Shown: positions 1 through 52,324 of the stretch, piece after piece
Layout of the letters: each line of letters starts with the position of its first letter
Position numbering within the stretch: position 1 is the stretch's first letter
NCBI GenBank assembly: GCA_964480475.1
Contig: CAYZPW010000009.1
Span: 1 to 52,324 of the forward strand
Direction of reading: 5' to 3'
Length of the DNA stretch: 52,324 nt
Source of the DNA: an uncultured bacterium
Lineage (GTDB): Bacteria > B130-G9
Position numbers and translations under genes: made by a program
The notes under the pieces: generated by a model
Told to the model about the DNA's origin: nothing
The model's input: the letters and a program-made list of their open reading frames with translations, nothing else
The model's database searches: none

Positions 1-63
1 AGCGCCTCGGCAGGACGTTGCTTGCGACCAACCACCTCGACTGGACGTCCGGGCGGGTCTGAG
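1..63 (+). pseudogene. Fragment of a DDE transposase gene (C-terminal region), cut short where a solo copy of the 27-bp palindromic repeat begins; about 90% identical to the inverted copy at 13955-14200
   Basis: In-frame translation reads ...ERLGRTLLATNHLDWTSGRV and then a TGA that lies inside the repeat sequence. The same stretch in the second copy (minus strand, 14052-14110) reads ERLARTLLVTNHLDWTSGRVIEAYRG..., which carries an IS4/IS701-like C-terminal motif. The fragment runs off the window start. Confidence 0.45.
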
Positions 64-76
64 ACACCGCCCCTAC
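50..76. repeat. Solo copy of the 27-bp GC-rich palindromic repeat (CGGGCGGGTCTGAGACACCGCCCCTAC), the same sequence that forms the terminal inverted repeats at 1205-1310
   Basis: Direct sequence match to 1284-1310 and to the reverse complement of 1205-1231 and 26275-26301. One CA/AC transposition at the gagacAccg position. Confidence 0.6.
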
Positions 77-134
77 ACAACCGCAACGACTTATGACCCA
101 GCCTCTTCTAGCCTGCCATCGCCCAAGCCGCTGG

Positions 135-1190
135 TCAGTTGGAGGTGCGTGGCTCGGCATAGATGGATTGATCGACGTAGAACGTCGGCTGCGCGAGGTC
201 TTCAGGCTCCAGCGATTTGCAGGCGGCGGCGAGTCGCCCATACAGCCTGACCATGCTGTATGAGTGCTCTATCTCCTCCACGATGGGGAACGTCTCGATG
301 TTGTAGCGGTCCGCAAATCCAGTCTCGTCGAGGTAAAGCGCCACGGCCTTGAGCGATTTGCTCTTAGTGCCCACGGCCGCTATGATCGTCGTGCCGTGAA
401 TCAAATCCTTCTGGTTCTCGCGGTCAGAGAGAAGAATCACATCTATTCGGGGCAGCAGTTCTGCGAGCTCAAGCGCCTCGTCCAGAGTGATCTGAGCGAG
501 CACGATGACGACGTTTGCGATGGTTGCGTGCGACGCCAACACCTGCTGAAGGGCGTCGGCCGGCTCCTCAAGCTCGATTGTCCGGTTCCCCTCGTCGTCC
601 CTCGTCCAGTCAACGATGAGCTCCTCGTCGTCCCTGGAGATGACCCCCGCAACAAAGACCGTCGCCTCGGTCGTCCCTTTGAGCATGAATCGGTCGAAGA
701 CAGCCTCGTGCGTCTCAACGTCAAGCAAGTTGGCGCAGAGGAAGCGGAATCGAGCCTCCTTCTGAAGCCGCTTGAGGTGGTTAAGGCCGAACGTGAAGTC
801 CTTGAGACCAAGCCCCAACGCATCGTAGGCCATCATGTTGAGCGCGGCTACTATGAACCACGACTTGAGCCTCTCAGGCTCGCAGTTGCCGTTGAAGAGG
901 TTGCCAGCGTCCAGAAGCAGCATATCATCCCGCCCGGATAGACACTGGAGGATGAAGGTTCTGCGCCTCTCGAAGCCCCCGAGCTGAGGGTCCGAGCAGC
1001 TGGACCGCCTCATCGTCCCGAACGTGTTGCCGGTAAAGAAGGCTACGACGCTAGGCGTCGCCTCGACCTCGAAATCAACCTTCACGCTGACGGGTTCGTC
1101 CTGGGCGAGACAGGTGGAGGCCAACATAACCAACAGAATCAGGGACAGCGGGACGGTTGTAGAGGTGAGGCGTGGAGGTTGGGTCAGCAT
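135..1190 (-). CDS. Secreted 5'-nucleotidase/calcineurin-like metallophosphoesterase homolog; the canonical metal-binding motifs appear degenerate
   Basis: The ORF listed as 135-1343 most likely starts at the internal Met (MLTQPPRLTSTTVPLSLILLVMLASTCLAQ), which gives a signal peptide. The longer N-terminus only arises by reading through the repeat element at 1205-1310. Motifs LLLDAGNLFNG and MAYDALGLGLKDF resemble the UshA-type DaGDqfqG and GNHEFD blocks, but with D-to-N and NHE-to-KDF substitutions. Confidence 0.5.
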   Translation of the reverse strand: MLTQPPRLTSTTVPLSLILLVMLASTCLAQDEPVSVKVDFEVEATPSVVAFFTGNTFGTMRRSSCSDPQLGGFERRRTFILQCLSGRDDMLLLDAGNLFNGNCEPERLKSWFIVAALNMMAYDALGLGLKDFTFGLNHLKRLQKEARFRFLCANLLDVETHEAVFDRFMLKGTTEATVFVAGVISRDDEELIVDWTRDDEGNRTIELEEPADALQQVLASHATIANVVIVLAQITLDEALELAELLPRIDVILLSDRENQKDLIHGTTIIAAVGTKSKSLKAVALYLDETGFADRYNIETFPIVEEIEHSYSMVRLYGRLAAACKSLEPEDLAQPTFYVDQSIYAEPRTSN

Positions 1191-1204
1191 TACGAAGGTG
1201 TCGC

Positions 1205-1310
1205 GTAGGGGCGTGGTCTCGGACCCGCCCGTTCTGATTGATTGCCGTTGCGAGAATGCCTTATCCGACAGGATTGATGTAAGCGGGCGGGTCTGAGACC
1301 ACGCCCCTAC
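1205..1310. mobile_element. 106-bp MITE-like element with 27-bp terminal inverted repeats (GTAGGGGCGTGGTCTCgGACCCGCCCG ... CGGGCGGGTCTGAGACCACGCCCCTAC) flanking 52 bp of non-coding sequence
   Basis: The two ends are reverse complements of each other apart from one mismatch. The same 27-mer recurs as solo copies at 50-76 and 26275-26301. The element sits immediately upstream of the 135-1190 gene. Confidence 0.65.
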
Positions 1311-1339
1311 ATGCCCGCGCGCGTGAGGTCTTCCCACGA

Positions 1340-3055
1340 TCATCCTCGGCCTTCGGTCTTGCTCAAGAGGAAATCGCTGATGATGAGGTCATCGATGCCG
1401 GTCGTGTAGAAGCACCGCAGCGCGTCCCTTGGCGTGCACACAATCGGCTCTCCTTCTATGCTCAACGACGTGTTTAGGACGACGGGCACGCCGGTCAGCT
1501 TCTCGAATTCGGCGATGAGGTTGTAGTAGAGCGGGTCCGTATCCTTCTCGACGGTTTGAACGCGGCCCGTGCCGTCAACGTGAGTAACCGACGGGATGAC
1601 GTCGCGCTTTTCGGGCAGCACGTTACAGACGAGCAGCATGAACGGCGAGGGGTATGAGAAATCGAAATACTCGGACACCTTCTCGGCGAGAATCGACAGC
1701 CCAAACGGCCTGAACGACTTGCGGCGCTTGACAAGCTCGTTCACGACGTCTTTCATCTTGGGGTCGCGTGGGTCTGCCAAGATGCTCCGCTTGCCGAGTG
1801 CGTGGGGGCCAAACTCCATCCTGTCCTGAAACCACCCGACGATGCGCCCTTGGGACACCAGCCTCGCGGCCTCAGCGGAGGGGTCCTTGACCTCCCGATA
1901 CGGGACCTTCGAGAGCTTCAGGAACGCCTCGATCTCGTCGTGGCTGTATTCCGGGCCCCAGAAGGCATGGTCCATCACGAAGTCGCGCTTGTTGCCCAGA
2001 AGACCGTTGTGGATGTAGAACGCCGCTCCAACCGCCGCCCCCGCGTCGTTGGCCGCCGGCTGGATGAACGTTTCCTCGAACCCGGCCTGCTTCAAGAGCA
2101 TCCCGTTGGCAACGGACTTAAGCGCGACGCCGCCGCTGAGGCAGAGCTTCCTGCTGCCCGTCACCTTGTGCAGATAGTTGGCCATGTGGACCAAGGCGTC
2201 CTCGAGCCGGCGCTGACCCCCCCGGGCGACCTCCGCGTGGCGGTCGGTTACCTCTTGGCCAGGCTTTCTGTCGGCGCCAAATGTCAGGAGAAACTTGTCG
2301 GAGTAGTAAGGAATCTCGCCATACTGATAATTGAAGAACGACATGTCCATCTCATATTCGCCGTCGGGGGCCAGCCTTATCACGCGCTTGAACTCGTTGT
2401 AGTACTTGTCAGTCTTCCCATACGACGACAGGCCCATCACCTCGTATTCATCGGAGTTGCGCTTGAACCCCAGGAACATCGTCAGCGTGGCGTAGAACGC
2501 GCCCAGCGAGAACGGAAAGTATATCTCCTTGAACTTGCTGATCTTGTTCCCGCGACCAGATGCAAGCAGCGTCGTCGTCCACTCGCCGATGCCATCTGCG
2601 CTCAGTATCGCCGCCTCATCGAAGGGCGAAATCGTGAAACAGCTGTATGCCTGCGCGATGTGGTGCTCGACGAACTGGAACTTGAACCGCGCTTGCTGGG
2701 GCTCGTAGCCCGGCAACTTCTTGAGATAAGACTTCGCGACCATCATCGACGGTATGCGGCTGGAGCACTCCGCCTGACCACGAAAGAAAGTGAGAGTCCT
2801 GGGGAAATGCCTCGCCAGGTGGAATATCTTGCGGTGGAGGTTCAGCCAGGGATTGACGCAGAAGCCGACCCACGCCACGTCGTTGATCGAGGCGCCGATC
2901 TCGTTGAGGCAGTAGCTGATTGCGCCGTACGGAAAGCCGCCATCGTGCTTCTTGCGTGTGAATCGTTCTTCCTCCGCCGCCGCCATGAGCTTACCATCGA
3001 CGAGCACACAGGCCGCGGAATCGTGCTGGAATGCAGTAATCCCGAGTATGATCAT
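1340..3055 (-). CDS. Carbamoyltransferase of the NodU/CmcH (HypF-like) family
   Basis: 571 aa. Sequence is typical of the family throughout (MIILGITAFQHDSAACVL..., the YEVMGLSSYG block, and a C-terminal ...HVDGTGRVQTV... region). Confidence 0.85.
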   Translation of the reverse strand: MIILGITAFQHDSAACVLVDGKLMAAAEEERFTRKKHDGGFPYGAISYCLNEIGASINDVAWVGFCVNPWLNLHRKIFHLARHFPRTLTFFRGQAECSSRIPSMMVAKSYLKKLPGYEPQQARFKFQFVEHHIAQAYSCFTISPFDEAAILSADGIGEWTTTLLASGRGNKISKFKEIYFPFSLGAFYATLTMFLGFKRNSDEYEVMGLSSYGKTDKYYNEFKRVIRLAPDGEYEMDMSFFNYQYGEIPYYSDKFLLTFGADRKPGQEVTDRHAEVARGGQRRLEDALVHMANYLHKVTGSRKLCLSGGVALKSVANGMLLKQAGFEETFIQPAANDAGAAVGAAFYIHNGLLGNKRDFVMDHAFWGPEYSHDEIEAFLKLSKVPYREVKDPSAEAARLVSQGRIVGWFQDRMEFGPHALGKRSILADPRDPKMKDVVNELVKRRKSFRPFGLSILAEKVSEYFDFSYPSPFMLLVCNVLPEKRDVIPSVTHVDGTGRVQTVEKDTDPLYYNLIAEFEKLTGVPVVLNTSLSIEGEPIVCTPRDALRCFYTTGIDDLIISDFLLSKTEGRG

Positions 3056-5487
3056 TGTGTAATTGTATCCTTTTTACGGCGCTTGCCCAGCTTATCAAGT
3101 ATATCACCCAACATCTTGTTGCTCGCAATGGAAACCAGCTCGCGGTTGTCTATCAGGAGCAAGATCGCCCCTCCTATCCGAAGCGCCTCACAGAGCTTCG
3201 CGTCCGACATCAGCTTCGATTGCACCGTCTCGGAAGTGGATAGCTGCTTTATCTTTGTTGGCTCAAAGCCCGCCTCCTCAATCGGCTCTTCCCAGTAGGA
3301 ATTGTCAGGCTTCTTACCGCGAATCAGAATGTATTTGTCGAACTTGGGCCCGTCCTGCATTAGCATTGCGACCTGCCGCTGCGCCTCCTGAAGCTCCGAA
3401 AGCCCCGTTGGCGCCAGAAGCTCGCCTTTGTCGTCCCGGTAGAGTATATGATGCACCTCAAAAGCATACGAGAGCTTGCCCGCGTCGCGCTGCTTGATCA
3501 TCTCGCCCAATCCCTCAAGGCCGGCCTTCATGGTCGCTGAGACAAACACGTCAACCTTGCCTCGTATCACGGGCCGAGAAGCCACGATCGTCGCGCCCGA
3601 CAGCTCGGACCGGAACACGAGTCTGTCCTTCACTTTCTTGAAGGCCGACTTCAGGTGCACGAAATTGCGAGCTCTTTTGGCCTCCATCCCGAATATATAC
3701 CCCGGCAAGTGCTCGATCTCGTAGGTCTCAAGCAGCCGCTTGCCCTCCTCGGTTGACGCCTCGACTTTCTCGACCTTGAGGCCGGGCATCATGACTTTGG
3801 TCGAATTGACTATTTTGTCCTCGTTAGTGGCGACGGAGTTCTCGTCGTAAACCACCCAGACGGGGACCTTGACCGCCTCGTCATAGACGCACTTGGCCTC
3901 CTTCGTGCCGGGGTTGAGGCACCGCGCGATCATGCCTTCTTTCTGCGGGCAGTCGTAATCGTGCAGGCATTTCGGAAGGTCCTTGCAGATCGGTATCTGC
4001 TCTGCTCGCGGCCCCAAGACCGTGCAGATGCCTCGCAAGAGCAGCGTCCTGTCGAGGCGCTCGTTGAACCGGCGGTTGTTGATGTAAAGCGTGGGCGATG
4101 CGTTCACCCGGAGCCTTGCGACCCTCGCGGCCATGCTCTTCAGCTCGCGCGCAGGATAGTCGCTGTTCAGGCAAGCCAAAAGCGACTCCGTATCGATGCC
4201 GACGCTCGAGGCGCACTCCTCCCAGCTGGTCCCCGCGACCGACGAATCTCGGCACGCCACGTAAGACAGAAACTTATCCTTCTGCGTCCTGAGAATGCAG
4301 ACGCGACGCATGTCCTCCTCGACCTCGTCATCGCCGTAAAGCGCATCAAGCTCGCCGTCGTCGTTGAATCGCACGATGTAATAGAGGTGAGGATCGATCG
4401 TGTCGCCGAGCGCTTTCTTGAGCTCAAATAGCGTCCGAAAGGCGGGTTTGGAGTGCGGGCAGAGGCTCATCATGTATAGGTCAAGCCGCACGGTTGGCGT
4501 GATGGCCCCGCCGTCCCTGAGCTTTATGAACTCGGTCACGAGCGCTGCCACATCAGCGGCGTCTGGGACCTCCTTGCTAAGCGGAATCTCCTCGATTGTG
4601 GTGCGCTCGGTGGCATCCTCAACTGCGGGCTTAATCCTCGCCAAAAGCAGGTTCTGGCCCTGATAGTCGAAGTTGACAAGATGAGTCGCCCCCACATCGA
4701 AGGAGCGCCTCGTTGAAGTCCGCCGGCCCGAGTTGAAGACCACGTCGATTCCGGGGACCTCCTGGGCGAGCTTCCCCGATTCCTCTTCGCCCAGGTGCGA
4801 CAGAAGAACCACGACGTCAACCTTGTCCTTCTGTTCTCTCAATAGCTTCGCGACGGACTGCTGCGGATCGAGCACAGAAAGGCCCTCAAATTGCTCCCAG
4901 TAGTCGCCCAGCGCGACCTCAGGTGTGCAAACGCCCGTGATCAATACTGTTCGCGTGCCGACTTCTTTCGTGATATATGGCGAGACGAACGGTTTTCCTG
5001 CCTCGGTCTGAACGTTGCAGGACAGGAAGACGAGGTCGAGCTCCTTCTCTGCCCACTTGATGGCCCCCTGGCCGAAAGCAAACTCGTCATCGCCGAGGCA
5101 GACAGCGTCGCATTTCATCTGAGCCATCGCCTTCAGCGCGACGAACGTCCGTTGCTTGTCAAGCTGGTCCCCCTGCGTGTATTCGTCGTAAATGCCCTTT
5201 GCGAAGCAACCGCCGCCGTCCAGAACCAACAGATTGCTAAACTCCTCGCGCAGAGCCCTGATCTGATGCGCACGACGCGCGACGCCACCTAGCAGCTCGA
5301 CAGGGCAGTTGCAGGGCTCGATCATCGCATGCGTCTCACCGGTATAGACAACTGCGATCTCAGCCGACACAGTTGGGGCACTGGCCAGCTGCTCCTGCGC
5401 CCAAACAGTCGCCGAGAAAGAGACCAGGCCTAGGAATAGTGCCCAGCCGACGATCAATAAACGCCCGCAATACTTAGGTTTCCTCAA
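3052..5487 (-). CDS. Secreted multidomain protein: an N-terminal 5'-nucleotidase/metallophosphoesterase-like domain with degenerate motifs, a DsbA-like thioredoxin domain with a CPHS active site, and a Cys-rich C-terminal region
   Basis: 811 aa with a signal peptide (MRKPKYCGRLLIVGWALFLGLVSFSATVWAQ). LVLDGGGCFAKG and CLGDDEFAFG stand where the canonical DaGD and GNHEFD motifs would be. The central block LDLYMMSLCPHSKPAF...LYINNRRF has a DsbA-like fold signature. Its 4-bp overlap with the carbamoyltransferase gene suggests an operon. Confidence 0.55.
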   Translation of the reverse strand: MRKPKYCGRLLIVGWALFLGLVSFSATVWAQEQLASAPTVSAEIAVVYTGETHAMIEPCNCPVELLGGVARRAHQIRALREEFSNLLVLDGGGCFAKGIYDEYTQGDQLDKQRTFVALKAMAQMKCDAVCLGDDEFAFGQGAIKWAEKELDLVFLSCNVQTEAGKPFVSPYITKEVGTRTVLITGVCTPEVALGDYWEQFEGLSVLDPQQSVAKLLREQKDKVDVVVLLSHLGEEESGKLAQEVPGIDVVFNSGRRTSTRRSFDVGATHLVNFDYQGQNLLLARIKPAVEDATERTTIEEIPLSKEVPDAADVAALVTEFIKLRDGGAITPTVRLDLYMMSLCPHSKPAFRTLFELKKALGDTIDPHLYYIVRFNDDGELDALYGDDEVEEDMRRVCILRTQKDKFLSYVACRDSSVAGTSWEECASSVGIDTESLLACLNSDYPARELKSMAARVARLRVNASPTLYINNRRFNERLDRTLLLRGICTVLGPRAEQIPICKDLPKCLHDYDCPQKEGMIARCLNPGTKEAKCVYDEAVKVPVWVVYDENSVATNEDKIVNSTKVMMPGLKVEKVEASTEEGKRLLETYEIEHLPGYIFGMEAKRARNFVHLKSAFKKVKDRLVFRSELSGATIVASRPVIRGKVDVFVSATMKAGLEGLGEMIKQRDAGKLSYAFEVHHILYRDDKGELLAPTGLSELQEAQRQVAMLMQDGPKFDKYILIRGKKPDNSYWEEPIEEAGFEPTKIKQLSTSETVQSKLMSDAKLCEALRIGGAILLLIDNRELVSIASNKMLGDILDKLGKRRKKDTITQ

Positions 5488-5680
5488 TAGATAATCTCCC
5501 GCTTCACGAAGCCGGCTCGCGACCGCCTGGTATCAGTTTTCACCGCCGCAATGGTGAGGCAATATAGGCAACATCGGCGCTTTCTGTCAACCTCGCCAGA
5601 CGAGGAGCTTTCGCAATCGCTGCGCTCCGGATTCTCACCTGGGCGGGGCTTAAGAGGCTGGGACAGAATTCGGTATTGGC

Positions 5681-5760
5681 GTTGTAGGGGCGGTGCTTGC
5701 CCCGCCCTAAAGGCAGACGGGTGCAGTTCGCCGCGCGGCGAACACCCCTACAGGACCATT
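5681..5760. repeat. REP-like cluster of GC-rich palindromes bounded by TGTAGGGG...CCCCTACA, including the perfect 18-bp palindrome GTTCGCCGCGCGGCGAAC
   Basis: Read directly from the sequence. It shares its GTAGGGGCG ends with the MITE-like family. It sits in the intergenic space between the methyltransferase stop and the start of the 811-aa gene. Confidence 0.5.
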
Positions 5761-5786
5761 CGCCCTGCCACGGCCAGCAGGCAGAC

Positions 5787-6599
5787 TTACGCTCTCTTCG
5801 TGCCGCAGAGAACCATCCGAAAGCTATCTGAATTGAGCGGCTTGCCGGTAGAGTGGTCGGCGAAGGCCGAGGTAACGTCAAGCCCGAAACGAACAAGGAT
5901 GCCGCTCATTTCCTCGCGAGTGTACAGCCGGACCCAACCGTGCGAACGATGGAACCGCCGTTCCATCCAGCGAAAGGACCAAACCTCTGTGGTCAAGCGA
6001 GATTCACGCCGGTCATAGCGGAAACGATAGACTCCGGCGGCGCCGGTGTCGAGCTGAAACTTCGTGCAAGGACACTTCTTGATCGCCCATCCCGCGTTTA
6101 TGACGCCAATCACGAACTTGCCGTCGTGGGCTAGCACTCTGGCCAGCTCCGCCAGCATACGTTCATTAGCCGCGTCCGTCTCCTGATAGCCGATACCACC
6201 CTCCGCCATAGCTATCACGCACTCAAAACTGTCGTCAGCAAAGGGCAAGGCAGCCACATCGGCTGTCAGGAAATCGGTCTTGATGTCCCAGGACTCTGCC
6301 TGCCTTTTGGCGAGGCGCGGCAGAATGCGCGAAACGTCAACACCCGCAACCACGAAGCCTTCTTTGGACAACAGCAGGCTATGGCGGCCAAAGCCGCACC
6401 CAGCATCCAGCAGCCGTCTTCCGTGTCCTGGCCCAAGGACATCAACTAAGAAATCAACTTCGCGTCTGGTTATCTTGGGCTTGGCCCACGGAGCGTAAAC
6501 GACCCCTTCGCCTAGCCTGTCCAGCTCCTTCTTCCACCAACCGGGTTCAATCCCCTTTGGTAAGCCCATTTCAGAGTAACGTAACCGAGGCTTCTCCAC
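5787..6599 (-). CDS. Class I SAM-dependent methyltransferase
   Basis: Motif I reads LLDAGCGFGRHS, and the protein has the overall Rossmann methyltransferase layout. Confidence 0.8.
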   Translation of the reverse strand: MEKPRLRYSEMGLPKGIEPGWWKKELDRLGEGVVYAPWAKPKITRREVDFLVDVLGPGHGRRLLDAGCGFGRHSLLLSKEGFVVAGVDVSRILPRLAKRQAESWDIKTDFLTADVAALPFADDSFECVIAMAEGGIGYQETDAANERMLAELARVLAHDGKFVIGVINAGWAIKKCPCTKFQLDTGAAGVYRFRYDRRESRLTTEVWSFRWMERRFHRSHGWVRLYTREEMSGILVRFGLDVTSAFADHSTGKPLNSDSFRMVLCGTKRA

Positions 6600-6620
6600 C
6601 TGAGTTCACGTCTCGGGGTT

Positions 6621-7217
6621 CTATTGCGATTCTGATGCGGTATAGTCCGCGTCATATTGGGCGATGCGCTCTTTGAGAGCCATGAATATGATGTGGTTGA
6701 GCATCGCGTGGATGTCCTCAATCTGTTGCATGTGGTCGCTCGGGACGAGGACATGCACCTTGGCAACCTCCTTTGCCTCGCCGCCGTTCCTGCCCGAAAA
6801 GAGGATAGATGTTGCGCCCGCCTCGTTCGCCGTTTTGAACGCGTTGATCACGTTTGGCGACATCCCGGAAAAGCTTAGGCCCAGGGCCACGTCGCCCCGC
6901 TGGACAAAGTTCTTGAGCTGCTCGCCGAACGTGTTCTTGTAGTCGGTGTCGTTGGCCCAGGCCGTGATTAGCGGCGCGTTGTCGGATAGGCACAGCGCCT
7001 TGAACCGACGCTTGTTGGGCGCCACCGTGCCTTTCGCCGCATCGCACGCGATATGTGATGCAGTGGCCGCGCTTCCACCATTACCGAAAACGAAGAGGCA
7101 CTTATTGTTCTTGTATGCCTCGAAGATTATGTCGAGGACCTCATGGATCTTCACGACGGGTATGTTGCCTATCGTCTCCTTTATCTGCTCCAGGTAGGCG
7201 TTAATGAAATCAAGCAT
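6621..7217 (-). CDS. gmhA: SIS-domain sedoheptulose-7-phosphate isomerase (GmhA/DiaA family)
   Basis: LFVFGNGGSAATASHIACD and the downstream ...LGLSFSGMSPNV... block are classic for GmhA. Confidence 0.75.
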   Translation of the reverse strand: MLDFINAYLEQIKETIGNIPVVKIHEVLDIIFEAYKNNKCLFVFGNGGSAATASHIACDAAKGTVAPNKRRFKALCLSDNAPLITAWANDTDYKNTFGEQLKNFVQRGDVALGLSFSGMSPNVINAFKTANEAGATSILFSGRNGGEAKEVAKVHVLVPSDHMQQIEDIHAMLNHIIFMALKERIAQYDADYTASESQ

Positions 7218-7239
7218 GGCAATCTCCCGTTTCTTACCA

Positions 7240-8781
7240 TTATCCGTAACTGTGTAGGCCGCTCAGTATGTAATTGACGCCTATGAACGTGAATAATACC
7301 GCAATGAACCCAACAATTGAAACAAGCACGAGTGTCGCGCGGTGCTTCTTTGCCGGAAGGCAAAGCCTCAAGTGCAAGAATATGCCATAGATGCACCAAG
7401 TGATGAGGCTCCAGCTCTCCTTGGGGTCCCAGCCCCAGTATCTTCCCCAGGCCTTGTCAGCCCATATAGCGCCCGTGATTATGCCCAGGCCAAGCAGGAA
7501 GAACCCGAGCCGCACGAGCGTGAGATTTGTCTCGTAGAGCCTGGAACGGAGCTCCGACTGCCGGTCTTCCTGGAGAACCAAAAACGCGATGCAGACGCCA
7601 AATGCAAGATACAAGACGCCATAACTGATCACCGCCGCGCCCACGTGATACGTCATCCAATCGCTCTTGAGGACCGGCGGCAGCTGCGAGACCGTCTCGG
7701 ACAGCGGTGATAGAAAGGTCGCGGCCAGTCCGACGCCGCACAGCGTGTCCCCGATAAGGCCGAAGGTCGGCTCCTTGAAGCGGACTTTCAGGACAAGAGC
7801 CGTGATTGCCGCCGCCGCCATCATCACCAATATGTATTCATACGTATTGCTCGCCATCGCCTTATTCGCGATGGTCCCTCTTAATGCAAGGGCAACGACG
7901 TGAAATGCCGCGACCGGATACAGCGCTGCGCTCGCTGCACGCACCAGTTTAGCGCCGCTCGTGACGCAGCCAAATGAGTGGATGAGCGCAATTGCCAGAT
8001 ACATGACAGCTAGCAGCCAGAACGGGCCGACGCGGTTGTAGTGGAACTCGAGCACGAGGCGCCATCGCGGCGGAAAGAGACCTTCATCGGTTGAGGATAC
8101 AATAGCAGCCAGCCGCGACGCGGCTTCATTGTATTGCCCTACGTCCAGCGTCTCAAGGGAGCTTGTCAGCGTCTGGTAGGCATCGCGCGCGCCGTCGATC
8201 TCAAGCGACGCCTCCTCATCCAGCGCTATCCAACCCTGGGGGCCGCCTCGCGGAAAGAGCCTCAGCTCGCTGGCCAGCGCGCGGAACTGCATCAGCCTCT
8301 TCTTCAGTCTTCGCCAGGCCCTTGACTTCTTCAGGTTGGTGGAAGCGGCCATCGCAGAACCAGCACGAGCATGGAGCCTCTCCCGCAGCTGCTTAGGCGA
8401 GATGTGCGTCGCGCTGATGGCTCCCTCGGCGCCAAAGAGCTCAGCGCTGAGCCCAGACTCCAGCTTGATTATTGGCTTCTCGGACCACCTGTCGGGGCAA
8501 AGCGCCCAGCTCAACACGACGAGCGTCGGCTTAAGTCCCGCGTAGCTGCGCTCGCCGAAGATGTCAAACAGCCGCTCGCGGGCAAACGAATCGAGGGCCT
8601 TGAGCCTACCCCCATTCTGAACCGCCAGCTTGCCAAGTATCTCCGTCGATGCGCGAACGTTGCAGTCGAAACGCTCAACCGTAGCCTCCGCCTCGCCGCT
8701 CGAAGCAAACCTGGCCCAAAATAGCGCGATTATCAGCCCCAGGAGCCCTACTACCCACACCCAACAGATGCGTCTGCTCAT
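7240..8781 (-). CDS. ccsA: System II cytochrome c biogenesis protein CcsA/ResC, with a roughly 200-aa N-terminal extension
   Basis: Carries the tryptophan-rich WWD heme-handling motif WGRYWGWDPKESWSL. Multiple transmembrane segments. A 4-bp overlap links it to the upstream ccsB. Confidence 0.85.
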   Translation of the reverse strand: MSRRICWVWVVGLLGLIIALFWARFASSGEAEATVERFDCNVRASTEILGKLAVQNGGRLKALDSFARERLFDIFGERSYAGLKPTLVVLSWALCPDRWSEKPIIKLESGLSAELFGAEGAISATHISPKQLRERLHARAGSAMAASTNLKKSRAWRRLKKRLMQFRALASELRLFPRGGPQGWIALDEEASLEIDGARDAYQTLTSSLETLDVGQYNEAASRLAAIVSSTDEGLFPPRWRLVLEFHYNRVGPFWLLAVMYLAIALIHSFGCVTSGAKLVRAASAALYPVAAFHVVALALRGTIANKAMASNTYEYILVMMAAAAITALVLKVRFKEPTFGLIGDTLCGVGLAATFLSPLSETVSQLPPVLKSDWMTYHVGAAVISYGVLYLAFGVCIAFLVLQEDRQSELRSRLYETNLTLVRLGFFLLGLGIITGAIWADKAWGRYWGWDPKESWSLITWCIYGIFLHLRLCLPAKKHRATLVLVSIVGFIAVLFTFIGVNYILSGLHSYG

Positions 8782-10520
8782 GATGCCTCAATCGTTCGTT
8801 TTCGGTTGGAGCGGAAATGAAGCAACATTCCAGCAACGAGGCAGGCCGAACCGATGTAGAACGCCGGGGTCCCGGGGTCGCGGCTCACGCCTAGTATCGA
8901 CACCATCGCGCCATCCTCCGCCTCATCGTAAGCGGATTGGAACAACTTGTAGCCGCCATAGTCGAGCGGGTTGTTTGGGCTGATCGTACAGGTGAAGGCC
9001 TCGCCGCCACGCGCCGTGACGGCCACGGTGCTGATATAGGCGGAGGGCATCATGCTGGACGGATACGTGCGCGCCTCGAACTTCTCCAGGAAAACCTCGA
9101 ATCCGAGCGGCACTCTAGGCCTTCTGAGGTCTAGCGTCATCCTGCCCTCCGGCGTGGGCAGGATGACGGCCTCACCCAGCGGGACCCATTCCCGGTGCAG
9201 GGCTTTGCCCGACGCATCTCGGACGCTCACCCGAACACATTCGGTTGTGGTCTCCCCCGACGCTGCGCCCTCGATGACCTCGTATCTTCTTGAGGCGCTG
9301 CCCCAGAAGTTCTCAACGGTTACGTGCACGCCGTCCGTGCCGGGGACCAGAAACGTGTCGCCGACCGCGGCCCTGGCCACGAGTTCGGCGCCTTTTACGA
9401 ATACAAAGGGCTGGCCGGGCGCGGCGAGGACAACGATCCTGCCTTTGTCTCGCGAAGGCTCCCCAGCATCAACGGCCTCAAACAGGTATTCGATCGACAC
9501 GCCGGGCGGCAGGGACGGCGCGTGAAACCCGCGCGACTTCCCAAACAGCCACATCGTGCTCGTCTGGCTCCCGAATTGCAGCTCAATCTGTATCGCGGGG
9601 TTGTTCGGCCCGCTAGACCGAGAACTCACCTGCATATCTTGGTCCATCACGAAGTCGGGCACGTATCTCAGTATCTTGAGGTGGCCCTTTTGACCGGCGA
9701 AGCTATGCGCGAGCCCCACTTTGGCCTCACCGGACTCGAGGTTGATGGTTTGCCTGCCCAACTCGGTCGTGATGACGAGCTGTTCCTTCGGCGGCCTCGG
9801 TAACTTGACGGCGGCCGCCGCGGCGGATTCGGTCAGCTCGGACAGGAATCCCGAATACTCGTCCCCATCCGCCGCGAAGATGAACTCGAAGTCAACAGCC
9901 CCGACGGCGCCCCGCGACTCGTCGGGAATGTTGGCGAACAGCGTGATATTGCCGCTTGCGTCCTTGTTGAAGACCGAAAGCGCAATCGCCGGCTCGCTGA
10001 ATCCTTCGTCAAGCGGCAGAATTCTCGGCAGGACCTCCTGCGGGTCGGGCACGTATCTTTCGGCTAGGACCGCGATTCGTCCGCCGGCGAGGCCGATCTG
10101 CCCGGTGAGGTCGGACCGCCTAGATTCGCTCGTTACGAGGCCACTTATCGAAACTGAGCGGCTGTCAGAGCCAAGAGTTGCCGTGAGGAAAAGCTCTTCG
10201 AGTTCAAACGAATCGCTTGAGCGCCCCTCCCGAAACGTGAGCGTCCCTCTTACCGCCAGGCCCCAGGTAAGGAACCCGCCCGCGATAACAATGAGCACGC
10301 CGAGGTGAATCAGGAGAAGCCCGAACCGCCCGGCGCGGGGACGCCTGCGAACGACCTGGGCCACAAGCGCGGCCGCAAGGACTGCGAAAATGCCTGCGAA
10401 CCACGCCCTCCCATAGACAAGCGCCATTGCCCGCTCATAAGGCAGGAAAGTTGCGGCGTAAATGACGACCACAACGATGATGCACAGGAGGATAACACCC
10501 AGCCAGGCGCCGGTTCTCAT
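8778..10520 (-). CDS. ccsB: System II cytochrome c biogenesis protein CcsB/ResB
   Basis: N-terminal transmembrane helices, a large periplasmic domain and a C-terminal transmembrane segment (YIGSACLVAGMLLHF). Operon partner of ccsA. Confidence 0.8.
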   Translation of the reverse strand: MRTGAWLGVILLCIIVVVVIYAATFLPYERAMALVYGRAWFAGIFAVLAAALVAQVVRRRPRAGRFGLLLIHLGVLIVIAGGFLTWGLAVRGTLTFREGRSSDSFELEELFLTATLGSDSRSVSISGLVTSESRRSDLTGQIGLAGGRIAVLAERYVPDPQEVLPRILPLDEGFSEPAIALSVFNKDASGNITLFANIPDESRGAVGAVDFEFIFAADGDEYSGFLSELTESAAAAAVKLPRPPKEQLVITTELGRQTINLESGEAKVGLAHSFAGQKGHLKILRYVPDFVMDQDMQVSSRSSGPNNPAIQIELQFGSQTSTMWLFGKSRGFHAPSLPPGVSIEYLFEAVDAGEPSRDKGRIVVLAAPGQPFVFVKGAELVARAAVGDTFLVPGTDGVHVTVENFWGSASRRYEVIEGAASGETTTECVRVSVRDASGKALHREWVPLGEAVILPTPEGRMTLDLRRPRVPLGFEVFLEKFEARTYPSSMMPSAYISTVAVTARGGEAFTCTISPNNPLDYGGYKLFQSAYDEAEDGAMVSILGVSRDPGTPAFYIGSACLVAGMLLHFRSNRKRTIEAS

Positions 10521-10613
10521 ATTTCGAGTATTCCAGCGATCAGGCAGGCATGGCGACCTGGCGTTACGCTATGAAGCAATCCTGGTATAGGCTGGCTAAA
10601 GAGGCAAAAGGGA

Positions 10614-11684
10614 TTATTCCTGCACAAGCTCCCAGACAGAGTTCATCAGCATCCGACCGGGCTGGATACCGCCAAAGAACAAGGCGCGATTCGCATTCGA
10701 ATCCCAGGTCGCGGCGGCGGACGCGAGCTGAAGCGTAACCGGCAGTTTCGTCTTAATCCGCGACCAAGTATATGTCTCAAGGTCTAGAGCCTGCACATCA
10801 GAGATGTATTTGTCTGCCAATGTCACGCCGCCGAAGGTGATCATCCGGTGCTTCGTGGGGTCGTAAACGGAGCAATGTGTGAGTCGCACTTCGACCTCGA
10901 TGCCCTTGACTTCGATTTTCTTCCATTCGAGCTTTGCGAGGTCGAGCGCCCAAACATCATTGAAGAGCTGCTCCTTGCCAGTCTTATCCGTCCCAATCCC
11001 GCCGAAAACGACGAGTGAGTGCGTCTTGGGATCATAGATTTGCGTATGCTGGTTTCGCGGGAACGGCGCCTCACCCTTGGTCTCCAGCTTCTTCCACTTG
11101 AAGTCCTTCAGAGAGAGAGCATACGCATTGCCGTAATAAACGATTCTGTGCCGCGTGTTGTCGGGGTTCTCCCACGCGGAGCCGCCCATGAAGACCATCG
11201 AATCGGCTTTGGGATCGTAGATGGGCGTCGAGATAACCTTGGGCACGTCCCCGGCCAGCGCTACCTTGCTCCATTTGTTCTCCGCAAAACTATACCAGTC
11301 GGTTTCGATCCCCTCACCTAGCATCTTGTGCACTATCACGACGAGTCGGTCTCGCTTCTTATCGTAGATGCCGACCGCCGCGACAATCTTCTTCAAATCG
11401 CCATTTGACGGCTTTATCTGCGACCACTCTTTGGTCTTGAGGTCAAGCGCCCACAGATCTCCTGGTGAGTTCATCGTCTTGAGCCTGCCGGCGCAAATGA
11501 TCATCTGGTTCTTCCGAAAGAACGTCACGGACAGGATGCGCGGCTCGGGACCCGCATTCTTAGTTGTCATCTCCGAGAATCTCGCGAGCTGAGCGTCTTT
11601 CTTCCCGGCCCACGCGAAGGAAAGACCCACGACAAAACACAAAACAACGAGCAAAGCCACCTTGCGCTTCAAGGACATAATCAC
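10614..11684 (-). CDS. Secreted Kelch-repeat beta-propeller protein
   Basis: Signal peptide followed by repeated Kelch-type blocks (..VVFGGIG.., ..MITFGGV.., W-containing blades). Confidence 0.7.
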   Translation of the reverse strand: MIMSLKRKVALLVVLCFVVGLSFAWAGKKDAQLARFSEMTTKNAGPEPRILSVTFFRKNQMIICAGRLKTMNSPGDLWALDLKTKEWSQIKPSNGDLKKIVAAVGIYDKKRDRLVVIVHKMLGEGIETDWYSFAENKWSKVALAGDVPKVISTPIYDPKADSMVFMGGSAWENPDNTRHRIVYYGNAYALSLKDFKWKKLETKGEAPFPRNQHTQIYDPKTHSLVVFGGIGTDKTGKEQLFNDVWALDLAKLEWKKIEVKGIEVEVRLTHCSVYDPTKHRMITFGGVTLADKYISDVQALDLETYTWSRIKTKLPVTLQLASAAATWDSNANRALFFGGIQPGRMLMNSVWELVQE

Positions 11685-11914
11685 ACCTCCTGAGTAAACG
11701 TTCTCAGCTACTAATACACCTATTAGAATCTAGACCCGCCCATTATGAAAGGCCACATTGCGCGTGTCAAGGTCTGCCGCGCTAATAGCTGCACCTTGCG
11801 ACAGGAGGTCCCGGCACAAGTGGAACTGATGCGACCTGGCCGCTCGTTCCAGTTGACAAGGCAACGCTGGTCGCCTAACTTGAGTCTCCGACTTAAGAGG
11901 GTGACTTAATACGA

Positions 11915-13489
11915 TTGGAGTGGTTTCAGAGCGACATTATGAGAACCTTTGTCTTCAGCATCAGAAGCTCGAAAGCTGGCCGACCGGTCTTCTGGCTCCT
12001 GCCGGCCTTTGCCCTCTCGCATCTTGCGGCGCATCTGTTGGGAATCGGCTTCTGTCGCGAGCCCGTCTGGGGGGCGGTGCAGCTGGTCAGTCCTGAACTT
12101 CTGAGACATAACCTGGCGGAGAGCCTCCTCTATTTGCACAGCCAGCCACCTCTATTCAACCTGTTCTTGGGGATAGTTCTCAAGCTCGCCTCCAGGCACT
12201 CCAGATTGATCTTTTACGCCATTTATCTAGTCTGCGGCCTATCGCTCTACTGCTCTCTCTTCCTGCTTCAGGTGAGACTGGGTGTAAAAAGGTGGCTCGC
12301 CTTCGCACTAGCCACATGGTTCATAATGAGCCCCACGTTTATCTGGCATCAGCACGGCGTGAACTATCCGATAGTATTGGCAACCGTTCTTCTGGTTTCT
12401 GCTCTCTTGTTGCATCAGTACCTGGTGAGGCATGGTCGCGCGGTGGCCTTCTGCTTTTTCTTCTGTCTCTTTCTTCTAGCAGGCATTCGATCACTCTATC
12501 ATCTGTCGTATTTCGTTCTGGTAGTTATAGCACTGCTTGCGCCATGTTGGCCCAACCGGAAGAGAATAGTGCTGGCGGCCCTCGTGCCGTTCCTCTTGAT
12601 CCTGTCGATTTACGTCAAGAATCTCGTCCTATTTGGCAAGTTCACGGCGAGCTCCCTGCTGGGGATGAACGTCTCTGTCGTGGCGACCGGCAACGTCACA
12701 ATAGAAGAGCGTCAACGATTGGTGCGCGAGGGGAAACTGTCCGAGTTATCATTGATTACGCGATTCTCAGATCTGGAGAGGTATCCTAAGAGATTTCGAG
12801 AACTGAAAGGGTACGAGGGTATCCCTGTTCTGACGCAGGTCAGAAAGCCGAGCGGTGCTCTCAATCTTAATCATCTGGCCTACATCGCGGTTTCAGACCA
12901 ATACCTAAGAGATTCTCTTTACATAGTGAAGAATCGCCCTAAGGCCTATGTCAAAGGCCTGATAAAGTCCTGGATGCTCTACCTCTTTCCGGGTCGAATC
13001 ATGATGCCCATGATGCCGCCTCCCTCTTTCTCAGAATATGACAACGTCCATCTCTATTCTAATGTTTTTCAGTCATTTTTCTTCTGCAAGATACCCTACG
13101 AGTTCTCAAAGACAGGCCTTCGCCCCTTCACCTTTATCCCCTCCTACCGGTTTCATCTCCTTTTGTTTTTGGGGCTACCGCTCCTGTTCATATACGGACT
13201 GACACTGTCTCTGAGAAAGCGTTCCGTAGCAGAAGACCGCGACCCAGCGATACTGGACCGCAGTCAGAGAATCGTCGTCGGTTACTTGTGCTTGACAATA
13301 GCCTACGTAGCAATCATAGGGAACGCACTTGAGACAGGCGAGAACATGCGCTTTAGATTCCAGACGGACCCGTTCTACGTGGTATTGCTGGGCCTCTTCA
13401 TACAGTTCTTTCTGATACCTCGTCTGGCCAGGGCACTGAATAGAATACGTCGGTCTGATGCCGCCCGAAGGCCCGAACAACTGCAATGA
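11915..13489 (+). CDS. Polytopic integral membrane protein of unknown function with GT-C glycosyltransferase-like topology; noticeably lower GC than the surrounding sequence
   Basis: 524 aa. Many transmembrane helices in the N-terminal 240 aa, a soluble middle region, then C-terminal transmembrane helices. Codon usage is AT-rich relative to neighbouring genes. Confidence 0.45.
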   Translation: MEWFQSDIMRTFVFSIRSSKAGRPVFWLLPAFALSHLAAHLLGIGFCREPVWGAVQLVSPELLRHNLAESLLYLHSQPPLFNLFLGIVLKLASRHSRLIFYAIYLVCGLSLYCSLFLLQVRLGVKRWLAFALATWFIMSPTFIWHQHGVNYPIVLATVLLVSALLLHQYLVRHGRAVAFCFFFCLFLLAGIRSLYHLSYFVLVVIALLAPCWPNRKRIVLAALVPFLLILSIYVKNLVLFGKFTASSLLGMNVSVVATGNVTIEERQRLVREGKLSELSLITRFSDLERYPKRFRELKGYEGIPVLTQVRKPSGALNLNHLAYIAVSDQYLRDSLYIVKNRPKAYVKGLIKSWMLYLFPGRIMMPMMPPPSFSEYDNVHLYSNVFQSFFFCKIPYEFSKTGLRPFTFIPSYRFHLLLFLGLPLLFIYGLTLSLRKRSVAEDRDPAILDRSQRIVVGYLCLTIAYVAIIGNALETGENMRFRFQTDPFYVVLLGLFIQFFLIPRLARALNRIRRSDAARRPEQLQ

Positions 13490-13686
13490 TGCTCTAGCGG
13501 CTCCGTGAGCCGCGCCTACTCAGTCTCCTTCACCTTCTCCGCTTCGGCCCTTTCAAGCCCGGCACGGTTCCGCTCGCTCTGGCCCCTGCTGATTAGCGCC
13601 ATTGCTAGGGCCTGAGTTTCCTAGTTATGTGATTGGCGCGGTCGTAATTGTCCCTTTAGAGCGGCATATTGGGGAATGGGTTTGTA

Positions 13687-13944
13687 TTACCCTGCGGTGA
13701 GTATCGCGGCGAGGTTTAAGGCTTCGGCAAGTTTGCGTTGCTTAGGTGACATGCGGCTGATCGCGATATGGTCTTTGGGGCGGGCAAGGGTTCCTCTTGG
13801 GTATATGACGGCGACTTCTCGAATCGCCGGAAGTTCCTTCAGCATTGCCGGGAGCGACAGGTCGATTCCCGCCTCGAATGCCTGCTTTCGGGCCAGCGTG
13901 GACAAAAGAAGCGCCAGCACACAGTAAAATCCATGAACCCGCAA
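13687..13944 (-). pseudogene. Short ORF, possibly a fragment of an IS transposase; uncertain
   Basis: 85 aa (…PRGTLARPKDHIAISRMSPKQRKLAEALNL…) lying next to the clear transposase C-terminal fragment. Its order relative to that fragment is scrambled. Assignment is weak. Confidence 0.2.
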
Positions 13945-13954
13945 CTTCTGGTCA

Positions 13955-14200
13955 GTCCAGTGTTAGACCGGCTGCCAACGTAGGAAAGCAACATTCTTCA
14001 TGCTCTTAAATGACTCCTCGACGCGGGTCAGGCCCCGATATGCCTCAATGACCCGCCCGGACGTCCAGTCAAGGTGGTTGGTCACAAGCAACGTCCTGGC
14101 GAGGCGCTCGTTCGTCAGTCGATTAAGCGCGGCGTGGTCCACTTCGTAGCAGCAGACGACGTGATACGCTCCTTGCTCAGCATCGAGGATTGTAGTTTCC
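13955..14200 (-). pseudogene. C-terminal fragment of a DDE transposase (IS4/IS701/ISH3-like) that disrupts the gene immediately upstream
   Basis: Translation ...LNRLTNERLARTLLVTNHLDWTSGRVIEAYRGLTRVEESFKSMKNVAFLRWQPV* matches the LxTN-x9-IxxY-xx-(R/x)xxxEExFKxxK C-terminal signature. Positions 14052-14110 are about 90% identical, in inverted orientation, to window positions 1-60. Confidence 0.55.
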
Positions 14201-14211
14201 GCGTCATCTCC

Positions 14212-14577
14212 CTACAGCGACACCCAGCTCTGCATGTTGAACGGAAACGCCTCGCCGTTGGTTGAGGCGGCATAAGTTCCTGCGGCAGCGTGGATTGTGT
14301 GCACATTTTCCTTGCTGCCAGGATTATTTGAGGCGATCCGATCGAGAGCGTGCGTGATAGTGAGCCAGGGCTGCCCCTGGCTCCCATCATTACTGTCATC
14401 CCCAGCATCGGCATCGACATAATAGTTTGACGCCGCGCTGAAACCGACAGCTCCCACAACCAAGAAAACAGAGACAAGAACCGCAAAAGGAAACTTACAC
14501 GTGATGGCAAAACCTCTATCTTTCACAGTGATGCGAGCGAAGCACTCTGGCTTTCCTAGCCTGCTTCGCCCGGTCAC
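14212..14577 (-). pseudogene. N-terminal fragment of a secreted right-handed beta-helix protein (pectate-lyase-like fold), interrupted by a stop codon and fused in-frame to transposase-derived sequence
   Basis: Signal peptide followed by YVDADAGDDSNDGSQGQPWLTITHALD...HAAAGTY, the typical start of beta-helix proteins. A TAG follows, after which the same frame continues with GDDAETTILDAEQGA and then runs into the transposase fragment. Confidence 0.45.
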
Positions 14578-15011
14578 AAGTGGATGGATTTATAGATCAT
14601 CTGTATCACCCAGCCGATTGCTGCCGCAGCAAGGGCAATCAATAGAACCGTGTTGACTACAGATATGGCATCCGAGCCGAGAAAGCCCCACATGATGACT
14701 GAGAGCCCACCACCAATAAATGCGCCGAAGATTGCACCTATTATCGCTATATCCGACCCCAAACCTGAAAGGCCACCAACGAGAGCGCCAAGTAATACCA
14801 TTAGAACCAGCAGACGGCGCTGGTCCGATGAGGCATCGTCGCTAACAAATGAGATCTTATTCTGCTTTCCGGGCGGTTCCACTGCGGGCTGGAGTTCTAC
14901 ACGGCAGGACTGGGCAGGCCAGCCTAACCGTTCGCAGGCATCTGAAGCGAGAGGGGCATCGATTTCAGCCGTCTCTCTGGTGATTAGATTAACAATGCGG
15001 TAACGCGGCAC
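14574..15011 (-). CDS. Hypothetical small membrane protein with glycine-zipper transmembrane segments
   Basis: 145 aa. A soluble N-terminus is followed by GxxxG-rich helices (GLSGLGSDIAIIGAIFGAFIGGGLSVIMWGFLG). Confidence 0.4.
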   Translation of the reverse strand: MPRYRIVNLITRETAEIDAPLASDACERLGWPAQSCRVELQPAVEPPGKQNKISFVSDDASSDQRRLLVLMVLLGALVGGLSGLGSDIAIIGAIFGAFIGGGLSVIMWGFLGSDAISVVNTVLLIALAAAAIGWVIQMIYKSIHL

Positions 15012-15783
15012 GGTTCCGCCTCCCCGGAATCGTCATTTGCGGCATCGAGACGTGTGGGATCAACAGCCAATAAGAAGATAGGAAGTCAGACAACAAACTT
15101 AGCCCTCATAGCAGTACCTCCGCCCTTACAGGAACTGATAGAATCCCCTGAAACTGATGATCCCCTGGCATCCGAATGCCCGTTCCCTCCCAAGAACCGC
15201 GCACACCTCAGCACGAATAACGCTCGTAACCAATCATCGAACCACAGATTTGCTCCTGTTTCAAGACCTTTCCCCATCTGTGCCATCTTGTCCGATTGCG
15301 CCCGCCAGCGACGTTTTCTACGTGTCAGAGAGGCAAAGCGATGTTATCGGTATCTGGGCAGTTGTGTATGTGTGTGTGCAGCAAGAGGGTGGAGTATGGG
15401 ATAGGGGATGAGGTTTTAGCGCTGAAAATGACAGCCGAATATTCAGAGGAACCGGGAGGGGACTAGACGTGCTCTATGCCACTGCGGGGAGAGATCTGGG
15501 GCGAGCAGTAATCGTGTTAAGAATGTTCTCGATTAAGCTGAGGAGTTGGCGATCTCCAGGAGTTTCCTTTCTTAGGGTTGGATGGGGCGCCCTTTCGAGG
15601 GCCCCCGAACTTGCGAAAAGGGTCTTTGAGGGCGTGGCCGACGTCGATGGGAGGGGAGAAGATGATGAGAAACAGACCGAAGCTACCTAACTAGAACTGA
15701 CACAGACAATGAGGGCGCCTTCAGCCGGAAAGGCGTTGTTGATGGCCGGGTCGATACGATTTGGCGCGGCTGATGCTGTCCGA

Positions 15784-16101
15784 TCAGCCCTTTTCGGATA
15801 CTGGAACGCCTTCCAGCCTGTCCAGCCTTTCCTCAATCCTTGTGAGGGTATCCATGACCGCCGGTTCCGTTTCTTCCTTACGTGTGAATGCCGGATTGTT
15901 GACCCACCAGTCCATTCCCATCTCTTTGGCCTTATCTACGGAACAAATGACAAGTCGCAGCTGAATCGTCAAGAGCTCGACATCCACCAAGCTTATGCGG
16001 ATATCACCGGCTATGACGATCCCCTTATCCAGGACGCGTTCGAGGAGGTCGGCGATATTGGTGCTTTGGATCGAATGGGTTGGTGCCCGCTGAATGGCCA
16101 T
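15784..16101 (-). CDS. gvpJ: Gas vesicle protein GvpJ (GvpA/J/M family with a C-terminal extension)
   Basis: Core motif DLLERVLDKGIVIAGDIRISLVDVELLTIQLRLVICSVDKAKEMG. Confidence 0.85.
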   Translation of the reverse strand: MAIQRAPTHSIQSTNIADLLERVLDKGIVIAGDIRISLVDVELLTIQLRLVICSVDKAKEMGMDWWVNNPAFTRKEETEPAVMDTLTRIEERLDRLEGVPVSEKG

Positions 16102-16353
16102 CCTAAGACCTCCGGTTTAGATTGATTATTACTGATTGCTTTCTATCTGTGCGGTTTTTCAATGTTGAGATGAAGATTGAAGATAGCTCATGCGCTTCAA
16201 TCGTCAATCATCAATCCATATAGTTGTCATTGCTCCGGCCACCTGTTTTTCCTCCGCCACCAGTAAATCACACAGAGTAGTATCCCTATAGCCACGGCCA
16301 GAATGGCCACGACTAAGACTCCTTCTGGTTCATGGCCATGCGCTGTGGATGAG

Positions 16354-16749
16354 TTATAGTAGTTTTCCAAGCGGCCCTAGATCGAGATTGAGGTCTTCGT
16401 CCTCGAGGCCGAACTCCTTACGAAGCCTTTCGATCTCCTGGGCTTGCTTCATCAGCGTTATCCCCAATTCTTCGATTTCATCATCATTCAGTGACTTTGC
16501 CTCGATGCGCCGGAGCGCCTGTCGCTCCAAAAGCTCATGCAGCAGTTTGACCAGTGTGAGCACCAGTTGGCCGAGGCCGTTTTTCACATCGTTCTGATTC
16601 AGGTTCAGGCGGCCCGCGCATTTGCGTTCAGATTCCGCACTTTTTTCCCCCTTTGCCGGGGAGCGTTGGAAAAAACCGCTGCTCTGCATCACCTTCGCGA
16701 AATCACCGAGCGCCTCTGACTCTATCTTTGAGTGTTTCTCAGAATACAT
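16354..16749 (-). CDS. gvpK: Gas vesicle protein GvpK
   Basis: LVLTLVKLLHELLERQALRRIEAKSLNDDEIEELG matches the GvpK signature. The start is taken at the internal Met (MYSEK) so the gene does not overlap the upstream one. The annotated ORF extends to 16806. Confidence 0.8.
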   Translation of the reverse strand: MYSEKHSKIESEALGDFAKVMQSSGFFQRSPAKGEKSAESERKCAGRLNLNQNDVKNGLGQLVLTLVKLLHELLERQALRRIEAKSLNDDEIEELGITLMKQAQEIERLRKEFGLEDEDLNLDLGPLGKLL

Positions 16750-16759
16750 GCCTATCCCC

Positions 16760-16999
16760 TTATGCCCGCCGTTCCCGTGCTGACTTTCTTCCCCAGCGGG
16801 AACCATCGGTATCGAAAGGGATCATCTCGCGGGCGGTTTCAATCGATGTCAGCACAACTTGAAGAGAGAGGTAGATCAGATCGATGTTCGCCACCGAAAT
16901 GGTCACCTCCCCCCTCACGACCGCACCTTTGTTGAGGATGCGATCGAGGGCCTCACATAAAGAGACCTGCTCGGTTTCTTCCAACGCATATTCGGGCAT
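16760..16999 (-). CDS. GvpA-family minor gas vesicle protein (GvpM/GvpS-like)
   Basis: 79 aa containing LCEALDRILNKGAVVRGEVTISVANIDLIYLSLQVVLTSIETAREM. Confidence 0.7.
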   Translation of the reverse strand: MPEYALEETEQVSLCEALDRILNKGAVVRGEVTISVANIDLIYLSLQVVLTSIETAREMIPFDTDGSRWGRKSARERRA

Positions 17000-17032
17000 A
17001 AGGCACCTTTTGATTCAATCCATAATCCATCG

Positions 17033-19003
17033 TCAATTGTACAGTGCTTCTCCCAGTTGTCCGAGCGCCTCGAGCCCTCGTGGCTCGCCCTGCTGATAGA
17101 CCAGGGTTTGATGCTGATCGGGAAATGCCCGCTTATACTCTTGCATGATTTCGTTTTCCCGCCGGCGAACAGCTGAACACAGGGGACATTCGCTGGGAGG
17201 GGCAGCCAGGTTGAGAAACAGCACCGGGATATGGATATGCATCCGTTGGCACGCCGCGACGAGGTCTTGGGTCTCTAGAAACGCCATCTCCGTCAGGACG
17301 GTCAGGCTGAAGAGCGCCGAGGATTCGTCGCTCTTCAACAGTTCTTGCAGCAGCTTGAGGGCTTTGGACATCTGCACCATGCGCTGTGAGATCTTGGGAA
17401 GTCTGAAGATGCGCTTGTATTTTAAGAAGAGATTAAAGAACGCTTTGAGCCACTGGTCAATGAGCTCGGGGGTCTCCAGGAGGCGCACCAGGTGCCCGGT
17501 TGGCGCCGAGTCGAGAATGAGGAGGTGGGACTTTTGTTGAGCAAGAAACTCCATGGCCTTCACGAGGGCCATGACCTCGTCAATGCCGGGCGGCGAGAGG
17601 TCCATGACCCGTTCCATTACGTCGCGGTCGAAGGTCAAATCAAGACTCGAAGAAATGTCGCTCAAGAATCTCTCCAACTCCTGCGCATATTGGTCTTTTA
17701 AGGTCTCAAACTCTGATTGGGCATCTATCTCCACGGCTGTCAGGCCGGGGCTTAAGCTGGTCGGCGTCGCGCCGATGGGCGTGTCCAGACAGGCTGAGAG
17801 AGACTGCGCCGGGTCGGTCGAAAAGAGAAGCACTTCCTTGCCGTTAAGTGCCCGTGCCATTCGGATGGCGGTGGCGCAGGCCATCGTGGTTTTGCCCACC
17901 CCGCCTTTGCCGGCAAACAGCAGAAGCTTGGTATCAAGCGCAGGTAACTTCGCCGGCCTTATGACTTCGGGCTGCCTGGTCGTTTGAGGAATACTTACCG
18001 AGGGCAGCGGATTCGGCAATACAAACGCATTCTCCCAGAACATCTGCAGGGCTTCTTGGCCGCGAATTTCCTGCGGGTACATGGGAACTGCCGACAGGAC
18101 ATATCCTGCCAATCCGGCATACCCTTTACCGATATTGACGATCTGCCGCGCGTACCGATCCGAACACTGCGGGCACGCGCTTTCCGGATACAGCCGGTTG
18201 ACAACGATGTCGCAAACAGTTATCTGCCGCCGCTCCAGCTCGTTTAACAGCAGCCGGGTCTCGTGGATGCTCAGCGCCTCGGCCAGCAGCACCGGCACAA
18301 AACGGCAGTGGGCCGAATCCGTTAAAAGGCGCCGCATACCCGTTACCGAGTTGGACAAATCCAGAAGAAAGTCATCGAGCGCATCGCGTTGATAGGACCC
18401 GGCAAACAGACGCAGCATGTAACGATGTGTGGCCAGCAATGCATCCAGCGCATCGAGCCATTCTTGGATCAATTTCGGCATGGCCAGAAGCCGTAATGTA
18501 TGACCGGTGGGAGCGGTATCCACCACAATGCAGTGGTATTTTCGACCTTCCACCCACTGTGTGATTTCCAAAAAGGCCATTAGCTCATCCAGTCCGGGAA
18601 GAGAGAGGTCCATGAATCGGCTGATGTCCTCATTATCTAAAAAGGTCCCGCGCGAAGCGATTTCCCTCAGTTTAGCATTGTGTTTGTTTTTAAAGTCGGC
18701 CAAGCAGCCCTGGGCATCAATTTCGAGTGTCTGTAAATTGTCCGGAAGGGATGAATCCTCCAGGCTGTCGCTCAGGGAGTGAGCCGGATCGGTTGAGACA
18801 ATGAGAAAACTCCGTTCAGGCTGATGGCGGGCGTAGTGGAGGGCTGTCGCCGCGGCGCACGTGGTTTTGCCCACGCCGCCTTTGCCGCCGAACAACAAAA
18901 GCTGCAAATCACCGTCATTTAGAAAAGAGGGCGCCGCGGCCACCGCGGCCCCACCGTGCGAAGGTCGTTCCAGAGTGTTTACGTTCTTATTACTCACCAT
19001 CAT
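17033..19003 (-). CDS. Tandem-duplicated (pseudo-dimeric) ArsA/GET3-family ATPase; each half ends in a CxxC motif
   Basis: Two deviant Walker A loops (FGGKGGVGKTT and FAGKGGVGKTT) and two DTAPTGH / DSAPTGH A-loops. CPQC sits in half 1 and CPLC in half 2. The start is placed at the internal MM to avoid an 80-bp overlap with gvpG; the ORF as listed reaches 19072. Confidence 0.8.
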   Translation of the reverse strand: MMVSNKNVNTLERPSHGGAAVAAAPSFLNDGDLQLLLFGGKGGVGKTTCAAATALHYARHQPERSFLIVSTDPAHSLSDSLEDSSLPDNLQTLEIDAQGCLADFKNKHNAKLREIASRGTFLDNEDISRFMDLSLPGLDELMAFLEITQWVEGRKYHCIVVDTAPTGHTLRLLAMPKLIQEWLDALDALLATHRYMLRLFAGSYQRDALDDFLLDLSNSVTGMRRLLTDSAHCRFVPVLLAEALSIHETRLLLNELERRQITVCDIVVNRLYPESACPQCSDRYARQIVNIGKGYAGLAGYVLSAVPMYPQEIRGQEALQMFWENAFVLPNPLPSVSIPQTTRQPEVIRPAKLPALDTKLLLFAGKGGVGKTTMACATAIRMARALNGKEVLLFSTDPAQSLSACLDTPIGATPTSLSPGLTAVEIDAQSEFETLKDQYAQELERFLSDISSSLDLTFDRDVMERVMDLSPPGIDEVMALVKAMEFLAQQKSHLLILDSAPTGHLVRLLETPELIDQWLKAFFNLFLKYKRIFRLPKISQRMVQMSKALKLLQELLKSDESSALFSLTVLTEMAFLETQDLVAACQRMHIHIPVLFLNLAAPPSECPLCSAVRRRENEIMQEYKRAFPDQHQTLVYQQGEPRGLEALGQLGEALYN

Positions 19004-19244
19004 CCTCGCTGAGCGTTCCTCTCGCCTCGATAGCATCCAGACGGTCCAGTAACTCTTTTTCACGCTGGTCAAACTCGGCCTCGGTCATCCGGCCGGTCTC
19101 AAGGGCCATATACAGTCCACTTAACTGTGTCGTCAGCGCCTCGGCCTCGTTGGTGATCTCCTCCTGCGTCGCGTTGTAGAGCTCACGGAAAATCCACAGG
19201 ATGCTGCGGGCCGGAAAAAGCAGAATATCGTCAACGATAAACAT
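18990..19244 (-). CDS. gvpG: Gas vesicle protein GvpG
   Basis: 84 aa. ILLFPARSILWIFRELYNATQEE...EAEFDQREKELLDRLDAIEA fits the GvpG pattern. Confidence 0.7.
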   Translation of the reverse strand: MFIVDDILLFPARSILWIFRELYNATQEEITNEAEALTTQLSGLYMALETGRMTEAEFDQREKELLDRLDAIEARGTLSEDDGE

Positions 19245-19279
19245 GGCTTGCGAAGTAGGTCCTTCCTAATTGAAGACCG

Positions 19280-20037
19280 TCAGTACTTCAGGTCGATCTC
19301 CACAAAGTTGTGCGGCGCCCAGGGCCCGTTGTAGTCCAATGCAAAATCGTTGTCGAACAGGCCGGCGGCCTGCAAGATCCCGGCTTCAAACCTGGCCTCG
19401 GCCTCCCTGGCCACCAGGCAGGCCAGATTCATGACCTCCCGTTCAGTGCGGCATTTATTCCGTTTGATCGCGACACAATGGCGGGATAGAACGTTAACGG
19501 CATCCTCGGTATGGTCCTCTCGGTCCTCGTTGAGGATGCGGTCGAACATCCTTCCCAGCTCGATCTTCTCCTCTCGCGTCGGTTCACGCTGGGTTCCGAA
19601 ATACGTGTCGCGGGCGGACCTTAGCGCCGGGTGAGTATCGATAAAATAATCGAAGATGTTTGGCACGTCCCAGGTGACGCGCAGCCCCATCTCCACCTTC
19701 CCCTGCACACGCTCAAATTGCTCTTGAAAGGCCTCTTGATTGAGGGAGAGTATCCGCTGAATGGCCGCCGGACCGTCGGCAATGATGCCGAAGGACATGG
19801 GCAGCGGCGTGCTCTCGGTCATCAGCTGTTTGAGGACGTTCTGGTGCGCGGCCAGATGGCGGCGCTCCGGACGAATCTTCTGGTTCAGAACATCGCTGAC
19901 GACCGCCGAGGCGCCACCGTTGGAAATCGTATAGACGTCGCCCCCCGTGATGCCGACAAGACCGTTTGTTTGGCTGCTGTCGCCTTCAACAATGGCATAC
20001 AAATAAAGTCCCTGATTGGGTGAGGTCTGTGCCGACA
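19280..20037 (-). CDS. gvpF: Gas vesicle protein GvpF/L family
   Basis: GLYLYAIVEGD near the N-terminus and DYNGPWAPHNFV near the C-terminus. The start is proposed at the GTG at 20037, which is preceded by AAGGCAGGTGG. This gives about 252 aa. The listed ATG ORF (to 20212) would overlap the zinc-ribbon ORF. Confidence 0.75.
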
Positions 20038-20054
20038 CGATTCCACCTGCCTTT

Positions 20055-20294
20055 TTAAGTTCTAGACGAGGATACACCGGCCTCCTCCGGCCGCTCGCTA
20101 GAATCGGTGGGGCCAGATAGGTCCAGCGGCGCGGCGGACGGGCTGTTTGCCAATTGTACCGAGCGGAGGTATCCATTTTCGGTTTTGATCTCAAGCAATG
20201 CCTGACAAGCAAAGCATTTGATTACACCGGTATAGTCGTCATACGCTTCGGATACGTCCACATTGTGTCCGCATGAAAGACAGTTAATCTTCAT
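20055..20294 (-). CDS. Small zinc-ribbon protein (CxxC-x17-CxxC) of unknown function inside the gvp operon
   Basis: 79 aa beginning MKINCLSCGHNVDV...IKCFACQALLEIK. It fits neatly between gvpF (GTG start) and the upstream ORF. Confidence 0.4.
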   Translation of the reverse strand: MKINCLSCGHNVDVSEAYDDYTGVIKCFACQALLEIKTENGYLRSVQLANSPSAAPLDLSGPTDSSERPEEAGVSSSRT

Positions 20295-20380
20295 TTCCGG
20301 TCCTCCCGTGTAAATGCCCTATGCGGGCACACGCTTTGCGGCCCTTGCGGCACCGTTTGACCCACCGCTCGAGGCCCACT

Positions 20381-20716
20381 CTAGTACTTGATTTTAAAGC
20401 TTCTCGGCGCATGAAGTCCCGAAGCATGCAACGGTTGATTCTCCGCGGTATTAAGGGTCTTGATGGTTTTGATGCCGCCAAGTCCTTTCAACAGGTAGGT
20501 TTTTTCTTTTTCGATTTCCCGGAAGCGTGCATCGATTTGCCTCACCCGCTGCATCGCACTGTCTCGTTCCTTGCCGCGGCGGGCCTTCTCCATCTCCAGG
20601 GCGCTGATTTGCATAAACGCCCGGTAGGGTTCCGAAAAAATATCCACCTTGCCTGAATTCGTACGTATGCTCTGCACACCACGGATCGTTCTTTTGGGTA
20701 TAGCCATCGTTGTCAC
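20381..20716 (-). CDS. Hypothetical basic/coiled-coil protein in the gvp operon
   Basis: 111 aa with no motif I can name. Supported by position only. Confidence 0.3.
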   Translation of the reverse strand: MTTMAIPKRTIRGVQSIRTNSGKVDIFSEPYRAFMQISALEMEKARRGKERDSAMQRVRQIDARFREIEKEKTYLLKGLGGIKTIKTLNTAENQPLHASGLHAPRSFKIKY

Positions 20717-20737
20717 CCTCTCTTTGTGAGGCGTCCT

Positions 20738-21745
20738 TCAAAGACACATCCGCGGTTCGCGCAGACTATCGTTGCCGGAAGCCTGATGCTTTTCACAGAC
20801 CGTTTGTATGATCTCTTCCATCTTGGGGAGCATGAGCGACCGCCCCTCACGGGTAACCTTGGCCGTGTCAAGGTTCAAAACATCGCGACAGACGCGCATG
20901 AATGCCGTGTCGCTCGCGCTTGCCCGGCCGCCCATGTGGGCGAGGATTTTGGCAACGGCAATACAGGTCCGGATCGTCGGCCGGTTGTTATTCACACCGA
21001 TCTGGCGCAGCTCCCGGATGATATCGACAATGATTTCGGAATCTGATTGGGGCAGGCCGGACTTGGCCTTGGTGATTTGAATTTCGGTGTTGCGATCGAA
21101 ATGGTCCACTTCGATGGTGATGAGCCGGTCCATGAGGGCATCCTGAACTTTGTGGACGCCTGCATATTCTTCCGGATTGGAGGTAAAAAGCGCCCGAAAG
21201 TTGGGATGCACCTCAATATACCCCATACCCGATCGGCGCAGCTTGGGCAGGTTGAGGATTTTCTCCTCCAAGACGCTAAGCAGGGCATTATTGGCTTCGG
21301 GTCGGGAACGCGTGAACTCATCATAAATCAGCGTGGACCCGTTTTGGCAGGCCCTGGTCAGCCGGTTATCTTCCCACATGGTATTATAATGTTCCTCGGT
21401 CTTTAATACCGAATGAATGTAATTATCGATGAGTTTATACTTGCGGTACCCCGAATCCCGGCCAATCAGATCGGAGCTCGAAAACTCGTCATCCCCATGA
21501 ATGAGTGTCACCGGCTGTCCCAGCTGCGCCGCCACATGGAACGCAAGCGTCGTTTTGCCGGTCCCGGCAGGCCCGGCGAAGTGTATCGGGTATCCGACTT
21601 CAAGGTAGGCGAGGGCACGGTCAGTCAGATCTTGCACATAGGGGGTAACGACGAAGTCTTCACTGGCCTCCGGTGTGACGTTGTCATCGGGAGCGGGGAC
21701 CATTACCCTATTATCGGATACAACTCTCAGACCTGTTTCATTCAC
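20738..21745 (-). CDS. gvpN: Gas vesicle AAA+ ATPase GvpN (CbbQ/NirQ/GvpN family)
   Basis: The P-loop region reads GYPIHFAGPAGTGKTTLA. The length and the rest of the sequence are typical of GvpN. Confidence 0.9.
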   Translation of the reverse strand: MNETGLRVVSDNRVMVPAPDDNVTPEASEDFVVTPYVQDLTDRALAYLEVGYPIHFAGPAGTGKTTLAFHVAAQLGQPVTLIHGDDEFSSSDLIGRDSGYRKYKLIDNYIHSVLKTEEHYNTMWEDNRLTRACQNGSTLIYDEFTRSRPEANNALLSVLEEKILNLPKLRRSGMGYIEVHPNFRALFTSNPEEYAGVHKVQDALMDRLITIEVDHFDRNTEIQITKAKSGLPQSDSEIIVDIIRELRQIGVNNNRPTIRTCIAVAKILAHMGGRASASDTAFMRVCRDVLNLDTAKVTREGRSLMLPKMEEIIQTVCEKHQASGNDSLREPRMCL

Positions 21746-21772
21746 TGTGACAACACCTATGTCCTTCCACGC

Positions 21773-22855
21773 TTAAACCAGTGCCTTGGCCTGCTCGATC
21801 CATTTCTCCGCGTCGGTCGCTTTGGCCATTTTGCCCAGGGCTTCCTCCAATGCCGCAGGCGTGCTCGCTGCCAGTTGTTGAAGCGTAAAAATACCGGCTG
21901 CGTTCAAACGACTTTGACGGCCGGGGCCGATGCCGCTGATTTGGGCAAGGTCGTCAGGCGCGCCTTCTCTTGCTTTCTCAACCGGCGCTTCTTCCTTCTT
22001 GCGCGGCGGTGCCGATGTTCTCGCCCAGGCACGATGCGCGTTTTCGATGTCGGTCGCAAATGTTACCCTCAGATCCCAGACCCGGTGTCTCAGGTCGCTC
22101 ACGGACTTTTTGACTTCGGACAGAAAAGTCTTCCGGTCAATTCGGCTTCCCCTCGCCATGCCGAGCCGGTCATCGCGAAAACTCGATTCCAGTTGCACGA
22201 CACTTTCCTTTAAGGCCGATACAAAACTGCCCAGGTTGTCCTTCATCAGGCGGGCCATTTCAGCGTGATCGGTCCGGAAACCGGTCCTAATGTTCCCAGC
22301 TTCACGCGACAACTCGCAGACGTCTTTTTTCAACCCGTTCATGAATGTCCTGAGATCGGCCTCGGTCTTCTCAGCGGTTTCAGCTCTATGGTTGAAAAAG
22401 CCTTCCACCATTCGGGTTACATCGACGGAAAGACCGGATGAAAAAGTCTGCAGTTCATCTGTCAATCGGCGCGCCATCGCCGCACGCTCGTCCCGAAAAC
22501 CTTCCTGCAAATCAAAGACCTCATCTGCCATCGCATTGACGTATTCTCTGATATCCGACGCGAATCCATCGAGCTCCGCTCGCAGCGTTTGCGCCATTTC
22601 AAACCTGTCGTTGCGGACTGTTTGGGTCATTCGCGATACGTCTGTTCTGAGATCCGAAACGAAAGCCCCGAGGTTATCGTTCATCCCGCGGGCCATCGCA
22701 CCGTGCTGGTCACAAAAACGCGAACGCATAGCTTCCACATCGTTCTGCAATGCGGCCGCATCCTGCTGCAACTGCCCCAGAAAAGCGAACCGGCTTTGCC
22801 TTAAGGCACCAATGTCATCACGCAGGCGGGTCATATCGTCAGTTAGGCTGCCCAT
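21773..22855 (-). CDS. Repeat-rich amphipathic protein, a candidate GvpC-like shell-associated protein, with a C-terminal helix-hairpin-helix motif
   Basis: At least five degenerate repeats of roughly 33-40 aa anchored on an MA..L...L..F.S.L...V..M pattern. The C-terminus reads ISGIGPGRQSRLNAAGIFTLQQLA, an HhH motif. Its position between gvpA and gvpN corresponds to gvpC in cyanobacterial clusters. Confidence 0.4.
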   Translation of the reverse strand: MGSLTDDMTRLRDDIGALRQSRFAFLGQLQQDAAALQNDVEAMRSRFCDQHGAMARGMNDNLGAFVSDLRTDVSRMTQTVRNDRFEMAQTLRAELDGFASDIREYVNAMADEVFDLQEGFRDERAAMARRLTDELQTFSSGLSVDVTRMVEGFFNHRAETAEKTEADLRTFMNGLKKDVCELSREAGNIRTGFRTDHAEMARLMKDNLGSFVSALKESVVQLESSFRDDRLGMARGSRIDRKTFLSEVKKSVSDLRHRVWDLRVTFATDIENAHRAWARTSAPPRKKEEAPVEKAREGAPDDLAQISGIGPGRQSRLNAAGIFTLQQLAASTPAALEEALGKMAKATDAEKWIEQAKALV

Positions 22856-22955
22856 GATGATTATCCTCTCTCCTATCGAAGACCTTCCGGGCGGGTTCTC
22901 CCATCCCGGCGGACTTCAATTATCCAATTTGTAGGTCTATCCACAATTATCTTTG

Positions 22956-22984
22956 CGTGAGAGGCCGCAGACCGGCCTCTCACG
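22956..22984 (-). terminator. 12-bp perfect stem-loop (CGTGAGAGGCCG-cagac-CGGCCTCTCACG) lying 15 nt downstream of the gvpA stop; a candidate attenuator or partial terminator
   Basis: Read directly from the sequence. No clean U-tract follows it on the transcript. Confidence 0.35.
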
Positions 22985-22998
22985 AAAGACTTCTCGCC

Positions 22999-23226
22999 TT
23001 ACGCCGGAGCAGCCGCTGCCGCGGTGAGGCCAATGGCCTCGGCGTACTTCAGATAAGTCTCGACTGAGGCGATCACAACTCTTGCCTCGATGGAGAGGAG
23101 CTCGATCCCAACCAGGGAGACCTTGGCCCAGGCATCGATCACGATCCCCTTATCCAGGATCCGGTCGACGACTTCGGCAAGGCTCGAGGAATCGGTTGAC
23201 TTCTGAATCTTCGCCCTTTCCGCCAT
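22999..23226 (-). CDS. gvpA: Major gas vesicle structural protein GvpA
   Basis: [54 protein letters not shown] is a near-canonical GvpA sequence. A strong ribosome-binding site (AAAGGAGGAcaatcATG) precedes the start. Confidence 0.95.
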
Positions 23227-23309
23227 GATTGTCCTCCTTTGCTGTTAAAAGTGACGTGGTGTAAAAACTCCGTCCATATCTAACCTTAGGCATGCCGCTA
23301 TACTTTATA

Positions 23310-23324
23310 GCAATATATGTGCCA
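23310..23324 (-). promoter_or_regulatory. Sigma-54 (-24/-12) promoter reading TGGCAC-ATATA-TTGC on the minus strand, about 85 bp upstream of gvpA
   Basis: The plus strand reads GCAAtatatGTGCCA. Its reverse complement matches the TGGCAC-N5-TTGCW consensus exactly. An NtrC-family sigma-54 activator is encoded in the same locus. Confidence 0.6.
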
Positions 23325-23520
23325 AACGCATGTGCGGACCGACAAATACACTATAGGCATGCCGGGCAATCGGGGTAGTTCCTCTGCTGCCGGGGCTTTA
23401 CGGGGCTGCACCCCAGAGCGCCTGAGACCCAAAACAAAGAAACCATACACGTCAGGAGCGAGGCGCAGAAGTCAATCGTCCTGAATTAGGGAATCGATAC
23501 TATGGCGGATACACCATATT

Positions 23521-23937
23521 TCAGCGGAACGAATTCCCCATATCGAGGGAGGAGGCCGGTAGTTGGGAGACGCTTCTGATGATCCTCAGAATCTCATCAT
23601 TTTTGAAGGGCTTGGACACGAAATCATCGATGCGCTTTTCCTGCAGCGCCCTCTCCACCATCGGGTCATTTTGATAAAAATAGCCGGAAACGACCACGAT
23701 CCGAATTGAGGGGTCCAGTCTCCGGATCTTTTTTGCCAATTCCAAGCCGTCGATGTCCGGAAGTTTGGCATCCAGAAAAGCCATTTGATAAGAACCTCTG
23801 CGCAGCAGTCCAAGAGCCTTCCCGCCGCTTAATGCGCTCCGGGCAGTCATTCCCACGCTTTCGATGATATGCTCGAGAGCCCAGCACATATCCGGTTCAT
23901 CATCTACGACGAGAAACATCGGAGTTTTCGCTGTCAT
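23521..23937 (-). CDS. Single-domain response regulator (CheY-like receiver)
   Basis: MFLVVDDEPDMCWAL...FLDAKLPDIDGLELAKKIR...VVVSGY. The start is taken at the internal Met (MTAKTPMF). The 5' extension in the listed ORF looks non-coding. Confidence 0.75.
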   Translation of the reverse strand: MTAKTPMFLVVDDEPDMCWALEHIIESVGMTARSALSGGKALGLLRRGSYQMAFLDAKLPDIDGLELAKKIRRLDPSIRIVVVSGYFYQNDPMVERALQEKRIDDFVSKPFKNDEILRIIRSVSQLPASSLDMGNSFR

Positions 23938-24004
23938 ATATGCTCGTAAACAGTTCGGTTCCCCCTTCTGCCATGCAGCGCCACGTACTTCGGTATTTAT
24001 CGAA

Positions 24005-25534
24005 TTACAGCATCGGCAGCATGATGGTAAAACTGGTTCCCCGGCCCTCAATGCTCTCCACCTCGATGGTACCGGAATGCTGCTCGATGATGGCGTAACA
24101 GATGGAAAGGCCCAATCCGACACCTTCTCCCACCGGTGAAGTCGTGAAAAAAGGGTCAAATATCTTATCGATGTTCTCTTCTACGATACCGTGGCCCGTG
24201 TCGGCCACTCGAATCAACGCGCTGCATTTCGTTTTCTGGACGGATACCGTTAGGTGCCCGCCGTCCGGCATCACTTTGAGCCCGTTCAGAAAGAGGTTGA
24301 TGAAAACCTGTTGCAGCAGACCGGCACTACCGTTGATGAACACCGGCTGCGCGGGGAAATCTGATTTGAGCTTGATTTTTTGGATGTTGATCTGGTTGGA
24401 AATGAGCGCAATGGTCTCTCTGATGATATCAAGAAGATTGACCTCCTCCCTGTTCGATCCCTCTGGAGGGCGCGCGAATTTTAGCAGATTCTCGATAACG
24501 ACGGATGCTCTCTCAATCCCCTCGTGGAGCTTCCTGGCGCATTCGATGCGGAAATCCGGGGAGATGTCATCCGCCAAAAGGAATTGGGCGGCTGAAGAAC
24601 AGATCGCCAGCGGGTTTCGAATCTCATGGGCGATCCCACCGGCCATCACGCCCAGCGCAGCAAATTTTTGCGACTGGCGAAGCTGCATCTCCATTTTGCG
24701 GCGCTCGGTATGATCTCTGCCCACGACCACGAATCCGGCTGTCTCCAACTGCTGGTCTTTCATCGGCGAACAAACCCAGGAAACATGGGTATCGAGCCCC
24801 TTTTTCGTGACGAGGTCCCACTCCCCGGTGACCGAATCTCTCCGAGTTCTCATCTCGGAAAATATCTTCCTCACGTTTTCCTGGTGATCCTTGGCGCATA
24901 ACCTGTAGAAAACCTGGTTTTTTACCTCAGTGAAACTGTATCCGGAGATTCTCTCCGCTGCCGGATTCCAAGAGAGTATCCTTCCGTCGGTGTCGGTGGA
25001 CAACATAATGTCACTGGCGCTGTCGAAGATACTCGCCAGATGGCGTTGAACGCGTTGAATCTCATCGCTCAATTGGATCTGTTCGGTTACATCATCCATT
25101 AAGAGCATTACGTTCTCAACGCTCCGCTGCCACTCAAACGGGACAATGCGATAATAGTAAGTCCGCATCGAAACGCCCGGAGATCGAAAGAACATCCGCT
25201 GCCCTTTGGTGGGCTGGCTCGAACGGAAGACCTGGCGAATCTGGCCGATGATATCCATCTTTTCGATAATCACGGCGGGAAAGATCTTCTGAAGCGGGAA
25301 ACCGATGGTGTCGGATGCCGACCGCCGGCTCTTCTTCAGAAAGTTCCGATTGGCAAGCACGACACGCATGTTCTGATCGATCATCAGAACCGAAGACGGT
25401 ATCGTATCCAGCAGCATGGCATACAGCTTCTGATGCCAGTCGGAGGCGCCGTCGAGTACAATTCCGGTCTTAGTTGAATCCGGCAAAGAGGCCTTTCGCA
25501 TTTCCGACGGATGGCCGTTGGCTTGATCTGTCAT
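24005..25534 (-). CDS. Sensor histidine kinase with PAS domains, a HisKA domain and a HATPase_c domain
   Basis: H-box HEIRNPLA. HATPase_c G-boxes (…DTGHGI…, …GLGLSI…). PAS-like repeats upstream of these. The start is proposed at MTDQANG so that it overlaps the upstream gene by 4 bp. Confidence 0.8.
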   Translation of the reverse strand: MTDQANGHPSEMRKASLPDSTKTGIVLDGASDWHQKLYAMLLDTIPSSVLMIDQNMRVVLANRNFLKKSRRSASDTIGFPLQKIFPAVIIEKMDIIGQIRQVFRSSQPTKGQRMFFRSPGVSMRTYYYRIVPFEWQRSVENVMLLMDDVTEQIQLSDEIQRVQRHLASIFDSASDIMLSTDTDGRILSWNPAAERISGYSFTEVKNQVFYRLCAKDHQENVRKIFSEMRTRRDSVTGEWDLVTKKGLDTHVSWVCSPMKDQQLETAGFVVVGRDHTERRKMEMQLRQSQKFAALGVMAGGIAHEIRNPLAICSSAAQFLLADDISPDFRIECARKLHEGIERASVVIENLLKFARPPEGSNREEVNLLDIIRETIALISNQINIQKIKLKSDFPAQPVFINGSAGLLQQVFINLFLNGLKVMPDGGHLTVSVQKTKCSALIRVADTGHGIVEENIDKIFDPFFTTSPVGEGVGLGLSICYAIIEQHSGTIEVESIEGRGTSFTIMLPML

Positions 25535-26373
25535 GTGATCCAGGCTACCTCGTCCGGTCGCTCGGGTGTAACGAAGTTGTACGGTGGCCACGGGCCGCTC
25601 AAAAGCAGTTTATGGGGCCCGCGCTTGCTGACACGCCGGAACGCTTGCCGAAATGATTCAACCGACGCTCGGCGGACGAGAAAATAGAGGGAGAGGACCC
25701 GATTGCTAAATGGGGACACCGTCTGACGTGTCGGACCTGTCAGACCCGTCGGAGCCAATTCCGATTTGAACCGGACAAAGAGCCCAGAAAACGCAGATCG
25801 AATCTGTGCGATTATGTGCTCAATCTCTTTTAGATTACGGTCCTCGCGGGAATAATGGGCTTTGCGTGCCGACAAGTACTGCTTGCCGGACCGCGGGAAT
25901 TGAGTATTCGGACCAGTCGGACGAGTCGGACGAGTCCGACGAGTCGGACCAGGAGGGCATTGAGCTTCTGACATCATGACCCGGATTCCCATCTCCACGC
26001 TGCCCTTGAGCTCGCTTAACAGGGACAAATAGTAGTGGGCACGCTGCCCCAAATACCGCCCGACCTCTTCCTTGTCCGGGAACAGACAGCCGTAGCGCAT
26101 CGGGATGACGGTGCGGTCGTGGTTAAAGCGTTCGATGATCCTTTGGTAAGCCTGAATGCGCGTGATATCCGGTGTCAGATTCGGATGGACAGATGGAGAG
26201 ACCGAGGCGCCGAGACCATTGTGCGATACAACCATAATCGGTTGGCCGTCAACCCCTGTGAGGCGGACGGTTGTGTAGGGGCGTGGTCTCAGACCCGCCC
26301 GCTGTGCCCCTGCAAGGCGGACGGCTGGCGACTTTTCCTCGTTGGCAAATATGCAATAAAGGAGGTATTTCAT
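25531..26373 (-). CDS. GvpF/L-family paralog that carries an in-frame insertion of the 27-bp palindromic repeat plus two 9-bp microsatellite tracts
   Basis: KYLLYCIF at the N-terminus and LSGPWPPYNFV at the C-terminus. Residues AGAQRAGLRPRPYTTVRL are encoded by the solo repeat at 26275-26301 together with an 18-bp direct duplication. PTRRTRPTRPTGP and PTGLTGPTRQT are encoded by GTCGGACNN 9-mers. Confidence 0.7.
   Translation of the reverse strand: MKYLLYCIFANEEKSPAVRLAGAQRAGLRPRPYTTVRLTGVDGQPIMVVSHNGLGASVSPSVHPNLTPDITRIQAYQRIIERFNHDRTVIPMRYGCLFPDKEEVGRYLGQRAHYYLSLLSELKGSVEMGIRVMMSEAQCPPGPTRRTRPTRPTGPNTQFPRSGKQYLSARKAHYSREDRNLKEIEHIIAQIRSAFSGLFVRFKSELAPTGLTGPTRQTVSPFSNRVLSLYFLVRRASVESFRQAFRRVSKRGPHKLLLSGPWPPYNFVTPERPDEVAWIT
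26275..26301. repeat. Solo copy of the 27-bp GC-rich palindromic repeat, flanked by a roughly 20-bp imperfect direct duplication (cccctgtgaggcggacggttgt / cccctgcaaggcggacggctgg), lying inside the coding sequence
   Basis: GTAGGGGCGTGGTCTCAGACCCGCCCG is identical to the reverse complement of 1284-1310. Confidence 0.6.
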
Positions 26374-26398
26374 CTGCCTGGTAAGCCTTATTTACCCT

Positions 26399-27271
26399 TC
26401 ACACCATTTCCAAGGTCGGGGAGAAGCTGTAGGGGGGCCACGGCCCGGAGAGCTCAAAGTGAAGTCCGTGCTCCGCCTGCGCGGCCTTTATTCGGTTGAG
26501 GCACGCCGCGAAGACATCCTGGGAGTCTCTGGAAAGCAGAAACGCCCAATTCAGAACCATGTCCACATCCAAGCCGGTGGCATCACGGGAAAGCACTTTG
26601 CGTTCGCAGAAACGCGCCGCATACTGCCCGAGGTCTTCCCAAACTGCGGTCAAGATCGCTTTCAATCTCTGGTTCAATTGCCGCTCAACTTCGGCCGCCA
26701 TCTGCCTCTGCATGAAATACTGCTTTCCGGGTGAGAAAGATGCGAGACGCTCCTTCTCACCGGCCATCAGGTCCGAATTCAGCGACCTGTGCGCTTGCGC
26801 CCTGTCCAAGAATCCTTTCAGCGCCCATTCCGCTTTGTTGTCCACCTCGCCTAAGAAACGCGAAATGGTGCCATGGTGACGGACACATAATCCCACCATC
26901 CGCTGGGATGAGGCAAAAATCGTCCCGAAGCCTGCTGGCAGCACCGGTGAGTGCCGCATCACAGCCTCCACCACTTCCTGGTGACGACAGGCCCGGGGGC
27001 CCACCCAGGCCAGGTCCTTGAGGTCCGTTTCGGCCGACGGCCCGCTGAAATCCGCAACCATCACCTTGCTGGCCACGGCCACGATGTCCTTGTACGTCCA
27101 TTGTGAGACGGGATAGCGGGCATCCATGCCGGCGACCTTCAGCAACGGCACTCTCGCGGCCTGCGCAAAACCATAAAGATAGACGCCTTGCGCTTCGCGC
27201 GGTTGTGCTGTCGAACCAGTCAGAGAGGTCGGACACGTCAGACTGGTCGGACATCTATTATCAACCATCAC
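26399..27271 (-). CDS. gvpL: GvpL/GvpF-family gas vesicle protein with an N-terminal PTSLT repeat
   Basis: GVYLYGFA near the N-terminus and ELSGPWPPYSF near the C-terminus. The N-terminus reads CPTSLTCPTSLTGST and is encoded by 9-bp GTCGGAC-type tandem repeats. Confidence 0.7.
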   Translation of the reverse strand: MMVDNRCPTSLTCPTSLTGSTAQPREAQGVYLYGFAQAARVPLLKVAGMDARYPVSQWTYKDIVAVASKVMVADFSGPSAETDLKDLAWVGPRACRHQEVVEAVMRHSPVLPAGFGTIFASSQRMVGLCVRHHGTISRFLGEVDNKAEWALKGFLDRAQAHRSLNSDLMAGEKERLASFSPGKQYFMQRQMAAEVERQLNQRLKAILTAVWEDLGQYAARFCERKVLSRDATGLDVDMVLNWAFLLSRDSQDVFAACLNRIKAAQAEHGLHFELSGPWPPYSFSPTLEMV

Positions 27272-29379
27272 ACCGCCTCCAGGGCGCTAAAAAGATCGTC
27301 TGACGTGAGGCACAGATCGGGAACGTCGTCGGCCCCCGCGTCCCGTCCGGCCTGCACCGCGCGTCGGAGCGCAGAAAGCGCTGCTTTGTGACAGATGCCG
27401 GCAATTTCGGCCCCGCTGAGACCCTCGGTCTTTGCCGCCAGATCGTCTGGGCGAATATCCGCTGCGAGTGGTTTGTTGCGCAGATGAATCGCAAAAATCT
27501 TCTCCCGGCCATTTTTATCCGGCATGGGGATCTCGATAATCTCGTCAAAACGTCCGGGCCTCAGCACCGCCGGGTCAAGCATATCGGCCCGGCTTGTCGC
27601 GCCCAGGACCAGGACCCCCTTGAGTTCTTCGATCCCGTCAAGTTCGGTCAGGATTTGACTGAGCACCCGTTCCGACACGTGCGCATCCGATGCGCCGCCT
27701 CGAATCGGAACCAGGGCATCGATCTCATCAAAGAAAATGATACAAGGGGCAGCCTGCCTAGCCTTTTGAAAGACCTCCCGGACGGCCCTTTCGGATTCGC
27801 CCACATATTTAGAGAGGAGTGCCGGCCCCTTGACGGAAATAAAGTTGACGTGAGTTTCATTAGCGATGGCCTTGGCCATTAGCGTCTTCCCGCAGCCGGG
27901 CGAACCGGACAGGAGAATCCCCTTGGGCGGCTTGATCCCGGCCTGATCAAAGAGACGGGGAAACTTTAGGGGCCATTCCACCGCTTCCACCAGACTCTCC
28001 TTAACCGCGTCCAGGCCGCCGACGTCCTCCCAGCGAACATTCGGTACCTCGACGAAGACCTCTCGAATGGCCGATGGCTCCACCTCCCGCAGGGCGGCGC
28101 GGTAATCGTCCATGTGGACTTCCAGGGCCGCGAGCTGCTCATAGGGGATGGATGTCAGCCCAAAATCGATATCCGGCATGATCCGTCGCAAACAGAGCAT
28201 GGCGGCCTCGCGGCAGAGGGCTTCAAGATCGGCGCCGACGAAACCATGCGTAATTTCGGCTAAGTGCGCCATGTCCACGTCCGGGGCCAGCGGCATGCCG
28301 CGGCTGTGGATGTCCAGTATCTCCAATCGGCCGAGGCGGTCCGGAATCGGAATGCGGATTTCCCGGTCAAAGCGGCCGGGGCGCCGCAAGGCCGGGTCCA
28401 GGGCATTGGGGATATTGGTGGCCGCAATGACGATGACATTTTGACGCTTGGTAAGCCCGTCCATGAGGGCCAAAAGCTGGGCGACCACCCGCTTCTCAAC
28501 GTCCCCCACAACTTTTTCCCTGGGCGGGGCAATGGCGTCGATTTCGTCCAGAAAGACGATGCTGGGCCCCTTGCGGCTGGCCTCATCAAAGATCTTACGC
28601 AGATGCGCCTCGCTTTCTCCATAGAACTTGTGGATAACTTCCGGGCCGCTGACGGAAAAAAACTGGGCCTCGGTTTCGTGGGCGATAGCCCGGGCAATGA
28701 GGGTTTTGCCGCATCCCGGAGGACCGTGCAGCAGCACCCCCTTGGGGGCTTCGATCCCGAGGCGGCTGAAAACCTCCGGATACCGCAGCGGCAGCTCGAT
28801 CATCTCGCGTATCCGCAAAAGCTGAGGCTTAAGCCCGCCGATGTCCTCGTAGGCTACCCGGCCCGCGGAGTCCGCTTCTTTCGTCTTGACGATGGCAAGT
28901 CGGGTGGTGGGATTGATGAGAACAGGGCCTTCAGGGACCGTATGCTGCACTTTGAAGTCGGCAGACCGGCTGCCAAATAGATTGGCCCGGATCCGGTCGC
29001 CCACCAAAACCGGCAAGCCGTCCAGAAGACTTCCGATGTACTTCAGATCACGCTCGCTCGGGGTGATGCTTGTCGGGGCTAATGATACTCTCTCCGCCGG
29101 GCTACAGGCCGTTTTGCGGATGTTCACGAACTCATCGAGGCCGGCGCCGACGTTCTCTCTGGTGAGGCCATCAAGCTGCACCCGGGACTGGCCGCGAATC
29201 TCCTTGTAAGCTGGCATGGCCTTACAGACGGTTCTGCGTTTGGCCTCGATCTCTACGATGTCACCGATAGCCAAATCCAGTCGCTTCATGTCTTCCGGGC
29301 CCATTCGGGCAAAGCATCTTCCAACGTCCTTGCTGAGGGCTTCCGTAACTTTCAGTTTAAGTCCTTCTTTCTCTTTCAC
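27268..29379 (-). CDS. Cdc48/VCP/VAT-like double-ring AAA+ ATPase (N-domain, D1 and D2)
   Basis: Two complete AAA modules (GPPGCGKTLIARAIA...DEIDAI and GSPGCGKTLMAKAIA...DEIDAL). The N-terminal domain resembles a double-psi barrel. Confidence 0.85.
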   Translation of the reverse strand: MKEKEGLKLKVTEALSKDVGRCFARMGPEDMKRLDLAIGDIVEIEAKRRTVCKAMPAYKEIRGQSRVQLDGLTRENVGAGLDEFVNIRKTACSPAERVSLAPTSITPSERDLKYIGSLLDGLPVLVGDRIRANLFGSRSADFKVQHTVPEGPVLINPTTRLAIVKTKEADSAGRVAYEDIGGLKPQLLRIREMIELPLRYPEVFSRLGIEAPKGVLLHGPPGCGKTLIARAIAHETEAQFFSVSGPEVIHKFYGESEAHLRKIFDEASRKGPSIVFLDEIDAIAPPREKVVGDVEKRVVAQLLALMDGLTKRQNVIVIAATNIPNALDPALRRPGRFDREIRIPIPDRLGRLEILDIHSRGMPLAPDVDMAHLAEITHGFVGADLEALCREAAMLCLRRIMPDIDFGLTSIPYEQLAALEVHMDDYRAALREVEPSAIREVFVEVPNVRWEDVGGLDAVKESLVEAVEWPLKFPRLFDQAGIKPPKGILLSGSPGCGKTLMAKAIANETHVNFISVKGPALLSKYVGESERAVREVFQKARQAAPCIIFFDEIDALVPIRGGASDAHVSERVLSQILTELDGIEELKGVLVLGATSRADMLDPAVLRPGRFDEIIEIPMPDKNGREKIFAIHLRNKPLAADIRPDDLAAKTEGLSGAEIAGICHKAALSALRRAVQAGRDAGADDVPDLCLTSDDLFSALEAV

Positions 29380-29459
29380 GCATCGCTTCCTTTCATTACC
29401 CGCCCGAAATACGCTCGGCCCTTGGCGGCCGTGGGACCGTCCTTTGATACCCTAAACGG

Positions 29460-29960
29460 CTACAGGGCGCACTTTATCTCCAAAATGCCGTTATTGCAGG
29501 ACATGTGCATCTTCTCTTTGGGATAACTTCTAGGCATCAGGACTTCTTTGCGGTATTTCTTCTCCCCGTGTTCAGCATATAGCGTCAGCAGATCGTCTTT
29601 GACGTCGATTTGGACATCATCTTCACTGATGCCCGGCATCTCGACCACAACTAGTGTATGGTCCTTCTCCTCGAAGACATCGGCAATGGGCTCGCGAATC
29701 TCCTGCACCACAGCTTCACCGGACTCTTCATCGCGGCGGATGTTTCCGAAAGGCTCAATCTTGACTTCATCCCCTCCCAAACCCACTTTGACGGAGAAAC
29801 CGTATATCCCCTTCAGGTCCTTTCCCTTTCGTTTGAAATCGATCTCTCCGGTTCTAGACAGCCGCTCCCCCTTTTCCGCGAGCTCGCCAAGCTTATCTAC
29901 CAGGTCCGCCAAACCTCCTAGAATCCCTCCGAAGCCGCCTCCGCTCTTCTTGTCACTCAT
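29460..29960 (-). CDS. Hsp20/alpha-crystallin family small heat-shock protein
   Basis: Gly-rich N-terminus. C-terminal alpha-crystallin domain (...VVVEMPGISEDDVQIDVKDDLLTL...ILEI). It overlaps the upstream activator gene by 8 bp. Confidence 0.7.
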   Translation of the reverse strand: MSDKKSGGGFGGILGGLADLVDKLGELAEKGERLSRTGEIDFKRKGKDLKGIYGFSVKVGLGGDEVKIEPFGNIRRDEESGEAVVQEIREPIADVFEEKDHTLVVVEMPGISEDDVQIDVKDDLLTLYAEHGEKKYRKEVLMPRSYPKEKMHMSCNNGILEIKCAL

Positions 29961-31368
29961 GGTTCCCTCCGCTATTCATTTGAATACCCAGTTTCTTGAC
30001 CTTAGTATGCATCGTTTTGTAGTCTATTCCGAGAATCCGCGCTGCTTTGGCCTTGTTCCCGCCTGTGGACTGTAACGTCCGGGTAAGAACTTCTCTTTCC
30101 ACTACCGCCGTGCTCTCACGCACGATGGTCTTCAAGGAGGCCTTCCCCAATAGTCCTCTCTTCATTTCAGGCCCCACGTCCCACGACACCGATGATCGCT
30201 TCCGGATATCCAGATGACCTTTGGTGATAATCTCGTCGGCTAGAAGAACCGCGCGGCGGACGGTGGACCGGAACTCACGCACATTCCCGGGCCATGGGTA
30301 ATCCAGCAGCGTTTCCAGGGCCTCTTCAGAGAACCCGTTCACGTTCTTGTTCAATTCTGCGTTGGCGATGTCCAGAAAACGCTTGGCCAGATAAGGTATA
30401 TCATCTCTTCGCTCCCGCAGGGGCGGTACTCTTATGGTAAACTCCTTCAGCCGGAAAAAGAGATCGCTGCGAAAAGCGCCTGCCTCGGCGAGGCTGTTAA
30501 GGTCCCGGTTGGAGGCGGTCAGCAGACGAACGTCTATCTTGGCAGGTTTGTTGCTGCCCACCGGCAAGACCTCTTTCTCCTGAATAACCCGTAGAAGTTT
30601 GGCTTGCGAAGATAGTGGCAGGTTGGTGACCTCATCTAACAACAGCGTCCCACCTTGGGCGGATACGAGTTTGCCAACTTTTCTCTGTCCCGCCCCGGTA
30701 AACGCGCCTTTCTCGTGACCAAACAGCTCGCTTTCCAGTAGTGCCTCCGGAATGGCCCCGCAGTCCAATGGAACAAAAGGCCCTTGGGAACGCAAACTGG
30801 CCTTGTGTATGGCCCGGGCAACAACCTCTTTTCCAGACCCTGTCTCCCCTTGGATCACCACAGTAAAATCGGACCGGGCGACTCGCTCGACCATCGCGAT
30901 AAGGTTGCCGACCGACTCGCTGGGTCCCATTGCCTCTCTCAGCGGGCCGTCCTTTCTGATCTGGCTGGTAAGGTTCTTCAGTCTCCGTTTGAGTTCTCTT
31001 TCTGAAAGCGCTCCGTGAACTGCACGAATCACATCGTCATGCTCAAAAGGCTTGGTGAGATAATCGTACGCACCGGCCTTTATCGCTTCAACCGCGCCGT
31101 GGATTTCGCCAAACGCCGTGATAATGACCACGGGAAGGTCGGGGTCCAGTTCTTTGGCGTGCACCAACACCTCTGAGCCATCCATGTTAGGCATTCTCAT
31201 GTCAAGTAACATGAGATCGGGCGAGGCGGAACGGATGGACTCCAGCGCCGGCTCGCCATCATTCGCCATAATGGCTTTGAATCCCTCGCGTTCTACGAGC
31301 GTTGCAAGCATCCGGCAGATATCCCTGTCGTCATCCACAATCAGAACTCGGACCTCGAGTTTCTCCAT
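29953..31368 (-). CDS. NtrC-family sigma-54-dependent transcriptional activator (receiver, AAA+ sigma-54 interaction domain and Fis-type HTH)
   Basis: Receiver motifs (VLIVDDD…LLDMRMPNMDG), Walker A GETGSGKE, a GAFTGA loop, and a C-terminal HTH (AARILGIDYKTMHTKVKKLGI). The start is taken at MEKLEV. Confidence 0.85.
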   Translation of the reverse strand: MEKLEVRVLIVDDDRDICRMLATLVEREGFKAIMANDGEPALESIRSASPDLMLLDMRMPNMDGSEVLVHAKELDPDLPVVIITAFGEIHGAVEAIKAGAYDYLTKPFEHDDVIRAVHGALSERELKRRLKNLTSQIRKDGPLREAMGPSESVGNLIAMVERVARSDFTVVIQGETGSGKEVVARAIHKASLRSQGPFVPLDCGAIPEALLESELFGHEKGAFTGAGQRKVGKLVSAQGGTLLLDEVTNLPLSSQAKLLRVIQEKEVLPVGSNKPAKIDVRLLTASNRDLNSLAEAGAFRSDLFFRLKEFTIRVPPLRERRDDIPYLAKRFLDIANAELNKNVNGFSEEALETLLDYPWPGNVREFRSTVRRAVLLADEIITKGHLDIRKRSSVSWDVGPEMKRGLLGKASLKTIVRESTAVVEREVLTRTLQSTGGNKAKAARILGIDYKTMHTKVKKLGIQMNSGGNHE

Positions 31369-31391
31369 GGCTCTTGCTCCGTTCAATCCCC

Positions 31392-32030
31392 TCACCGCCC
31401 CGCAGAGCCGGCGGGTTTCTCGATCAGATGCGCCAGATGAATATCTCCGTTGAGGAACGGCTCGGGTGAGTGAAGCATCCCCAAAAAAAGGACCCCAGTC
31501 TCCCCCGCACATAGGCTGTGATTGATGCGCTGCGCGATATAACGATCACGCGCTTTGAGTAACGATTCGGCCAATGTCTTTTGGTGTGTTTTCATCTTGG
31601 CCGTTCTGGACGCATTGCCGGTATCCAGGATGCATTTGGACAATTCGTATTCTCTGACCAGAAGTTCAGCCGATTCGGTTCCCATGAGGGCAGCGCCCTT
31701 TTCTATCAAACGCAGGAGAAGCTGATGATTGCGGCTGCCCGAAGTCGCCAGTTCCTGAACGATCTCCCGCTCACGCCCGCAAACAGGCAGACTATCTTGA
31801 TAGAGGCGGACTTTAGCGTAAACCAGGTCCAGCCGGTTGATAGCGGTTTCTATGTCCGCCCATATCTGATCTATGGCAGCCACCTTGCGCTTCAGAAGCG
31901 TTTCTCCCATCCTGTAAAGATGAGCCCGGCGAATCGATTTGCCCAGAAGGCCCATATCGGCCTGTGTGTGCACAATGGGCACGTAGGCCAAGGTCCTTTC
32001 GAATCCGCTAGCGTCTGCTTTCCCAATCAT
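31392..32030 (-). CDS. Hypothetical protein
   Basis: 212-aa ORF with protein-like composition but no motif I recognise. Confidence 0.3.
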   Translation of the reverse strand: MIGKADASGFERTLAYVPIVHTQADMGLLGKSIRRAHLYRMGETLLKRKVAAIDQIWADIETAINRLDLVYAKVRLYQDSLPVCGREREIVQELATSGSRNHQLLLRLIEKGAALMGTESAELLVREYELSKCILDTGNASRTAKMKTHQKTLAESLLKARDRYIAQRINHSLCAGETGVLFLGMLHSPEPFLNGDIHLAHLIEKPAGSAGR

Positions 32031-32130
32031 ATCCCGCGGTCAATACAGTGAATCCCATCTCGAAAGAATAAGTCCTATCCAGCCTCGGGCTGCAGTTCAT
32101 ACGCCAAACACCTCGAAACAAGACCGATGG

Positions 32131-32823
32131 TCACCGTCCGTCCAACACTCCCCGAACGGTCTCTGCAAATTGCTGTTCGGCGAAGGGCTTCACGATAAGG
32201 GCGCGAACACCTATATCCTTGGCCTTTTCCCCAGAGACCCTCTCACTGTGTTCAGCACTAAGGATGACCAACCTGTCCCTGAACACGGCGACAACGTTCT
32301 TAGGGCGACCGATAGAATCCCTCAGGATGGGAAGGACAGTACTCTCCGAAATCGCCTCTGGATACTTTTGCCGCGCACGGTACTCTGAGACTCTGATCTG
32401 CGCTCGGTCAGAGAGAAGGTCCTGCCAATGACGGGCGAATCCGGGCCGATCTTCCACCATGATGAATCGGGTGAGCCTAGTACCAACGAGCTCTTGTTCC
32501 TTGCGGCGTAGCTTTTCTGAAGCAATCCTATTAACGTCTAATGTGCCAGCATGTACATCTGTAACGACGAGGCCGTCCATTAACGCATCGGCAAGGGACG
32601 TGAACTGGTCAAACCCTATCCACGCCTTTTTCATCATGGCGCCATCGGCTATTCTTCGGCATGCCTGCGTGACATCGGTATGTGCTGCCTTCTTGCTTAT
32701 CACGGACAATCCTCGCCTCTTTACTGGATCAATTGTAGAAAGCTGGTAGTTGCTTAGCGTGAAGCGGCATAAATCGCAACTTTGAGGCAGTTTAGGCGTG
32801 ATGACTTCATTTACGTCATCCAC
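32131..32823 (-). CDS. Hypothetical regulatory protein: a PAS-like N-terminus and a degenerate receiver-like C-terminus
   Basis: The C-terminal ...IGVRALIVKPFAEQQFAETVRGVL resembles the alpha5 region of a receiver domain. Weak call. Confidence 0.3.
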   Translation of the reverse strand: MDDVNEVITPKLPQSCDLCRFTLSNYQLSTIDPVKRRGLSVISKKAAHTDVTQACRRIADGAMMKKAWIGFDQFTSLADALMDGLVVTDVHAGTLDVNRIASEKLRRKEQELVGTRLTRFIMVEDRPGFARHWQDLLSDRAQIRVSEYRARQKYPEAISESTVLPILRDSIGRPKNVVAVFRDRLVILSAEHSERVSGEKAKDIGVRALIVKPFAEQQFAETVRGVLDGR

Positions 32824-33087
32824 CGTTCCCAGCAGGTCACCCTCATAAACTACAGAGAATCATCTTAGCTGGTACCTCTTTCTTGTCAACCCCTTTTCTT
32901 GTACTGAAGTCAGTAGTTCTCTGAATACTCTATTACTCATCCCGGCCCATAAGCTCGACGGAGTGCGATAAAAACCCACAAATCCTCACGAATCTGATTG
33001 GTCGGTAGGCGAACAGATGTTGCTCAGCGTGGACGTGCTTGGCCTATTTAGGAGAGCAGAATGGCTGTCCGCATGAACTAGCAGAAT

Positions 33088-33309
33088 ATGGAAGGTGTAC
33101 TAGAGATGAGATGGCGCGCGGTGCTTGAGCAGGACCCGGGAACCGGCGATTGCGCCGTCTGGCGCCCGGAGCTCCCCGGCTGCACATCGGCCGGAGAAAG
33201 GCAAGAAGAGTCGCTTCAGAGCATCCGCGAGGCGATTGAGCTTCACCTTTCGCCCTCGCCTCTTGAATTGCCGCACGGGTCAATCACAAGAGAAGTGATC
33301 GCTGGATGA
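33088..33309 (+). CDS. HicB-like (UPF0150) antitoxin-fold protein, orphan and possibly truncated
   Basis: WRAVLEQDPGTGDCAVWRPELPGCTSAGERQEESLQSIREAIELHL matches the HicB N-domain pattern. No HicA gene is evident nearby. Confidence 0.5.
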   Translation: MEGVLEMRWRAVLEQDPGTGDCAVWRPELPGCTSAGERQEESLQSIREAIELHLSPSPLELPHGSITREVIAG

Positions 33310-33318
33310 GCCGGGGTA

Positions 33319-33579
33319 TTGGTTCCGAAGCCGAAGCTGCTTATGCTCGATGAGCCGTCTCTTGGCTTGGCGCCGAATCTGCTCGACGACGTCTTCGAGA
33401 CGATAGGCCAGATCAATCGCGAAACAAGTGTGGCCATCCTCATCGTGGAACAGAAGGTGCGCGAGATTCTGAAGGTCTGCCATCGCGTCTATTCGCTCAA
33501 GCTCGGCAAAGTGTCCTTCTCCGGCCTGCCGGATGAGCTCCAGCAGGACAAGGAAGCTCTGAAGCGGCTGTTCCTATAG
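33319..33579 (+). pseudogene. C-terminal fragment of an ABC-transporter ATP-binding subunit (LivF-like)
   Basis: PKLLMLDEPSLGLAP...ILIVEQKVREILKVCHRVYSLKLGKV covers the signature/Walker B/H-loop region only. The N-terminal 60% or so is absent. Confidence 0.6.
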
Positions 33580-33877
33580 GCGCTTCTACGCTCCTCAGAT
33601 AGAGCTTGCGCGACTCACCCCGGATCAGCACTGGAGGCACATTGGGACTAACAGCCCTGCTGAACCAGCGTTCGCAAGTATCCGTCTACGGACGAATGCA
33701 GCCAAACGCTTCAAGAAGGTCGAAAACGCAACGGCCGTCTTATGGAAGATGCTGATGATAGCCGAGAGGAGCTTCAAGCGCTTGAAGGCTTCGGAACTTG
33801 TGAAACCGGTCTGTGAGGGGGTAGTCTATGTCGATGGGAGAGAAAAAGAGCCTGAGAAAGGGGAACTAGTTGCCTAA
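33563..33877 (+). pseudogene. Transposase C-terminal remnant (IS256/mutator-like)
   Basis: The open frame reads ...IRLRTNAAKRFKKVENATAVLWKMLMIAERSFKRLKA..., which resembles the RTTNxIExxN...KLLYLA block of the IS256 family. There is no start codon and no N-terminal catalytic region. Confidence 0.35.
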
Positions 33878-34003
33878 CTTGAATTCACACGCTTAATGAG
33901 GGAGAAAACATACAGATTAAAGAGAAGTCAAAATAACAGCGAACAAGGCACTGTGTTGGACGGCGATTCCGCCGTGCTTCATTGCGGCCGGTCAGCTTGG
34001 TAG

Positions 34004-34103
34004 TTCTGCACAAAAGACTATGAATCAGATTAATAGATATGGTCTAATTGGTCGTTCCGCACGAAGGCTATGAATCATACTAATAGACATGGTCTAAGTA
34101 GGC
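34004..34103. repeat. Imperfect tandem duplication of about 50 bp (two units each containing CTATGAATCAnAnTAATAGAnATGGTCTAA) spanning the start codon of the HNH-domain gene
   Basis: Direct comparison of 34004-34053 with 34054-34103. Confidence 0.5.
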
Positions 34104-34816
34104 ATATCCCGGAGGCTATTGCCAGGAGTATCCGGAAGCGATGCGGGTTTGGTTGCGTGAAATGTGGCCGGGCCATTTATGAGTATCATCATTTCGATCC
34201 ACCATTTGAAGATGCCAAGGAGCATAGAGAGGATGGTATAACCTTATTATGCCCAAACTGCCACGCGGACCAGCAAAAGGGACTTCTATCGCGTGGTGCT
34301 GTTGAACAAAGCAATGAGAATCCAAAATGCCTCGAAAGAGGTTTCTCAAGTCGTTGGCTTGATCTCAAGGGCTCTCCTAACGTGGTCTTAGGACACATTA
34401 CCTTCATCAATACTCCTAATATGATAGAGGCTTTTGGAGAATCACTACTTGCTATTGAGGGACCAGGGGATAGTAATGCCCCTTTCAGTCTTAGTGCTGT
34501 GTTTCACGATGCATCGGGACGGGAGATCGCTAGAATCCGCAGGAACGAATGGCAAGGAAATGCCGAGAACTGGGATATAAAAAATGAAGGCAATAAGTTC
34601 ATTATAAGGGAGCGCCTTGGCAAAGCTTCTCTTGTCTTGAGAGTCAATCCGCCCAGTAGCTTGACTGTGGAACGTCTTGATATGTTCTACAGAGGTCTTC
34701 GAATTGTGGCCTCTCTGGGCGAAGACAGAACAGTCTTCTTGGTTAATGGGGAAGTGTGGTTCGAAACTCCGGGTATGCGCATCATCTCGAGTGCTCACGG
34801 CATTGTACTACGTTAA
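34070..34816 (+). CDS. HNH-endonuclease-domain protein with an uncharacterised C-terminal domain
   Basis: CGFGCVKCGRAIYEYHHFDPPFEDAKEHREDGITLLCPNCHADQ fits the C..C...H.H...N...C..CH HNH motif. About 170 aa of unknown sequence follow. The region is lower in GC. Confidence 0.55.
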   Translation: MNHTNRHGLSRHIPEAIARSIRKRCGFGCVKCGRAIYEYHHFDPPFEDAKEHREDGITLLCPNCHADQQKGLLSRGAVEQSNENPKCLERGFSSRWLDLKGSPNVVLGHITFINTPNMIEAFGESLLAIEGPGDSNAPFSLSAVFHDASGREIARIRRNEWQGNAENWDIKNEGNKFIIRERLGKASLVLRVNPPSSLTVERLDMFYRGLRIVASLGEDRTVFLVNGEVWFETPGMRIISSAHGIVLR

Positions 34817-35293
34817 AGAGCTATGGCTTGAACAGGCACGCCAAAGAGCGCGGCCGCTGTAAGACGGACGCGAACGTTGAGCGGGGGGTTGCCCACAACT
34901 ACTGGCTGGTTGACATCGACACGAGCGGCAACTGGACTGCCCACGCACCGGTTCAAACACGGTTCTCCCTGAGCACCAGCCCCCTCTCAGAGTGCGGCGG
35001 AGAAAGAGATCGAGGGGCGCAGAATGTCATCTCCCCGGATTAGTGTTCCCCGGTAGCAATCATCCCGGCTTGTCGAATTGCATGATCCAGAGTCTCAGAA
35101 GTTCCGAAATGCAGCCCCCCACTGTGCCCGCACGATATGCATCCCTATGCACTTATTATGGTGTTCACACAATCACACCAAAGAACAAATCAGCACTAGA
35201 TGGGGCAGTTGTGGAATCCGCAATCATCAAGGACCACTCGCCATTCCCAAGACCGACAATCCACACAACGGCGGCTAAACGGCTGGTGTGAAG

Positions 35294-35369
35294 TGGTCGG
35301 GGCGGGCGGATTTGAACCGCCGACCCCCGGTTCCCAAAACCGGTGCGCTACCGGGCTGCGCTACGCCCC
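35294..35369 (-). tRNA. tRNA-Pro (anticodon UGG), including the encoded CCA
   Basis: The reverse complement GGGGCGTAGCGCAGCCCGGTAGCGCACCGGTTTTGGGAACCGGGGGTCGGCGGTTCAAATCCGCCCGCCCCGACCA folds as a cloverleaf. The anticodon loop is TTTGGGA and the T-loop TTCAAAT. Confidence 0.85.
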
Positions 35370-35409
35370 GGAAAGAGTGGAGAAAGCCCGCCAGGTCAAG
35401 CGACCTGTG

Positions 35410-36315
35410 TCAGAAGGTGTAAGCCATGGAAAGGACTACGCCGGTTAGCTTGTCGTCGAAGACCGGGGCCTTCTTTGCCTTCTCTTCATCTGCCTTCGTC
35501 CTCTGAAGCCACCAGCCGACCTTGAACTCGAGCGGCGCCTCTTTGCAGACGTAGGCAAGTCCTAGCTCGGTCTTGAAGCTCTTGAGCCTTCCAGAAAAGC
35601 AGAATGAGTCGTCATTATCCTCAACGCCCGGGGTCTCATAGCGAAATCGCGACTCGCTTGCGTATTTGATATTCATGTTGGGCAACATCATACCAGTGGC
35701 CCACGCGTAGAACCCGGAGTACGATGGTGACTGAAGCGCAAGCCCATACAGGAACCCGTGCATGCGGTTCCTTTCTTCGTGCCTCATATCGTATTCGTGC
35801 ACTCCCACGGGAACATCAAAGTCTCCGTCGTATTCCGTCCAAATCCCATGGCCTCGACGATCAAAATTGTAATACTTCTGCCACTTATAGCCAAAAAGCA
35901 GAGAGGCGTATCTGAAGTAGGGAGTCAGGCGCAAAACGACTTCAACGTCCTCTCGTTTGACCTCAATTGTTCCGTTTTCGTCAGTCTCGTACCAGCCTTC
36001 GTACCTGCTGTTTCTTAAGCGATAGTCGCCGTCGAACTTGCCGACTAGGTATTGGGCCCCGATGCCGATATGGTCCTTGGCGAACGATGCCTCCACAAAT
36101 GGGCCGAATGGGCCAACTTCGGAGCTCATGTCGTATTTGCCTGTGATGTTTTTGTGCCACACCTCGCTGTTCTCGAAGCTCCAACTCCCATAAAAGCCCT
36201 TCAGCCCTACCTTGAACTTGATGGCTTTTTCGGCCTCTTCTTCTTGGGCCAGTGCAACGACTGTGAACAGGGCGGTAACCAACAACAGAACAATTGCGAT
36301 CGAAATGCGCTTCAT
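35410..36315 (-). CDS. Outer-membrane beta-barrel protein (porin-like)
   Basis: Signal peptide. Composition rich in alternating aromatic and glycine residues. C-terminal ...LSMAYTF ends in a terminal Phe. Confidence 0.5.
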   Translation of the reverse strand: MKRISIAIVLLLVTALFTVVALAQEEEAEKAIKFKVGLKGFYGSWSFENSEVWHKNITGKYDMSSEVGPFGPFVEASFAKDHIGIGAQYLVGKFDGDYRLRNSRYEGWYETDENGTIEVKREDVEVVLRLTPYFRYASLLFGYKWQKYYNFDRRGHGIWTEYDGDFDVPVGVHEYDMRHEERNRMHGFLYGLALQSPSYSGFYAWATGMMLPNMNIKYASESRFRYETPGVEDNDDSFCFSGRLKSFKTELGLAYVCKEAPLEFKVGWWLQRTKADEEKAKKAPVFDDKLTGVVLSMAYTF

Positions 36316-36510
36316 GCCTATCTCCTCTCAAAAAATGCGATTAAGGGTCTTTACAATTGTGCGTCAAGATACTGGTCGGCATTGATCGAGTCAAGGGTTT
36401 TGAGGAGAGTGGTTTCCCCAACGGGGAAACTCCTCACTCGGCGCACTTGACTTTGAGCTGCCGCAATTGCATTCTGTTTGACCGATTGATAGATTCGTTC
36501 TGGCCGGTGC

Positions 36511-36711
36511 GTGGCCGATTTCAGGGGCTCTGAGATGTATCTTTACATTGCTGGCATTGCTGTTGGGCTTGTGGGTCTGTTTTGGGGCTTTTACGCTTCT
36601 CAGGTCAAGGCTTTTCCGACCAACGTTGTGGGCGGAATCGTGTCAATTGGCTGTCTCTTGCTGACAATTGTGAGCGTAGTGCTGCTTTGCGTGCCGGGCT
36701 TTTTTGATTAG
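36511..36711 (+). CDS. Small two-helix membrane protein
   Basis: 66 aa with two hydrophobic helices. Its stop overlaps the start region of the next gene. Confidence 0.3.
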   Translation: MADFRGSEMYLYIAGIAVGLVGLFWGFYASQVKAFPTNVVGGIVSIGCLLLTIVSVVLLCVPGFFD

Positions 36712-36723
36712 GAGACAGGTTGT

Positions 36724-37542
36724 ATGGCTAGATGCGTCATCTGCGAACAGCGAAAAGGCAAGAGGCATTGCCCGCTCAAGAACGCAATGATCTGCTCACA
36801 GTGCTGCGGGTTGCTGCAAACTGAGGGCAACTGCCCGGGCGATTGCCCGTTCCTGAAGGAGAGCAAGCTTTTCGCGTCGGAGAAGCAGGAAGAGAGGGAA
36901 AACCAGCTCGGCGAGCGGTTCAAGCGTGATTTCGACGCCGAGAATGAGGAGGTCATGCAGACCTTCAACGCTGTCGCCACACCATTGAATGACTTGTTCG
37001 TCGCAGCTGCGGAGGAGGACGAATATCTCGTGGACAAGGACCTGGTCGAGGCGCTGGATGACTTGATAAAGGACACGAAGGAGGGCGTTGGCCAGGTTGT
37101 TAGTCCTGAGGATGTGAAGCTTAACCGAGCGGGCAATCTCGTGCCGCGGATGAAGGAGGCGCTTGAATCGTTCGATGCTGAGCCGCCGGTGCCGGACTAC
37201 TTGATTGTGCCGTGCCTGGAGATACTCAGGGGCCTTGTATCGCTTTCAACGAAGGAGGACGAGCCAAAAGCGTACCTTGACCAGCTGCTCAAGCAGAAGG
37301 AGGAAGAAGGGGCCGAGGAGGAAGAGGCAGTTGCGCCGGCCGGCGAGCCAGTGTTGGTTGACATAGACGCAGCCCAGGCCGAACTACCTCTAGAGGGTCC
37401 GGAGGAGCCCGAGCAACCCTCGGTTGCGGACCTGTTTGAGGAGGCGCCGGAGACGCCAACCGCAGGTGACCTGCTTGAGGAGGCGCCAACCACAGCTGAC
37501 CTGTTTGAGGTGGCGCCGGACGAATCAGACGAGAAGGAATAG
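36724..37542 (+). CDS. Cys-rich (probable zinc-finger) protein with an acidic C-terminus bearing DLFEEAP repeats
   Basis: MARCVICEQRKGKRHCPLKNAMICSQCCGLLQTEGNCPGDCPF at the N-terminus. The C-terminus reads ...DLFEEAPETPTAGDLLEEAPTTADLFEVAP.... Confidence 0.4.
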   Translation: MARCVICEQRKGKRHCPLKNAMICSQCCGLLQTEGNCPGDCPFLKESKLFASEKQEERENQLGERFKRDFDAENEEVMQTFNAVATPLNDLFVAAAEEDEYLVDKDLVEALDDLIKDTKEGVGQVVSPEDVKLNRAGNLVPRMKEALESFDAEPPVPDYLIVPCLEILRGLVSLSTKEDEPKAYLDQLLKQKEEEGAEEEEAVAPAGEPVLVDIDAAQAELPLEGPEEPEQPSVADLFEEAPETPTAGDLLEEAPTTADLFEVAPDESDEKE

Positions 37543-37655
37543 TGCATGCAACGTTTAGTATGTTGGGCGGCCATTCGCCGAACGCCGCGAGTTCCGAAAG
37601 AACGGCGAGCAGCGCCACACTAATAAACCATTCTTAAGGATCAAGAGGTAGGACG

Positions 37656-38660
37656 ATGTCTTTGAGAGTAGCAATTAACGGTTTTGGAAGGATTGGCAGG
37701 CTCTACTTCCGGGCGGCCTATAAGAGCCCCGAGCTGGAGTTTGTGCAGATCAACGATCTAACAGATTCGAAGACGCTTGCCCATCTTCTGAAGTGGGATT
37801 CGGCGCACGGCCCATTCCCGGGCGATGTCTCCTATGGCAAGGATTCGATCATGATCGGGAATAGGAAGATCAAGGTCTCGGCCGAGCGGGACCCGGCCAA
37901 TCTGCCGTGGGCGGATGAGAGAGTCGATATCGTCGTTGAATCGACTGGCATCTTCAAAGACAGGGCGGGGGCGACCAAACACCTCGACGCAGGTGCCAAG
38001 AAGGTCATCATCAGCGCGCCGGCCAAGGAGCCTGACGTTACGATCGTCATAGGCGTGAACCACAAAGATTACGACCCACAGCGGCACAACATAATCTCCT
38101 GCGCCTCGTGCACGACCAACTGCCTTGCGCCCATCGCCAAGGTGCTGCTTCAGACTTACGGCATCGAATACGGTTACATGACGACCATCCACTCGTACAC
38201 AAACGACCAGCGGACGCTCGATTTTCCGCACTCCGACTTGAGGCGGGCAAGGACTGCGGCTGTCTCGATGATCCCGACGACGACAGGCGCCGCGAAGGCC
38301 ACGGCGCTCGTTATACCGGAGCTTCAAGGCAAGATAGACGGTATGTCGATTCGTGTGCCGACGCCGAACGTGTCGCTCGTAGATTTCTCGTGCGTAGTCG
38401 AGCAGGAGACGAACAAGGATGACGTCAACAAGGCTCTGGAGAACGCGGCCCAGAACGAACTGAAGGGCATACTGGACGTCTGCGACCTGCCCTTGGTCTC
38501 TATTGACTTCAACGGCAACCCATTCTCCTCGATCGTCGACGCGCTAAGCACTGCCGTCGTTAAGGGCAAGCTCGTCAAGGTCATAGCGTGGTATGACAAC
38601 GAATGGGGCTACTCCAACCGCCTGGTCGATATGACCAAGCTGGTGGGTGAGGCGCTGTGA
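37656..38660 (+). CDS. gap: Glyceraldehyde-3-phosphate dehydrogenase
   Basis: INGFGRIGR near the N-terminus. The active-site block reads SCTTNCLAP. Confidence 0.95.
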   Translation: MSLRVAINGFGRIGRLYFRAAYKSPELEFVQINDLTDSKTLAHLLKWDSAHGPFPGDVSYGKDSIMIGNRKIKVSAERDPANLPWADERVDIVVESTGIFKDRAGATKHLDAGAKKVIISAPAKEPDVTIVIGVNHKDYDPQRHNIISCASCTTNCLAPIAKVLLQTYGIEYGYMTTIHSYTNDQRTLDFPHSDLRRARTAAVSMIPTTTGAAKATALVIPELQGKIDGMSIRVPTPNVSLVDFSCVVEQETNKDDVNKALENAAQNELKGILDVCDLPLVSIDFNGNPFSSIVDALSTAVVKGKLVKVIAWYDNEWGYSNRLVDMTKLVGEAL

Positions 38661-38661
38661 G

Positions 38662-39861
38662 ATGATCGCGGGACTGGGCAAAAAAACCGTCTCTGACGTC
38701 GAGATTTCCGGGAAGAAGGTCTTTCTGCGGGTCGATTTCAACGTGCCGATTGACTCGGGCGGTAATATCCTAGACGACACGCGCATCGTCGCTCATCTTG
38801 AGACCATCAATTACATACTATCGAAGGGCGCGAAGCTGGTCGTAGCCTCCCACTTCGCAAGGCCCAAGGGCAAGGTCGTCCCGTCGATGAGCCTCGCACC
38901 AGTCGCCAAGCGGCTCAATGAGCTGCTCAAAGGCAAGGTGAAGTTCGTCAATGACTGCGTTGGCCCGGAAGTCGAGAGCGCAGTTGCGCAGCTTAAAGAG
39001 GGCGAGCTTCTCCTGCTCGAAAACACGAGGTTCAAGCCCGGAGAGACGGAAAACGATCCCGAACTCGCCAAGCAGCTCGCGATGCTCTGCGACGTTTATA
39101 TTGACGATGCTTTCTCCGCGGCCCATCGCGCACACGCATCCGTGGCCGAAATCGCCAAGTACGTGCCGACCGCCGCGCAGGGCTTCTTGATGGAGAAGGA
39201 GATATTCTACCTCGGCAGACTTATTGAGGCGCCTCAGCAGCCGTTCGTGGTCGTGTTGGGCGGCGCAAAAGTCAAGGAGAAGATTGGCTTGATCGAGAGC
39301 CTTGTCGGCAAGGTTGACTCGATGCTGATCGGCGGCGGGATGTGTTTCACGTTCCTCAAGGCAAAAGGCCTTTCGATCGGCGAGTCGCTGCTTGACGAGG
39401 AACGTCTGGAGAGCGTGGCCAACGTGCTTGATGAGGCAGAGTCAATGGGAACCAGCATTCTCCTTCCGGTCGACGTGGTCGTGGCAGATGAGGTTACCGA
39501 TGACGCCGAAACAACCATAGTCCCAGTGGATAAGATTCCGGATGGCCAGATGGGACTTGACATCGGGCCGGAAACCACCAAGCTCTTCGCGTCCGTGATT
39601 GAGACTGCCGGGACTGTCTTTTGGAACGGCCCGATGGGTGTCTTCGAGAAACCGGCGTTTGCAGCCGGCACAATGGGAATCGCCAAGGCGGTTGCGGCGG
39701 TCAGCGCGATAACTGCCATAGGCGGCGGCGAGACGGTGTCGGCGGTGAAGATGGCCGGCGTTGCTGACTCCATTACTCATGTTTCGACTGGTGGAGGCGC
39801 CTCGCTTGAGTTCCTTGCTGGCAAGACGCTCCCAGGCATCGCGGCGCTAGACGACTTGTAG
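38662..39861 (+). CDS. pgk: Phosphoglycerate kinase
   Basis: KKVFLRVDFNVP. The start is taken at MIAGLGKKT, immediately after the gap stop codon. Confidence 0.95.
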   Translation: MIAGLGKKTVSDVEISGKKVFLRVDFNVPIDSGGNILDDTRIVAHLETINYILSKGAKLVVASHFARPKGKVVPSMSLAPVAKRLNELLKGKVKFVNDCVGPEVESAVAQLKEGELLLLENTRFKPGETENDPELAKQLAMLCDVYIDDAFSAAHRAHASVAEIAKYVPTAAQGFLMEKEIFYLGRLIEAPQQPFVVVLGGAKVKEKIGLIESLVGKVDSMLIGGGMCFTFLKAKGLSIGESLLDEERLESVANVLDEAESMGTSILLPVDVVVADEVTDDAETTIVPVDKIPDGQMGLDIGPETTKLFASVIETAGTVFWNGPMGVFEKPAFAAGTMGIAKAVAAVSAITAIGGGETVSAVKMAGVADSITHVSTGGGASLEFLAGKTLPGIAALDDL

Positions 39862-39873
39862 GGATTTACGAGG

Positions 39874-40650
39874 ATGACGAAGAACAGAAGGCCGCTCATA
39901 GCCGGCAACTGGAAGATGCACAAGACGATCATGGAATCGCTCGAACTAGTGGACGGGATCGTCAAAAAAATCACTGACCTGGGCGTCGCCGACGTTGATG
40001 TTCTGGTCTGCCCACCGTTCACGGCTCTTGAGAGCGTGTCAAACCGGCTTTCGCAGACGCGTGTTGCTCTGGGCGGCCAGAACTGCGCCCTTTTGAAGGA
40101 AGGCGCACGCACGGGTGAGGTCTCGCCACTGATGCTGCTCGACGTTGGCTGCGAGTTCGTTATCCTCGGACACTCGGAGCGACGGGCCCATTTCCACGAG
40201 ACGGACGAGGTTGTCAACGGCAAGGTCAAGCTCGCGCTCGAGTGCGGTCTTCTCCCGATCGTCTGCGTCGGCGAGACGCTTGACGAGCGGGAACAAGGCA
40301 AGACTTTCGAGGTGCTTAGGACGCAGGTTCAGGGGTGCCTGCACGGGCTCTCGGCCGAGCAGATCGCCAAGCTTACGTTAGCGTACGAGCCGGTCTGGGC
40401 AATTGGCACAGGGCGCACCGCGACTCCTGAAACCGCACAAGAGGCTCATCGGTTTATAAGAGGGCTGCTTGCCTCGCTCGCCAACGACGAGGTGGCGGAC
40501 ACGGTGCGGATACTGTATGGTGGCAGCGTCAAGCCGGAGAATGCGGCCGCTCTGCTGGCTCAGCCCGACCTAGATGGGGCGTTGGTCGGCGGCGCGAGCC
40601 TCGAGGCAGATGCTTTTTGTGATATTATCATCAGGGCGAGAAAGATATAG
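39874..40650 (+). CDS. tpiA: Triosephosphate isomerase
   Basis: IAGNWKMHKT near the N-terminus. The protein has the TIM-barrel signature sequence. Confidence 0.95.
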   Translation: MTKNRRPLIAGNWKMHKTIMESLELVDGIVKKITDLGVADVDVLVCPPFTALESVSNRLSQTRVALGGQNCALLKEGARTGEVSPLMLLDVGCEFVILGHSERRAHFHETDEVVNGKVKLALECGLLPIVCVGETLDEREQGKTFEVLRTQVQGCLHGLSAEQIAKLTLAYEPVWAIGTGRTATPETAQEAHRFIRGLLASLANDEVADTVRILYGGSVKPENAAALLAQPDLDGALVGGASLEADAFCDIIIRARKI

Positions 40651-40653
40651 ACA

Positions 40654-41043
40654 ATGTTGGCAGTGCTCGTTGTTATCCACGTTTTGCTGTGTATCGCCCT
40701 TGTGGCTATCATCCTGCTTCAGGGCGGGAAGGGCGCCGATTTGGCAAGCGTTTTTGGCGGGGGCACTTCCGGGACAGCATTCGGCGTAACGGGCGCCGCG
40801 CCATTCATCGCCAAAGCGACCACGAGTGTTGCTGTCGGGTTCCTGGTGATGTGTGTTATTCTCTCGTATTTCTACACCCCGAGTGGCTCGCGTTCGGTGA
40901 TACAGAAGCAAGGCGCAGCTCAAGAGAGCTCGCAGACGGCGCCGAGCTCTTTGGAAGAGGAACCAGCTGCGGCAGCTTCGGTCGGCACCGTCGGGACCGG
41001 GGCGACCGCGGGGCAGGTCGAGGACTTTCCAGCAACGCCGTAA
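40654..41043 (+). CDS. secG: Preprotein translocase subunit SecG
   Basis: The N-terminal transmembrane helix is followed by QGGKGADLASVFGGG. The gene sits in the conserved tpiA-secG-tRNA-Leu context. Confidence 0.85.
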   Translation: MLAVLVVIHVLLCIALVAIILLQGGKGADLASVFGGGTSGTAFGVTGAAPFIAKATTSVAVGFLVMCVILSYFYTPSGSRSVIQKQGAAQESSQTAPSSLEEEPAAAASVGTVGTGATAGQVEDFPATP

Positions 41044-41046
41044 CTG

Positions 41047-41177
41047 CCACGTGGGGCGGGCGTTCTAGCCTGCCGGTGTAGGGCGGGCTTTCCAGCCTGC
41101 CGGTGTAAGGCGGGCTTTCTAGCCTGCCGGTGTAAGGCGGGCTTTCTAGCCTGCCGGTGTAGGGTGGGCTTTCTAGC
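41047..41177. repeat. Non-coding tandem repeat of 27 bp in about 4.8 copies (unit TGCCGGTGTAAGGCGGGCTTTCTAGCC)
   Basis: Read directly from the sequence. The 12-mer TTCTAGCCTGCC also occurs at 106-117 next to the solo palindromic repeat. Confidence 0.8.
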
Positions 41178-41320
41178 CTGGCAAACATGTGCCTCGGGGA
41201 TTTGAGGAGCGCGCACAGTGATCGGTAGCTGGATTAGTCTCCGCCCGCTGGAAAACCGGAGGCGCCGGGCACCGAGATTAGACAGACCGGCGGCTTGAGC
41301 TGCCGCGAAGAACTACAGAT

Positions 41321-41405
41321 GCCGAGATGGTGGAACTTGGTAGACACGCTGCCTTGAGGGGGCAGTGGGCGAGAGCCTGTGGGGGTTCGAGTCCCCCTCT
41401 CGGCA
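41321..41405 (+). tRNA. tRNA-Leu (anticodon GAG) with a long variable arm
   Basis: GCCGAGA acceptor stem. The anticodon stem-loop reads CTGCC-TTGAGGG-GGCAG. A long extra arm is present. The T-arm is GGGGGTTCGAGTCCCCC. Confidence 0.85.
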
Positions 41406-41513
41406 TTTCCTTTATAGGCGGCTTTCCGGCGATCTCACCCCTCAACATCTGTCAAAATCCCCTCTCTTGTCTAATAGGCTTTTTTACGGTCTTTTCATTT
41501 CTTGTGTGCACAG

Positions 41514-41658
41514 TTATGGGCACAAATAGGGCACACTTTGGGCACGGCGTTCCGGAACGCGCCATTGGTGCCTTCTTTTTGCGGGTGCAAAATGCAATCT
41601 CCGGATCAGAAGCACTGCGGCTTGTATCACGACGATTATGGGCACAAATAGGGCACAC
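41514..41658. repeat. Two direct copies of TTATGGGCACAAATAGGGCACAC (41514-41536 and 41636-41658) spaced 122 bp apart, downstream of tRNA-Leu
   Basis: Read directly from the sequence. The unit contains the internal repeat GGGCACA. Confidence 0.4.
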
Positions 41659-42055
41659 GGGCAGTTTCACAGTTCCCCTGAGTCGGTCGATGAGACCCAC
41701 AGCGGCCAGAATAATTCCCTGACGGCGTTCCTGGGACTGGGGACTATGTGAGTAGTGTCAGACGGGGGGCACAACGTCTCTACGGGCGTCTGGCGGAATC
41801 GGGACTGTTTATTGCCAGGTGCCAGAAATGGTTCTGTAGCTGGGGATTGGATCTAGGATGTGTCGCCCGTTAGATCAGGCAATGCTCCGATGCGGGGGCT
41901 TCGTATCCGGCTGCTCTCCTATTCTACTCTGATGCTTGAGGCTCAAATTCTCAAAGGCAGCTTGTGTGGTGCGACTCATCTGCTCAGATTCATTCTCTTC
42001 CGCTAGATGCCGTAACGCCCCGGCGAATCCTATCGTCCCGTTCTGCCCTCGATCG

Positions 42056-45000
42056 TCATAGCCCTATCTCCATCGTGGTGGCATCAGGTTCCTTCCGAGC
42101 CTCTTCAGCACGGACTTGGTCATATACCTGCTTCAGAAGAGACCGCCTGACTTCGTCCTGAAAGTCCTTCTCATTCATGAACTTGGCGGTCATCTCCTCG
42201 TTCTGCTCCATGCGCTCGATGAAAAGCCCTTCGAGCGCCTTTGAGAAGACCCAGTTGAAGTTCTCCATCGTGTTTGCTAGAGCGGCCTGACGAAGTGCAG
42301 CATCGGCCAGCGCATCCTCTCGAATGGAGTCGAAGAACAATTGGTCTCCGAGCTTGAATTCGGTCCCGAATCTCTCGTTCAGTATGTCGATGAGCAGCGA
42401 AAGCTGGACGGTTTCATCGTGAGTCGTCCCGGTGCCGACCGAGGTGGGCCCGGAGACCTCGCCGCCCGTGCCCTTCTCCAGCCGGATGGAGCCCTCGCCG
42501 ATCTTCTGGAGCCGGTAGTATTTCAGGGCCACCTCGTCGTCGAAATCATAGGGAGGCCCGATGTCTCTCCTGGGTAACTTTGTGAGCAGGAGGCGTATAT
42601 AAGAGTAGAGCTTCTCGAGATCCGAATCCGTGAACGGGATCACCTGGGAAAGGAAGGCGTAGAGGTTACGATAAGCGACCAGGACCTTCCGAAATTCGTC
42701 GCGAGTTTCGGCATCGAGCTGGTTGTAACGGGCCACCGCCGGGTCTATGCAGGCATTCATTTTCGCGTGGTCGCCCTGAGTGTGGCGCCGCCTGGGCTTG
42801 TAGAATACTCTGCAGAACTCCTCGACCTCCGGCCTGTAATAAACCTGCTGAGCATCAAGGCGCGCCTGCAGTTCATAGAGCTGTTTCGCCTCGGCGCGCT
42901 CACCAACCAGGGTCTGCTCATAATATGGCTGAAAGGCGTCGAGGATCTCCTCGGGCTCGTTGACGAAATCAAGGATGAAGGTGTCCTCTTTGCCGGTGTG
43001 GGTCCTGTTGAGACGGCTGAGGGCCTGCACGGCCTGCAGCCCGGCGAGCCGTTTGTCCACATACATCGTGTGCAGCAGCGGCTGATCGAAGCCAGTCTGA
43101 TACTTCTCGGCGACGAGCAACACCTGATATTCATCCCTCGCGAACCGCGCGGGGAGTTCCTTCTCCCTAATCCCCTGATTCATCCTGACCTCGGTGTATT
43201 CAACATCGGGAATGTCAGGGTCGATGACCGTGCCGGAGAACGCCACGAGTGCCTTGATGCTGTAACCCCTCTTCGCAATGTACTTGTCGAAAGCCTGTTT
43301 GTACCGGACGGCGTGCAGCCGGCTTGCCGTCAGGACCATTGCTTTTGCCTTGCCGCCGATCCTATGACGTGTGAAGCGCTGGAAATGCTCAACCATGACC
43401 TCGGTTTTCTGCGCGATGTTATGCGGGTGAAGGCTCATAAAACGGGCAAGGGCGCGACCTGCCTTCTTCTTGTCCACATCCGGATCGTCCTCTATGGACT
43501 TCACGAGGCGATAGTAGGCTTTGTATGTAATGTAGTTCATTAGAACGTCGAGGATGAAGCCCTCCTCAATCGCCTGACGCATGCTGTAAAGATGAAATGG
43601 GCGGGGCTTGTCATCCGGTCCAAGCACCCCGAACACCTCGAGGGTCTTGTATTTGGGCGTAGCGGTGAAAGCGAAGAAGCTGATGTTGGGCTGTTTGCCC
43701 CGCTTGGCCATCGTGCGGAGGATCTCCTCCTCGTGGTCCGGCAGAACCTCATCAATCCCGCGTTCTTCGGCCTCCTCTCGCATCGCGGCTCCCGCAAGCA
43801 CGCCCTTCAGCTCCGTGGCCGATTGCCCGCCCTGGGAGCTGTGCGCCTCGTCAATGATCACCGCGTACTTGCGCTTCGGCAGGTCTCCTATTTTCTCCGT
43901 CACAAACGGGAACTTCTGGAGCGTCGTGATCACAATTGGTGAGGCCGAAGCGAGCGCGTCCGCAAGTTGGGTGGAGTTTATGTCTATCTTCTGAACGACG
44001 CCCTGTTTATGCTCGAACTGGTAGATCGTGTTCTGCAGCTGCTGATCGAGCACGAGCCGATCCGTCACGACGACAACGGAATCGAAGACCTTCTCATCCC
44101 TGTCGTCATAAAGGCTTGCCAGACGGTGCGCAAGCCACGCGATGGAGTTGGATTTGCCACTTCCCGCCGAGTGCTGCACCAGGTAGTTGGTGCCAGCTCC
44201 TTTGTCGTGCGCATCGCGCACAAGTTTGCGCACGCAGTCGAGTTGGTGATACCGTGGGAAGATCATCGTCTCCCTCTTGACCAACTTGCTTCCGAACCTT
44301 TTCTCCTCGACCTGGAGGTGGATGAAACGCGCGAGGATGTCGAGGAAGCTATCCCGGGCCAGAACCTCTTCCCAGAGATACGCTGTCTTGTGACCGCCAG
44401 GATTCGGGGGATTTCCCGCTCCAAATCCATCGCCACGGTTGAAAGGCAGGAAGAAGGCGCTCTTCCCGAGGCGAGTCGTCATGTGAACTTCATCAGGGTC
44501 CACGGCGAAATGAACGAGTGCCCGTCTCTTAAACTGAAAGATGAGGTCCCTGGAGTCACGGTCGTTGCGATACTGGCGGACTGCATCCTTCCAGGTCTGC
44601 CCCGTCATCGGGTTTTTCAGTTCGAGCGTCGCTACGGGTATGCCGTTCAAACTCAGAACAACATCGAGCGTGTTACCATGCTCTCTGCTGTATTTGACTT
44701 GCCGCGTCACGGTCAACCTGTTTGCGGCATATAGCTCCTGAGTATCCGGATTGAGCCCGCTGGCCGGCGCGAAGAAAGCGACGCGGAAGAGCTTGCCGAA
44801 ACACTTGAATCCGTGCCGCAGCACACTGAGGCACCCCTCGTGCTCCGAATTCAGCGCACGGCAGAGGTCTTCAATGAGCGTTACCCGCGCCTTGTCTTTG
44901 TGCAGGCTCTCAAGATAAGACCACTCCTCGGGCTGGGTCTTCCGGATGAAGGCGATTACATCATCGGGAAAGAGCGCCACGTCAGGATCAAAGGCACTTG

Positions 45001-45106
45001 GATCGCCCTTTTCATAGCCGCCGGTAAAGAGTAGGTGATCCTCAATCGCGGTCTCGAAACTGTATTCTGTATATCCCCAGGCATCAGGAAATCGCTTTCC
45101 ATTCAA
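42056..45106 (-). CDS. hsdR: Type I restriction enzyme R subunit (HsdR)
   Basis: 1016 aa. Contains an SF2 helicase/DEAD-like ATPase region and the general layout of an EcoR124-type R subunit. Confidence 0.85.
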   Translation of the reverse strand: MNGKRFPDAWGYTEYSFETAIEDHLLFTGGYEKGDPSAFDPDVALFPDDVIAFIRKTQPEEWSYLESLHKDKARVTLIEDLCRALNSEHEGCLSVLRHGFKCFGKLFRVAFFAPASGLNPDTQELYAANRLTVTRQVKYSREHGNTLDVVLSLNGIPVATLELKNPMTGQTWKDAVRQYRNDRDSRDLIFQFKRRALVHFAVDPDEVHMTTRLGKSAFFLPFNRGDGFGAGNPPNPGGHKTAYLWEEVLARDSFLDILARFIHLQVEEKRFGSKLVKRETMIFPRYHQLDCVRKLVRDAHDKGAGTNYLVQHSAGSGKSNSIAWLAHRLASLYDDRDEKVFDSVVVVTDRLVLDQQLQNTIYQFEHKQGVVQKIDINSTQLADALASASPIVITTLQKFPFVTEKIGDLPKRKYAVIIDEAHSSQGGQSATELKGVLAGAAMREEAEERGIDEVLPDHEEEILRTMAKRGKQPNISFFAFTATPKYKTLEVFGVLGPDDKPRPFHLYSMRQAIEEGFILDVLMNYITYKAYYRLVKSIEDDPDVDKKKAGRALARFMSLHPHNIAQKTEVMVEHFQRFTRHRIGGKAKAMVLTASRLHAVRYKQAFDKYIAKRGYSIKALVAFSGTVIDPDIPDVEYTEVRMNQGIREKELPARFARDEYQVLLVAEKYQTGFDQPLLHTMYVDKRLAGLQAVQALSRLNRTHTGKEDTFILDFVNEPEEILDAFQPYYEQTLVGERAEAKQLYELQARLDAQQVYYRPEVEEFCRVFYKPRRRHTQGDHAKMNACIDPAVARYNQLDAETRDEFRKVLVAYRNLYAFLSQVIPFTDSDLEKLYSYIRLLLTKLPRRDIGPPYDFDDEVALKYYRLQKIGEGSIRLEKGTGGEVSGPTSVGTGTTHDETVQLSLLIDILNERFGTEFKLGDQLFFDSIREDALADAALRQAALANTMENFNWVFSKALEGLFIERMEQNEEMTAKFMNEKDFQDEVRRSLLKQVYDQVRAEEARKEPDATTMEIGL

Positions 45107-45609
45107 ATCGGATATCCAACTCCCTCAGCATGGAGAAAGTATCGCTGGGGGGCAACATTGAACTGAGCGCACACATCGGGAAGTAGAATGCGGTTGCGGG
45201 ATTGCGGGCGAGGCTGCTCATTCGTCACAATAGTAGCGCGATTCGCCATAGCGTAGGCCACCAGCCAGCCATCCGCCTCGGTCGCGAATTTCGCCTTCGC
45301 CTGGTCGAAATACTGCGAGTTTCGCTGCGCCCAAAGCATGATCTCCTCATAGGCGGATATCACGCCTTCGTCAACCGTGGTGATGAAGAATCCTGCCGGC
45401 AGATTATTCTTGACCCATTGAAAAAGGTCTTCGGTCTGCCGTCCGGCAAGCAGTTCGGCTCTAACTCTGTCGATGCTGCAAACGTTTCGCGCTTCATGAT
45501 GGTGAATTAGGCTGTCCCAGAAGCCCGGACATAAAGAAAAGGCGTAGTAGCTGTTCTTCGCCGCAATAAACACGTCAGAGTCCAGGATATAAGGGCGATT
45601 TGCGCTCAT
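45103..45609 (-). CDS. DUF4411-like (PIN-like fold) protein, the partner of the HTH/ImmA gene
   Basis: 168 aa beginning MSANRPYILDSDVFIAAKN. Overlaps both neighbouring genes by 4 bp. Confidence 0.55.
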   Translation of the reverse strand: MSANRPYILDSDVFIAAKNSYYAFSLCPGFWDSLIHHHEARNVCSIDRVRAELLAGRQTEDLFQWVKNNLPAGFFITTVDEGVISAYEEIMLWAQRNSQYFDQAKAKFATEADGWLVAYAMANRATIVTNEQPRPQSRNRILLPDVCAQFNVAPQRYFLHAEGVGYPI

Positions 45610-46757
45610 GGCAGACCAAGCCCCAGACGGTAGGCGTATTCCTGAAAAGCGCCCCCACGCAGGCCGGTAAGGTCATAGGCTTCCTTGAAGCTCACGCGGC
45701 CGCTCTTGGCGGCAAAAATGACGTGCTTGGCGAACATCTCGCCCACGCGAGTATTCTGGTTGTTATAGAAGTTTCCCCCAGCGCCGGCGGAACTTCGCCT
45801 GCGCTCTCTCGCAATATACTCCTTGTAGAATGCGAAAAAAGCCTCCCGCTCGATTAGACGCAAATCCATCGCGCGACGTCCCGCGACGATTGGGCTCACT
45901 TTGAAATGTCGCCCGATGGCTTCAAAAGGCGACCGTTCGCGCCTGACTTGGGGCCAGAGAGTTTTCAGTTCTTGTGCCGGAACAAGGAATTCTGCCGCCG
46001 CCCGATCGCACCATGACTCGACCTTCTCTGATGCGCGAGGCGCCAGACCGACATCCGTCAAAGCGCTCTTCCCAAGCCAGATGTGCGCCAGTTCATGGGA
46101 TAGAGTGAACATCTGGGCCGATTTTGCGTCGGCACCGTTGACGAAAATGAGCGGAGCGTATTCATCACTGAGCGCGAAACCACGAAACTCCTCGACGTCC
46201 AGCTTACGACTCGTGTTGTTTCCAACAACGCCATTGATAATAGCCATAACATTCAGCTTTTCGATAACGCGGCGCAGGGCGCCGAGCGCCTCCTGCCAAG
46301 TCCGCACCTTGGCGGCCCACCGATCCTCCAGGCCCATTATGCGCCGCATTTCGCGTCCCACGGCCTCCGCCTCATCTGTCAAGCGGGCGCTTCCCACGAA
46401 TTCCAGCGGCTCCGCTTCGCATTCGATCAGCGTTTCCCGCAACCAGGCCTGACGGCGCTGCATTGTGTGGACGGTGTCCAGTAGATTAGGGCTCGGGCGT
46501 TCCATATATTGATTGCCGACCGTGCGCAGGTCGGGAATAGGAATTGACTCCTTCGGAGGCGCAGCAAGGAAGAGGTATCCAAACGGCGTATGGGTCGCCT
46601 TGGCGAACTTCTCGAGCTGTCTGAATGTCGGACGTTCCTCGCCACCAAGCCAGGCAGGCAACTTGCCGAGGTCCTTTTGCTGCGCCAGATCATGGACGCT
46701 TCGGCGGGCGCGATCACAGGCCCATAAAAGCAAATCGGGTTTGACGTCAACGCGCAT
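45606..46757 (-). CDS. XRE-type HTH fused to an ImmA/IrrE-family zinc metallopeptidase
   Basis: HEXXH motif within FTLSHELAHIWLG. The N-terminus has the pattern of an HTH domain. Confidence 0.7.
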   Translation of the reverse strand: MRVDVKPDLLLWACDRARRSVHDLAQQKDLGKLPAWLGGEERPTFRQLEKFAKATHTPFGYLFLAAPPKESIPIPDLRTVGNQYMERPSPNLLDTVHTMQRRQAWLRETLIECEAEPLEFVGSARLTDEAEAVGREMRRIMGLEDRWAAKVRTWQEALGALRRVIEKLNVMAIINGVVGNNTSRKLDVEEFRGFALSDEYAPLIFVNGADAKSAQMFTLSHELAHIWLGKSALTDVGLAPRASEKVESWCDRAAAEFLVPAQELKTLWPQVRRERSPFEAIGRHFKVSPIVAGRRAMDLRLIEREAFFAFYKEYIARERRRSSAGAGGNFYNNQNTRVGEMFAKHVIFAAKSGRVSFKEAYDLTGLRGGAFQEYAYRLGLGLP

Positions 46758-46807
46758 GATGCTGACCTTCTGGCATGTAGGTTGTCATCGGAGCTAACGC
46801 CTGTACT

Positions 46808-48052
46808 TTATTCATTGAATGCCTCCCGCACGTCTATCTTGCCGGTCACCGCAGCGGAGATCAGGGCCGTGCGGTATTCTTCTAGAAGTTGCACTGACCT
46901 TGCGATAATCCGCTCAATCTTTCGCTCAGAATACACATGATTCGAGACACATGCTTGTGCCTCCATTGGTGGTACAGGTATTGGCTCTTTTAGTAGAGTG
47001 CCTGCGTTGAGTGGGCGATTACGGCCTGCGGCTCCCCGTGAGTGTTGGTTTAGCAAAAAGTCCCCGGTCTTCGTGGTAAAGAAAGCAAACAGATATGCTG
47101 TCTCCATAAGGTTGGGTTTCCCGCGAATAATCGGGTAGCGGTGCGAAACAACACAACCCGCTTCTTCCTCGCTGGCGACGGCGACAGCGCCCTCCCAAGC
47201 GAATTGCCCACTTAGAATCAGGTCATCATTTTCTATCCAGAAGAAATTGGAGTCGCCAAGATCTGCGCCGATAGTCGGCTCCTTGGGGAAGATTCCGCGC
47301 CCTCGGTTATATAACCCAACTGGGATGTACACGTCATCGTCCCTTCGGGGAATAGGACGGAAGATCTGGTCCGCAACATGCCCTATCCGCATAGTCTGAG
47401 TTGATGCATCCCGGACAGCATCATGAATGAGAGCGGCCCGTTTTTCTCGAAGGAGCTCGATCAGCCGCTCCTTCTTCGCGATCAACACGTCAATCTTCGC
47501 CGTCTCTCGGTCGAGGAACGAGGCGATCGCGCGTTGTTCGGGGAGTGGGGCGACCCAGACAGGTACGCAGCTTAGCTGGCTCTGGTTGATTGCTGGATAA
47601 ACCACTCCTTGGGAACAAGCAACAATAGTCTCGATGACGGCGCTTGACTGAATCATCCTGAAAAGGAACTTAGGTAGAATAGCAGAGCGAGGTCGAAGCA
47701 CAGCAAAACCGGTCGAGACGATCAAGTTATTCGCTGGATCCGGCAGATGTGCAACTGCCCTTAAGTACGTCCGCACAGTGGAGACAATTGTATCCCCATA
47801 TCTGACAATTCGGCGAGCACGGCTCGGAGCGCTTTGGAAGTCAATAACCTGGGGTTGGGCGATTCTCGAATTCGAATCCACGGTGGCTATGTCCAAGTAT
47901 TGCATCTCATATCGTGGTGCAGTGTCTTCGGATAGCGCTTCATTATTGATCTCACAGATGTCTTTTAGTCGCTTAACCTCCCAATGTCTTGGTATCTCGC
48001 CCAGCCAGTCGATGCCGGAGTCGTTGTATTCGGGATAGGGCGGCCAGGTCAT
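46808..48052 (-). CDS. hsdS: Type I restriction-modification specificity subunit (HsdS) with two target-recognition domains
   Basis: Typical organisation of two target-recognition domains plus conserved central and C-terminal helices. Confidence 0.85.
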   Translation of the reverse strand: MTWPPYPEYNDSGIDWLGEIPRHWEVKRLKDICEINNEALSEDTAPRYEMQYLDIATVDSNSRIAQPQVIDFQSAPSRARRIVRYGDTIVSTVRTYLRAVAHLPDPANNLIVSTGFAVLRPRSAILPKFLFRMIQSSAVIETIVACSQGVVYPAINQSQLSCVPVWVAPLPEQRAIASFLDRETAKIDVLIAKKERLIELLREKRAALIHDAVRDASTQTMRIGHVADQIFRPIPRRDDDVYIPVGLYNRGRGIFPKEPTIGADLGDSNFFWIENDDLILSGQFAWEGAVAVASEEEAGCVVSHRYPIIRGKPNLMETAYLFAFFTTKTGDFLLNQHSRGAAGRNRPLNAGTLLKEPIPVPPMEAQACVSNHVYSERKIERIIARSVQLLEEYRTALISAAVTGKIDVREAFNE

Positions 48053-49122
48053 TCGGTCTTTCTCCCGACCGATTTCGAGCCGGTCTTCGGCTTGTTTCTT
48101 GCGGATTTTAGCTGCTTAGCGGAGTTTCGAAGATCATCGAAGTACCGCTTTTCAGCGTCGTCTTCCGCCGCGAGCCGCCGGCGTTCCGCAAAAGCCTCAT
48201 ATTGCTGATCAGCCCATTTCTGAGCGGTCTCATGGCTGGTTGAGCCGGAGCCACCGAGCACGGGGAGTTCCGTATCCCTCAAGAATTTGTCAAGAAACAC
48301 CTCCCAATCGCGCATGCGGATATCCTGCCGCCGCTGGGCGCGGAACTCGGCCTGGTCCAGGAACATGACCGTAATCCGATTGAGCGTGTCGATTTCCTTC
48401 GCGTCCAAGTAGTTTTTCGCTGTGATGATGTCTCGCTTGAGCACACGACTGCCCTTCCACGAGGTCAGGCCCATGTTGGCCTTGTGCGCGTCGGCGCGAC
48501 GCCGAACGATCTCCGCCGCGGTCATGCCCGTTGCCGCGTAGTGAATCTTGTTCTGCGTGGTGGCGAAAAAGATCTGTGTCTCCTGGTCGCCCTCCCGGTA
48601 GTCGATAGCGAGTGCAAAAATCTCCCGTATGCGTTGGTAAACCCGCGCCTCGCTTGCGCGAATCTCGCGGATCCGTGCCAGCAACTCGTCAAAATAATCA
48701 GCTAGCTGGTTATGACCCTTGAGGCGTTCGTCATCTAGCGTAAAGCCTTTGACGAGGTATTCGCGGAGGCGTTCGGTAGCCCACTGGCGAAACATTACAC
48801 CCCGTGGCGACCGCACCCGGTAGCCAACGGCCAGAATCATGTCAAGATTGTAGTATTTGACCGGACGCTGGACCTGCCGAGAGCCTTCCTGTCGAACCAT
48901 TAAGTATTCCTTAATAGTTGCCTCGGCGCGCAGCTCGTTTTCTTTCAGTATGTTACGAATGTGGATGTTGATGTTGGGGACAGAAGTTTCGTAAAGATCA
49001 GCCATCATTGCCTGTGTCAGCCAGGCCGTCTCGTCCTCGAGTCTGACAAGAATCCGATTACAGCCGTCATCGGTCTGGTAAACGACTACTTGGCTGCCAG
49101 GTTCATTCTCTTTCTCGGTCAT
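48049..49122 (-). CDS. RhuM-family protein, a common passenger of hsdM-hsdS loci
   Basis: The block KYYNLDMILAVGYRVRSPRGVMFRQWATERLREYLVKGF is characteristic of the family. Confidence 0.7.
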   Translation of the reverse strand: MTEKENEPGSQVVVYQTDDGCNRILVRLEDETAWLTQAMMADLYETSVPNINIHIRNILKENELRAEATIKEYLMVRQEGSRQVQRPVKYYNLDMILAVGYRVRSPRGVMFRQWATERLREYLVKGFTLDDERLKGHNQLADYFDELLARIREIRASEARVYQRIREIFALAIDYREGDQETQIFFATTQNKIHYAATGMTAAEIVRRRADAHKANMGLTSWKGSRVLKRDIITAKNYLDAKEIDTLNRITVMFLDQAEFRAQRRQDIRMRDWEVFLDKFLRDTELPVLGGSGSTSHETAQKWADQQYEAFAERRRLAAEDDAEKRYFDDLRNSAKQLKSARNKPKTGSKSVGRKTE

Positions 49123-51131
49123 TCGGTCATCTCCCCGAGCATATCGGCGATCTCCTTCTCGACCTGGCTGATATCGGCCTCAATCGCGTCAAGCGGCCTG
49201 GGCGGCTTGTATTTGTAGAAGTAGCGGTTGAAGTTAATCTCGTAGCCGACCTTCGTCTTCGATTCGTCGATCCAGGCGTCGGGCACGTGCGGCAGGACTT
49301 CCCGCTTCACGTATTCTTCGACGTCCTCCTTAAGCGGTACGTTCTCGTGGTCGCGGATCTCCGGGTCCGGCTCAGGATTGCCCTTGGAGTCGAGGCAGAC
49401 GTCGGCAGTCTCGTCGCGCTCCGCAAGCGCCATCAGGACCGCCTTAAATAGCGAAGCTGGAGCCTTGATACCGGCCGCTCTGAATGCTTGCTTAAGGAGA
49501 CTGCTGAACTCATCCCGGTTCTTGATTGAGCCTCTATCCGAGAGCGTCGAGAGAGCTTCGAGGATCGCCTGCTGCTGGAGTCTTCCCGCCTCAATCTCCA
49601 TCTCGATCAAGGCCTCGTCCCTCCGCTTCTTGCTCGTGGCTAGCGCGACGAAGGCTTTGGCCTCCTTCACACTGGCGAGGCGCTCCTCAGTAACCGCGAA
49701 GTTGAGCCTCAGCGGGCGTTCAACCGTTACTCGCCGGTAGCCGAAATGCTCGTTTTCAAAAATGCGCACGAACTCCCCCTCTCTGAAGTCACCGTAGAGG
49801 CGGGTTATCTCATCCCGCTGCCCCTCGCAGATCTCGTTGCGCTTGTTGCCCAGGCTCTTTCGCATCTTCTTGAAGAAGGAAGTCGCGTCAACGAGTTGTG
49901 TTTTGCCCCGGCGCTCGGTGGGCTTGCGGTTGGTGACAATCCAGAGGTAAGTGCTGATCCCCGTGTTGTAGAACATCTGGTCTGGAAGGGCGACGATCGC
50001 CTCCAGCCAGTCGTTCTCGATGATCCACTTCCGGATCTCGCTCTCGCCCGAGCCGGCGGAGCCGGTGAAGAGCGGAGAGCCATTGAAGACAATCGCCAGG
50101 CGTGTCCCTCCGTCGGAAGGGGCCTTCATCTTGCTGATCATGTGTTGAAGGAACAGAAGAGAGCCGTCGTTGATGCGAGGCAGTCCCGCCCCGAAGCGAC
50201 CGCCGAAGCCCTGCTCCTCGTGTTCCTTCTTGACGATGTTCTGCTGCGCCTCCCACTTCACGCCGAAGGGTGGATTGGCGAGCATGTAATCATATCTGCC
50301 AGCCGCAAAGTAGTCCTCCGTGAAGCTGTCACCAAGCCGGATGTGCTCGATGTCCTGTCCTTTGATCATCATGTCCGAGCCGCAGATAGCGTACGCCTGC
50401 TCGTTGTAATCCTGGCCAAATGCCTCGAGGCGCGCGTCGGGATTCAGCTCTCGCACAAACTCTTCGGAAACCGAGAGCATGCCGCCCGTCCCACAGGCCG
50501 GGTCAAAGAGGGTCTTGATGATGCCCCTGGTGGTGAGGATGTCGCTGTCGGGCAGGAATATGAGATTGACCATGAGACGAATGACCTCGCGTGGGGTGAA
50601 GTGATCTCCAGCCTCCTCGTTGCTCGCCTCATTGAAGCGGCGGATGAGCTCCTCGAAGATGTAGCCCATCTCGATGTTGGAGACGGTGTCGGGGTGCAGG
50701 TCGATCTCGCAGAACTTGGAGACGAGGAGAAAGAGGCGATTGGCCTTCTCCAGTTTGCCGATGTGCTCCTCGAAGCCGAAGTTGTCGATGATGTCGCGGG
50801 CGCGGCTTGAAAAGCCCTTGATGTAATGCGTCAGGTTGGCGGCGATGTTGTCTGGCTCTCCCTTGAGCTTCTGGAACGTGAAGCGACTCGTGTTGTGAAA
50901 CGCGTGGCCAGACACCTTGTTGAGGACTGGCTCGACGTTCTTGAACATGCCGCCCTCAAGGCTCTTGAGTCTTGCGAGGACCGCGTCCTTCGTGGGCAAC
51001 AGGACCCAGTCAAGGCGACGCAGGACGGTCATCGGTAGCATGACGTCTTTGTACTGGTTCGGGCGATACGGGCCGCGAAGCAAGTCCGCCACCGACCAGA
51101 TGAAACTGACTTTCTCTCCGAAGTTATTCAT
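49119..51131 (-). CDS. hsdM: Type I restriction-modification N6-adenine DNA methyltransferase (HsdM)
   Basis: Catalytic motif NPPFG within LANPPFGVKWE. An N-terminal HsdM-N region is present. Length 670 aa. Confidence 0.9.
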   Translation of the reverse strand: MNNFGEKVSFIWSVADLLRGPYRPNQYKDVMLPMTVLRRLDWVLLPTKDAVLARLKSLEGGMFKNVEPVLNKVSGHAFHNTSRFTFQKLKGEPDNIAANLTHYIKGFSSRARDIIDNFGFEEHIGKLEKANRLFLLVSKFCEIDLHPDTVSNIEMGYIFEELIRRFNEASNEEAGDHFTPREVIRLMVNLIFLPDSDILTTRGIIKTLFDPACGTGGMLSVSEEFVRELNPDARLEAFGQDYNEQAYAICGSDMMIKGQDIEHIRLGDSFTEDYFAAGRYDYMLANPPFGVKWEAQQNIVKKEHEEQGFGGRFGAGLPRINDGSLLFLQHMISKMKAPSDGGTRLAIVFNGSPLFTGSAGSGESEIRKWIIENDWLEAIVALPDQMFYNTGISTYLWIVTNRKPTERRGKTQLVDATSFFKKMRKSLGNKRNEICEGQRDEITRLYGDFREGEFVRIFENEHFGYRRVTVERPLRLNFAVTEERLASVKEAKAFVALATSKKRRDEALIEMEIEAGRLQQQAILEALSTLSDRGSIKNRDEFSSLLKQAFRAAGIKAPASLFKAVLMALAERDETADVCLDSKGNPEPDPEIRDHENVPLKEDVEEYVKREVLPHVPDAWIDESKTKVGYEINFNRYFYKYKPPRPLDAIEADISQVEKEIADMLGEMTE

Positions 51132-51905
51132 GAGGGTTCCTGCTCATAACATTATCGCGCAGCTCCTCGAGGCTGTCCCCGTAGCAGAGCGTGTTCTTGG
51201 AAGGTCGATCGTATCTCGCACTGCTCTATTCGCGCGCCTGCTCCTTCCCAGGACCCTCGAGAAGTAGCCCTGTTCATAGCGCCTTAACTCCCCGATTGGT
51301 TACGAGGACATCATCTCCACGTTCAGGAGAAGATACATGAGGTCATTGGTGTGGTAAAGAGGAATGGTGAGCCTAGTATGGACCGAGACGAGAAAATATG
51401 TGGGTTGCGGGGCGCGTAATCGAGTATGCCTTGGGGGATGTTTGATGGCTCTATTGCTGGTGGTGGGCGGGCGCGGTGCTATTGATGCGGCAGACGTTCT
51501 CCGACTGCCCCTCGGGCCGGGAGGACTCACGGTCTGTGCTGGCATAGGGGGCAGCCGACCATTGCTCTATTGCCACTCGGCTGATGCCAGCACCCCTGCA
51601 AGAAACGCGGGCTGAAATCTGATAAATCAGGTTCCCGACTCACCGCAGCAAGAGCGTGGGGGAAACTATTGAATTAATGATGGCCAGACGTATGGTCTGC
51701 GTCCATGCTGCCGGTCAATTCGGCGGATTGCATAGGTTGCACGGTGTGTATCCCCTGCGTTTAGCCTGAGCCAGGCTGATCGTTATCTTGCTTTTGCTTG
51801 AGTCCTGTCAGGTCGCTCGATGGTGTTTTTTGCCGGTTCTCGTGATGTAAACCGTCGATGATGGGTGGCGTGGTGTGTGGTGGGCCGGGGCTGTAGTGTA
51901 GTGTG

Positions 51906-52324
51906 TTATGCGGCTTCGGGGAGAGTCTTTGCTTCGCGGATGATGGCCTTCAGGACCTTCTCGATGGTGTTCAGGAGTTTGACCACCTGGGTCGCTGGGT
52001 TCTTGGTGTGTTGTAGGAGGTGGTCATGGACTTTACGGGCTGATTCAAGTTTGACGCCGAAGAGGGAGCCGATGGCAACTGCGACTATGTCAGCTATGAC
52101 TTCGCGCTGGTTCTTGCTGCGCATTCTGTGGTCGGTTGGGAGGGCGTGCTTGTGTTTTGCGTGCGCTAGTTCGTGCCAGAAGACCACCTCGTCAGGGCTG
52201 GCGAGGCCTATTCGCTTGCCGAGCATGCCCTGCTGGTAGTAGCCGATGATGCGATTCTGATATGGGACATTCTCGACCTCTACTCCGAGGCGTTCTGCGA
52301 CATCGAGAAGCCTGTGTTTGGGCA
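51906..52324 (-). CDS. ArdC-like antirestriction/zincin-like protein (partial; the 5' end lies beyond the window)
   Basis: The frame remains open to the window edge. It reads ...VVFWHELAHAKHKH...REVIADIVAVAIGSLFGV...VHDHLLQ, which resembles the ArdC C-terminal HEXXH metalloprotease region. Confidence 0.45.
   Translation of the reverse strand, partial: PKHRLLDVAERLGVEVENVPYQNRIIGYYQQGMLGKRIGLASPDEVVFWHELAHAKHKHALPTDHRMRSKNQREVIADIVAVAIGSLFGVKLESARKVHDHLLQHTKNPATQVVKLLNTIEKVLKAIIREAKTLPEAA

Follow-up and report, generated by a model that had tools for sequence, protein, structure and literature searches.

GTAG-type REPs and REPIN doublets on a contig of an uncultured gas-vesicle-bearing bacterium, and their probable relation to RAYT-type transposases

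The first 1,310 nucleotides of a contig from an uncultured bacterium (52,324 nucleotides, analysed over this full length and referred to here as the window) hold a piece of a transposase gene joined to a GC-rich palindromic repeat, followed further on by two more copies of the repeat in inverted orientation. What kind of element this is, and whether it owes its presence to the transposase beside it, is the question addressed here, as an earlier note on this DNA had labelled it MITE/REP-like and raised the possibility that it was derived from, or mobilised by, the adjacent insertion sequence (IS). Our reading, held with good confidence, is that the repeats (family F1) are GTAG REPs and REPIN dimers, probably of a RAYT-type system, and that the adjacent transposase is an unrelated IS1634 fragment.

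Four copies of the 27-mer GTAGGGGCGKKGTCTCRGACCCGCCCG occur in the window with 0–2 mismatches (none in 100 shuffles), at 50–76 (−), 1205–1231 (+), 1284–1310 (−) and 26275–26301 (+), so that the 106-bp inverted element at 1205–1310 and both solo 27-mers described earlier (50–76 and 26275–26301) were all recovered. The two arms of the 106-bp element (1205–1231 and 1284–1310) are 96% complementary, have 52 nt between them and start 79 nt apart, and the 126-nt region around them folds with −68.2 kcal/mol (z = −8.3). A single arm also folds alone, with an unpaired GTAG ahead of a stem of 9 bp that contains a single bulged base and closes in a 3-nt loop (−8.9 kcal/mol as DNA). The 27-mers are REPs of the GTAG-tagged kind, and the 106-bp element pairs two of them in inverted orientation, heads outward, as a REPIN or BIME-like dimer.

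1175–1194, plus strand: degenerate box C-like sequence outside the doublet (tentative, from a by-eye comparison with the box C consensus)
1205–1231, plus strand: left F1 REP of the doublet, GTAG head outward
1232–1283, no strand: doublet spacer of 52 nt; the whole element is 79–87% identical to doublets in a relative MAG
1284–1310, minus strand: right F1 REP of the doublet, GTAG head outward

The hairpins carry the unpaired 5′ GTAG/GTRG that defines REPs (GTAGGGG begins all four F1 copies as well as the F3 and F4 hairpins listed below, while F2 units open with GTGG, GTAG or GTAA), they are imperfect palindromes of 20–40 nt that fold as stem-loops, and both in the window and in the relative MAG they form regular inverted pairs, which fold into one hairpin in the window and are commoner than singletons in the relative, as expected of REPINs or BIMEs. 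These features agree with published descriptions of GTAG REPs and REPINs (PMC3733652, PMC2817692, PMC8266576). The REP half of the earlier label therefore stands, with REP-like palindromes in solo and doublet forms, whereas its MITE half holds only through a composite of ~265 bp in the relative MAG: what look like terminal inverted repeats (TIRs) on the 106-bp element are the REPs themselves, no target duplication flanks the doublets, and instead of an autonomous IS with the same ends the only nearby transposase is of the IS1634 family. An Rfam search of the window returned two tRNAs only, and the repeats were covered by no family.

The doublet lies between two genes of the same strand, namely the stop of a carbamoyltransferase gene (1340) and the start of an UshA-like gene (1190). 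As the earlier note had argued, the 402-aa ORF called here (135..1343) is an artefact that reads through the doublet, where it has no Pfam match; a signal-peptide-like start lies within it at 1190, and a similar read-through gene call of 392 aa was found in the relative MAG. The box C-like stretch at 1175–1194 overlaps the ATG (1188–1190) of the gene 135..1190, and a box C-like sequence sits at the equivalent place in the relative. The repeats are mostly extragenic (50–76, 1205–1310, 5684–5751 and 41051–41182 are intergenic, with the solo copy and the array at 41051–41182 located just 3′ of genes), and only the 26275 copy is intragenic; intragenic copies are known exceptions among REPs (PMC3733652).

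Three further hairpin families were distinguished in the window, and the palindrome cluster claimed at 5681–5760 turned out to be real, consisting of two other GTAGGGG-headed hairpins at 5684–5707 (+) and 5726–5751 (−).

5654–5672, plus strand: box C-like sequence with 3 mismatches, 11 nt outside the F3 REP
5684–5707, plus strand: F3 REP GTAGGGGCGGTGCTTGCCCCGCCC, conserved in the relative MAG
5726–5751, minus strand: F4 REP GTAGGGGTGTTCGCCGCGCGGCGAAC, forming a head-outward heterodimer with the F3 REP
41051–41182, plus strand: F2 array of 5 head-to-tail 27-nt units, each GT(G/A)(G/A) followed by GGCGGGCTTTCYAGCCTGCC

The 5684–5751 dimer is nearly base-for-base identical in the relative MAG. 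F2 constitutes a second GTAG-type REP family in the window. Another GTAGGGG, at 26429, was rejected as a REP, as it codes for a conserved GPWPPY motif.

The earlier note held that it would be refuted if the 27-mer occurred only in these few places; this is not the case, as no fewer than 91 stretches, belonging to at least 31 assemblies of several phyla, carry the F1 motif, and an identical 26-mer is present in MAGs whose labels span at least six phyla or classes. The relative MAG (~90–95% identical overall, ~89–95% in the flanks) has ~50 F1 copies, mostly doublets, in 29 fetched blocks that were chosen for containing matches, the genome of the window being sampled as one 52-kb contig. These copies comprise ~21 doublets spaced 77–83 bp (16 from an ungapped search and 5 with a 1-nt indel) and ~14 other copies. 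Turnover is apparent at the doublet itself, as the intergenic site of 1205–1310 holds a different GTAG dimer in the relative. Viral contigs and plasmids were searched as well, and neither the motif nor the doublet was found there, which gives no hint that phages or plasmids carry the repeat.

The copy claimed to lie inside a coding sequence does so: 26275–26301 is within gvpF, in the middle of a target duplication.

26254–26270, plus strand: gvpF target duplication, copy 1 (17 bp, CCCTGTGAGGCGGACGG)
26271–26307, plus strand: insert of 37 nt in gvpF, made up of TTGT, the F1 REP (26275–26301) and CTGTGC
26308–26324, plus strand: gvpF target duplication, copy 2 (17 bp, CCCTGCAAGGCGGACGG)

The gene gained the insert plus one duplicate copy, in total 54 nt or 18 codons, in frame, and provides a clean pair of filled and empty sites for an in-frame REP insertion. 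The 17-bp duplication is not Y1-like and counts against the RAYT explanation. Such in-frame palindromes, which leave the gene open and lengthen its product by a few residues (18 aa in the case of GvpF), resemble Rickettsia palindromic elements (RPEs) and intragenic REPs, but we found no description of a 17-bp target duplication in the REP and RPE literature examined.

Elsewhere, target duplications were rejected as a general feature of F1: 18 of the 19 copies tested have none, with only chance-level flanking repeats of 4–6 nt, as expected for Y1 enzymes. Besides the gvpF copy, the exceptions are composites bounded by box C, with 4-bp duplications. Within the relative MAG the doublet is often part of an element of ~265 bp with 19-bp TIRs (GAGGCTGGGTCATAAGTCG) and 4-bp target duplications. 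Inverted box C ends give 12 pairings that bound elements of 255–360 bp, mostly 264–268 bp, and in 9 of the 12 an exact 4-bp direct repeat (CTTG, TTCT, GGAA, TCCC, TTCC, GGCA, TTCC, GGAA and CCTG) abuts both ends or is offset by a single base. Joining the flanks of most of these elements rebuilds an F2 or F3 REP hairpin. Judged from these junctions, the ~265-bp TIR element inserts in loops of other REP hairpins and duplicates 4 bp of the target. That most doublets of the relative sit in an element with TIRs and 4-bp duplications is unlike Y1 insertion, an observation that weighs against the main explanation. Target duplications of IS1397 are likewise short (3–4 bp). Insertion sequences of five families are documented as targeting REPs, and elements such as IS1397 and ISKpn1 also insert specifically into REP hairpins (Tobes and Pareja 2006, PMC1525189); the element found here differs in being a non-coding MITE of ~265 bp that itself carries a REP doublet.

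The transposase sequences themselves lie in two places of the window, the contig start and a remnant around 14 kb.

1–59, plus strand: IS1634-family transposase CDS fragment (...RLGRTLLATNHLDWTSGRV, then a stop; position 1 is the contig end)
50–76, minus strand: solo F1 REP GTAGGGGCGGTGTCTCAGACCCGCCCG, whose orthologue in the relative MAG is an arm of a full doublet
77–117, minus strand: conserved outer flank of the F1 element (linker, box C and half an F2 REP hairpin)
13687–14142, minus strand: C-terminal IS1634-family transposase remnant with an in-frame stop, decamer at 14050–14059, outside the repeat family

Positions 1–59 are 95% complementary to 14050–14108, and this homology stops exactly at the decamer CGGGCGGGTC (50–59), which is common to the transposase fragment and the F1 REP. 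The copy at about 14062, taken earlier for intact, retains only ~135 aa from the C-terminus of a transposase of the IS1634 family, interrupted by an in-frame stop; the remnant 13687–14142 aligns with positions 347–482 of the 483 in NF033559 at 89 bits (cut-off 100) and thus falls short of a full-length profile match. Sequence beside it has no likeness to F1 or box C. On the other side of the solo REP, the flank at 77–117 comprises a 10-nt linker (77–86), a 19-nt box C TIR CGACTTATGACCCAGCCTC (87–105) and TTCT+AGCCTGCC (106–117), the latter of which is half of an F2 REP hairpin and looks like the insertion target. The relative MAG holds a full doublet at the site of the window start (L070 7181–7286, equivalent to L098 20419–20527) and no IS there. 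A rearrangement linking the beta-helix fragment at 14113–14427 beside the IS remnant to the beta-helix gene next to the doublet in the relative was considered and dropped, as the two are only paralogues of 55–68% identity.

An origin of the repeat as a MITE that descends from the IS of the adjacent transposase, or is moved by it, can hardly be upheld on these data. The idea draws on the abutment of the transposase fragment to the solo copy and on the shared decamer, but both transposase pieces are fragments of the IS1634 family, whose members encode DDE enzymes, and the junction falls inside the CDS and not at an IS end; moreover, none of the loci fetched from the relative MAG contains this IS sequence despite ~50 repeat copies there, the full doublet stands without IS at the same site, doublets lack target duplications, and the repeat is found in at least 31 assemblies across phyla. 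An IS–REP junction formed through the 10-bp microhomology is plausible, going by 49 nt at the contig end. The alternative that this join at 50–59 is an assembly artefact appears unlikely to us: position 1 is indeed the contig end, just 49 nt of IS sequence are present and both partners are repeated, but an overlap of 10 nt is shorter than the k-mers that assemblers normally use, and the IS piece differs from the other copy at 3 of 59 positions, which makes the 1–59 piece a separate copy.

Two other views concern the hairpins as such. According to one, to which we assign a substantial chance somewhat short of even, the doublets here spread mainly as cargo of the ~265-bp MITE, moved in trans by a putative DDE-type transposase, with RAYT playing no current part; this partly complements the RAYT explanation and does not exclude it. 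It fits the box C-bounded elements with their 4-bp repeats and the REP hairpins rebuilt from their flanks, the box C end followed by TTCT+AGCCTGCC at the solo copy of the window, and the precedent of IS targeting of REPs (PMC1525189). Set against it are the failure to find an autonomous or coding element with box C ends among the loci examined, several doublets without box C or a long arm (L020, L033 and L057), the degenerate, one-sided box C of the complete doublet in the window, and the same REP in other phyla with quite different flanks, beside RAYT genes. The other view, which we consider improbable, takes the hairpins for host-selected signals (transcript-end stabilisers, attenuators or protein-binding sites) and not for mobile DNA. 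The position of the doublet between two same-strand genes, the location of the solo copy and F2 array just 3′ of genes, and the almost unchanged 5684–5751 dimer in the relative would suit such a role, and secondary REP roles of this sort are known (PMC3733652). Yet neither arm is followed by a T run, hence no intrinsic terminator is formed; presence, absence and replacement vary among close relatives, one copy interrupts a coding sequence, and the motif is tightly linked to RAYT genes. A signalling role would in any case be compatible with a mobile origin.

The co-occurrence with RAYT-type transposases suggested for examination in the earlier note gave a positive result, as the motif flanks RAYT genes in three other genomes (L001, L061 and L047). 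L001 has the order doublet, RAYT, REP, doublet, and its RAYT scores 28.6 bits with Pfam Y1_Tnp and 74.5 bits with NCBIfam REP_Tyr_transpos; L061 and L047 are arranged similarly, and the RAYTs of L001 and L061 are only ~39% identical. Flanking of a RAYT gene by the same REPs was seen in these three loci and in 49 of 80 metagenomic loci. Of the 80 metagenomic loci, whose RAYTs are of that clade, 74 have GTAG hairpins, nearly all headed by GTAGGGGC; the density of such heads is 3.6 per kb up to 200 bp from the 80 RAYT genes and at most 0.2 per kb beyond 400 bp. In L174 and L119, hairpins of the F3 type are found next to RAYT genes alongside hairpins of the kind that forms the F5 arm in the relative. 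F1 belongs to a very widespread superfamily, in which inner stems vary with full compensation and GTAGGGGC, the head and outer stem, stays constant. A literature search for the string GTAGGGGC gave unrelated primer hits only.

A profile of these RAYTs had one sole match in the PDB, E. coli TnpAREP (4ER8), in whose alignment both the HUH motif and the tyrosine are conserved; GTAG-dependent binding and cleavage of the single-stranded REP are predicted for them. Two observations count against the main explanation at this point. F1 itself, allowing up to 3 mismatches, is found at 0 of the 80 metagenomic RAYT loci, where only close variants such as GTAGGGGCAGGTCTCAGACCTGCCC are present. Likewise, searches of the window and of ~230 kb from the relative detected no RAYT (tblastn with the L001 and L061 RAYTs and an E. 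coli RAYT, and a profile HMM in six frames), and the cognate enzyme here is putative.

Under the preferred RAYT explanation, a single-copy HUH/Y1 tyrosine transposase (RAYT) would bind the folded single-stranded hairpin via its GTAG head and cut next to this head, copying doublets around the genome by a route that normally leaves no target duplication; we infer this from the established biochemistry of RAYT/TnpAREP. As a second layer in this lineage, the doublet is often carried by the ~265-bp TIR element landing in REP loops, and the IS1634 fragment may have fused to one REP arm at the 10-bp microhomology.

The closest known counterparts are the GTAG REP families (Di Nocera, De Gregorio and Rocco 2013, PMC3733652), which share the unpaired GTAG on a short GC-rich stem-loop, the occurrence as singletons, head-outward (HH) dimers with conserved spacers of 20–100 bp and head-to-tail clusters, the presence of several families per genome, occasional in-frame intragenic copies and REP-flanked RAYT genes. 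Chloroflexi are among their hosts (PMC3733652). F1–F4 could be matched to none of the 24 consensus families of that work on the basis of its supplements, in which the string GTAGGGG does not appear; nor does its text, as far as consulted, describe a constant GTAGGGGC head across many phyla, and the host here is an uncultured lineage. REPIN–RAYT systems (Bertels and Rainey 2011, PMC3116915; Bertels et al. 2017, PMC5581495) likewise consist of two inverted REPs and a spacer that form a long hairpin, with doublets outnumbering singletons and RAYT as the proposed mobiliser. Vertical inheritance has been described for their best-studied RAYTs, those of Groups 2 and 3, chiefly in Escherichia and Pseudomonas (PMC3116915, PMC5581495), whereas here the same 26-mer is present in MAGs labelled as six or more phyla or classes and the flanked RAYTs of L001 and L061 are ~39% identical. 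The E. coli REP/BIME with TnpAREP (4ER8; PMC3479197, PMC8266576) has in common the GTAG head, the bulged stem, and the HUH motif with catalytic tyrosine, but its enzyme has low similarity to the RAYTs of this clade (28 bits), and the hairpin sequence is unrelated.

A broader reading would join these observations into one pan-bacterial REP–RAYT superfamily with the window as one branch, and we regard it as doubtful. It would have three features: the enzyme would recognise the constant GTAGGGGC head, leaving the inner stem free to drift; identical 26-mers in at least six phyla or classes, with RAYTs ~39–55% identical, would reflect horizontal spread or extreme repeat conservation; and hairpins would repeatedly become in-frame protein segments, as in GvpF and the variable loop of RAYT. 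If true, the second feature would contradict the 'strictly vertical' picture of REPINs, and the 17-bp gvpF duplication would imply a second, non-Y1 insertion route.

How REPs spread is an open question in the field (PMC8266576), and two leads on it emerge here: a GTAGGGGC head that stays constant from phylum to phylum, and a MITE by which a REP doublet is brought into the loops of further REPs. The basic REP picture is changed by neither, and the finding is real and fairly ordinary. For annotation, it matters that the hairpins generate false long ORFs (402 aa here, 392 aa in the relative) and peptide inserts such as RAGLRPRPY, so that mis-annotations of metagenome-assembled genomes are avoided once the family is recognised. 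For the biology of REPs, an uncultured gas-vesicle-bearing lineage is added to the hosts of GTAG REPs, and the turnover of a REP dimer becomes visible at one intergenic site between genomes that are ~89–95% identical in the flanks.

The 27-mer GTAGGGGCGTGGTCTCAGACCCGCCCG (type F1) was found with 0–2 mismatches at the four sites of the window where the earlier note had placed it, and in none of 100 dinucleotide-preserving shuffles, while the 9-mer GTAGGGGCG occurred five times against 0.22 expected. The complete inverted-repeat element at 1205–1310 was likewise confirmed, its arms being 96% complementary with 52 nt between them. Each 27-mer is more than an inverted-repeat arm, it is a hairpin in its own right, in which an unpaired GTAG head precedes a GC-rich 9-bp stem with a single bulged base and a loop of 3 nt. 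The complete element is thus a doublet of two hairpins with GTAG heads outward around the 52-nt spacer, and its single-strand folding energy is –68.2 kcal/mol vs. –40.2 kcal/mol in shuffles (z = –8.3). The hairpin repeats (REPs) of the window are as follows:

50–76, minus strand: solo F1 copy
1205–1231, plus strand: first arm of the F1 doublet
1284–1310, minus strand: second arm of the F1 doublet
5684, plus strand: F3-type hairpin GTAGGGGCGGTGCTTGCCCCGCCC, part of the 5681–5760 cluster
5751, minus strand: F4-type hairpin GTAGGGGTGTTCGCCGCGCGGCGAAC, part of the same cluster
26275–26301, plus strand: F1 copy within a coding sequence
41051–41182: F2 array of five head-to-tail 27-nt units, GT(G/A)(G/A) followed by GGCGGGCTTTCYAGCCTGCC

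The palindrome cluster recognized earlier at 5681–5760 is real, and is built on the plan of the F1 doublet with two different hairpins. The F2 array lies between the stop of an ORF (40654..41043) and tRNA-Leu(gag) (41320–41406); its stem includes a G-T wobble on the array's given strand only. Published GTAG-tagged REPs (24 families) consist of a GTAG head and an imperfect palindrome, occur singly, in head-outward pairs or in head-to-tail clusters, and are present in several types per genome; F1–F4 agree with them at the level of this description (PMC3733652).

The 27-mer is not restricted to these few places, the outcome that the earlier note had held against a repeat family. A scan for GTAGGGGCGNNGTCTCNGACCCGCCC on both strands of 185,579 species genomes (596 Gb) matched at least 91 stretches in at least 31 assemblies, where by our own arithmetic about 0.02 matches would be expected by chance (23 fixed bases). 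Among the matches listed, Chloroflexota formed the majority, accompanied by the labels Myxococcota, Vampirovibrio, Proteobacteria, Deltaproteobacteria, Desulfuromonadales and Bacillota; no copy of the motif turned up in 2.9 million viral contigs or in the plasmid collection. A single MAG, CBDVDH01 ("uncultured bacterium"), contributed 29 of the listed stretches and is a close relative of the window's organism, its contig 14 matching window positions 51–1183 at 89% and 1317–13615 at 95% identity. Its 29 blocks hold 16 doublets in an ungapped search, five more with a 1-nt indel in the partner, and about 14 further F1 copies (5 of them cut by contig ends). The doublets are spaced at 77–83 nt and, when whole, are 79–87% identical to that of the window, spacer included. 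The F2 hairpin is also present in this relative (L030, L038, L048).

No Y1 transposase gene was detected in the window or in about 230 kb of the relative. The co-occurrence with REP-associated tyrosine transposases (RAYTs) raised in the earlier note was found in three other genomes, where the same motif directly flanks a Y1 transposase: L001 (a Proteobacteria MAG), L061 and L047 (both Chloroflexota). The order in L001 is:

1797–1904: doublet
1914–2429: gene of 171 aa
2431: REP
2478–2639: doublet

The 171-aa protein passes the Pfam Y1_Tnp cut-off (28.6 vs. 23 bits), and among NCBIfam models it clearly fits "REP-associated tyrosine transposase" best (74.5 bits, just below the cut-off of 80, vs. 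20.5 for IS200). In L061 and L047, REPs lie beside the RAYT gene and additional copies within its reading frame, and the same 26-mer stands next to proteins that are 39% (L061) to about 50–56% (L047) identical to the L001 RAYT. The protein family comprises at least 7,994 members (E ≤ 1e−5), many annotated by JGI as "REP element-mobilizing transposase RayT", and a 13-member profile matched a sole PDB entry, E. coli TnpAREP (4ER8), with the HUH motif and tyrosine region aligned. GTAG-headed hairpins were present in 74 of 80 metagenomic loci of this RAYT clade, with heads nearly all GTAGGGGC and inner stems that varied (GGTTTCAAACC, ACGGCATGCCGT, AATTCATGAATT, ACCGGCCGGT and others) with perfect complementarity. 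Across the 80 loci, GTAGGGGC heads had a density of 3.6/kb within 200 bp of the gene, 0.5/kb at 200–400 bp and at most 0.2/kb beyond. F1 itself, within 3 mismatches, was absent from these loci, which hold close variants only; in L174 and L119 the window's F3 type and the F5-arm type of the relative occur together next to RAYT genes. We conclude from these comparisons that F1–F4 belong to a REP superfamily headed by GTAGGGGC, with this RAYT clade as its probable enzymatic partner; an enzyme of this kind may be, or may once have been, active in the window's lineage.

REP-derived peptides (RAGLKPAPT, VGAGFKPA, EDGRVGDAAPT) were also observed in frame in RAYTs of this clade (L047 1580–2563, L061 2885–3571; proteins P0133, P0142, P0174, P0150 and P0242), in a variable loop directly after the HUH motif; the L047 gene contains three tandem 84-nt units.

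In the aligned copies of the relative, homology extends far past the doublet. Many copies are non-coding, about 265 bp long, and have the 19-bp inverted repeat GAGGCTGGGTCATAAGTCG (box C) at both ends; it lies 10 nt outside a GTAG head on one side and closes a ~105-nt arm on the other. Elements of this kind that carry the F1 doublet include, among others:

L010, 3149–3415
L026, 1414–1678
L048, 2975–3229
L072, 1188–1455

In 9 of 12 inverted box C pairings, both ends adjoin a 4-bp direct repeat, either exactly or with a one-base offset, and in most of these nine the joined flanks restore the hairpin of another REP type, e.g., F3 from GTAGGGGCGGTG-CTTG/.../CTTG-GCCCGCCC and F2 from GGCGGGCT-TTCC/.../TTCC-AGCCTGCC. 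The box C element is MITE-like: it inserts into the loops of REPs and duplicates 4 bp there, pointing to a putative DDE-type enzyme behind it. The solo copy at the window start is followed by a linker, box C (87–105) and TTCT plus AGCCTGCC (106–117), the latter probably being the boundary of an element of this kind inserted in an F2 hairpin. Since the only box C at the window's complete doublet is a degenerate one (~1175–1194) and some doublets of the relative have none, the MITE is one vehicle of the doublet, not what defines the F1 family.

The earlier note had further suggested that the repeat is derived from, or mobilised by, an adjacent insertion sequence. The decamer on which this was based does exist: window 1–59 is 95% complementary to 14050–14108, a homology that ends precisely at CGGGCGGGTC, the 10 nt with which the solo repeat also begins. 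The supposedly intact copy near 14062 proved to be a remnant of an IS1634-family transposase, its C-terminal ~135 residues with an in-frame stop (NF033559 positions 347–482 of 483, 89 bits), and the piece at 1–49 is a second IS1634-family fragment, reading ...DWTSGRV with its stop inside the repeat. Nothing suggests that the IS gave rise to the repeat or moves it, as the orthologous site in the relative has a full doublet without any IS, followed by a beta-helix protein gene, and the IS sequence was absent from every locus of the relative analysed. The repeat family is real and had been correctly observed; the IS part of the interpretation was wrong. The junction is most simply read as a rearrangement in the window's lineage, in which the inner stem of a REP arm and the interior of an IS1634 transposase gene were joined through a 10-bp microhomology; insertion sequences are known to target REPs and to recombine at them (PMC1525189). 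An assembly artefact would fit the position of the 1–49 fragment at a contig end (the window is the whole 52,324-bp contig), and we regard it as improbable next to the rearrangement. Abutting the IS1634 remnant, an N-terminal DUF1565/beta-helix fragment (14113–14577, minus) was noted, a paralogue only 55–68% identical to the relative's doublet-adjacent beta-helix gene.

The F1 copy reported inside a coding sequence was borne out, the gene being gvpF (25531..26373, minus; Pfam GvpL_GvpF spans residues 5–268). Aligned with 11 homologues, the window's GvpF has an 18-residue insertion missing in 10 of them and common only to P0002. Empty sites (L095, L097) read ...CCGTCCGCCT(TG/CA)C(G/A)GGG..., and the filled site consists of the 17-mer, GCACAG, the 27-mer, ACAA and the 17-mer again, for an in-frame gain of 54 nt; in P0002 the structure is the same but 6 nt longer (60 nt in total), with its own 17-mer variant on both sides. 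The insertion is not an assembly artefact, as it recurs in a 99%-identical protein of a separate JGI sample. A single ancestral insertion is possible, because P0001, P0002 and the pair P0003/P0004 are roughly equidistant (~77%); the 37-nt insert is identical between the window and P0002, in genes 84% identical overall, which is suggestive only. A 17-bp target duplication is not expected from a Y1 transposase, and it is not a trait of the repeat family, since the other 18 tested copies show flanking repeats at chance level only. Further small inserts, palindromic or in tandem (GTCTGAC...GTCAGAC; repeated GACGAGTCG), were seen in gvpF and the neighbouring gvpL (25721–25745, 25855–25971, 27219–27243), encoding the low-complexity segments PTRRTRPTRPT and PTSLTCPTSLT, which are missing from most homologues.

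These genes lie in a stretch of ~19.7 kb (13616–33313) that is an island or an indel, as the relative's contig, syntenic elsewhere, has no counterpart at the same position. Within it are the IS1634 remnant and a gas-vesicle cluster with three gvpF/L genes, AAA_5 and CDC48-like ATPases, an ArsA-like ATPase, a sigma-54 activator and a PAS histidine kinase. Further along is a type I restriction-modification system (42056–51131, all minus: hsdR 42056..45106, hsdS 46808..48052, hsdM 49119..51131).

The window's doublet sits between the stop of a carbamoyltransferase gene (1340..3055, minus) and the signal-peptide-like start, at 1190, of a gene whose best NCBIfam match is "UshA-like (seleno)protein" (135–1190, minus; NF041198, 119 bits, below cut-off, about half of the profile covered). 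The 402-aa ORF (135..1343) does arise by reading through the doublet, as proposed, and the gene caller produced the same kind of ORF in the relative (392 aa). An intrinsic terminator was ruled out, as no T run follows either arm. The UshA-like ORF ends at TGA, with hairpin-forming repeat sequence within 17 nt after it; its start region overlaps box C-like sequence, with no ATG at the equivalent place in the relative. At the 1205–1310 site (window 1140–1360 vs. L098 19170–19350), between genes ~89% and ~95% identical, the relative has a different head-outward GTAG heterodimer, GTAGGGGTGCTGCTTGCTGCACCC ... GGGCGGGGCAAGCGCCGCCCCTAC, whereas the 5684–5751 dimer is conserved nearly base for base; some REP copies are therefore old and stable, and others were replaced recently.

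Overall, the elements resemble published REP/REPIN/RAYT systems in their head, bulged stem, conserved-spacer dimers, several families per genome, in-frame intragenic copies and RAYT genes with flanking repeats (PMC3733652, PMC2817692, PMC3116915, PMC8266576). In the literature consulted we found no description of a GTAGGGGC head that stays constant in many phyla, one and the same 26-mer next to divergent RAYTs, a 17-bp duplication as in gvpF, or a REP doublet carried by a MITE that targets REP loops. These four features are worthwhile leads, which extend a known kind of element and define no new one.

Follow-up and report, generated by a model that had tools for sequence, protein, structure and literature searches.

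The closest described system is the two-operon gas-vesicle cluster of Serratia sp. ATCC 39006. A 2010 paper (PMC2963123) had already described gvp operons with two-domain ArsA homologues and hsp20 genes, and GvpW, GvpZ, and GvpH were named in 2011 and individually deleted in 2016 (PMC4982088). Each Serratia operon is one transcript by RT-PCR, and gvpA1 is under GvrA/sigma-54 control (PMC4982088). Mapping of the Tashiro-2016 deletion primers on CP025084.1 identified gvpW as the tandem ArsA-like gene, gvpZ as the CDC48-like gene (M9WML1/WP_021013987.1, a 720-aa CDC48-family ATPase), gvpY as the gene of a 192-aa protein, and gvpV as a 105-aa ORF; gvpH encodes the Hsp20. The primer ends that fix these ORFs had 0 mismatches, except gvpY_5R (1), and the primers gvpW_3F, gvpW_3R, and gvpY_3F gave no mapping on CP025084.1.

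In the window, a stretch of 52,324 nucleotides from an uncultured bacterium, the minus strand carries a full gvp cluster at 15784-32030 with all genes in the same orientation. The locus has two operons and belongs to the proteobacterial type for which the Serratia cluster is the reference: the two clusters correspond gene for gene with the operon order inverted, and all Serratia Gvp and Gvr proteins have one-to-one best matches in the window. The locus is split into two operons by a sigma-54 promoter upstream of gvpA, in agreement with the GvrA/sigma-54 control of gvpA1 in Serratia (PMC4982088). The first-pass annotation had extended the locus to 32823. Its gvp cluster stands up to 32030; the PAS protein beyond that point has no counterpart in the related loci, so the conserved cluster is 15784-32030. 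Three embedded regulators, the gvpV-like gene, the 79-aa ORF, the 212-aa gvpY gene, and the sigma-54 promoter had been overlooked in that annotation. All features are listed in the table.

Table. Features of the gas-vesicle locus, in window coordinates
Feature	Position	Strand	Remarks
gvpA3, GvpJ-like GvpA-family	15784..16101	-	PF00741 66 bits; 58% identity to Serratia GvpA3; last gene of structural operon
gvpK	16354..16806	-	PF05121 107 bits; probable start ATG 16749
gvpA2, GvpA-family minor protein	16760..16999	-	PF00741 63 bits; 64% identity to Serratia GvpA2
gvpW	17033..19072	-	PF02374 x2; probable start ATG 19003, overlaps gvpG stop
gvpG	18990..19244	-	PF05120 51 bits
gvpF1 (GvpF/L)	19280..20212	-	PF06386 218 bits; probable start GTG 20038; 47% identity to Serratia GvpF1
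79-aa CxxC...CxxC Zn-ribbon-like ORF	20055..20294	-	between gvpV and gvpF1
gvpV-like gene, 111 aa	20381..20716	-	45% identity to Serratia GvpV
gvpN, MoxR-like AAA+ ATPase	20738..21745	-	TIGR02640 340 bits (cut-off 267); 58% identity to Serratia GvpN
GvpC-position protein	21773..22855	-	33/40-aa amphipathic repeats; C-terminal helix-hairpin-helix (HHH_5 28.4 bits)
gvpA1, major shell protein	22999..23226	-	PF00741 61 bits
sigma-54 -24/-12 promoter element TGGCACATATATTGC	23310..23324	-	perfect match; ~85 nt upstream of gvpA start
gvrC, single-domain response regulator	23521..24159	-	PF00072; probable start ATG 23937; 49% identity to Serratia GvrC
gvrB, PAS-HisKA-HATPase sensor kinase	24005..25591	-	probable start ATG 25534; 53% identity to Serratia GvrB
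gvpF3 (GvpF/L)	25531..26373	-	PF06386 150 bits
gvpF2 (GvpF/L)	26399..27271	-	PF06386 171 bits; start overlaps gvpZ stop; positional equivalent of Serratia GvpF2
gvpZ, CDC48/VAT-family double-ring AAA+ ATPase	27268..29379	-	N domain, D1, D2
gvpH, Hsp20/alpha-crystallin, GvpH-type N-terminus	29460..29960	-	start overlaps gvrA stop; PF00011 32.4 bits (cut-off 20.8); PF05455 (GvpH) 26.2 (cut-off 22)
gvrA, NtrC-type sigma-54 activator	29953..31512	-	REC + Sigma54_activat + HTH_8; probable start ATG 31368; 46% identity to Serratia GvrA
gvpY-like gene, 212 aa	31392..32030	-	predicted TIKI/EreA/ChaN-superfamily fold; opens regulatory/accessory block
PAS protein	32131-32823		at upper boundary of the first-pass locus

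The gas-vesicle parts named in the first-pass annotation were all recovered on the minus strand at Pfam and NCBIfam curated thresholds, with the proviso that the GvpC-position protein has no match to Gas_vesicle_C (PF01304) in Pfam. This protein has a repeat periodicity of 33/40/73 and is 32% identical to the syntenic genes of two related loci (L001 and L002), and the gvpA1 product is 97% identical to its relatives. The gvpV-like product has no family match in Pfam or NCBIfam; the identity of Serratia GvpV was set through the primer mapping. The Zn-ribbon-like ORF has no detectable Serratia counterpart; L001 and many of the survey loci carry it at 46-69% identity.

Profile searches also bore out the fused tandem ArsA/GET3 ATPase, the Cdc48-like double AAA+ ATPase, and the Hsp20 as interleaved in the same orientation. 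Their genes are packed against or overlap gvp genes inside the two operons. By sequence comparison, these supposedly recruited genes are orthologues of Serratia gvpW, gvpZ, and gvpH. Their link to the gvp locus is real and conserved, and it is not new since the three had already been named; the proposal of an undescribed accessory module is thus set aside. The identities to Serratia are 46% (GvpW), 68% (GvpZ), 53% (GvpH), and 44% (GvpY). GvpZ is the best-conserved protein of this comparison, from which gvpA1 was left out (68% versus 58% for GvpN).

The same synteny was found in all related genomes compared, at least eight, from the Delta-, Gamma-, and Alphaproteobacteria. In a gvpN-anchored survey of metagenome loci, confined to relatives with GvpN identity of at least 64%, CDC48 occupied 15/15 covered slots, ArsA 20/26, and Hsp20 10/10, the last always between gvrA and CDC48. 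ArsA is absent from about one quarter of otherwise intact related clusters and is missing from the alphaproteobacterial gvp clusters compared, in which gvpH, gvpY, and gvpZ are directly adjacent. An ArsA-like and CDC48-type pair also follows one cyanobacterial gvp cluster. According to published gene lists, the well-studied clusters of Anabaena, Bacillus, and haloarchaea produce vesicles without a GvpZ.

A lack of effect on deletion, which the first-pass annotation named as grounds for rejecting its proposal, is largely what native Serratia displayed: the gvpW, gvpH, gvpY, and gvpZ deletions gave vesicles the same as the wild type (PMC4982088). The force of this result is softened by the authors' warning that the roles may be subtle (PMC4982088), by our primer mapping, in which the published gvpZ deletion allele keeps the D2 ring, and by conflicting E. 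coli data. Deletion of gvpH/W/Y/Z cut or abolished the signal in E. coli, whereas a 2024 preprint reported that E. coli BL21-AI yielded more vesicles when any one of gvpW/H/Y/Z was deleted.

We favor, with a probability of about 0.55, the reading that this is a Serratia-type cluster in which the GvpW, GvpZ, and GvpH orthologues would provide a proteostasis layer for GvpA-family proteins. Such a role is plausible, the machinery of both GvpW (described below) and GvpZ being intact. GvpZ matches TIGR01243 with 877 bits (cut-off 803), with CDC48_N, CDC48_2, and two AAA domains, and its Walker A/B motifs, Arg fingers, and aromatic pore loops (KFYGESE/KYVGESE) are intact in both rings. Its best PDB match is a VCP-like ATPase (5g4f, 1.3e-208), and it has no proteasome-docking tail. 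In a tree without support values, the gvp-linked CDC48s form one clade apart from non-gvp bacterial CDC48s. GvpY, always alongside Hsp20 and CDC48, is predicted to have a TIKI/EreA/ChaN hydrolase-like fold; this fold, the constant neighborhood, and the D2 ring kept in the published gvpZ deletion are newly noted here.

GvpH, GvpY, and GvpZ could instead take apart vesicles that are complete or have collapsed, with breakdown or recycling of the shell protein leading to buoyancy loss or GvpA reuse; GvpZ would pull subunits out of the shell, which is amyloid-like, for GvpY to hydrolyze. CDC48/VAT enzymes are established extractors of subunits from stable assemblies, and the threading pore loops of GvpZ suit this task. 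The Serratia formation and flotation assays would miss such a role, and the three genes lie in the regulatory rather than the structural operon. However, E. coli deletions of gvpH/Y/Z lowered the signal rather than raising it. The predicted fold of GvpY belongs to a hydrolase superfamily that includes endopeptidases, but its active site is putative and its two best fold matches, ChaN and HopBA1, are to our knowledge not peptidases. We regard the turnover role as unlikely.

Also doubtful, and rather more so, is that GvpZ with GvpH and GvpY tunes the regulators GvrA/B/C, or an assembly factor in limiting supply, in level or activity by unfolding or degrading them, much as the haloarchaeal NTPase GvpD lowers the activator GvpE. 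GvpD homology is absent, although the precedent itself speaks for this reading, as does the sensitivity of Serratia vesicle formation to GvrA/B/C and GvpF1/F2 stoichiometry. In every lineage the three genes share an operon with gvrA, gvrB, and gvrC, but in the alphaproteobacteria they follow the structural genes at a distance from gvrA, and the Serratia gvpZ and gvpH deletions left vesicle production visibly unchanged.

ParA/MinD-like ATPases serve bacterial organelles of other kinds, and GvpW, which is in the same broad P-loop NTPase class and weakly matches CbiA/ParA/MinD models, might space or segregate vesicles rather than act as a Get3-like chaperone. This is improbable. The ParA-type models fall far under their cut-offs, as do the ArsA equivalog models, whereas the strong full-length match is to the GET3/ArsA/TRC40 family (TIGR00345, 377 bits; cut-off 135). 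GvpW has two P-loop/switch I/switch II sets with both nucleotide sites intact, a CxxC motif in each half, and a Get3-type switch II (DTAPTGH); its top match in the PDB is 'ATPase ARSA1' (5zme), and E. coli ArsA is more distant from it than the Get3/ArsA1 structures are. Judged by these motifs and matches and by its lack of arsenite-binding cysteines, the protein is Get3-like.

The generic pipeline names of the ArsA-like gene ('ArsA family ATPase') and the Cdc48-like gene ('CDC48 family AAA ATPase') might suggest passengers with no tie to gas vesicles, drawn for instance from arsenic resistance or a general stress response. That reading is hardly credible and is contradicted by the synteny across three proteobacterial classes and most survey loci, the tight junctions, the single Serratia transcripts, the lack of ars genes in the scanned parts of the window, the replacement of the metalloid-binding cysteines of GvpW by other residues, and an identity of only ~28% to true arsA.

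In the proteostasis reading, GvpH may keep misfolded or off-pathway Gvp protein extractable, and GvpZ, as a hexameric threading motor, would draw it from aggregates or misassembled structures. GvpY may partner GvpZ, either as its cofactor or by hydrolyzing what GvpZ has extracted. GvpW would be an intramolecular Get3-like pseudo-dimer that shields hydrophobic Gvp segments in an ATP-driven manner and releases them at the growing vesicle; its clients would most likely be GvpA-family proteins, gvpA2 always being the next gene after gvpW. We infer that such a helper layer, serving very hydrophobic and aggregation-prone GvpA-family proteins, would be non-essential and condition-dependent, and the conditional phenotype, dispensable in Serratia with a reduced or lost signal in E. 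coli, is consistent with a helper role.

Profile searches recovered every part of the gas-vesicle (gvp) locus that the first-pass annotation had named, including the ArsA/GET3-like, Cdc48-like and Hsp20 genes, and confirmed that all long ORFs from about 15.8 to 32.8 kb of the window lie on the minus strand. Read along that strand, the genes are ordered gvpY-like, activator, Hsp20, CDC48, two gvpF/L paralogues, kinase and receiver, and then gvpA, the GvpC-position gene, gvpN, the 111-aa gene, a Zn-ribbon-like ORF, the third gvpF/L paralogue, gvpG, the ArsA-like gene, a gvpA-family gene, gvpK and a last gvpA-family gene. Neighbouring genes abut or overlap inside these two blocks, with the accessory genes embedded among them, and the blocks are separated by a gap of 294 nt. 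A perfect sigma-54 -24/-12 element (TGGCACATATATTGC; TGGCAC-N5-TTGC) stands in the gap, about 85 nt upstream of gvpA, which fits control by the NtrC-type activator that the cluster itself encodes. The window flanks that were scanned hold ordinary chromosomal genes (cytochrome c assembly, carbamoyltransferase, gap-pgk-tpi and a type I restriction enzyme). Six genes of the locus had gone unmentioned in the first-pass annotation, namely the three regulators gvrA, gvrB and gvrC, the 111-aa gene, the Zn-ribbon ORF and the 212-aa gvpY-like gene.

Features of the gas-vesicle locus and of the comparison loci (window positions unless a locus is named; identity is to the Serratia sp. ATCC 39006 protein)
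Feature	Position	Strand	Basis	Serratia match (identity)
PAS-domain protein	32131-32823	-		
212-aa gene (gvpY-like)	31392-32030	-	upstream of activator gene	GvpY (44%)
NtrC-type sigma-54 activator (gvrA)	29953-31512	-	domain architecture	
Hsp20/GvpH	29460-29960	-	PF00011 32.4 vs 20.8; PF05455 26.2 vs 22	GvpH (53%)
CDC48-family ATPase (GvpZ)	27268-29379	-	TIGR01243 876.7 bits vs cut-off 802.65; CDC48_N, CDC48_2, two AAA with lids	GvpZ (68%)
GvpF/L paralogue	26399-27271	-	profile search	
GvpF/L paralogue	25531-26373	-	profile search	
PAS histidine kinase (gvrB)	24005-25591	-	domain architecture	
Stand-alone receiver (gvrC)	23521-24159	-	domain architecture	
Sigma-54 -24/-12 element	23324->23310	-	perfect match	
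gvpA	22999-23226	-	profile search	
GvpC-position protein, 360 aa, after gvpA	21773-22855	-	position and repeats	
gvpN	20738-21745	-	TIGR02640, 340 bits	GvpN (58%)
111-aa gene (gvpV-like)	20381-20716	-	Serratia GvpV match	GvpV (45%)
79-aa Zn-ribbon-like ORF	20055-20294	-	two CxxC pairs	
GvpF/L paralogue	19280-20212	-	profile search	
gvpG	18990-19244	-	profile search	
Tandem ArsA/GET3-family ATPase (GvpW)	17033-19072	-	PF02374 twice; TIGR00345 376.7 bits vs cut-off 135	GvpW (46%)
GvpA-family gene	16760-16999	-	profile search	
gvpK	16354-16806	-	profile search	
47-aa ORF	16227-16370	-	C-terminal TM segment	
Remnant of small four-helix-bundle gene	16103-16207	-	57% identity over 21 aa	
GvpA-family gene	15784-16101	-	profile search	
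145-aa hydrophobic ORF	14574-15011			
DUF1565 fragment	14212-14577			
gvpY, Serratia (L098)	6562-7140			
gvpY, comparison locus L011	11080-11661			
gvpY, comparison locus L093	8382-8939			
gvpZ, Serratia (L098)	10001-12163			
gvpZ deletion primer sites, Serratia (L098)	9994-10012, 11351-11370, 12137-12156			
ArsA-family gene, Nostoc (L097)	7977-9881			
CDC48-type gene, Nostoc (L097)	9919-11760			
Hsp20 gene, Natrinema (L095)	4756-5004			
CDC48-type gene, Natrinema (L095)	5001-7265			
Second Hsp20-like gene, related cluster L002	12130-12642			
Intact four-helix-bundle gene, related cluster L014	16479-16859			
'23S rRNA IVP' gene, related cluster L001	13126-13494		PF05635	

[quoted passage not shown] The joint of the in-frame gvpZ deletion reads MSEE-LE-VRWEDV (primer table, supplement of PMC4982088), and in the CDC48-like window protein the D2 domain begins with VRWEDVG (residue 448). 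With the Methylobacter homologue as the query, we reached a 90%-identity protein cluster that includes the Serratia protein M9WML1/WP_021013987.1, a 720-aa 'CDC48 family AAA ATPase' with the N-terminus MSEE and VRWEDV at residue 451. The chromosome of Serratia (CP025084.1) has a tandem ArsA-family gene (637 aa) between gvpG and gvpA2 and a 192-aa gene without family match ahead of gvrA, and the Hsp20/GvpH gene and then the CDC48 gene follow gvrA. The gvpZ primers map to the start, codon 451 and the end of this CDC48 ORF, those for gvpW and gvpY to the starts of the ArsA and 192-aa ORFs, and those for gvpV flank a 105-aa ORF; gvpW_3F, gvpW_3R and gvpY_3F gave no map position. The best match of every window protein among the Serratia proteins was its positional equivalent (27-68% identity), and GvpZ was the best conserved in this comparison, gvpA1 being set aside. 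Primer mapping and positional best matches thus identify the three supposedly recruited genes as gvpW, gvpZ and gvpH, and the 212-aa gene is gvpY.

Judged by its sequence, the window locus is not a new system but one more gvp/gvr cluster of the described two-operon Serratia (proteobacterial) type. The claim of an undescribed accessory module accordingly falls, because the genes belong to that published cluster and the association of ArsA and hsp20 was published in 2010. The window shares with Serratia the internal orders A1-C-N-V-F1-G-W-A2-K-A3 and Y-gvrA-H-Z-F2-F3-gvrB-gvrC, the sigma-54 promoter upstream of gvpA1 and the cluster-encoded NtrC-type activator, sensor kinase and receiver. In contrast to Serratia, the two blocks are in inverted order, as already described for Desulfomonile tiedjei and Psychromonas ingrahamii (Tashiro et al. 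2016, PMC4982088). Since gvpY is kept beside gvrA, it heads the regulatory block in the window and ends the structural block in Serratia. The window further differs in lacking gvpX, whose slot has the non-conserved 47-aa ORF and a gene remnant, in an extra Zn-ribbon ORF between gvpV and gvpF1, and in the C-terminal helix-hairpin-helix domain of its GvpC-position protein.

The label 'GvpC-like' for that last protein is supported by its position and by repeats of 33/40 residues in which an xMAR motif recurs, but not by a match to PF01304 (Gas_vesicle_C), which was absent. Its helix-hairpin-helix domain (HHH_5/DUF4332-like), weakly matched also in the related cluster L001, is an unusual addition to a shell-stiffening protein. 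The Zn-ribbon ORF is conserved across many related loci (46-69% identity) and had no detectable counterpart in Serratia. We dismissed its equivalence to an unannotated small ORF of the Serratia-type cluster since the two share no similarity; it is an unnamed member of delta-type clusters. The interval between gvpK and gvpA3 carries about 270 extra bases in the window, and the two genes abut in most relatives. The remnant in this interval is the C-terminal part of a small four-helix-bundle gene that is intact at the same site in the related cluster L014, and L001 has a '23S rRNA IVP' gene between gvpF2 and gvpF3; gvp clusters of this kind seem to have received small genes more than once. Downstream of gvpA3, the region 13500-15700 contains only short fragmentary ORFs on both strands, the DUF1565 fragment and the hydrophobic ORF among them, and may be decayed sequence at the cluster edge. 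At the other edge, the PAS-domain protein has a receiver-like C-terminus (partial only), and related loci have nothing equivalent upstream of gvpY. The conserved cluster probably does not extend to it, which argues against the upper boundary at 32823 drawn in the first-pass annotation.

The accessory genes are conserved well beyond the window. On long contigs, the gene order around three close homologues of the CDC48 gene (78-90% identity) is the same, the nearest named relatives being MAGs labelled Candidatus Coatesbacteria and Desulfobacterales, and it recurs in the gammaproteobacterium Methylobacter psychrophilus (CDC48 67% and ArsA 41% identity). The alphaproteobacterial gvp clusters of a Methylovirgula MAG and of Methylosinus and Methylocella plasmids end in Hsp20, GvpY-like and CDC48 genes (the last at about 56% identity), and no ArsA gene was found in them. 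An exact 20-mer from the published gvpZ primer, scanned over genome contigs, gave six matches that included the Methylobacter and Methylovirgula loci; two of the six (L008 and L009) showed no CDC48 or gvp similarity and were rejected as chance.

The co-occurrence expected from the first-pass annotation was borne out by a survey of 80 metagenome loci anchored on gvpN (GvpN 64-94% identical), which reaches relatives of this cluster type only. An ArsA gene lies between gvpG and gvpA2/K in 20 of the 26 loci having both flanks; the other six (L027, L036, L038, L042, L048 and L071) lack an ArsA-like gene and have a gvpG-gvpA2 gap of 134-422 bp. CDC48 and Hsp20 are retained in at least three of these ArsA-less clusters (L036, L038 and L048), so GvpW and GvpZ can be lost independently. 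CDC48 was present in all 15 loci in which the Hsp20/gvrA-to-gvpF2 interval was covered, one of them with an extra Hsp20-like gene after CDC48, and Hsp20 stood between gvrA and CDC48 in 10 of 10. Some relatives have a second Hsp20-like gene directly after CDC48 (in L002, where an additional receiver gene follows too, and in L014, between CDC48 and gvpF2). In a neighbour-joining tree of small sampling and without support values, the gvp-linked CDC48s group together in a single clade, to which the rhizobial and sphingomonad CDC48s without gvp neighbours do not belong.

GvpZ is absent from the published gene lists of Anabaena, Bacillus megaterium and haloarchaea. On the Nostoc sphaeroides plasmid p4 (L097), a cyanobacterial gvp cluster is directly followed by an ArsA-family gene and a CDC48-type gene. 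The former product lacks the CxxC pair, and the latter has D1-D2 without an N domain and is 49% identical to the window protein over 535 residues. ArsA-like and CDC48-type genes are thus paired next to gvp genes outside the Proteobacteria as well. On a Natrinema thermotolerans plasmid (L095), where gvp genes are lacking in the neighbourhood, the start of a CDC48-type gene is overlapped by an Hsp20 gene; gvp clusters may have acquired the sHsp and CDC48 genes as an older cassette of two.

GvpZ aligns end to end with an archaeal 'VCP-like ATPase' (5g4f, 1.3e-208). Like archaeal VAT, Cdc48 and p97, it has an N domain, D1 and D2 with all catalytic motifs intact, including Walker A/B, arginine fingers and aromatic pore loops (KFYGESE and KYVGESE) in both rings. 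It differs from them in being bacterial, in belonging to an organelle gene cluster and a distinct gvp-linked clade, and in having no ubiquitin-type adaptors, with GvpH and GvpY as possible partners. The C-termini of 19 homologues are variable, with no HbYX-type tail and no conserved penultimate Tyr, and the scanned regions of the window showed no proteasome genes. In contrast to proteasome-coupled Cdc48 (archaeal Cdc48-20S and actinobacterial Cpa), GvpZ thus lacks both a docking tail and a 20S gene in the scanned regions, and its sequence has the profile of a threading unfoldase without proteasome coupling. The GvpH-GvpZ pair resembles IbpA/B with ClpB-DnaK, or Hsp26/42 with Hsp104, in that an sHsp gene is immediately upstream of the gene for a threading AAA+ motor. 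The likeness to such bi-chaperones is a functional analogy only, in which gene adjacency suggests cooperation; the motor is of the CDC48 type, not ClpB/Hsp104, and no Hsp70 partner is encoded.

Less likely than a chaperone role, the accessory proteins would serve the turnover or disassembly of finished or collapsed vesicles. Also less likely, they would control regulator levels, a role for which their co-operonic placement with gvrA, gvrB and gvrC speaks.

The GvpY family comprises 2168 clusters and has no Pfam domain. Its alignment contains 18 invariant columns, including H21, D25, E61, D79, C84, E87, H102, E119, E127, R161, D162 and H187. Weak TraB/PrgY/GumN matches occur in 22 of 40 members, PF01963 reaching 16.4 bits against a cut-off of 26.8. 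Searching PDB sequences with a profile of the GvpY alignment gave nothing meaningful, and matches came from the fold search alone. The predicted core is a parallel beta-sheet flanked by helices that matches solved members of the TIKI/TraB-PrgY-GumN/EreA/ChaN superfamily, and GvpY is confidently predicted to have this fold. Active members of what is regarded as a single 'TIKI superfamily' (catalytic motif 2His/2Glu) hydrolyse via His-Glu pairs beside the core strands (PMC6254334); H21 and H187 of GvpY are placed after predicted core strands. Compared with the Ere/TIKI enzymes, GvpY is much smaller (about 200 aa) and its Pfam score is below the family cut-off. The gvpY gene directly adjoins the Hsp20 and CDC48 genes in alphaproteobacterial clusters and adjoins gvrA elsewhere. 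Our literature search found no paper assigning GvpY a fold or function.

In GvpW, both nucleotide sites are complete (GKGGVGKTT, STDPAH/Q and D(T/S)APTGH), and each half has one CxxC motif (CPQC 300-303 and CPLC 629-632). Two CxxC motifs are present in 19 of 24 homologues, the Serratia type included. In Get3, the CxxC pair binds zinc at the dimer interface. GvpW shares with Get3/TRC40 the deviant Walker A (GKGGVGKT), the switch II motif DTAPTGH and the CxxC in each half. The closest solved structure by sequence is 'ATPase ARSA1' (5zme), which we take to be the fused tandem Get3 homologue ArsA1 of Chlamydomonas, a tandem fusion like GvpW; archaeal and fungal Get3 come next and E. coli ArsA lower (E-values for Get3/ArsA1-type matches, 1e-33 to 1e-49). 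The E. coli/R773 ArsA belongs to the same superfamily and has the same two-domain architecture, but it is only 28% identical and lacks the CxxC motifs, and GvpW has Met and Gly at the positions of the metalloid-binding Cys115 and Cys423 of the E. coli plasmid ArsA. GvpW also scores far below the ArsA equivalog models (TIGR04291/NF041417; 167 bits vs 650 and 185 bits vs 800). Family scores, motifs and cysteine positions therefore make GvpW a member of the GET3/ArsA/TRC40 family and not an arsenite-pump ArsA, and in the sequence features compared it is Get3-like.

By analogy, GvpW plausibly works as Get3 does, as an ATP-driven clamp for hydrophobic segments. We know of no Get1/2-type receptor for clusters of this type, and no tail-anchored client is evident at the locus, where the sole TA-like ORF nearby is non-conserved. 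This 47-aa ORF was dismissed as a client because gvpK and gvpA3 lie directly side by side in nearly all related loci. In an unlikely alternative, GvpW would be a ParA-like positioning ATPase. An arsenic-resistance role is ruled out by context, family scores and cysteine positions, the scanned flanks and neighbours containing no arsB/acr3, arsD or arsR. The synteny, junction and cysteine results likewise exclude that the ArsA-like and CDC48-like genes are mere passengers.

Two-domain ArsA homologues of about 637 aa in gvp operons with hsp20 were described from Bacteroidetes/Chlorobi, cyanobacteria, an acidobacterium and a deltaproteobacterium by Castillo and Saier (2010, PMC2963123), in whose proposal the ATPase 'energizes a biogenic step' and Hsp20 is a chaperone. 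GvpW resembles the ArsA homologues of their clusters 4 and 6, which are about 640 aa long, internally duplicated and encoded in a gvp operon with hsp20 and without ars genes; that work took the protein as a transport energiser and did not note Get3-like features or a CDC48-family partner. We found no paper with both 'gas vesicle' and 'Get3', and none that connects Cdc48 with bacterial gvp clusters. That the genes belong to the cluster and are dispensable has thus been published, and the domain-level reading is present in database annotations, not in the literature searched.

The first-pass annotation had tied its chaperone module to an effect of deletion on vesicle formation, and in Serratia such an effect is largely missing. 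Of the 19 Serratia genes, each of which Tashiro et al. deleted, gvpA1, F1, G, A2, K, A3, F2, F3 and gvrA/B were required; the authors warned that the 'non-essential' genes possibly have subtle or condition-dependent roles (PMC4982088). In E. coli, the signal fell or disappeared on deletion of gvpH, W, Y or Z (Hurt et al. 2023); in BL21-AI, each single deletion gave a higher yield (2024 preprint). The published gvpZ deletion joins codons 1-4 to codon 451, removing residues 5-450 (the N domain and D1) and leaving residues 451-720, the entire D2 AAA+ module, in frame. Because this module is retained, the reported missing phenotype may not reflect a null.

The chaperone idea for the accessory genes remains reasonable and is the likeliest reading. 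GvpH would hold an aggregation-prone Gvp protein, GvpZ would extract or unfold it, GvpY would help as a cofactor or hydrolase, and GvpW would shield hydrophobic GvpA-family segments in an ATP-gated manner. As a set, they would help when the load is high instead of being an obligatory assembly step. A helper layer of this kind fits the dispensability in the native host, the context-dependent effects in E. coli and the loss of ArsA from a quarter of otherwise intact related clusters. Our specific proposal is a tentative one, with perhaps three chances in ten of being right: that GvpH, GvpY and GvpZ form a dedicated machine of holdase, TIKI/EreA-fold hydrolase and unfoldase by which amyloid-like shell subunits or off-pathway aggregates are extracted and then processed or destroyed, and that GvpW is a bacterial fused Get3 delivering GvpA-family clients to a protein-shelled organelle.

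Gas-vesicle clusters are engineered as acoustic reporter genes, with the Serratia cluster as the current bacterial workhorse, and gvpW, gvpY, gvpH and gvpZ are treated as dispensable unknowns that are deleted or kept empirically, with conflicting results. What remains of interest is the biochemistry behind the high conservation of GvpZ, the resemblance of GvpW to Get3, the triad of GvpH, GvpY and GvpZ, and the TIKI-like fold predicted for GvpY. The domain identities of the four genes, the conservation of GvpZ and the D2-retaining allele turn them into testable hypotheses on how cells keep an extremely hydrophobic, amyloid-like shell protein in solution, correct it or recycle it. If the proposal is true, a Cdc48-type segregase, GvpZ, would for the first time be assigned to an organelle of bacteria, with a new type of Cdc48 partner, and the 'non-essential' label would partly rest on a gvpZ allele retaining the whole D2 ring. 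GvpW would then be a Get3 acting outside membrane insertion, on non-membrane hydrophobic clients.

Follow-up and report, generated by a model that had tools for sequence, protein, structure and literature searches.

The gene at positions 17033-19003 on the minus strand of the window, the whole 52,324-nucleotide stretch of DNA from an uncultured bacterium that was analyzed here, encodes a 656-residue tandem ATPase of the ArsA/Get3 fold and lies within a roughly 16-kb cluster of gas-vesicle (gvp) genes. We propose, at roughly even odds, that its product, a Get3-type ATPase with two fused domains, is devoted to gas-vesicle biogenesis, where it would serve as an ATP-driven chaperone of hydrophobic GvpA-family proteins. 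The mechanism of gas-vesicle assembly is still poorly understood, and the embedding of the gene among gvp genes and chaperone neighbors gives an orphan class of Get3 homologues a specific hypothesis of function that can be put to the test.

Domain architecture and family assignment

The open reading frame was confirmed, and a 654-residue protein in a public collection (P0001) is 100% identical to its product. The start is uncertain within 18997-19003, and a longer form initiated at a TTG codon at 19072 is possible, but residues 1-20 are unconserved and have low pLDDT in the predicted structure. Two matches to the Pfam ArsA_ATPase domain (E 4e-113) and the recurrence of GKGGVGKT at residues 40 and 365 bear out the initial annotation of a tandem pseudo-dimer with a deviant Walker A in each half, just as matches to the Pfam GvpG and Gas_vesicle domains bear out the gvpG and GvpA-family genes that it had placed on the two flanks (Table 1). 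Walker A, switch I (DPAH) and switch II (DTAPTGH) are intact in both halves, and both nucleotide sites are strictly conserved over 107 diverse tandem representatives. The DTAPTGH and DSAPTGH motifs had been correctly located in the two halves, but their designation as an "A-loop" has to be replaced, this element being the switch II or "DTAP" motif of ArsA/Get3 in the established nomenclature.

Table 1. Features of the tandem ATPase gene and of the surrounding gvp cluster (window coordinates)
Feature	Position	Strand	Basis or remark
Tandem (pseudo-dimeric) Get3/ArsA-fold ATPase gene	17033..19003	-	656 aa + stop codon
N-terminal Get3-like domain	17999..18922	-	aa 28-335; domain HMM, alignment to 3zq6 and 2woo
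Inter-domain linker VSIPQTTRQPEVIRPAK	17948..17998	-	aa 336-352; poorly conserved in homologue alignment
C-terminal Get3-like domain	17036..17947	-	aa 353-656
Deviant Walker A, N half (GGKGGVGKT)	18863..18889	-	conserved in 107 diverse representatives
Deviant Walker A, C half (GKGGVGKTT)	17885..17911	-	conserved in 107 diverse representatives
Switch II/DTAP motif, N half (DTAPTGH)	18500..18520	-	aa 162; translation
Switch II/DTAP motif, C half (DSAPTGH)	17492..17512	-	aa 498; translation
PGLDE, Get3-type motif	18584..18598	-	position of ArsA metalloid Cys113; alignment
PGIDE, Get3-type motif	17576..17590	-	position of ArsA metalloid Cys422; alignment
CPQC	18164..18175	-	aa 277-280; aligns with Get3 zinc-ligand CxxC
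CPLC	17177..17188	-	aa 606-609; second CxxC, equivalent C-half position
gvpG	18990..19244	-	Pfam GvpG E 1.2e-13; upstream, overlaps ATPase ATG by 14 nt
GvpJ/M-like GvpA-family gene, candidate client	16760..16999	-	Pfam Gas_vesicle E 2.6e-17; downstream, 33 nt off
gvpK	16354..16806	-	Pfam GvpK E 6e-31
Second GvpJ-like GvpA-family gene	15784..16101	-	profile matches
gvpF/L	19280..20212	-	Pfam domain begins at aa 68, so true start probably near 20040; homologue at locus L083 is 252 aa
gvpN (AAA+)	20738..21745	-	TIGR02640, 340 bits vs cutoff 267
gvpA, major shell protein, candidate client	22999..23226	-	NF006874, 134 bits vs cutoff 100
Two further gvpF/L paralogues	25531..27271	-	
Cdc48-like double AAA+ ATPase, part of the cluster's chaperone module	27268..29379	-	recurrent neighbor of the Get3-like gene in other phyla
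Hsp20/GvpH-like small heat-shock protein	29460..29960	-	

Among family models, the protein scores 377 bits with NCBIfam TIGR00345 (GET3_arsA_TRC40; cutoff 135), and does not reach the cutoffs of the ArsA equivalog TIGR04291 (167.7 bits; cutoff 650) or of NF041417 (184.9 bits; cutoff 800). The metalloid-binding cysteines were compared at the equivalents of C113 and C422 of the R773 ArsA: these equivalents, C115 and C423 of a plasmid-encoded reference ArsA (L081) that is itself devoid of C172, align with G137 and G473 of the ATPase, within the invariant Get3-type motif PGxDE. In neighbor-joining trees built from capped distances with 200 bootstrap replicates, the bipartition uniting the N and C domains of ArsA leaves out both halves of the ATPase in 192 of 200 replicates (96%). 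By the topology, the gas-vesicle-linked tandem fusion may have arisen independently of the ArsA fusion, with weak bootstrap values for monophyly of the gas-vesicle-linked N domains (24/200) and C domains (73/200). No ars families were detected among the ORFs of at least 140 aa in the 52-kb window, a size range that covers genes of arsR, arsC or arsD size incompletely.

These lines of evidence identify the ATPase as a fused two-domain relative of Get3 and not an arsenite pump. They uphold the initial annotation in the lack of arsB and arsC (among ORFs of at least 140 aa), in a cysteine arrangement unlike that of metalloid-binding ArsA and, by the equivalog score, PGxDE, CxxC and tree combined, in a signature nearer to Get3 than to a pump. 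The notion of a bona fide arsenite-pump ArsA lying in the gvp cluster by chance, to which the tandem architecture, the top whole-chain structural match to ArsA and the many database entries titled "arsenite-transporting ATPase" might lead, is effectively refuted by the profile score, the missing metalloid cysteines, the tree, the lack of ars genes among those ORFs and a gvp context that is conserved among relatives.

The models PF10609, PF01656, PF13614 and the MinD/ParA models of NCBIfam match only the P-loop region of about 40 residues, far below their cutoffs. A positioning ATPase of the ParA/MinD kind, by which gas vesicles would be spaced or segregated in the cell, is a very remote prospect. 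It might be suggested by the SIMIBI-class deviant Walker A and by weak P-loop matches to CbiA, AAA_31 and ParA models, but these matches are confined to the P-loop, the full-length match is to ArsA/Get3, and an ATP-driven monomer-dimer switch would be impossible for a covalently fused dimer.

Helical subdomains and the paired CxxC motifs

AF2 models the ATPase with confidence as a closed pseudo-dimer (pLDDT 83, pTM 0.82). In Foldseek searches with the whole chain, the closed ArsA 9nbw was the best match (TMt 0.77; ArsA matches in general, 0.69-0.77), and single halves matched Get3 structures, some of them with bound TA helices; the best PDB sequence matches were the fused targeting factor CrArsA1 (5zme) and archaeal and fungal Get3. 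The region from switch II to the next strand comprises 73 and 66 residues in the two halves, as against 59 and 47 in ArsA and 79 in archaeal Get3. It is more hydrophobic than its counterpart in ArsA, and its hydrophobic periodicity is conserved over the 107 representatives. By length and hydrophobicity, both halves keep the long TRC40-insert-like helical subdomain of Get3, not the short one of ArsA, and these subdomains probably form a hydrophobic groove.

The initial annotation had also recorded one CxxC motif per half, which is correct, although the motifs do not end the halves as it had them but lie about 45-50 residues before the end. In alignment, the N-half motif matches, position by position, the zinc-binding CPQC of Schizosaccharomyces pombe Get3 (2woo) and CEFC of Methanothermobacter thermautotrophicus Get3 (3zq6). 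Both motifs are invariant in 120 close homologues, and the commonest form among homologues is CP(V/L/Q)C. Across 107 diverse tandem relatives, both are present in 82 and neither in 18, the 6 mixed cases comprising only half-degenerate motifs; this joint retention or loss (Fisher p 5e-14 over the 107 representatives, uncorrected for phylogeny) fits a single site built from four cysteines. From the homology, the invariance and the pattern of co-retention and co-loss, we infer that the four cysteines constitute one metal site, most likely for zinc, on the pseudo-twofold axis. The motifs have been lost in cyanobacterial and some other gas-vesicle-linked members, and the metal site is therefore not essential to the gas-vesicle role.

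It is highly unlikely that the four cysteines instead bridge an Fe-S cluster, through which the protein would switch gas-vesicle assembly in response to oxygen or iron: in alignment the motif coincides with the Get3 CxxC, zinc occupies this site in the solved archaeal and eukaryotic Get3 structures, and the Pfam NUBPL/ParA match covers only 38 residues of the P-loop. In the related P-loop NTPases Mrp and NBP35, a CPxC motif that follows the conserved Asn strand bridges such a cluster at the dimer interface, and the same placement in the ATPase, the predominance of CP(V/L/Q)C, the mostly anaerobic hosts and a metal identity beyond the reach of sequence alone are the points in favor of this idea.

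Gas-vesicle context and the proposed role

The closest relatives of the ATPase come from Desulfobacterales-type MAGs, and the clade, among the matches listed, extends over Acidobacteriota, Gemmatimonadota, Chloroflexota, Rokubacteria and these same Desulfobacterales-type MAGs. Even at identities as low as 33%, relatives are almost always encoded in gvp clusters, as observed for both close homologues considered, for 4 of 5 remote homologues (33-36% identity) and for 17 of the 18 informative GTDB loci of the clade among the matches listed. At classical ArsA or single-domain loci (about 60, again among the matches listed), gvp genes occur only at two Chlorobiaceae loci; the GTDB sample behind these counts is a mixed ArsA/Get3 set that was drawn with a generic P-loop peptide pattern and served as an outgroup set, not as a family census. 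In one remote relative (P0254) the gene lies away from gvp genes, and Mxa1 of Myxococcus xanthus is not adjacent to gvp genes (PMC2963123). Across phyla, the Get3-like gene is co-directional inside an F/L-G-[ATPase]-J/M-K core, and genes for Hsp20, Cdc48-like and Hsp70 chaperones and for a DnaJ-fused GvpF/L recur in these gvp clusters, often adjacent to it.

Of all segments encoded in the cluster, the hairpins of the GvpA family and the N-terminus of GvpG are the most hydrophobic, and the top 19-mer (KD 1.75) belongs to the GvpJ/M-like protein encoded immediately downstream of the ATPase. The gvp cluster encodes no tail-anchored protein, one whose only TM helix is C-terminal, and the earlier label of "targeting factor" is a functional reading. 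The ORF at 14574-15011 was considered as a tail-anchored client and rejected; it has C-terminal TM segments, yet is not conserved beside homologous clusters.

In the mechanism that we envisage, a Zn(Cys)4-type site on the pseudo-twofold axis would act as a hinge. On ATP binding, the helical subdomains of the two halves would close to form a hydrophobic groove, in which an aggregation-prone hydrophobic segment of GvpA/J/M, or possibly GvpG's N-terminal helix, would be shielded. The client would then be released at the growing vesicle upon ATP hydrolysis, and the ATPase might cooperate with the Hsp20 and Cdc48-like chaperones of the cluster and with the GvpF/L-G-J-K assembly proteins. It counts against this scheme that the hydrophobic segments of GvpA-family proteins are β-hairpins in the assembled wall, unlike the classic helical clients of Get3. 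To our knowledge, the gvpB-U cluster of Bacillus megaterium, which is sufficient for vesicles in Escherichia coli, holds no such ATPase. The Anabaena gvpA-W set (defined in PMC7204071), also sufficient in E. coli, is likewise without it. Since clusters devoid of the ATPase suffice in E. coli, it is not universally required. Measurements of client binding, ATPase activity or metal content for this class were not found in the literature.

Two other accounts of the same gene context were weighed. The accompanying Hsp20, Hsp70, DnaJ and Cdc48-like genes, the nearest relatives in Desulfobacterales-type MAGs, the redox-modulated holdase mode of Get3/ASNA1 (PMC6593721, PMC9803280) and the "general chaperone" view that Farkas et al. 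take of bacterial TRC40-insert homologues (PMC6593721) would suit a general or redox-switched, mainly ATP-independent holdase of a gas-vesicle proteostasis module. Such a holdase, with Zn(Cys)4 as its redox switch, would resemble oxidized yeast Get3/ASNA1 in protecting Gvp proteins from aggregation on exposure of a buoyant anaerobe to oxygen, with no delivery of a specific client. We consider it unlikely, because the strict conservation of both ATP sites in 107 representatives points to a cycle driven by ATP, the close embedding in the F/L-G-J/M-K core across phyla suggests a specific step, and the CxxC motifs are dispensable in 17% of the lineages that retain the gas-vesicle context. Decidedly improbable, too, is an ATPase that holds no hydrophobic client and energizes mechanical growth or remodeling of the vesicle. 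Working in parallel to GvpN, such an ATPase might, for instance, recycle assembly factors or open the GvpA lattice at its insertion seam. Against this, we know of no Get3/ArsA-type SIMIBI dimer acting as a mechanical remodeler, the long hydrophobic Get3-like helical subdomains are conserved, and AAA+ machines suited to the role (GvpN, Cdc48-like) are already present in the clusters. In its favor are the conserved gvp linkage, the two predicted active sites and the proposal of Castillo & Saier that these proteins "energise a biogenic step" (PMC2963123).

Within the preferred reading of an ATP-driven chaperone, we put forward only tentatively the more specific idea that a Get3-type ATPase was recruited to deliver the hydrophobic shell proteins GvpA/J/M to a gas compartment that is walled by protein and free of lipid, with the Zn(Cys)4 hinge coupling the process to redox. 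If this is true, GET-like targeting or chaperoning would here lead to a destination other than a membrane, and the "orphan" bacterial tandem Get3 class would gain a defined cellular role. Proteotoxic stress limits the heterologous expression of gas vesicles as ultrasound reporters (PMC12848028). The ATPase gene is a candidate helper in gas-vesicle engineering and, on the delivery idea, would supply an accessory factor that such acoustic reporters have lacked and that could lessen their proteotoxicity.

Relationship to known Get3 and ArsA systems

The ATPase represents no new kind of system, and both its link to gas vesicles (PMC2963123) and the tandem class with CxxC (PMC6593721) have already been published. 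With Get3/TRC40 of yeast and human and with archaeal Get3 (3zq6, 3ug6) it shares the fold, P-loop, switch I/II, PGxDE, CxxC at the zinc position and extended helical subdomain, at 29-34% identity per domain. However, Get3/TRC40 is a homodimer of single-domain subunits, whereas the ATPase is a covalently fused pseudo-dimer; Get3 has a GET receptor, pre-targeting partners and tail-anchored clients, none of which is in evidence for the ATPase at the gvp cluster; and the destination of Get3 is a lipid membrane, as opposed to the protein-walled gas vesicle presumed here. Chlamydomonas ArsA1 (5zme/5zmf), a fused pseudo-dimeric factor for chloroplast TA targeting, is the top PDB sequence match (E 2.4e-49), but it is eukaryotic and organellar, has no CxxC at the aligned positions and superposes more loosely on the model (TM 0.57-0.59). 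ArsA (E. coli R773, 1f48; Leptospirillum ferriphilum, 9nbw) is likewise a tandem, closed pseudo-dimer, from which the ATPase differs in the absence of metalloid cysteines, the longer helical subdomain, the CxxC motifs, the separate clade and the lack of detected ars genes.

Two earlier surveys have dealt with proteins of this type. Castillo & Saier (2010) linked two-domain ArsA homologues of their Clusters 4 and 6 to gas vesicles, noted that these clusters have neither the three ArsA cysteines nor ars neighbors, and suggested that the proteins "energise" biogenesis (PMC2963123). Like the ATPase, the members of Clusters 4/6 are about 640 aa long, have two domains and occur in gvp operons with Hsp20, while the Get3-type CxxC, insert and groove go unremarked in that account (PMC2963123). 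Farkas, De Laurentiis & Schwappach (2019) defined Group 8 as bacterial tandem Get3 homologues with TRC40 insert and CxxC, scoring the insert "Yes" and listing no Get1/2/4-binding residues for it in their Table 1, and Group 7 as its CxxC-less cyanobacterial sister (PMC6593721). They favored a "general chaperone" for bacterial TRC40-insert homologues, and left the function of Group 8, for which 17 sequences are listed, open, with gas vesicles unmentioned (PMC6593721). We found no publication linking the gas-vesicle-linked "ArsA" homologues of 2010 with the tandem CxxC Get3 class of 2019, and nothing in the literature joining gas vesicles with Get3, other mentions of ArsA together with gas vesicles being incidental. 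The cyanobacterial loci L082 and L006 match the absence of CxxC in Group 7, and no structural difference separates Group 8 from the ATPase, with two Get3 domains that each carry a TRC40-type insert and CxxC. Group 8 is essentially the gas-vesicle-cluster ATPase, far more widely spread than the 17 sequences listed, and Group 8 and the gas-vesicle-linked homologues of Castillo & Saier are, by the present analysis, one very widespread family.

Affinities of the tandem ATPase

The 656-residue ArsA/Get3-fold protein encoded between gvpG and a GvpA-family gene contains two ArsA_ATPase domains (Pfam, E 4e-113) and scores 377 bits against the TRC40/GET3/ArsA model TIGR00345 of NCBIfam (cutoff 135), which bears out its description in the initial annotation as a pseudo-dimeric ArsA/GET3 ATPase in that setting. 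Direct translation confirms a deviant Walker A motif, GKGGVGKT, in each half (residues 40 and 365) and one CxxC motif per half (CPQC, 277-280; CPLC, 606-609); the latter had been placed at the very end of each half and actually lie approximately 45-50 residues before it. The motifs DTAPTGH (162) and DSAPTGH (498) are also present as reported, but they represent switch II and not the A-loop. An alternative TTG start at 19072 would add 23 residues; residues ~1-20 of the protein are unconserved in the alignment of 120 close homologues and have pLDDT values below 50. Among other cysteines, C405 (nt 17789-17791, in DPAQSLSACLD just past the C-half switch I) is invariant in 120/120 close homologues, and C233, C376 and C585 reach 90% conservation or more in the same set; each of these is less than 85% conserved across 107 diverse tandem representatives.

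An arsenite-pump ArsA was considered and rejected, with the equivalog models being missed widely (168 bits versus 650, and 185 versus 800). In a domain by domain alignment with L081, a bona fide plasmid ArsA adjoining arsD/arsR/arsH, the metalloid cysteines C115 and C423 of the latter correspond to G137 and G473 of the query, which lie within the invariant Get3-type PGLDE and PGIDE motifs, and no ars family was detected among window ORFs of at least 140 aa. The earlier claim of a cysteine arrangement unlike that of ArsA is accordingly upheld, as is, for ORFs of that size, the claim of a neighborhood devoid of arsB and arsC. The phylogenetic placement that had been proposed was performed on 135 ArsA/Get3-fold domains from 82 loci (neighbor-joining, 200 bootstraps): the N and C domains of classical ArsA proteins grouped in a bipartition without either query half in 192/200 replicates. 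A domain HMM built from the family recovered archaeal CxxC-bearing Get3 proteins over their full length with ~200-217 bits, and ArsA with 85-100 bits, mainly over the first ~150 positions. As far as sequence analysis reaches, the signature is nearer to a targeting factor than to an arsenite pump, as originally suggested, and the protein can be classified as a Get3-type, non-ArsA pseudo-dimer with two predicted active sites.

Get3-like helical subdomains and paired CxxC motifs

The top PDB sequence match is CrArsA1 (5zme, E 2.4e-49), a fused chloroplast targeting factor, followed by the Get3 proteins of M. thermautotrophicus (3zq6) and S. pombe (2woo). The query CPQC aligns exactly with CPQC of S. 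pombe and CEFC of M. thermautotrophicus, whereas CrArsA1 has no cysteines at these positions; in Get3, the aligned cysteines coordinate the zinc of the dimer interface (PMC6593721). The helical subdomains are extended, hydrophobic and Get3-like: the stretch from switch II to the next core strand, which holds the TRC40 insert in Get3, has a median length of 73 in the N halves and 66 in the C halves of the gas-vesicle-linked proteins, compared with 59 and 47 for ArsA and with 79 for archaeal Get3, and is less hydrophobic in ArsA (0.40-0.41 versus 0.47-0.51). Its helically periodic hydrophobic positions are conserved over the 107 representatives (mutual identity at most 50%), as are both nucleotide sites. 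An AlphaFold2 model from the 120-sequence alignment is confident (pLDDT 83, pTM 0.82). Its best whole-chain match is the closed state of ArsA (9nbw, target-normalised TM 0.77), and its halves, taken singly, match Get3 structures, some of them with bound client. Each modelled CxxC lies at a helix N-terminus, in blocks with pLDDT ~90.

All four CxxC cysteines are invariant in the 120/120 close homologues (56-100% identity). Searching the 50%-identity cluster representatives exhaustively yielded 150 diverse relatives, 107 of them complete tandem proteins, in which the two motifs co-vary in presence: 82 have both, 18 have neither, and 6 combine one intact motif with a half-degenerate one retaining a single cysteine. 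The one apparent 'C-half only' case (564 aa) lacks the aligned N-half region and is presumably truncated or incomplete. The association is strong (odds ratio ~148, Fisher p 5e-14), with the p-value overstating independence as shared ancestry is ignored. Such co-retention and co-loss is what a single four-ligand site would predict. These cysteines could instead hold a bridging Fe-S cluster like that of the Mrp/NBP35 CPxC motif, which sequence alone cannot separate from a zinc site; homology of the motif to its Get3 counterpart makes zinc much the more probable ligand. The putative zinc site appears useful rather than indispensable, since CxxC is missing from the cyanobacterial members L082 and L006 and from certain Gemmatimonadota (L008, L014) whose gvp context persists.

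Gas-vesicle gene neighborhoods

The ATPase gene lies within a co-directional gvp cluster (~15.8-31.5 kb of the window) with the order: sigma54 activator, Hsp20/GvpH, Cdc48-like double AAA+ ATPase, two gvpF/L genes, histidine kinase and response regulator, gvpA, a 360-aa repeat protein, gvpN, two small ORFs, gvpF/L, gvpG, tandem ATPase, gvpJ/M, gvpK and gvpJ. The rest of the window encodes cytochrome c maturation, glycolysis and a type I restriction-modification system, the last interspersed with DUF4411, M78/IrrE-like peptidase and RhuM-family genes.

Coordinates of features in the window and in compared loci (L-numbers)
Feature	Locus	Position	Strand	Remarks
GvpJ/M-like Gas_vesicle-family gene	window	16760-16999		33 nt past tandem ATPase
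Tandem ATPase	window	17033..19003	-	656 aa
gvpG	window	18990-19244		14-nt overlap with tandem ATPase start
gvpF/L as listed	window	19280-20212	-	310 aa, TTG start; overlaps zinc-ribbon ORF
Small ORFs between gvpN and gvpF/L	window	20055-20294 and 20381-20716	-	
360-aa repeat protein	window	21773-22855	-	directly after gvpA, the usual gvpC place
PAS histidine kinase and response regulator	window	23521-25591	-	between gvpF/L pair and gvpA
Cdc48-like double AAA+ ATPase	window	27268-29379	-	CDC48_N/CDC48_2 domains
Sigma54-dependent response-regulator activator	window	29953-31512	-	upstream end of gvp cluster
Type I restriction-modification locus	window	42056-51131	-	HsdR 42056-45106, HsdS 46808-48052, HsdM 49119-51131
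Single-domain Get3-like gene (Chlorobiaceae MAGs)	L011; L012	4301-5275; 9974-10921		~310 aa
Hsp70, extra Hsp20s or DnaJ (J)-fused GvpL/GvpF in tandem-Get3-like gvp clusters	L085; L086; L089	6676-8442; 5584-6579; 416-1405		

Several cluster genes merit separate mention. The 360-aa protein contains apolipoprotein-like helical repeats (self-similarity peaks at lags of 33, 40 and 73 residues) followed by a C-terminal helix-hairpin-helix/DUF4332-like domain; weakly similar proteins occupy its place in L001, L083 and L084, and it is a possible GvpC analogue whose tail is of nucleic-acid-binding type. The small ORFs, a 79-aa putative zinc ribbon (CxxC...CxxC, with weak Zn_ribbon matches) and a 111-aa coiled-coil protein of no family, are both kept at the equivalent position in L083 and L084, the latter also in Gemmatimonas (L001), and look like uncharacterised gvp accessory genes. 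The kinase/regulator pair is also found in L083 and L084; the 212-aa response-regulator ORF as listed overlaps the kinase, and translation probably begins close to the receiver domain instead (~130 aa). Likewise, the Pfam domain of the gvpF/L adjoining gvpG begins at residue 68, and its real start is probably near 20040, because the L083 homologue has 252 aa.

When one genome per species was scanned, the strongest similarity among the matches listed was at 19 loci belonging to Gemmatimonadota, Chloroflexota, Acidobacteriota, Rokubacteria, Myxococcota, other 'delta-proteobacteria', Chlorobiaceae and Cyanobacteria. Searches of their ORFs with the window Gvp proteins found gvp neighbors at 17 of the 18 with usable flanks, and at none of ~60 classical-ArsA or single-domain Get3-like loci outside Chlorobiaceae, again among the matches listed. 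The window synteny is common gene for gene to two close homologues, a Nostoc plasmid has the annotated order gvpA-A-C-N-J-K-F/L-G-F/L-'ArsA family ATPase'-AAA ATPase, and 4 of 5 remote representatives (33-36% identity) lie in gvp clusters, where the neighbors include Hsp70, more Hsp20s, GvpO and DnaJ-domain-fused GvpF/L. The gene is almost always within a core F/L-(G)-[ATPase]-(F/L)-J/M-(F/L)-K. Its gas-vesicle context is a dedicated one, shared with other chaperones, and the genes in L085, L086 and L089 point to recruitment of the Hsp70 system to gas-vesicle assembly.

The Cdc48-like ATPase recurs in L001, L002, L006, L011, L012, L082, L083 and L084, often directly adjoining the Get3-like gene; in Lyngbya (L006) this pair occurs without gvp genes within 10 kb. 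In the gvp clusters of Chlorobiaceae, the single-domain Get3-like gene lies between the Hsp20 and Cdc48-like genes; its product retains only the second CxxC cysteine and branches apart from the tandem family in the neighbor-joining tree, and may represent an independent recruitment.

Proposed role and relationship to described families

We consider it highly probable (approximately 0.85) that the tandem protein is a Get3-type ATPase dedicated to gas-vesicle biogenesis; a specific chaperone or delivery mechanism we would give about even odds. In such a mechanism, a groove would form as ATP closes the two helical subdomains and would shield a hydrophobic stretch of a Gvp protein, which hydrolysis would then set free at the nascent vesicle; the putative metal site would serve as a hinge on the pseudo-twofold axis. 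No tail-anchored protein is encoded in the gvp cluster; its most hydrophobic 19-residue windows are in the hairpin regions of three GvpA-family proteins (Kyte-Doolittle 1.65-1.75), with the N-terminal helix of GvpG (1.63) also ranking among them, making these four proteins candidate clients. Several observations count against the ATPase being necessary. To our knowledge, minimal gvp clusters functional in E. coli do not include such a gene. One remote relative is without gvp neighbors in its flank as covered. The Anabaena gvpA-W set (PMC7204071), one of these minimal clusters, also lacks such a gene, and M. xanthus Mxa1 is reported not to be gvp-linked (PMC2963123). The function of this putative gas-vesicle chaperone is now sharply testable.

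The window protein is typical of an already published class. Castillo and Saier (2010) described two-domain ArsA homologues of ~640 aa in gvp operons with Hsp20, lacking the three ArsA cysteines and probably energising a step in gas-vesicle biogenesis (PMC2963123). Farkas, De Laurentiis and Schwappach (2019) described bacterial tandem two-domain Get3 homologues with a TRC40 insert in both domains and CxxC present except in Cyanobacteria, which they regarded as 'unique in all domains of life' and of unknown function (PMC6593721). No paper containing both 'gas vesicle' and 'Get3' was found in the library searched. To these accounts the present analysis adds that: 1) the two classes are one family; 2) this family is far wider spread than either paper lists; 3) its CxxC pair is kept or lost jointly; and 4) chaperone genes recur in its gvp clusters.

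Follow-up and report, generated by a model that had tools for sequence, protein, structure and literature searches.

Gene content and organization of the locus

The stretch of DNA analyzed here, 52,324 nucleotides long and referred to below as the window, harbors a gas vesicle gene cluster in which all genes lie on the minus strand; genes and directional features are given on that strand throughout. In the direction of transcription, the cluster opens with a gene for a conserved 212-aa protein of no assigned family (31392..32030); most related loci likewise have this gene at the head of their gvrA operon. It is followed by a gvrA-like gene encoding an NtrC-family enhancer-binding protein (29953..31368; the open reading frame extends to 31512, 31368 being the likely start) and, as recognized by domain searches, by gvpH (29460-29960), gvpZ, which encodes a CDC48-type AAA ATPase (27268-29379), and two gvpF/L genes (26399-27271 and 25531-26373). 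Next are a gvrB-like gene for a soluble PAS-PAS-HisKA-HATPase histidine kinase (24005..25591, likely start 25534) and a gvrC-like gene for a receiver-only response regulator of 138 aa (23521..23937), identified by domain and homology searches. An earlier note on this DNA, made by reading the sequence, had placed such a kinase and regulator just upstream of gvpA, which is where they were found. No DNA-binding domain was detected by domain searches in the GvrC-like protein.

The major gas vesicle structural gene, gvpA (22999..23226), encodes a protein of 75 aa that matches the Pfam family Gas_vesicle with an E-value of 9.6e-17. Directly after its stop codon there is a strong stem-loop (22949..22990; -37.8 kcal/mol, z-score -6.2), not followed by a T-run, which may act as an attenuator or as a transcript stabilizer. 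The rest of the gvpA operon, assigned by domain searches, occupies positions 15784..22855 and encodes a 360-aa protein with coiled-coil and helix-hairpin-helix (HhH) regions in the gvpC position, gvpN, a gvpV-like ORF of 111 aa and a Zn-ribbon ORF of 79 aa, continuing with gvpF, gvpG, a tandem ArsA-type ATPase, a gvpJ/A2-like gene, gvpK and, as the last gene, a gvpJ/A3-like gene.

The product of 29953..31368 has the full domain set of an NtrC-family enhancer-binding protein, namely a receiver (Response_reg, 7.5e-30), an AAA+ sigma-54 interaction domain (Sigma54_activat, 2.6e-64) with its AAA_lid_14 region, and a C-terminal Fis-type helix-turn-helix (HTH_8, 8.5e-12). The GAFTGA loop can be read in its translation, so that both the domains and the translation bear out the activator that had been recognized here from the letters. 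Its best NCBIfam matches are AtoC, NtrC and ZraR, all under the equivalog cut-offs, and that of the gvrB-like kinase is AtoS, also below cut-off; NCBIfam holds no model specific for GvrA, GvrB or GvrC. Domain and family searches found no rpoN among the ORFs of the window, the presence of this gene being suggested by the enhancer-binding protein encoded in the locus.

The order o32030-gvrA-gvpH-gvpZ-gvpF-gvpF-gvrB-gvrC-gvpA-...-gvpK-gvpJ is kept from Desulfobacterota to Shewanella, Betaproteobacteria, Kuenenia and Acidobacteriota. It occurs in 17 of the 19 loci listed, that of Shewanella (L036) included, and the two exceptions (L033 and L046) are devoid of gvrA, gvrB and gvrC. In one close relative, L086, gvrC is missing at the corresponding position, and the need for GvrC is thus possibly not universal. 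The nearest named homologues are found in metagenome-assembled genomes (MAGs) of Desulfobacterales. By this sequence affinity, the host, a bacterium resembling sulfate reducers, is probably related to that order.

The spacer upstream of gvpA

The receiver-only regulator gene (23521-23937) and gvpA (22999-23226) are separated by 294 bp, the only non-coding gap ahead of gvpA. Read directly, the minus strand of this spacer (TTTGGCACATATATTGCTA) contains the sigma-54 promoter core TGGCAC-N5-TTGC at 23310..23324, an exact -24/-12 consensus pointing at gvpA, with the -24 GG at 23323-23322 and the -12 GC at 23311-23310. The element lies exactly where the earlier note had placed it, and its -12 C (23310) is 84 nt away from the A of the gvpA ATG (23226), in agreement with the previous figure of about 85 nt. 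The strong Shine-Dalgarno sequence described before that ATG was likewise read directly, as AAAGGAGGA at 23240..23232, and is kept in the alignment of close relatives.

This is the single exact match to TGGCAC-N5-TTGC in the 52 kb window. Shuffled sequences are expected to yield 0.15 matches and 13 of 100 shuffles had at least one, so that within the window alone the match is suggestive; its weight rests on position, orientation and conservation. The spacer contains no sigma-70-type promoter match, no terminator-like site or intrinsic terminator and no match to an Rfam family. Since no terminator separates gvrC from gvpA, some read-through into gvpA is possible.

Conservation of the promoter element

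Loci for comparison were gathered in a GvpA scan using one genome per species, which yielded 79 loci from many phyla, 78 of them usable. The region from 20 to 110 nt upstream of gvpA was scored for GG-anchored matches to TGGCAC-N5-TTGC, with a cut-off of at least 8 of 10 positions. Among the 41 loci with a GvrA homologue, the element was present in sense orientation in 34 and in antisense orientation in one (Fisher p = 8e-18, a value computed on related loci that are not phylogenetically independent), and random 105-nt windows from the same loci reached the cut-off in 4.3% of cases. Some GvrA-positive loci below the strict filter have TGGCAC or TGGCAT in the same place, with a variant -12 element (TTGA, TTGG, TCGG). 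Matches in loci scored as GvrA-less come mostly from short contigs of the same clades, in which gvrA would fall past the contig end. A score of at least 8 of 10 was reached by none of the six cyanobacterial loci.

Four close relatives (L086, L087, L088 and L090), with GvrC identities of 62-92%, were recovered via the response regulator and the gene after gvpA. Their promoter elements, TGGCACATATATTGC (L087), TGGCACATATACTGC (L086), CGGCACACTCATTGC (L088) and TGGCACAAACATTGC (L090), show that the sigma-54 element is invariant while its flanks have diverged. A metagenome scan with the 360-aa protein that follows gvpA retrieved one locus only, L086, which is the most useful close relative. An identical GvpA was found on six metagenome contigs; these provide no footprinting information, because their spacers are 100% identical. 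Judged by sequence, the -24/-12 element keeps its position and orientation before gvpA across many phyla, wherever a GvrA homologue occurs in the locus, and the sigma-54 promoter of gvpA is very probably genuine, with a predicted start site.

A candidate enhancer dyad

Upstream of the -24 element, many loci share a dyad with the consensus cTATGGAA-N4-TTCCATAG, which in L008 forms a perfect palindrome, CTATGGAAATTGTTCCATAG. With a match defined as agreement at 12 or more of its 16 specified positions and the search confined to 60-420 nt upstream of gvpA, the dyad was found in 37 of 78 loci versus 2 of 616 random 360-nt windows drawn from the same loci. It tracks the gvrA-containing cluster type, since it is present with and without the start-site palindrome described below and in several phyla. 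In a limited literature search, no prior definition of cTATGGAA-N4-TTCCATAG as a GvrA enhancer was found.

Two candidate enhancer (UAS) sites occur in the window. Site A, ATATGGGGAATTCGTTCC (23522..23543), has a perfect inner GGAA-N4-TTCC and extends over the stop codon of gvrC and the codons just before it; site B, ATATGG-N8-CCATAG (23500..23519), agrees with the dyad at 11 of 16 positions and has a conserved ATTCC after it (23494-23490). The ATATGG units of both sites are 24 bp apart and constitute a direct repeat. Their match to the family dyad amounts to only 10-11 of 16 positions, and some 185-220 nt separate them from the -24 element downstream; in many other loci the distance is about 95-135 nt. 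No part of the spacer is better conserved in L086, L087, L088 and L090 than the block 23500-23543, with site A invariant in the close-relative alignment, and in L086 this block is kept as non-coding DNA after the loss of gvrC. No integration host factor (IHF) consensus was found between the enhancer sites and the promoter. A further block, AAGCCCCGGCAG (23387..23398), lies between enhancer and promoter at about -100; it is clade-specific, being invariant in the window, L086, L087, L088 and L090 and absent upstream of gvpA in all other genome loci.

On the basis of this co-occurrence, the dyad at 23500-23543 is assigned as the candidate site of the GvrA-like activator, for which it is likelier by far than TAGGCATGCCG, the repeated motif considered next.

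A palindrome at the predicted start site

The exact 11-mer TAGGCATGCCG occurs twice in the spacer, at 23287-23297 and 23354-23364, a repeat that by our own rough estimate would arise by chance in 294 bp with a probability of about 0.01. The earlier note had described both copies as flanking the promoter, which they do, with coordinates (23288-23298 and 23355-23365) that were one base too high. The core of the promoter-proximal copy is the palindrome GGCATGCC (23289..23296, no strand assigned), located 14 nt after the -12 C and covering approximately +3..+10 of the predicted transcript.

Exact GGCATGCC was found at an offset of 14-17 from the -12 C in 22 loci, comprising the window, 17 genome loci and the four close relatives. 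These loci are mostly labeled Desulfobacterota, with a few other labels, and most have a single copy in up to 20 kb. The flanking bases hold almost no information and the palindrome stands anywhere from 39 to 76 nt before the ATG, which indicates that its anchor is the promoter or start site rather than the ribosome-binding site. The beta- and gammaproteobacterial and acidobacterial loci do not have it, nor does that of the gas-vacuolate isolate Desulfocicer vacuolatum (L091), and all of these retain the sigma-54 element. None of the cluster genes tracks the palindrome, the coiled-coil/HhH, Zn-ribbon and gvpV-like ORFs occurring both with and without it.

The core of the upstream TAGGCATGCCG, a second copy of GGCATGCC (23356..23363, no strand assigned; about -58..-65), is lineage-specific. 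It is mutated in the two closest relatives, to AGCATGCC in L087 and to GGCGGGCC in L086, and nothing comparable was seen in L088, L090 or any other locus. A conserved pair of TAGGCATGCCG motifs therefore does not exist, and the upstream copy may be recent or fortuitous. Two other copies of GGCATGCC in the window (28292 and 32658) are inside ORFs; with four copies observed against 1.3 expected, these extra occurrences are compatible with chance.

Other roles for the palindrome were considered and discarded. The frame opened by the ATG inside GGCATGCC runs for about 48 codons in the window, for 7 in L086 and for 7-23 in other loci, and this variation in length excludes a conserved leader peptide. 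A conserved 5'-UTR hairpin was rejected as well: the extended palindrome forms a 5-bp hairpin in some loci only, the window not being one of them. By inspection, neither GGCATGCC copy could serve as the -24 element of a second or antisense sigma-54 promoter, as no GC occurs at the required spacing on either strand.

Comparison with described systems

Ramsay 2011 is reportedly a source for the gas vesicle cluster of Serratia sp. ATCC 39006. In this strain, a start mapped by 5'RACE lies behind a sigma-54 consensus at gvpA1 (Tashiro 2016, PMC4982088), and gvpA1 expression depends on GvrA, GvrB and GvrC (PMC4982088). PMC11778176, citing Hill 2021, states that an rpoN mutant loses gas vesicles and transcription of the gvpA1 operon with gvrA operon expression unchanged. 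The inverted operon order, regulatory before structural, is reported for Desulfomonile tiedjei DCB-1 and Psychromonas ingrahamii (PMC4982088).

The window shares with Serratia, as known from its published operon composition, the gene sets of both operons, gvrA-gvpH-gvpZ-gvpF-gvpF-gvrB-gvrC and gvpA-(C)-gvpN-gvpV-gvpF-gvpG-(W)-A2/J-gvpK-...-A3/J. Also common to both are a -24/-12 element before the first gvpA, an NtrC-type enhancer-binding protein with a kinase and a receiver-only regulator, and a sigma-70-like rather than sigma-54 match ahead of the regulatory operon. In Shewanella salipaludis (L036), the nearest proxy for the Serratia proteins, GvrA, GvrB and GvrC are 50%, 52% and 45% identical to those of the window. 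The parallel with Serratia GvrA/GvrB/GvrC control drawn in the earlier note is thus sustained by operon content and order as described in PMC4982088, in the inverted arrangement of Desulfomonile. Unlike in Serratia, the regulatory operon of the window immediately precedes gvpA, both being on one strand, the gvpC position is occupied by the 360-aa coiled-coil and helix-hairpin-helix protein and a tandem ArsA-type ATPase is present. A further difference concerns GGCATGCC, which the window has at the predicted start site and the gammaproteobacterial Shewanella locus L036 does not have.

Loci of Desulfomonile tiedjei DCB-1 and Psychromonas ingrahamii resemble the window in having the gvrA operon ahead of the gvpA operon, and Desulfomonile-type MAG loci (L049, L058 and L070) have a sigma-54-like element followed by GGCATGCC at the offset seen in the window. 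However, this type of locus shows only about 50% protein identity to the window, degenerate -12 elements (TGGC, TAGC) and no second palindrome copy. With the classical NtrC/glnAp2-type systems, the window has in common a GG-N10-GC promoter, tandem dyad-like candidate sites upstream and an activator with receiver, AAA+ (GAFTGA) and Fis-type helix-turn-helix domains, presumably under a histidine kinase. It differs from them in the greater distance of the candidate enhancer (centers at about -210 and -235), in the lack of an IHF consensus between enhancer and promoter, in its extra receiver-only partner and in the invariant palindrome over the start site.

Regulatory model and alternative readings

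From the elements, their conservation and their co-occurrence with gvrA, we infer the start site, the proteins that bind each element and the signal path as follows. The genes from gvpA onward would be transcribed from the sigma-54 (RpoN) promoter at 23324..23310, starting at a predicted site near 23298, which would give a 5' leader of about 72 nt. Sigma-54 RNA polymerase would sit at this promoter as a closed complex, opening only upon contact, via DNA looping, by the GvrA-like NtrC-family ATPase encoded 6.7 kb upstream. The activator would most likely bind the dyad pair at 23500-23543, right after gvrC, and probably not the TAGGCATGCCG motifs. Its activity would presumably be set by phosphorylation of the receiver domain through the soluble GvrB-like PAS kinase, the receiver-only GvrC-like protein acting as a third partner. 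The palindrome at about +3..+10 would add a further layer of control, preferably as the operator of a dimeric protein that gates open-complex formation or promoter escape. We give this explanation as a whole, comprising promoter, looping activator, dyad sites and start-site element, a probability of roughly 85%. The central proposal of the earlier note, namely that gvpA is under a sigma-54 promoter on which the NtrC-type activator and the two-component pair encoded in the locus act, is well favored by the conserved element, the gene order and the Serratia precedent.

For the -24/-12 match to be fortuitous, with gvpA expressed by read-through from gvrA-gvrC or from an unrecognized promoter of another sigma factor, seems extremely improbable. 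A single exact match in 52 kb carries no significance by itself (13% of shuffles contain at least one), no terminator intervenes after gvrC and all genes are on one strand, yet position and orientation are kept across dozens of divergent loci with antisense matches near zero, the element persists unchanged in relatives whose flanks diverged, and a sigma-70-like match is lacking in the spacer. Also very improbable is the proposal that both TAGGCATGCCG copies are sites for the NtrC-like activator or the response regulator, the pair bracketing the promoter. In its favor are the two exact 11-mers, spaced 67 bp apart within the 294 bp of the spacer, a palindromic core as expected for a dimeric binder and the high conservation of the downstream copy; against it, the upstream copy carries mutations in the two closest relatives and no other locus has it, positions +3..+10 are not where enhancer-binding proteins normally act and GvrC has no DNA-binding domain. 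Moreover, the palindrome is missing from many loci with GvrA and a sigma-54 promoter, in Betaproteobacteria, Gammaproteobacteria, Acidobacteriota and Desulfocicer vacuolatum, across which it is instead the cTATGGAA-N4-TTCCATAG dyad that tracks GvrA. The idea of TAGGCATGCCG as a regulator site therefore holds in half: the start-site copy is strongly conserved, whereas conservation of the upstream copy fails even among the closest relatives, and the dyad is the better candidate for the activator.

As for what the start-site copy does, we tentatively prefer GGCATGCC as the operator of a dimeric protein by which DNA loading or promoter escape would be blocked, a role that suits an uninterrupted 8-bp palindrome at a fixed place with respect to the start site; we regard this as quite possible and still short of an even chance. 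An action in RNA, as the 5' end of the gvpA mRNA serving as a stability tag, a site for an RNA-binding protein or a partner in start-codon pairing, appears unlikely. The palindrome does fall, in every locus, among the first 10 nt of the predicted transcript and pairs with the AUGGC start region in some minimum-free-energy folds; besides, the gvpA mRNA should greatly outnumber all other transcripts of the cluster, a situation in which stabilizing elements would be favored. Nevertheless, there is no conserved hairpin or pairing partner, the 8-mer alone cannot form a stable stem in the window, the short frame from its internal ATG is not conserved in length, and a perfect 8-mer palindrome fits a dimer on double-stranded DNA better. 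Returning to the operator, a broader reading, speculative and held with some reserve, would make GGCATGCC either the operator of a dimeric regulator whose gene is not part of the cluster or a 5' mRNA tag, in both cases a second, activator-independent switch, with the -60 copy recently recruited and cTATGGAA-N4-TTCCATAG functioning as the GvrA enhancer in at least six phyla.

Implications

The match in gene content and order, together with the published dependence of the Serratia system on sigma-54, rpoN and GvrA/B/C, makes this locus a further example of a known arrangement: it is the published Serratia-type system in a new uncultured host, and it leaves the current understanding of gas vesicle regulation unchanged. 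What sequence comparison adds is a candidate GvrA enhancer dyad common to several phyla and an invariant palindrome at the predicted transcription start. The -24/-12 core, the candidate GvrA dyad and the start-site palindrome are precise cis-elements usable in reporter and gel-shift work, and in heterologous transfer of such clusters, as acoustic reporters or contrast agents, rpoN and GvrA would be required for expression. In this way, the Serratia model for the control of buoyancy extends to uncultured anaerobic sediment bacteria, a sigma-54 promoter with a cluster-encoded NtrC-type activator and a two-component pair being a wiring conserved across many phyla.

Organization of the gvpA operon

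Directly 3' of the gvpA stop codon, the minus strand carries a stem-loop (positions 22949-22990) that is very stable (-37.8 kcal/mol, z-score -6.2) and is not accompanied by a T-run. Its role could be to attenuate transcription of the genes that follow or, alternatively, to stabilise a short gvpA transcript. The gene occupying the gvpC position (21773-22855, minus strand) encodes a 360-aa protein whose N-terminal part is an apolipoprotein-like coiled-coil and whose C-terminus carries a helix-hairpin-helix/DUF4332 domain. In many Desulfobacterota loci, gvpA is followed by a homologue of this protein. Also within the operon, and on the same strand, are a tandem ArsA/Get3-type ATPase (17033-19072) and a 79-aa Zn-ribbon ORF (20055-20294), both of which many related loci carry in the same places.

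Region upstream of the activator gene gvrA

An ORF of 212 aa (31392-32030, minus strand) has no match in Pfam or NCBIfam and is conserved in more than 50 gas-vesicle loci, with 36-60% identity. It is usually placed immediately before gvrA, the NtrC-family activator gene, and is present too in clusters that lack gvrA. Its product is a gas-vesicle cluster protein. A further minus-strand ORF (32131-32889) shows a weak match to PAS and, of a receiver domain, just the tail; none of the related loci has a counterpart. Ahead of this ORF stands a sigma-70-like sequence (TTGACA-16-TAAGAT, 32889-32862), from which the regulatory operon may be transcribed, by way of a gene remnant.

Flanking regions of the gas-vesicle cluster

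At 33997-34097 a 50-nt unit is present twice in tandem, with 84% identity between the copies. The repeat adjoins apparent gene fragments (33000-33900) and a plus-strand ORF (34070-34816) that weakly matches HNH. At the opposite side, short overlapping ORFs resembling transposase remnants (13676-14142) are located about 1.6 kb past the last recognisable gvp gene, with no recognisable genes in between (14100-15700). The window also encodes a type I restriction-modification system on the minus strand (42056-51131; hsdM 49119-51131, hsdS 46808-48052, hsdR 42056-45106), among whose subunit genes a RhuM-family gene and an M78 peptidase/DUF4411 pair are inserted.

Conservation of the gvpA upstream region

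In the closest relative recovered, L086 (86% identity in the histidine kinase GvrB, 94% in GvpN), the receiver-only regulator gene gvrC is missing between gvrB and gvpA (L086:2140-2680 versus window 23190-24060). The enhancer-like block of candidate dyad sites, which in the window overlaps the 3' end of gvrC, is kept in this locus. A minus-strand block located about 74 nt before the -24 element, AAGCCSCGGCAG (23387-23398), shows no variation among the window and its four closest relatives; it was not found upstream of gvpA in any other locus compared.

Three betaproteobacterial loci (L017, L020 and L048) share the segment ACGAAGGGCYYAACCCCGyACTYCGTA in their gvpA 5' leaders, downstream of the sigma-54 element. 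This conserved segment stands at the place of the Desulfobacterota start-site palindrome and differs from it in sequence. In Desulfocicer vacuolatum DSM 3385 (L091:2830-3140), that palindrome, GGCATGCC, is absent upstream of gvpA, where TGGCACGCAAATTGA and a dyad matching the family dyad at 14 of 16 positions, ATATGGAAACGTTTCCATTG, are found. This gas-vacuolate sulfate reducer is in culture, and would be a tractable organism for work on the promoter and enhancer.

Follow-up and report, generated by a model that had tools for sequence, protein, structure and literature searches.

A GTAG-type REP element and GTCSGAC-type tandem tracts within two gvpF/L genes of a gas-vesicle cluster

The window analyzed here, i.e., the whole stretch of 52,324 nucleotides from an uncultured bacterium, contains a gas-vesicle cluster in which two adjacent genes of the GvpL/GvpF family (genes 1 and 2; Table 1) adjoin an AAA ATPase gene, with a GvpA gene (PF00741; 22999-23226) and a GvpH/Hsp20-like gene nearby, and this gene order is the same in orthologous loci. 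The two ORFs had been predicted to be GvpF/L paralogs, and both matched Pfam PF06386 well above the cut-off of 23.6 bits (gene 1: E 1.2e-43, 150.4 bits, residues 5-268; gene 2: E 6.1e-50, 171 bits, residues 29-284), which confirms them as intact GvpL/GvpF genes within a gas-vesicle cluster. Gene 2 likely starts at the ATG at 27268, where it would overlap the stop codon of the upstream AAA gene (TGATG). While a PDB sequence search with the gene 1 protein gave no match, its AlphaFold model (pLDDT 83) has the two-domain fold of GvpF and aligned by Foldseek with the GvpF crystal structures 6L5D and 4QSG (E 4e-9; target-normalized TM 0.75-0.77). Two kinds of repetitive DNA lie within these genes, namely a single palindromic REP and three tracts of 9-bp units (GTCSGAC plus two nucleotides), and a promoter and terminator scan found no element associated with either.

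Table 1. Coordinates of the gvpF/L genes and of the repetitive features within them (positions in the window)
Feature	Position	Strand	Description
GvpL/GvpF gene 1	25531-26373	-	280 aa; bears the REP insert and two 9-bp tracts
GvpL/GvpF gene 2	26399-27271	-	290 aa counted from GTG 27271
In-frame insertion	26270-26323	-	54 bp relative to the empty-site orthologues L005, L007, L009, and L010 (DNA alignment)
Single GTAG-type REP	26275-26301	+	Exact 27-mer GTAGGGGCGTGGTCTCAGACCCGCCCG; GTAG head and imperfect palindrome
Direct repeat copy 1	26253-26273		21 nt; native target, encodes ..VRLTG before beta2
Direct repeat copy 2	26307-26327		21 nt; duplicated target
Predicted peptide AGAQRAGLRPRPYTTVR			Predicted from gene 1
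Linker-1 tract	25907-25949	-	5 units GTCSGAC+2, read as GPTRRTRPTRPTGP; model coil 135-162, pLDDT 53-60
Linker-2 tract	25721-25754	-	4 units, read as PTGLTGPTRQT; model coil 207-224, pLDDT ~54
Gene 2 N-terminal tail tract	27210-27252	-	5 units, read as CPTSLTCPTSLTGST; upstream of beta1

GTAG-type REPs are defined as carrying the tetranucleotide GTAG at one end and, next to it, an imperfect palindrome of 20-40 bp that can fold into a stem-loop (PMC3733652). The element within gene 1 has such an end and palindrome, and belongs to a family with many, mostly intergenic copies and frequent inverted dimers (REPIN/BIME). Three further exact copies of GTAGGGGCGTGGTCTCAGACCCGCCCG occur in the window, at 50-76 (minus strand), 1205-1231 (plus strand), and 1284-1310 (minus strand), which makes four in 52 kb versus none expected from shuffles. 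Reading of the sequence and of the ORF translations placed these three outside recognizable coding sequences, and the latter two form an inverted doublet. Between the first two copies, a REP-flanked ORF (~130-1190) has a translation in which no obvious transposase likeness could be seen by eye. In the sampled parts of a related MAG, CBDVDH01, we counted at least 50 copies, including about ten doublets with ~80-bp spacing, and these copies and the one in gvpF have a common flank, ..CGGTTGT directly ahead of GTAG. The same REP was also found in frame within T9SS sorting domains in other MAGs. The gvpF copy is truly single, because no inverted partner was found within 26180-26400.

The original prediction held that the REP and a flanking direct duplication together form an in-frame 54-bp insertion, and comparison with the four empty-site orthologues reproduced this exactly. 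On the plus strand, the REP lies between GTTGT and CTGTGC within the insertion, and 16 nt copied from the target make up the remainder. The insertion, whose boundaries are ambiguous owing to the flanking duplication, measures 60 bp in two other alleles (L001 and L004). The duplication, put at 18 bp in the prediction, is real, but its full length is 21 nt, of which 18 bp are the core; a repeat search found the two copies to be identical at 18/21 positions and 54 bp apart. REP-associated tyrosine transposases (RAYTs), given the chemistry usually ascribed to them, would not be expected to leave a target duplication of 16-22 nt.

At the protein level, the insert comprises 18 stop-free codons that add the residues AGAQRAGLRPRPYTTVRL, the REP itself reading RAGLRPRPY on the mRNA strand of gene 1, and the PF06386 match continues across it. 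The REP comes after the conserved beta1 motif, YCIF, and is thus truly within the coding sequence. The suggested check of whether the insert sits in a loop came out in favor: in the structure model, it falls within a predicted low-confidence loop (pLDDT ~49-60) between the strands at residues 2-10 (beta1) and 47-51 (beta2). Judging from its intact frame and conservation, gene 1 probably still encodes a functional product.

Orthologues natively bearing the same residues, which would have argued against an insertion, were not what we found, as nearly all homologues are without the insert: it occurs in 3 of ~120, i.e., P0001 and P0002 among 119 aligned proteins and the partial protein P0009. The expectation that the insertion would be lineage-specific stands as far as this near-absence goes, but fails in that P0002 and P0009 also carry it, one of them belonging to a different allele clade, in which its closest relative is without the insert. 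Seven close alleles (one partial) were compared at the DNA level, on contigs fetched via exact protein identity, a route by which length variants are hidden, and the loci with the REP are the window, L001, and L004 only. By gene backbone, the alleles form clade A (window, L001, L007, and L009) and clade B (L004, L005, and L010), such that the carriers fall in both clades and their nearest relatives have empty sites; the types of linker 1 and linker 2 likewise assort independently of backbone clade. As read from the allele sequences, the distribution of the insert is mosaic, not simply lineage-specific.

Given that all of these are metagenome assemblies, and that repeats are classic misjoin sites, an in-gene REP might arise as an assembly or binning artefact, e.g., through a chimeric join at the repeat. 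We regard this as exceedingly improbable here, since independent assemblies, namely those of the window, P0121 (JGI), three ENA samples (L001-L003), and L004, all show the same in-frame structure, and both flanks are collinear gvpF sequence with the frame kept.

A carrier in each of two backbone clades could also mean that the three REP alleles stem from independent site-specific insertions into one gvpF hotspot rather than from one old event. Consistent with this, a base peculiar to the lineage is found in both duplicates of a given allele (the window has CGTCCG, L001 has CGTCCA), and the genomic master copies of the REP have exactly the same core. However, all three carriers have the insert at the same position and in the same orientation, with the same extra nucleotides (GCACAG..ACAAC). 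The left duplicate of L004 differs from its right copy at 6/22 positions, hence the insertion is not recent, and the core of L004 is nonetheless intact. Further, L001 and L004 have in common the core and 18 nt of the right duplicate, and this identity of their right duplicates points to recombination. We therefore consider repeated insertion into a hotspot very unlikely.

Within the first 503 alignment columns, which the conservation statistic covers, the 38-bp REP core had 1 variable site among the three carriers, versus a mean of 10.4 and a minimum of 3 in other 38-bp windows, making it the most conserved stretch of gene 1 among carriers. None of its 12 third-codon positions varied, against 29% outside the core (binomial P ~0.002), while 13/22 columns of the left duplicate were variable. 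Such near-perfect conservation, synonymous positions included, fits poorly to pure neutrality. A core left nearly unchanged beside a decayed duplicate suggests nucleotide constraint on a hairpin, homogenization by genomic REPs, or recent recombinational spread.

The first of these would imply that the intragenic REP is kept as a nucleic-acid element, the encoded peptide being a by-product. It could act as an mRNA hairpin ~70-100 nt into gene 1 that sets the boundary of decay or the rate of translation between the genes upstream (the AAA gene and gvpF/L gene 2) and gene 1 itself, or else as a DNA site for a REP-binding protein. The conserved core with its unchanged third positions next to a decayed duplicate would suit such a role, as would the fold of GTAG plus GGGCGTGGTCTCAGACCCGCCC, a stable RNA hairpin (-15.5 kcal/mol; z -3.35) whose 9-bp stem is interrupted by one bulge and closes a 3-nt loop, and REPs are generally believed to function, once transcribed, as RNA elements downstream of ORFs (PMC3733652). 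However, the close relatives L005, L007, L009, and L010 are without the REP, the hairpin would be melted by translating ribosomes, and the 81-nt context around the REP is no more structured than shuffles (z +0.35). An Rfam search of 25000-27800 returned a chance-level match only, i.e., no family was matched. Moreover, recombinational spread would explain the conservation equally well, as the sequence common to L001 and L004 indicates, and so would conversion from genomic REP copies. Retention of the REP for a nucleic-acid function is thus, in our estimation, unlikely.

The three predicted 9-bp tracts are real, at coordinates that had been approximate but right, and they encode, as claimed, linker or tail peptides in predicted low-confidence coil. 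Tandem Repeats Finder reported them at 25908-25949 (4.7 copies, 90% matches), 25721-25750 (3.3 copies), and 27219-27253 (period 18), with 80-90% matches across the three. Allowing at most one mismatch, GTCNGACNNGTCNGAC had 10 matches in the window, all in the two gvpF/L genes, versus 0.12 expected. Across the window and ~400 kb of related loci, every GTCNGAC tract of two units likewise fell within the two gvpF/L genes, where these tracts occupy three positions that are not homologous, and such clustering indicates that simple independent slippage is insufficient to explain them. Among orthologues, linker 1 has 5, 3, 2, or 0 units (3 in L005, 2 in L010), linker 2 has 4, 3, or 0 (4 in the window, 3 in L005), and the N-terminal tail of gene 2 has 5 or 0, with the tract found in L007 and L008 and missing from L001 and L006. 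Reading frames differ as well: on the same strand, GTCCGAC units are read in L005 as SDV instead of PTR, and the frame in L010 also differs. At the sequence level, then, what is common to the alleles is the DNA motif, not the PT peptide.

The tracts had also been taken for in-frame insertions, a view that is not borne out, because they bring no net added length. Linker 1 has 29 aa versus a family median of 28, its tract standing in place of a non-repeat linker one residue shorter, and linker 2 has 23 aa versus 17; the linkers bearing tracts are naturally hypervariable and of ordinary length for the family.

The original prediction further proposed slippage as a possible current source of structural variability, which would make the tracts contingency-type repeats whose ongoing slippage yields linker-length variants within populations. 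Units that are multiples of three, the differing unit numbers of L005, L010, and the window, and the concentration of the motif in two genes all accord with this. However, P0121, a 99%-identical protein (3 residue differences, compared as protein), has tracts identical to the window's, and 90%-identity clusters of close orthologues, in which sampling is very thin, held no tract-length variants. Length polymorphism was thus seen between diverged orthologues, but not in P0121. Contingency-type repeats would vary in number between near strains and form long near-perfect arrays, whereas number variation among near strains was not seen here and the tracts are short (4-5 units; 3.3-4.7 copies by Tandem Repeats Finder) and imperfect. 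Short imperfect tracts generally have low slippage rates. Together with the family-typical linker lengths, this makes ongoing slippage a quite unlikely explanation. Overall, the observation behind the original prediction was confirmed, and its interpretation was only partly supported.

Two further candidates were rejected. A gvpF-specific tract was searched for by a metagenome scan for three tandem GTCNGACNN units, a pattern that fixes GTC and GAC and whose matches are therefore uninformative on constraint; it returned at least 120 loci, none of them GvpF, of every GC content and context (xSD, xPT, and collagen-like GPT), such that the motif class is generic. Separately, linker 2 of P0007, an orthologue further removed from the window (peptide TGLRPPASD), was considered as a second REP-derived segment, and its DNA had neither a REP nor a GTCNGAC tract.

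Our preferred explanation, which we hold to be probable though far from certain, is that two kinds of repetitive DNA have come to decorate a gas-vesicle assembly protein, which tolerates them. One unit from a GTAG-type REP family that is abundant in the lineage, usually intergenic, and often arranged in inverted doublets would have entered gene 1 with a 16-22-nt target duplication. The added length would have been divisible by three (60 nt, reduced in the window to 54 nt by a 6-nt loss); the REP has four frames free of stops, and one of these is read. As the model suggests, the site in the beta1-beta2 loop would have let the protein keep its fold and gain an 18-20-residue disordered loop. The insertion would be old and may now be segregating among related populations as a module of mosaic gvpF alleles, having been exchanged by homologous recombination, lost where the flanking direct repeats recombined with each other, or both. 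The GTCSGAC+2 tracts, for their part, would be short in-frame tandem repeats located only in disordered linkers and the N-terminal tail, where the family's sequence and length vary freely, expanded and contracted by replication slippage over evolutionary time, with the frame changed at least once via compensating indels.

A bolder reading, to which we give little credence, is that selection maintains both the hairpin of the REP and the GTCSGAC tracts, themselves quasi-palindromic, as nucleic-acid signals within the coding sequence that tune the stoichiometry of gas-vesicle assembly factors, the peptides being passengers. Such signals might serve in RNA processing, RNA stability, or as protein-binding sites. 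If true, this reading would account for the invariance of synonymous sites, the heptamer at three non-homologous positions, and the differing frames.

Under tolerated decoration, the locus becomes a further, well-documented example of selfish palindromic DNA within a gene that probably still works: filled and empty sites are both known, the structure model puts the insert in a loop, and the repeat has persisted longer than the duplication around it. Those who engineer gas vesicles may find that GvpF/L accepts 10-20 extra residues at the beta1-beta2 loop, in either inter-domain linker, and in the N-terminal tail. For mobile-DNA biology, it offers two testable points, i.e., the 16-22-nt target duplication and a core conservation beyond that of the host gene.

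Intragenic GTAG-type REPs and in-frame RPEs have already been described (Di Nocera, De Gregorio and Rocco 2013, PMC3733652). The gvpF element resembles those REPs in its short length, its GTAG head, and its imperfect palindrome, and in belonging to a mostly intergenic family spread through the genome, with frequent inverted dimers, of which occasional members lie wholly inside the ORF of a known protein and encode a short peptide thought to be in a loop or linker. It differs in its host, a GvpL/GvpF gene instead of the replication and repair genes highlighted in that work, in being a single unit with a 16-22-nt target duplication, and in being more conserved than its host gene and mosaic among alleles. 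Rickettsia palindromic elements (RPEs; refs 13 and 14 in PMC3733652) are palindromic repeats that lie in frame in ORFs that remain functional, with peptides believed to be surface-exposed. The gvpF insert is likewise an in-frame insertion with an intact product, a likeness by mode of action only. RPE-1 elements, at ~100-150 bp, are much longer than the 27-bp REP and would represent an unrelated sequence family, from an obligate intracellular bacterium.

The inverted doublets ~80 bp apart and the conserved flanks in the related MAG and at 1205-1310 of the window recall the REPIN/RAYT system (Bertels and Rainey 2011, PMC3116915). Unlike REPINs, the gvpF copy is an intragenic singlet. To our knowledge, target duplication is no feature of the REPIN/RAYT mechanism. 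The tracts, in turn, are like in-frame simple-sequence repeats in disordered linkers (PT- or SD-rich), with units that are multiples of three, P/T/S/D-rich peptides between domains, and copy numbers that vary between relatives, and unlike them in that a single heptamer, GTCSGAC, is found at three sites that are not homologous to one another, in a pair of adjacent paralogues, and is read in two frames depending on the allele. The phenomenon is otherwise already described, though the repeat is here better conserved than its host gene.

Two adjacent GvpL/GvpF genes, each scoring far above the curated GvpL/GvpF cut-off, carry the repeats considered here and lie within a gas-vesicle cluster (see table) whose gene order in orthologous metagenome contigs is as in the window, the architecture being kept in all of them. 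The cluster has its own regulators on board, and an apolipoprotein-like/HhH protein lies beside gvpA. The nearest named relative of the gene 1 product is P0123, from a MAG labelled Candidatus Coatesbacteria, which apart from one added N-terminal residue is identical to the homologue P0006, itself about 60% identical to the gene 1 product.

Coordinates of genes and repeats in the window
Feature	Position	Strand	Remark
REP copy	50-76		
Metallophosphoesterase-like ORF	about 130-1190	-	REP-flanked
REP copies of the inverted doublet	1205-1231, 1284-1310		doublet 1205-1310
Gas-vesicle cluster	21773-31512		
GvpA	22999-23226		cluster member
GvpL/GvpF gene 1	25531-26373	-	family profile match
Extra DNA versus empty sites	26270-26323		gene 1
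REP copy	26275-26301		gene 1
GvpL/GvpF gene 2	26399-27271	-	family profile match
Alternative-frame ORF	26757-27254	-	overlaps gene 2
CDC48-like AAA ATPase (double-AAA)	27268-29379		cluster member
GvpH/Hsp20-like gene			cluster member
Sigma-54 response regulator			cluster member
PAS histidine kinase			cluster member
Single-domain receiver protein			cluster member
50-bp tandem repeat, 2 copies	33997-34097		Tandem Repeats Finder
30-bp tandem repeat, 2.3 copies	37449-37517		Tandem Repeats Finder
27-bp GTAG-like array, 4.7 copies	41054-41180		head-to-tail
tRNA-Leu(GAG)	41320-41406		

The original prediction held that a 27-bp palindromic repeat and duplicated flanking sequence form a 54-bp in-frame insertion in gene 1, and a DNA alignment of seven close alleles bears this out. 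Four alleles from metagenome loci (L005, L007, L009, and L010) have an empty site, ..GCCAGC followed directly by CGTCCGCCTTGCGGGGATTGAC.., while exactly at this junction the site is filled in the window, L001 (protein P0002), and L004 (partial protein P0009). In coding orientation, the insert runs target copy, GCACAG, the repetitive extragenic palindrome (REP), ACAAC, native target, with a target copy of 16 nt in the window versus 22 nt in L001 and L004, and adds 18 residues in the window and 20 in the other two. The duplication is real but in the window spans 21 nt (18/21 identical, copies 54 bp apart) rather than the 18 bp first proposed. The REP is genuinely coding, since the conserved strand YCIF lies upstream of it, near the insert as had been predicted, and the family match extends across it; YCIF is the first strand and invariant in 17 sequences, and the REP is read as RAGLRPRPY, one of 4 stop-free frames in our own six-frame translation. 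An assembly artefact was ruled out, as independent assemblies carry the same structure. Among 119 aligned homologues, only P0001 (the gene 1 product itself) and P0002 carry the insert, in addition to the partial P0009, and the beta1-beta2 segment measures 32 aa versus a median of 14.

An AlphaFold model of the gene 1 product, built from the 119-sequence alignment (mean pLDDT 83, pTM 0.77) and resembling GvpF crystal structures 6L5D and 4QSG, places the insert in a loop (residues 21-38, between strands 2-10 and 47-51; pLDDT about 49-60). The model gives coil for linker 1 (135-162) and linker 2 (207-224), at pLDDT 53-60, and orthologue alignment puts the gene 2 tract in an N-terminal tail ahead of the first strand; all four repeat-derived segments are thus predicted to occupy loop or disordered regions.

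The REP (GTAGGGGCGTGGTCTCAGACCCGCCCG) consists of a GTAG head plus an imperfect palindrome that folds to give a 9-bp stem containing a single bulge (-15.5 kcal/mol, z -3.35), the anatomy by which GTAG-type REPs are defined (Di Nocera et al., PMC3733652). In a three-way alignment of the carriers, the 38-bp core (GCACAG + REP + ACAAC) has one variable site, versus a mean of 10.4 and a minimum of 3 in other 38-bp windows, and third-codon positions vary at 0/12 in the core versus 29% outside (conservative binomial P about 0.002). Because variation is greatest in the left duplicate (13/22 columns variable, a 6-nt gap included) while the core is near-invariant, the alignment indicates that the insertion is not young and that the palindrome has since been preserved or renewed. 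Hairpin selection may be the cause, as a functional RNA or DNA role of the REP would have it, but that role has little direct support, and gene conversion templated by REP copies elsewhere in the genome, or a recent spread through recombination, may equally underlie the conservation.

Distribution of repeat features among alleles
Feature	Present	Absent or other
REP insert	window, L001, L004	L005, L007, L009, L010
Linker 1 repeat type	window, L005, L010	L001, L004, L007, L009 (conserved non-repeat ERKRE type)
Linker 2 repeat type	window, L005	L001, L007, L009, L010
Gene 2 N-terminal tract	window, L007/L008	L001, L006

Alignment confirms that empty sites exist, yet the insert is, on these sequences, not lineage-specific but mosaic over N-domain clades A (window, L001, L007, L009) and B (L004, L005, L010). 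All four combinations are seen for several feature pairs, therefore requiring recombination or repeated gain and loss. Repeated, site-specific insertion of the REP would place it at one junction in both clades, but has little directly in its favour; the right duplicate of L004 matches that of L001 at every base but differs from the one in L005, a close relative of L004 (93% DNA identity over the N-domain), and this suggests that the insert region was transferred by recombination. L004 combines a clade-B N-domain with a clade-A type linker 1 and the L001-identical right target copy. The alleles provide clear evidence, at the level of sequence comparison, that diverged gvpF alleles recombine in these sediment or groundwater-type metagenomes.

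The three 9-bp tracts (GTCSGAC+2 units) reported in the linkers and tail are real and located there, but represent no net insertion, because linker lengths are ordinary (linker 1, 29 aa where the family median is 28 and the range 16-79; linker 2, 23 aa where these are 17 and 7-68) and the linker-1 tract of the window takes the place of a non-repeat linker that has just one residue fewer. Matches to the two-unit pattern GTCNGACNNGTCNGAC number 10 in the window, always in gene 1 or gene 2 (expected 0.12); across roughly 400 kb of retrieved loci they fall only in gvpF/L genes, bar one match in an unrelated MAG. Three-unit tracts turn up often in metagenomes, in varied settings, with no gvpF among 120 sampled. 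GTCCGAC units in L005 and L010, on the same strand, read SDV where the window reads PTR, so that what the alleles share is a DNA motif, not a peptide; removing 23 nt between two TCSGAA repeats from an L005-like linker could yield the window junction and the frame change. Length polymorphism was found among diverged alleles only: linker 1 has 5 units in the window, 3 in L005, and 2 in L010, and linker 2 has 4 and 3 in the window and L005 (0 in other alleles), while P0121, a near-identical strain variant (3 substitutions), keeps the window's insert and tract lengths, and 90%-identity clusters of orthologues hold no tract-length variants. Programmed variation of linker length, with which the differing unit counts would agree, accordingly has scant direct support. 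The alternative-frame ORF opens MSDQSDVSDLSD.., the gene 2 tract in SD frame, and the real gene 2 protein in tract-less L001 and L006 begins MSDV or MTDV; this similarity hints that the tract was born near the ancestral start, the start being displaced upstream to a TGATG overlap.

Three further REP copies occur in the window, where none is expected. Two lie in DNA where no coding sequence can be recognised and form an inverted, REPIN-like doublet, spaced by 52 nt, next to an ORF that, with its translation read by eye, resembles a secreted protein of metallophosphoesterase type rather than a transposase. The GTAG-like array, of repeat GGGCGGGCTTTCTAGCCTGCCGGTGTA, lies directly behind an ORF, roughly 140 nt upstream of the tRNA gene; fragments of this repeat occur beside REP copies both in the window (100-120) and in CBDVDH01 (L022). 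A scan of species-representative genomes, a set outside which the window's contig falls, found at least 50 REP copies in MAG CBDVDH01 (uncultured bacterium), many of them paired as doublets at a spacing of about 80 bp and with flanks that are conserved. One flank type, ..TCATAAGTCGTTGCGGTTGT immediately before GTAG, also occurs at window copy 50-76, and its last 7 nt are common to the gvpF copy; the REP family links the window to this MAG. MAGs labelled Chloroflexi, Myxococcota, and Proteobacteria contain a few copies as well, which may reflect horizontal spread, convergence, or binning contamination. The identical 26-nt REP core occurs in a few copies in L011, L013, L028, L038, L039, L047 (three at 52-bp spacing), L054, L061, L064, and others, labelled SAR202 Chloroflexi, Chloroflexaceae, Anaerolineae, Myxococcota, and cattle-colon Proteobacteria. 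In T9SS type A sorting domains (TIGR04183) at three loci of other MAGs (L041 about 7740-7845, L056 about 6220-6322, and L063 on the minus strand), the REP is in frame beside a second GTAG REP, GTAGGGGAGGGTTTGAAACCCTCCC, head-to-head, the pair contributing about 25 residues (..PVGEGLKPSRS..QTGGSETTPLRN..). The family thus decorates other proteins too, in a different reading frame from gvpF.

The best-supported reading is tolerated decoration of gvpF genes by REP and tracts: an old in-frame REP insertion, seated in a loop, would now be one module of recombining gvpF alleles, and slippage-born tracts would fill disordered linkers. The kind of phenomenon is already known, because publications describe GTAG and CGTC REPs lying within genes of many species along with RPEs inserted in frame in Rickettsia (PMC3733652), and REP doublets as mobile units (PMC3116915), and because the same REP occurs in T9SS domains; as in those intragenic REPs and RPEs, a palindromic repeat lies inside a gene, here gvpF. 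As far as checked, the long target duplication, a REP core conserved more than its host gene, and heptamer tracts that switch frame and cluster in two neighbouring paralogues go beyond the published picture.
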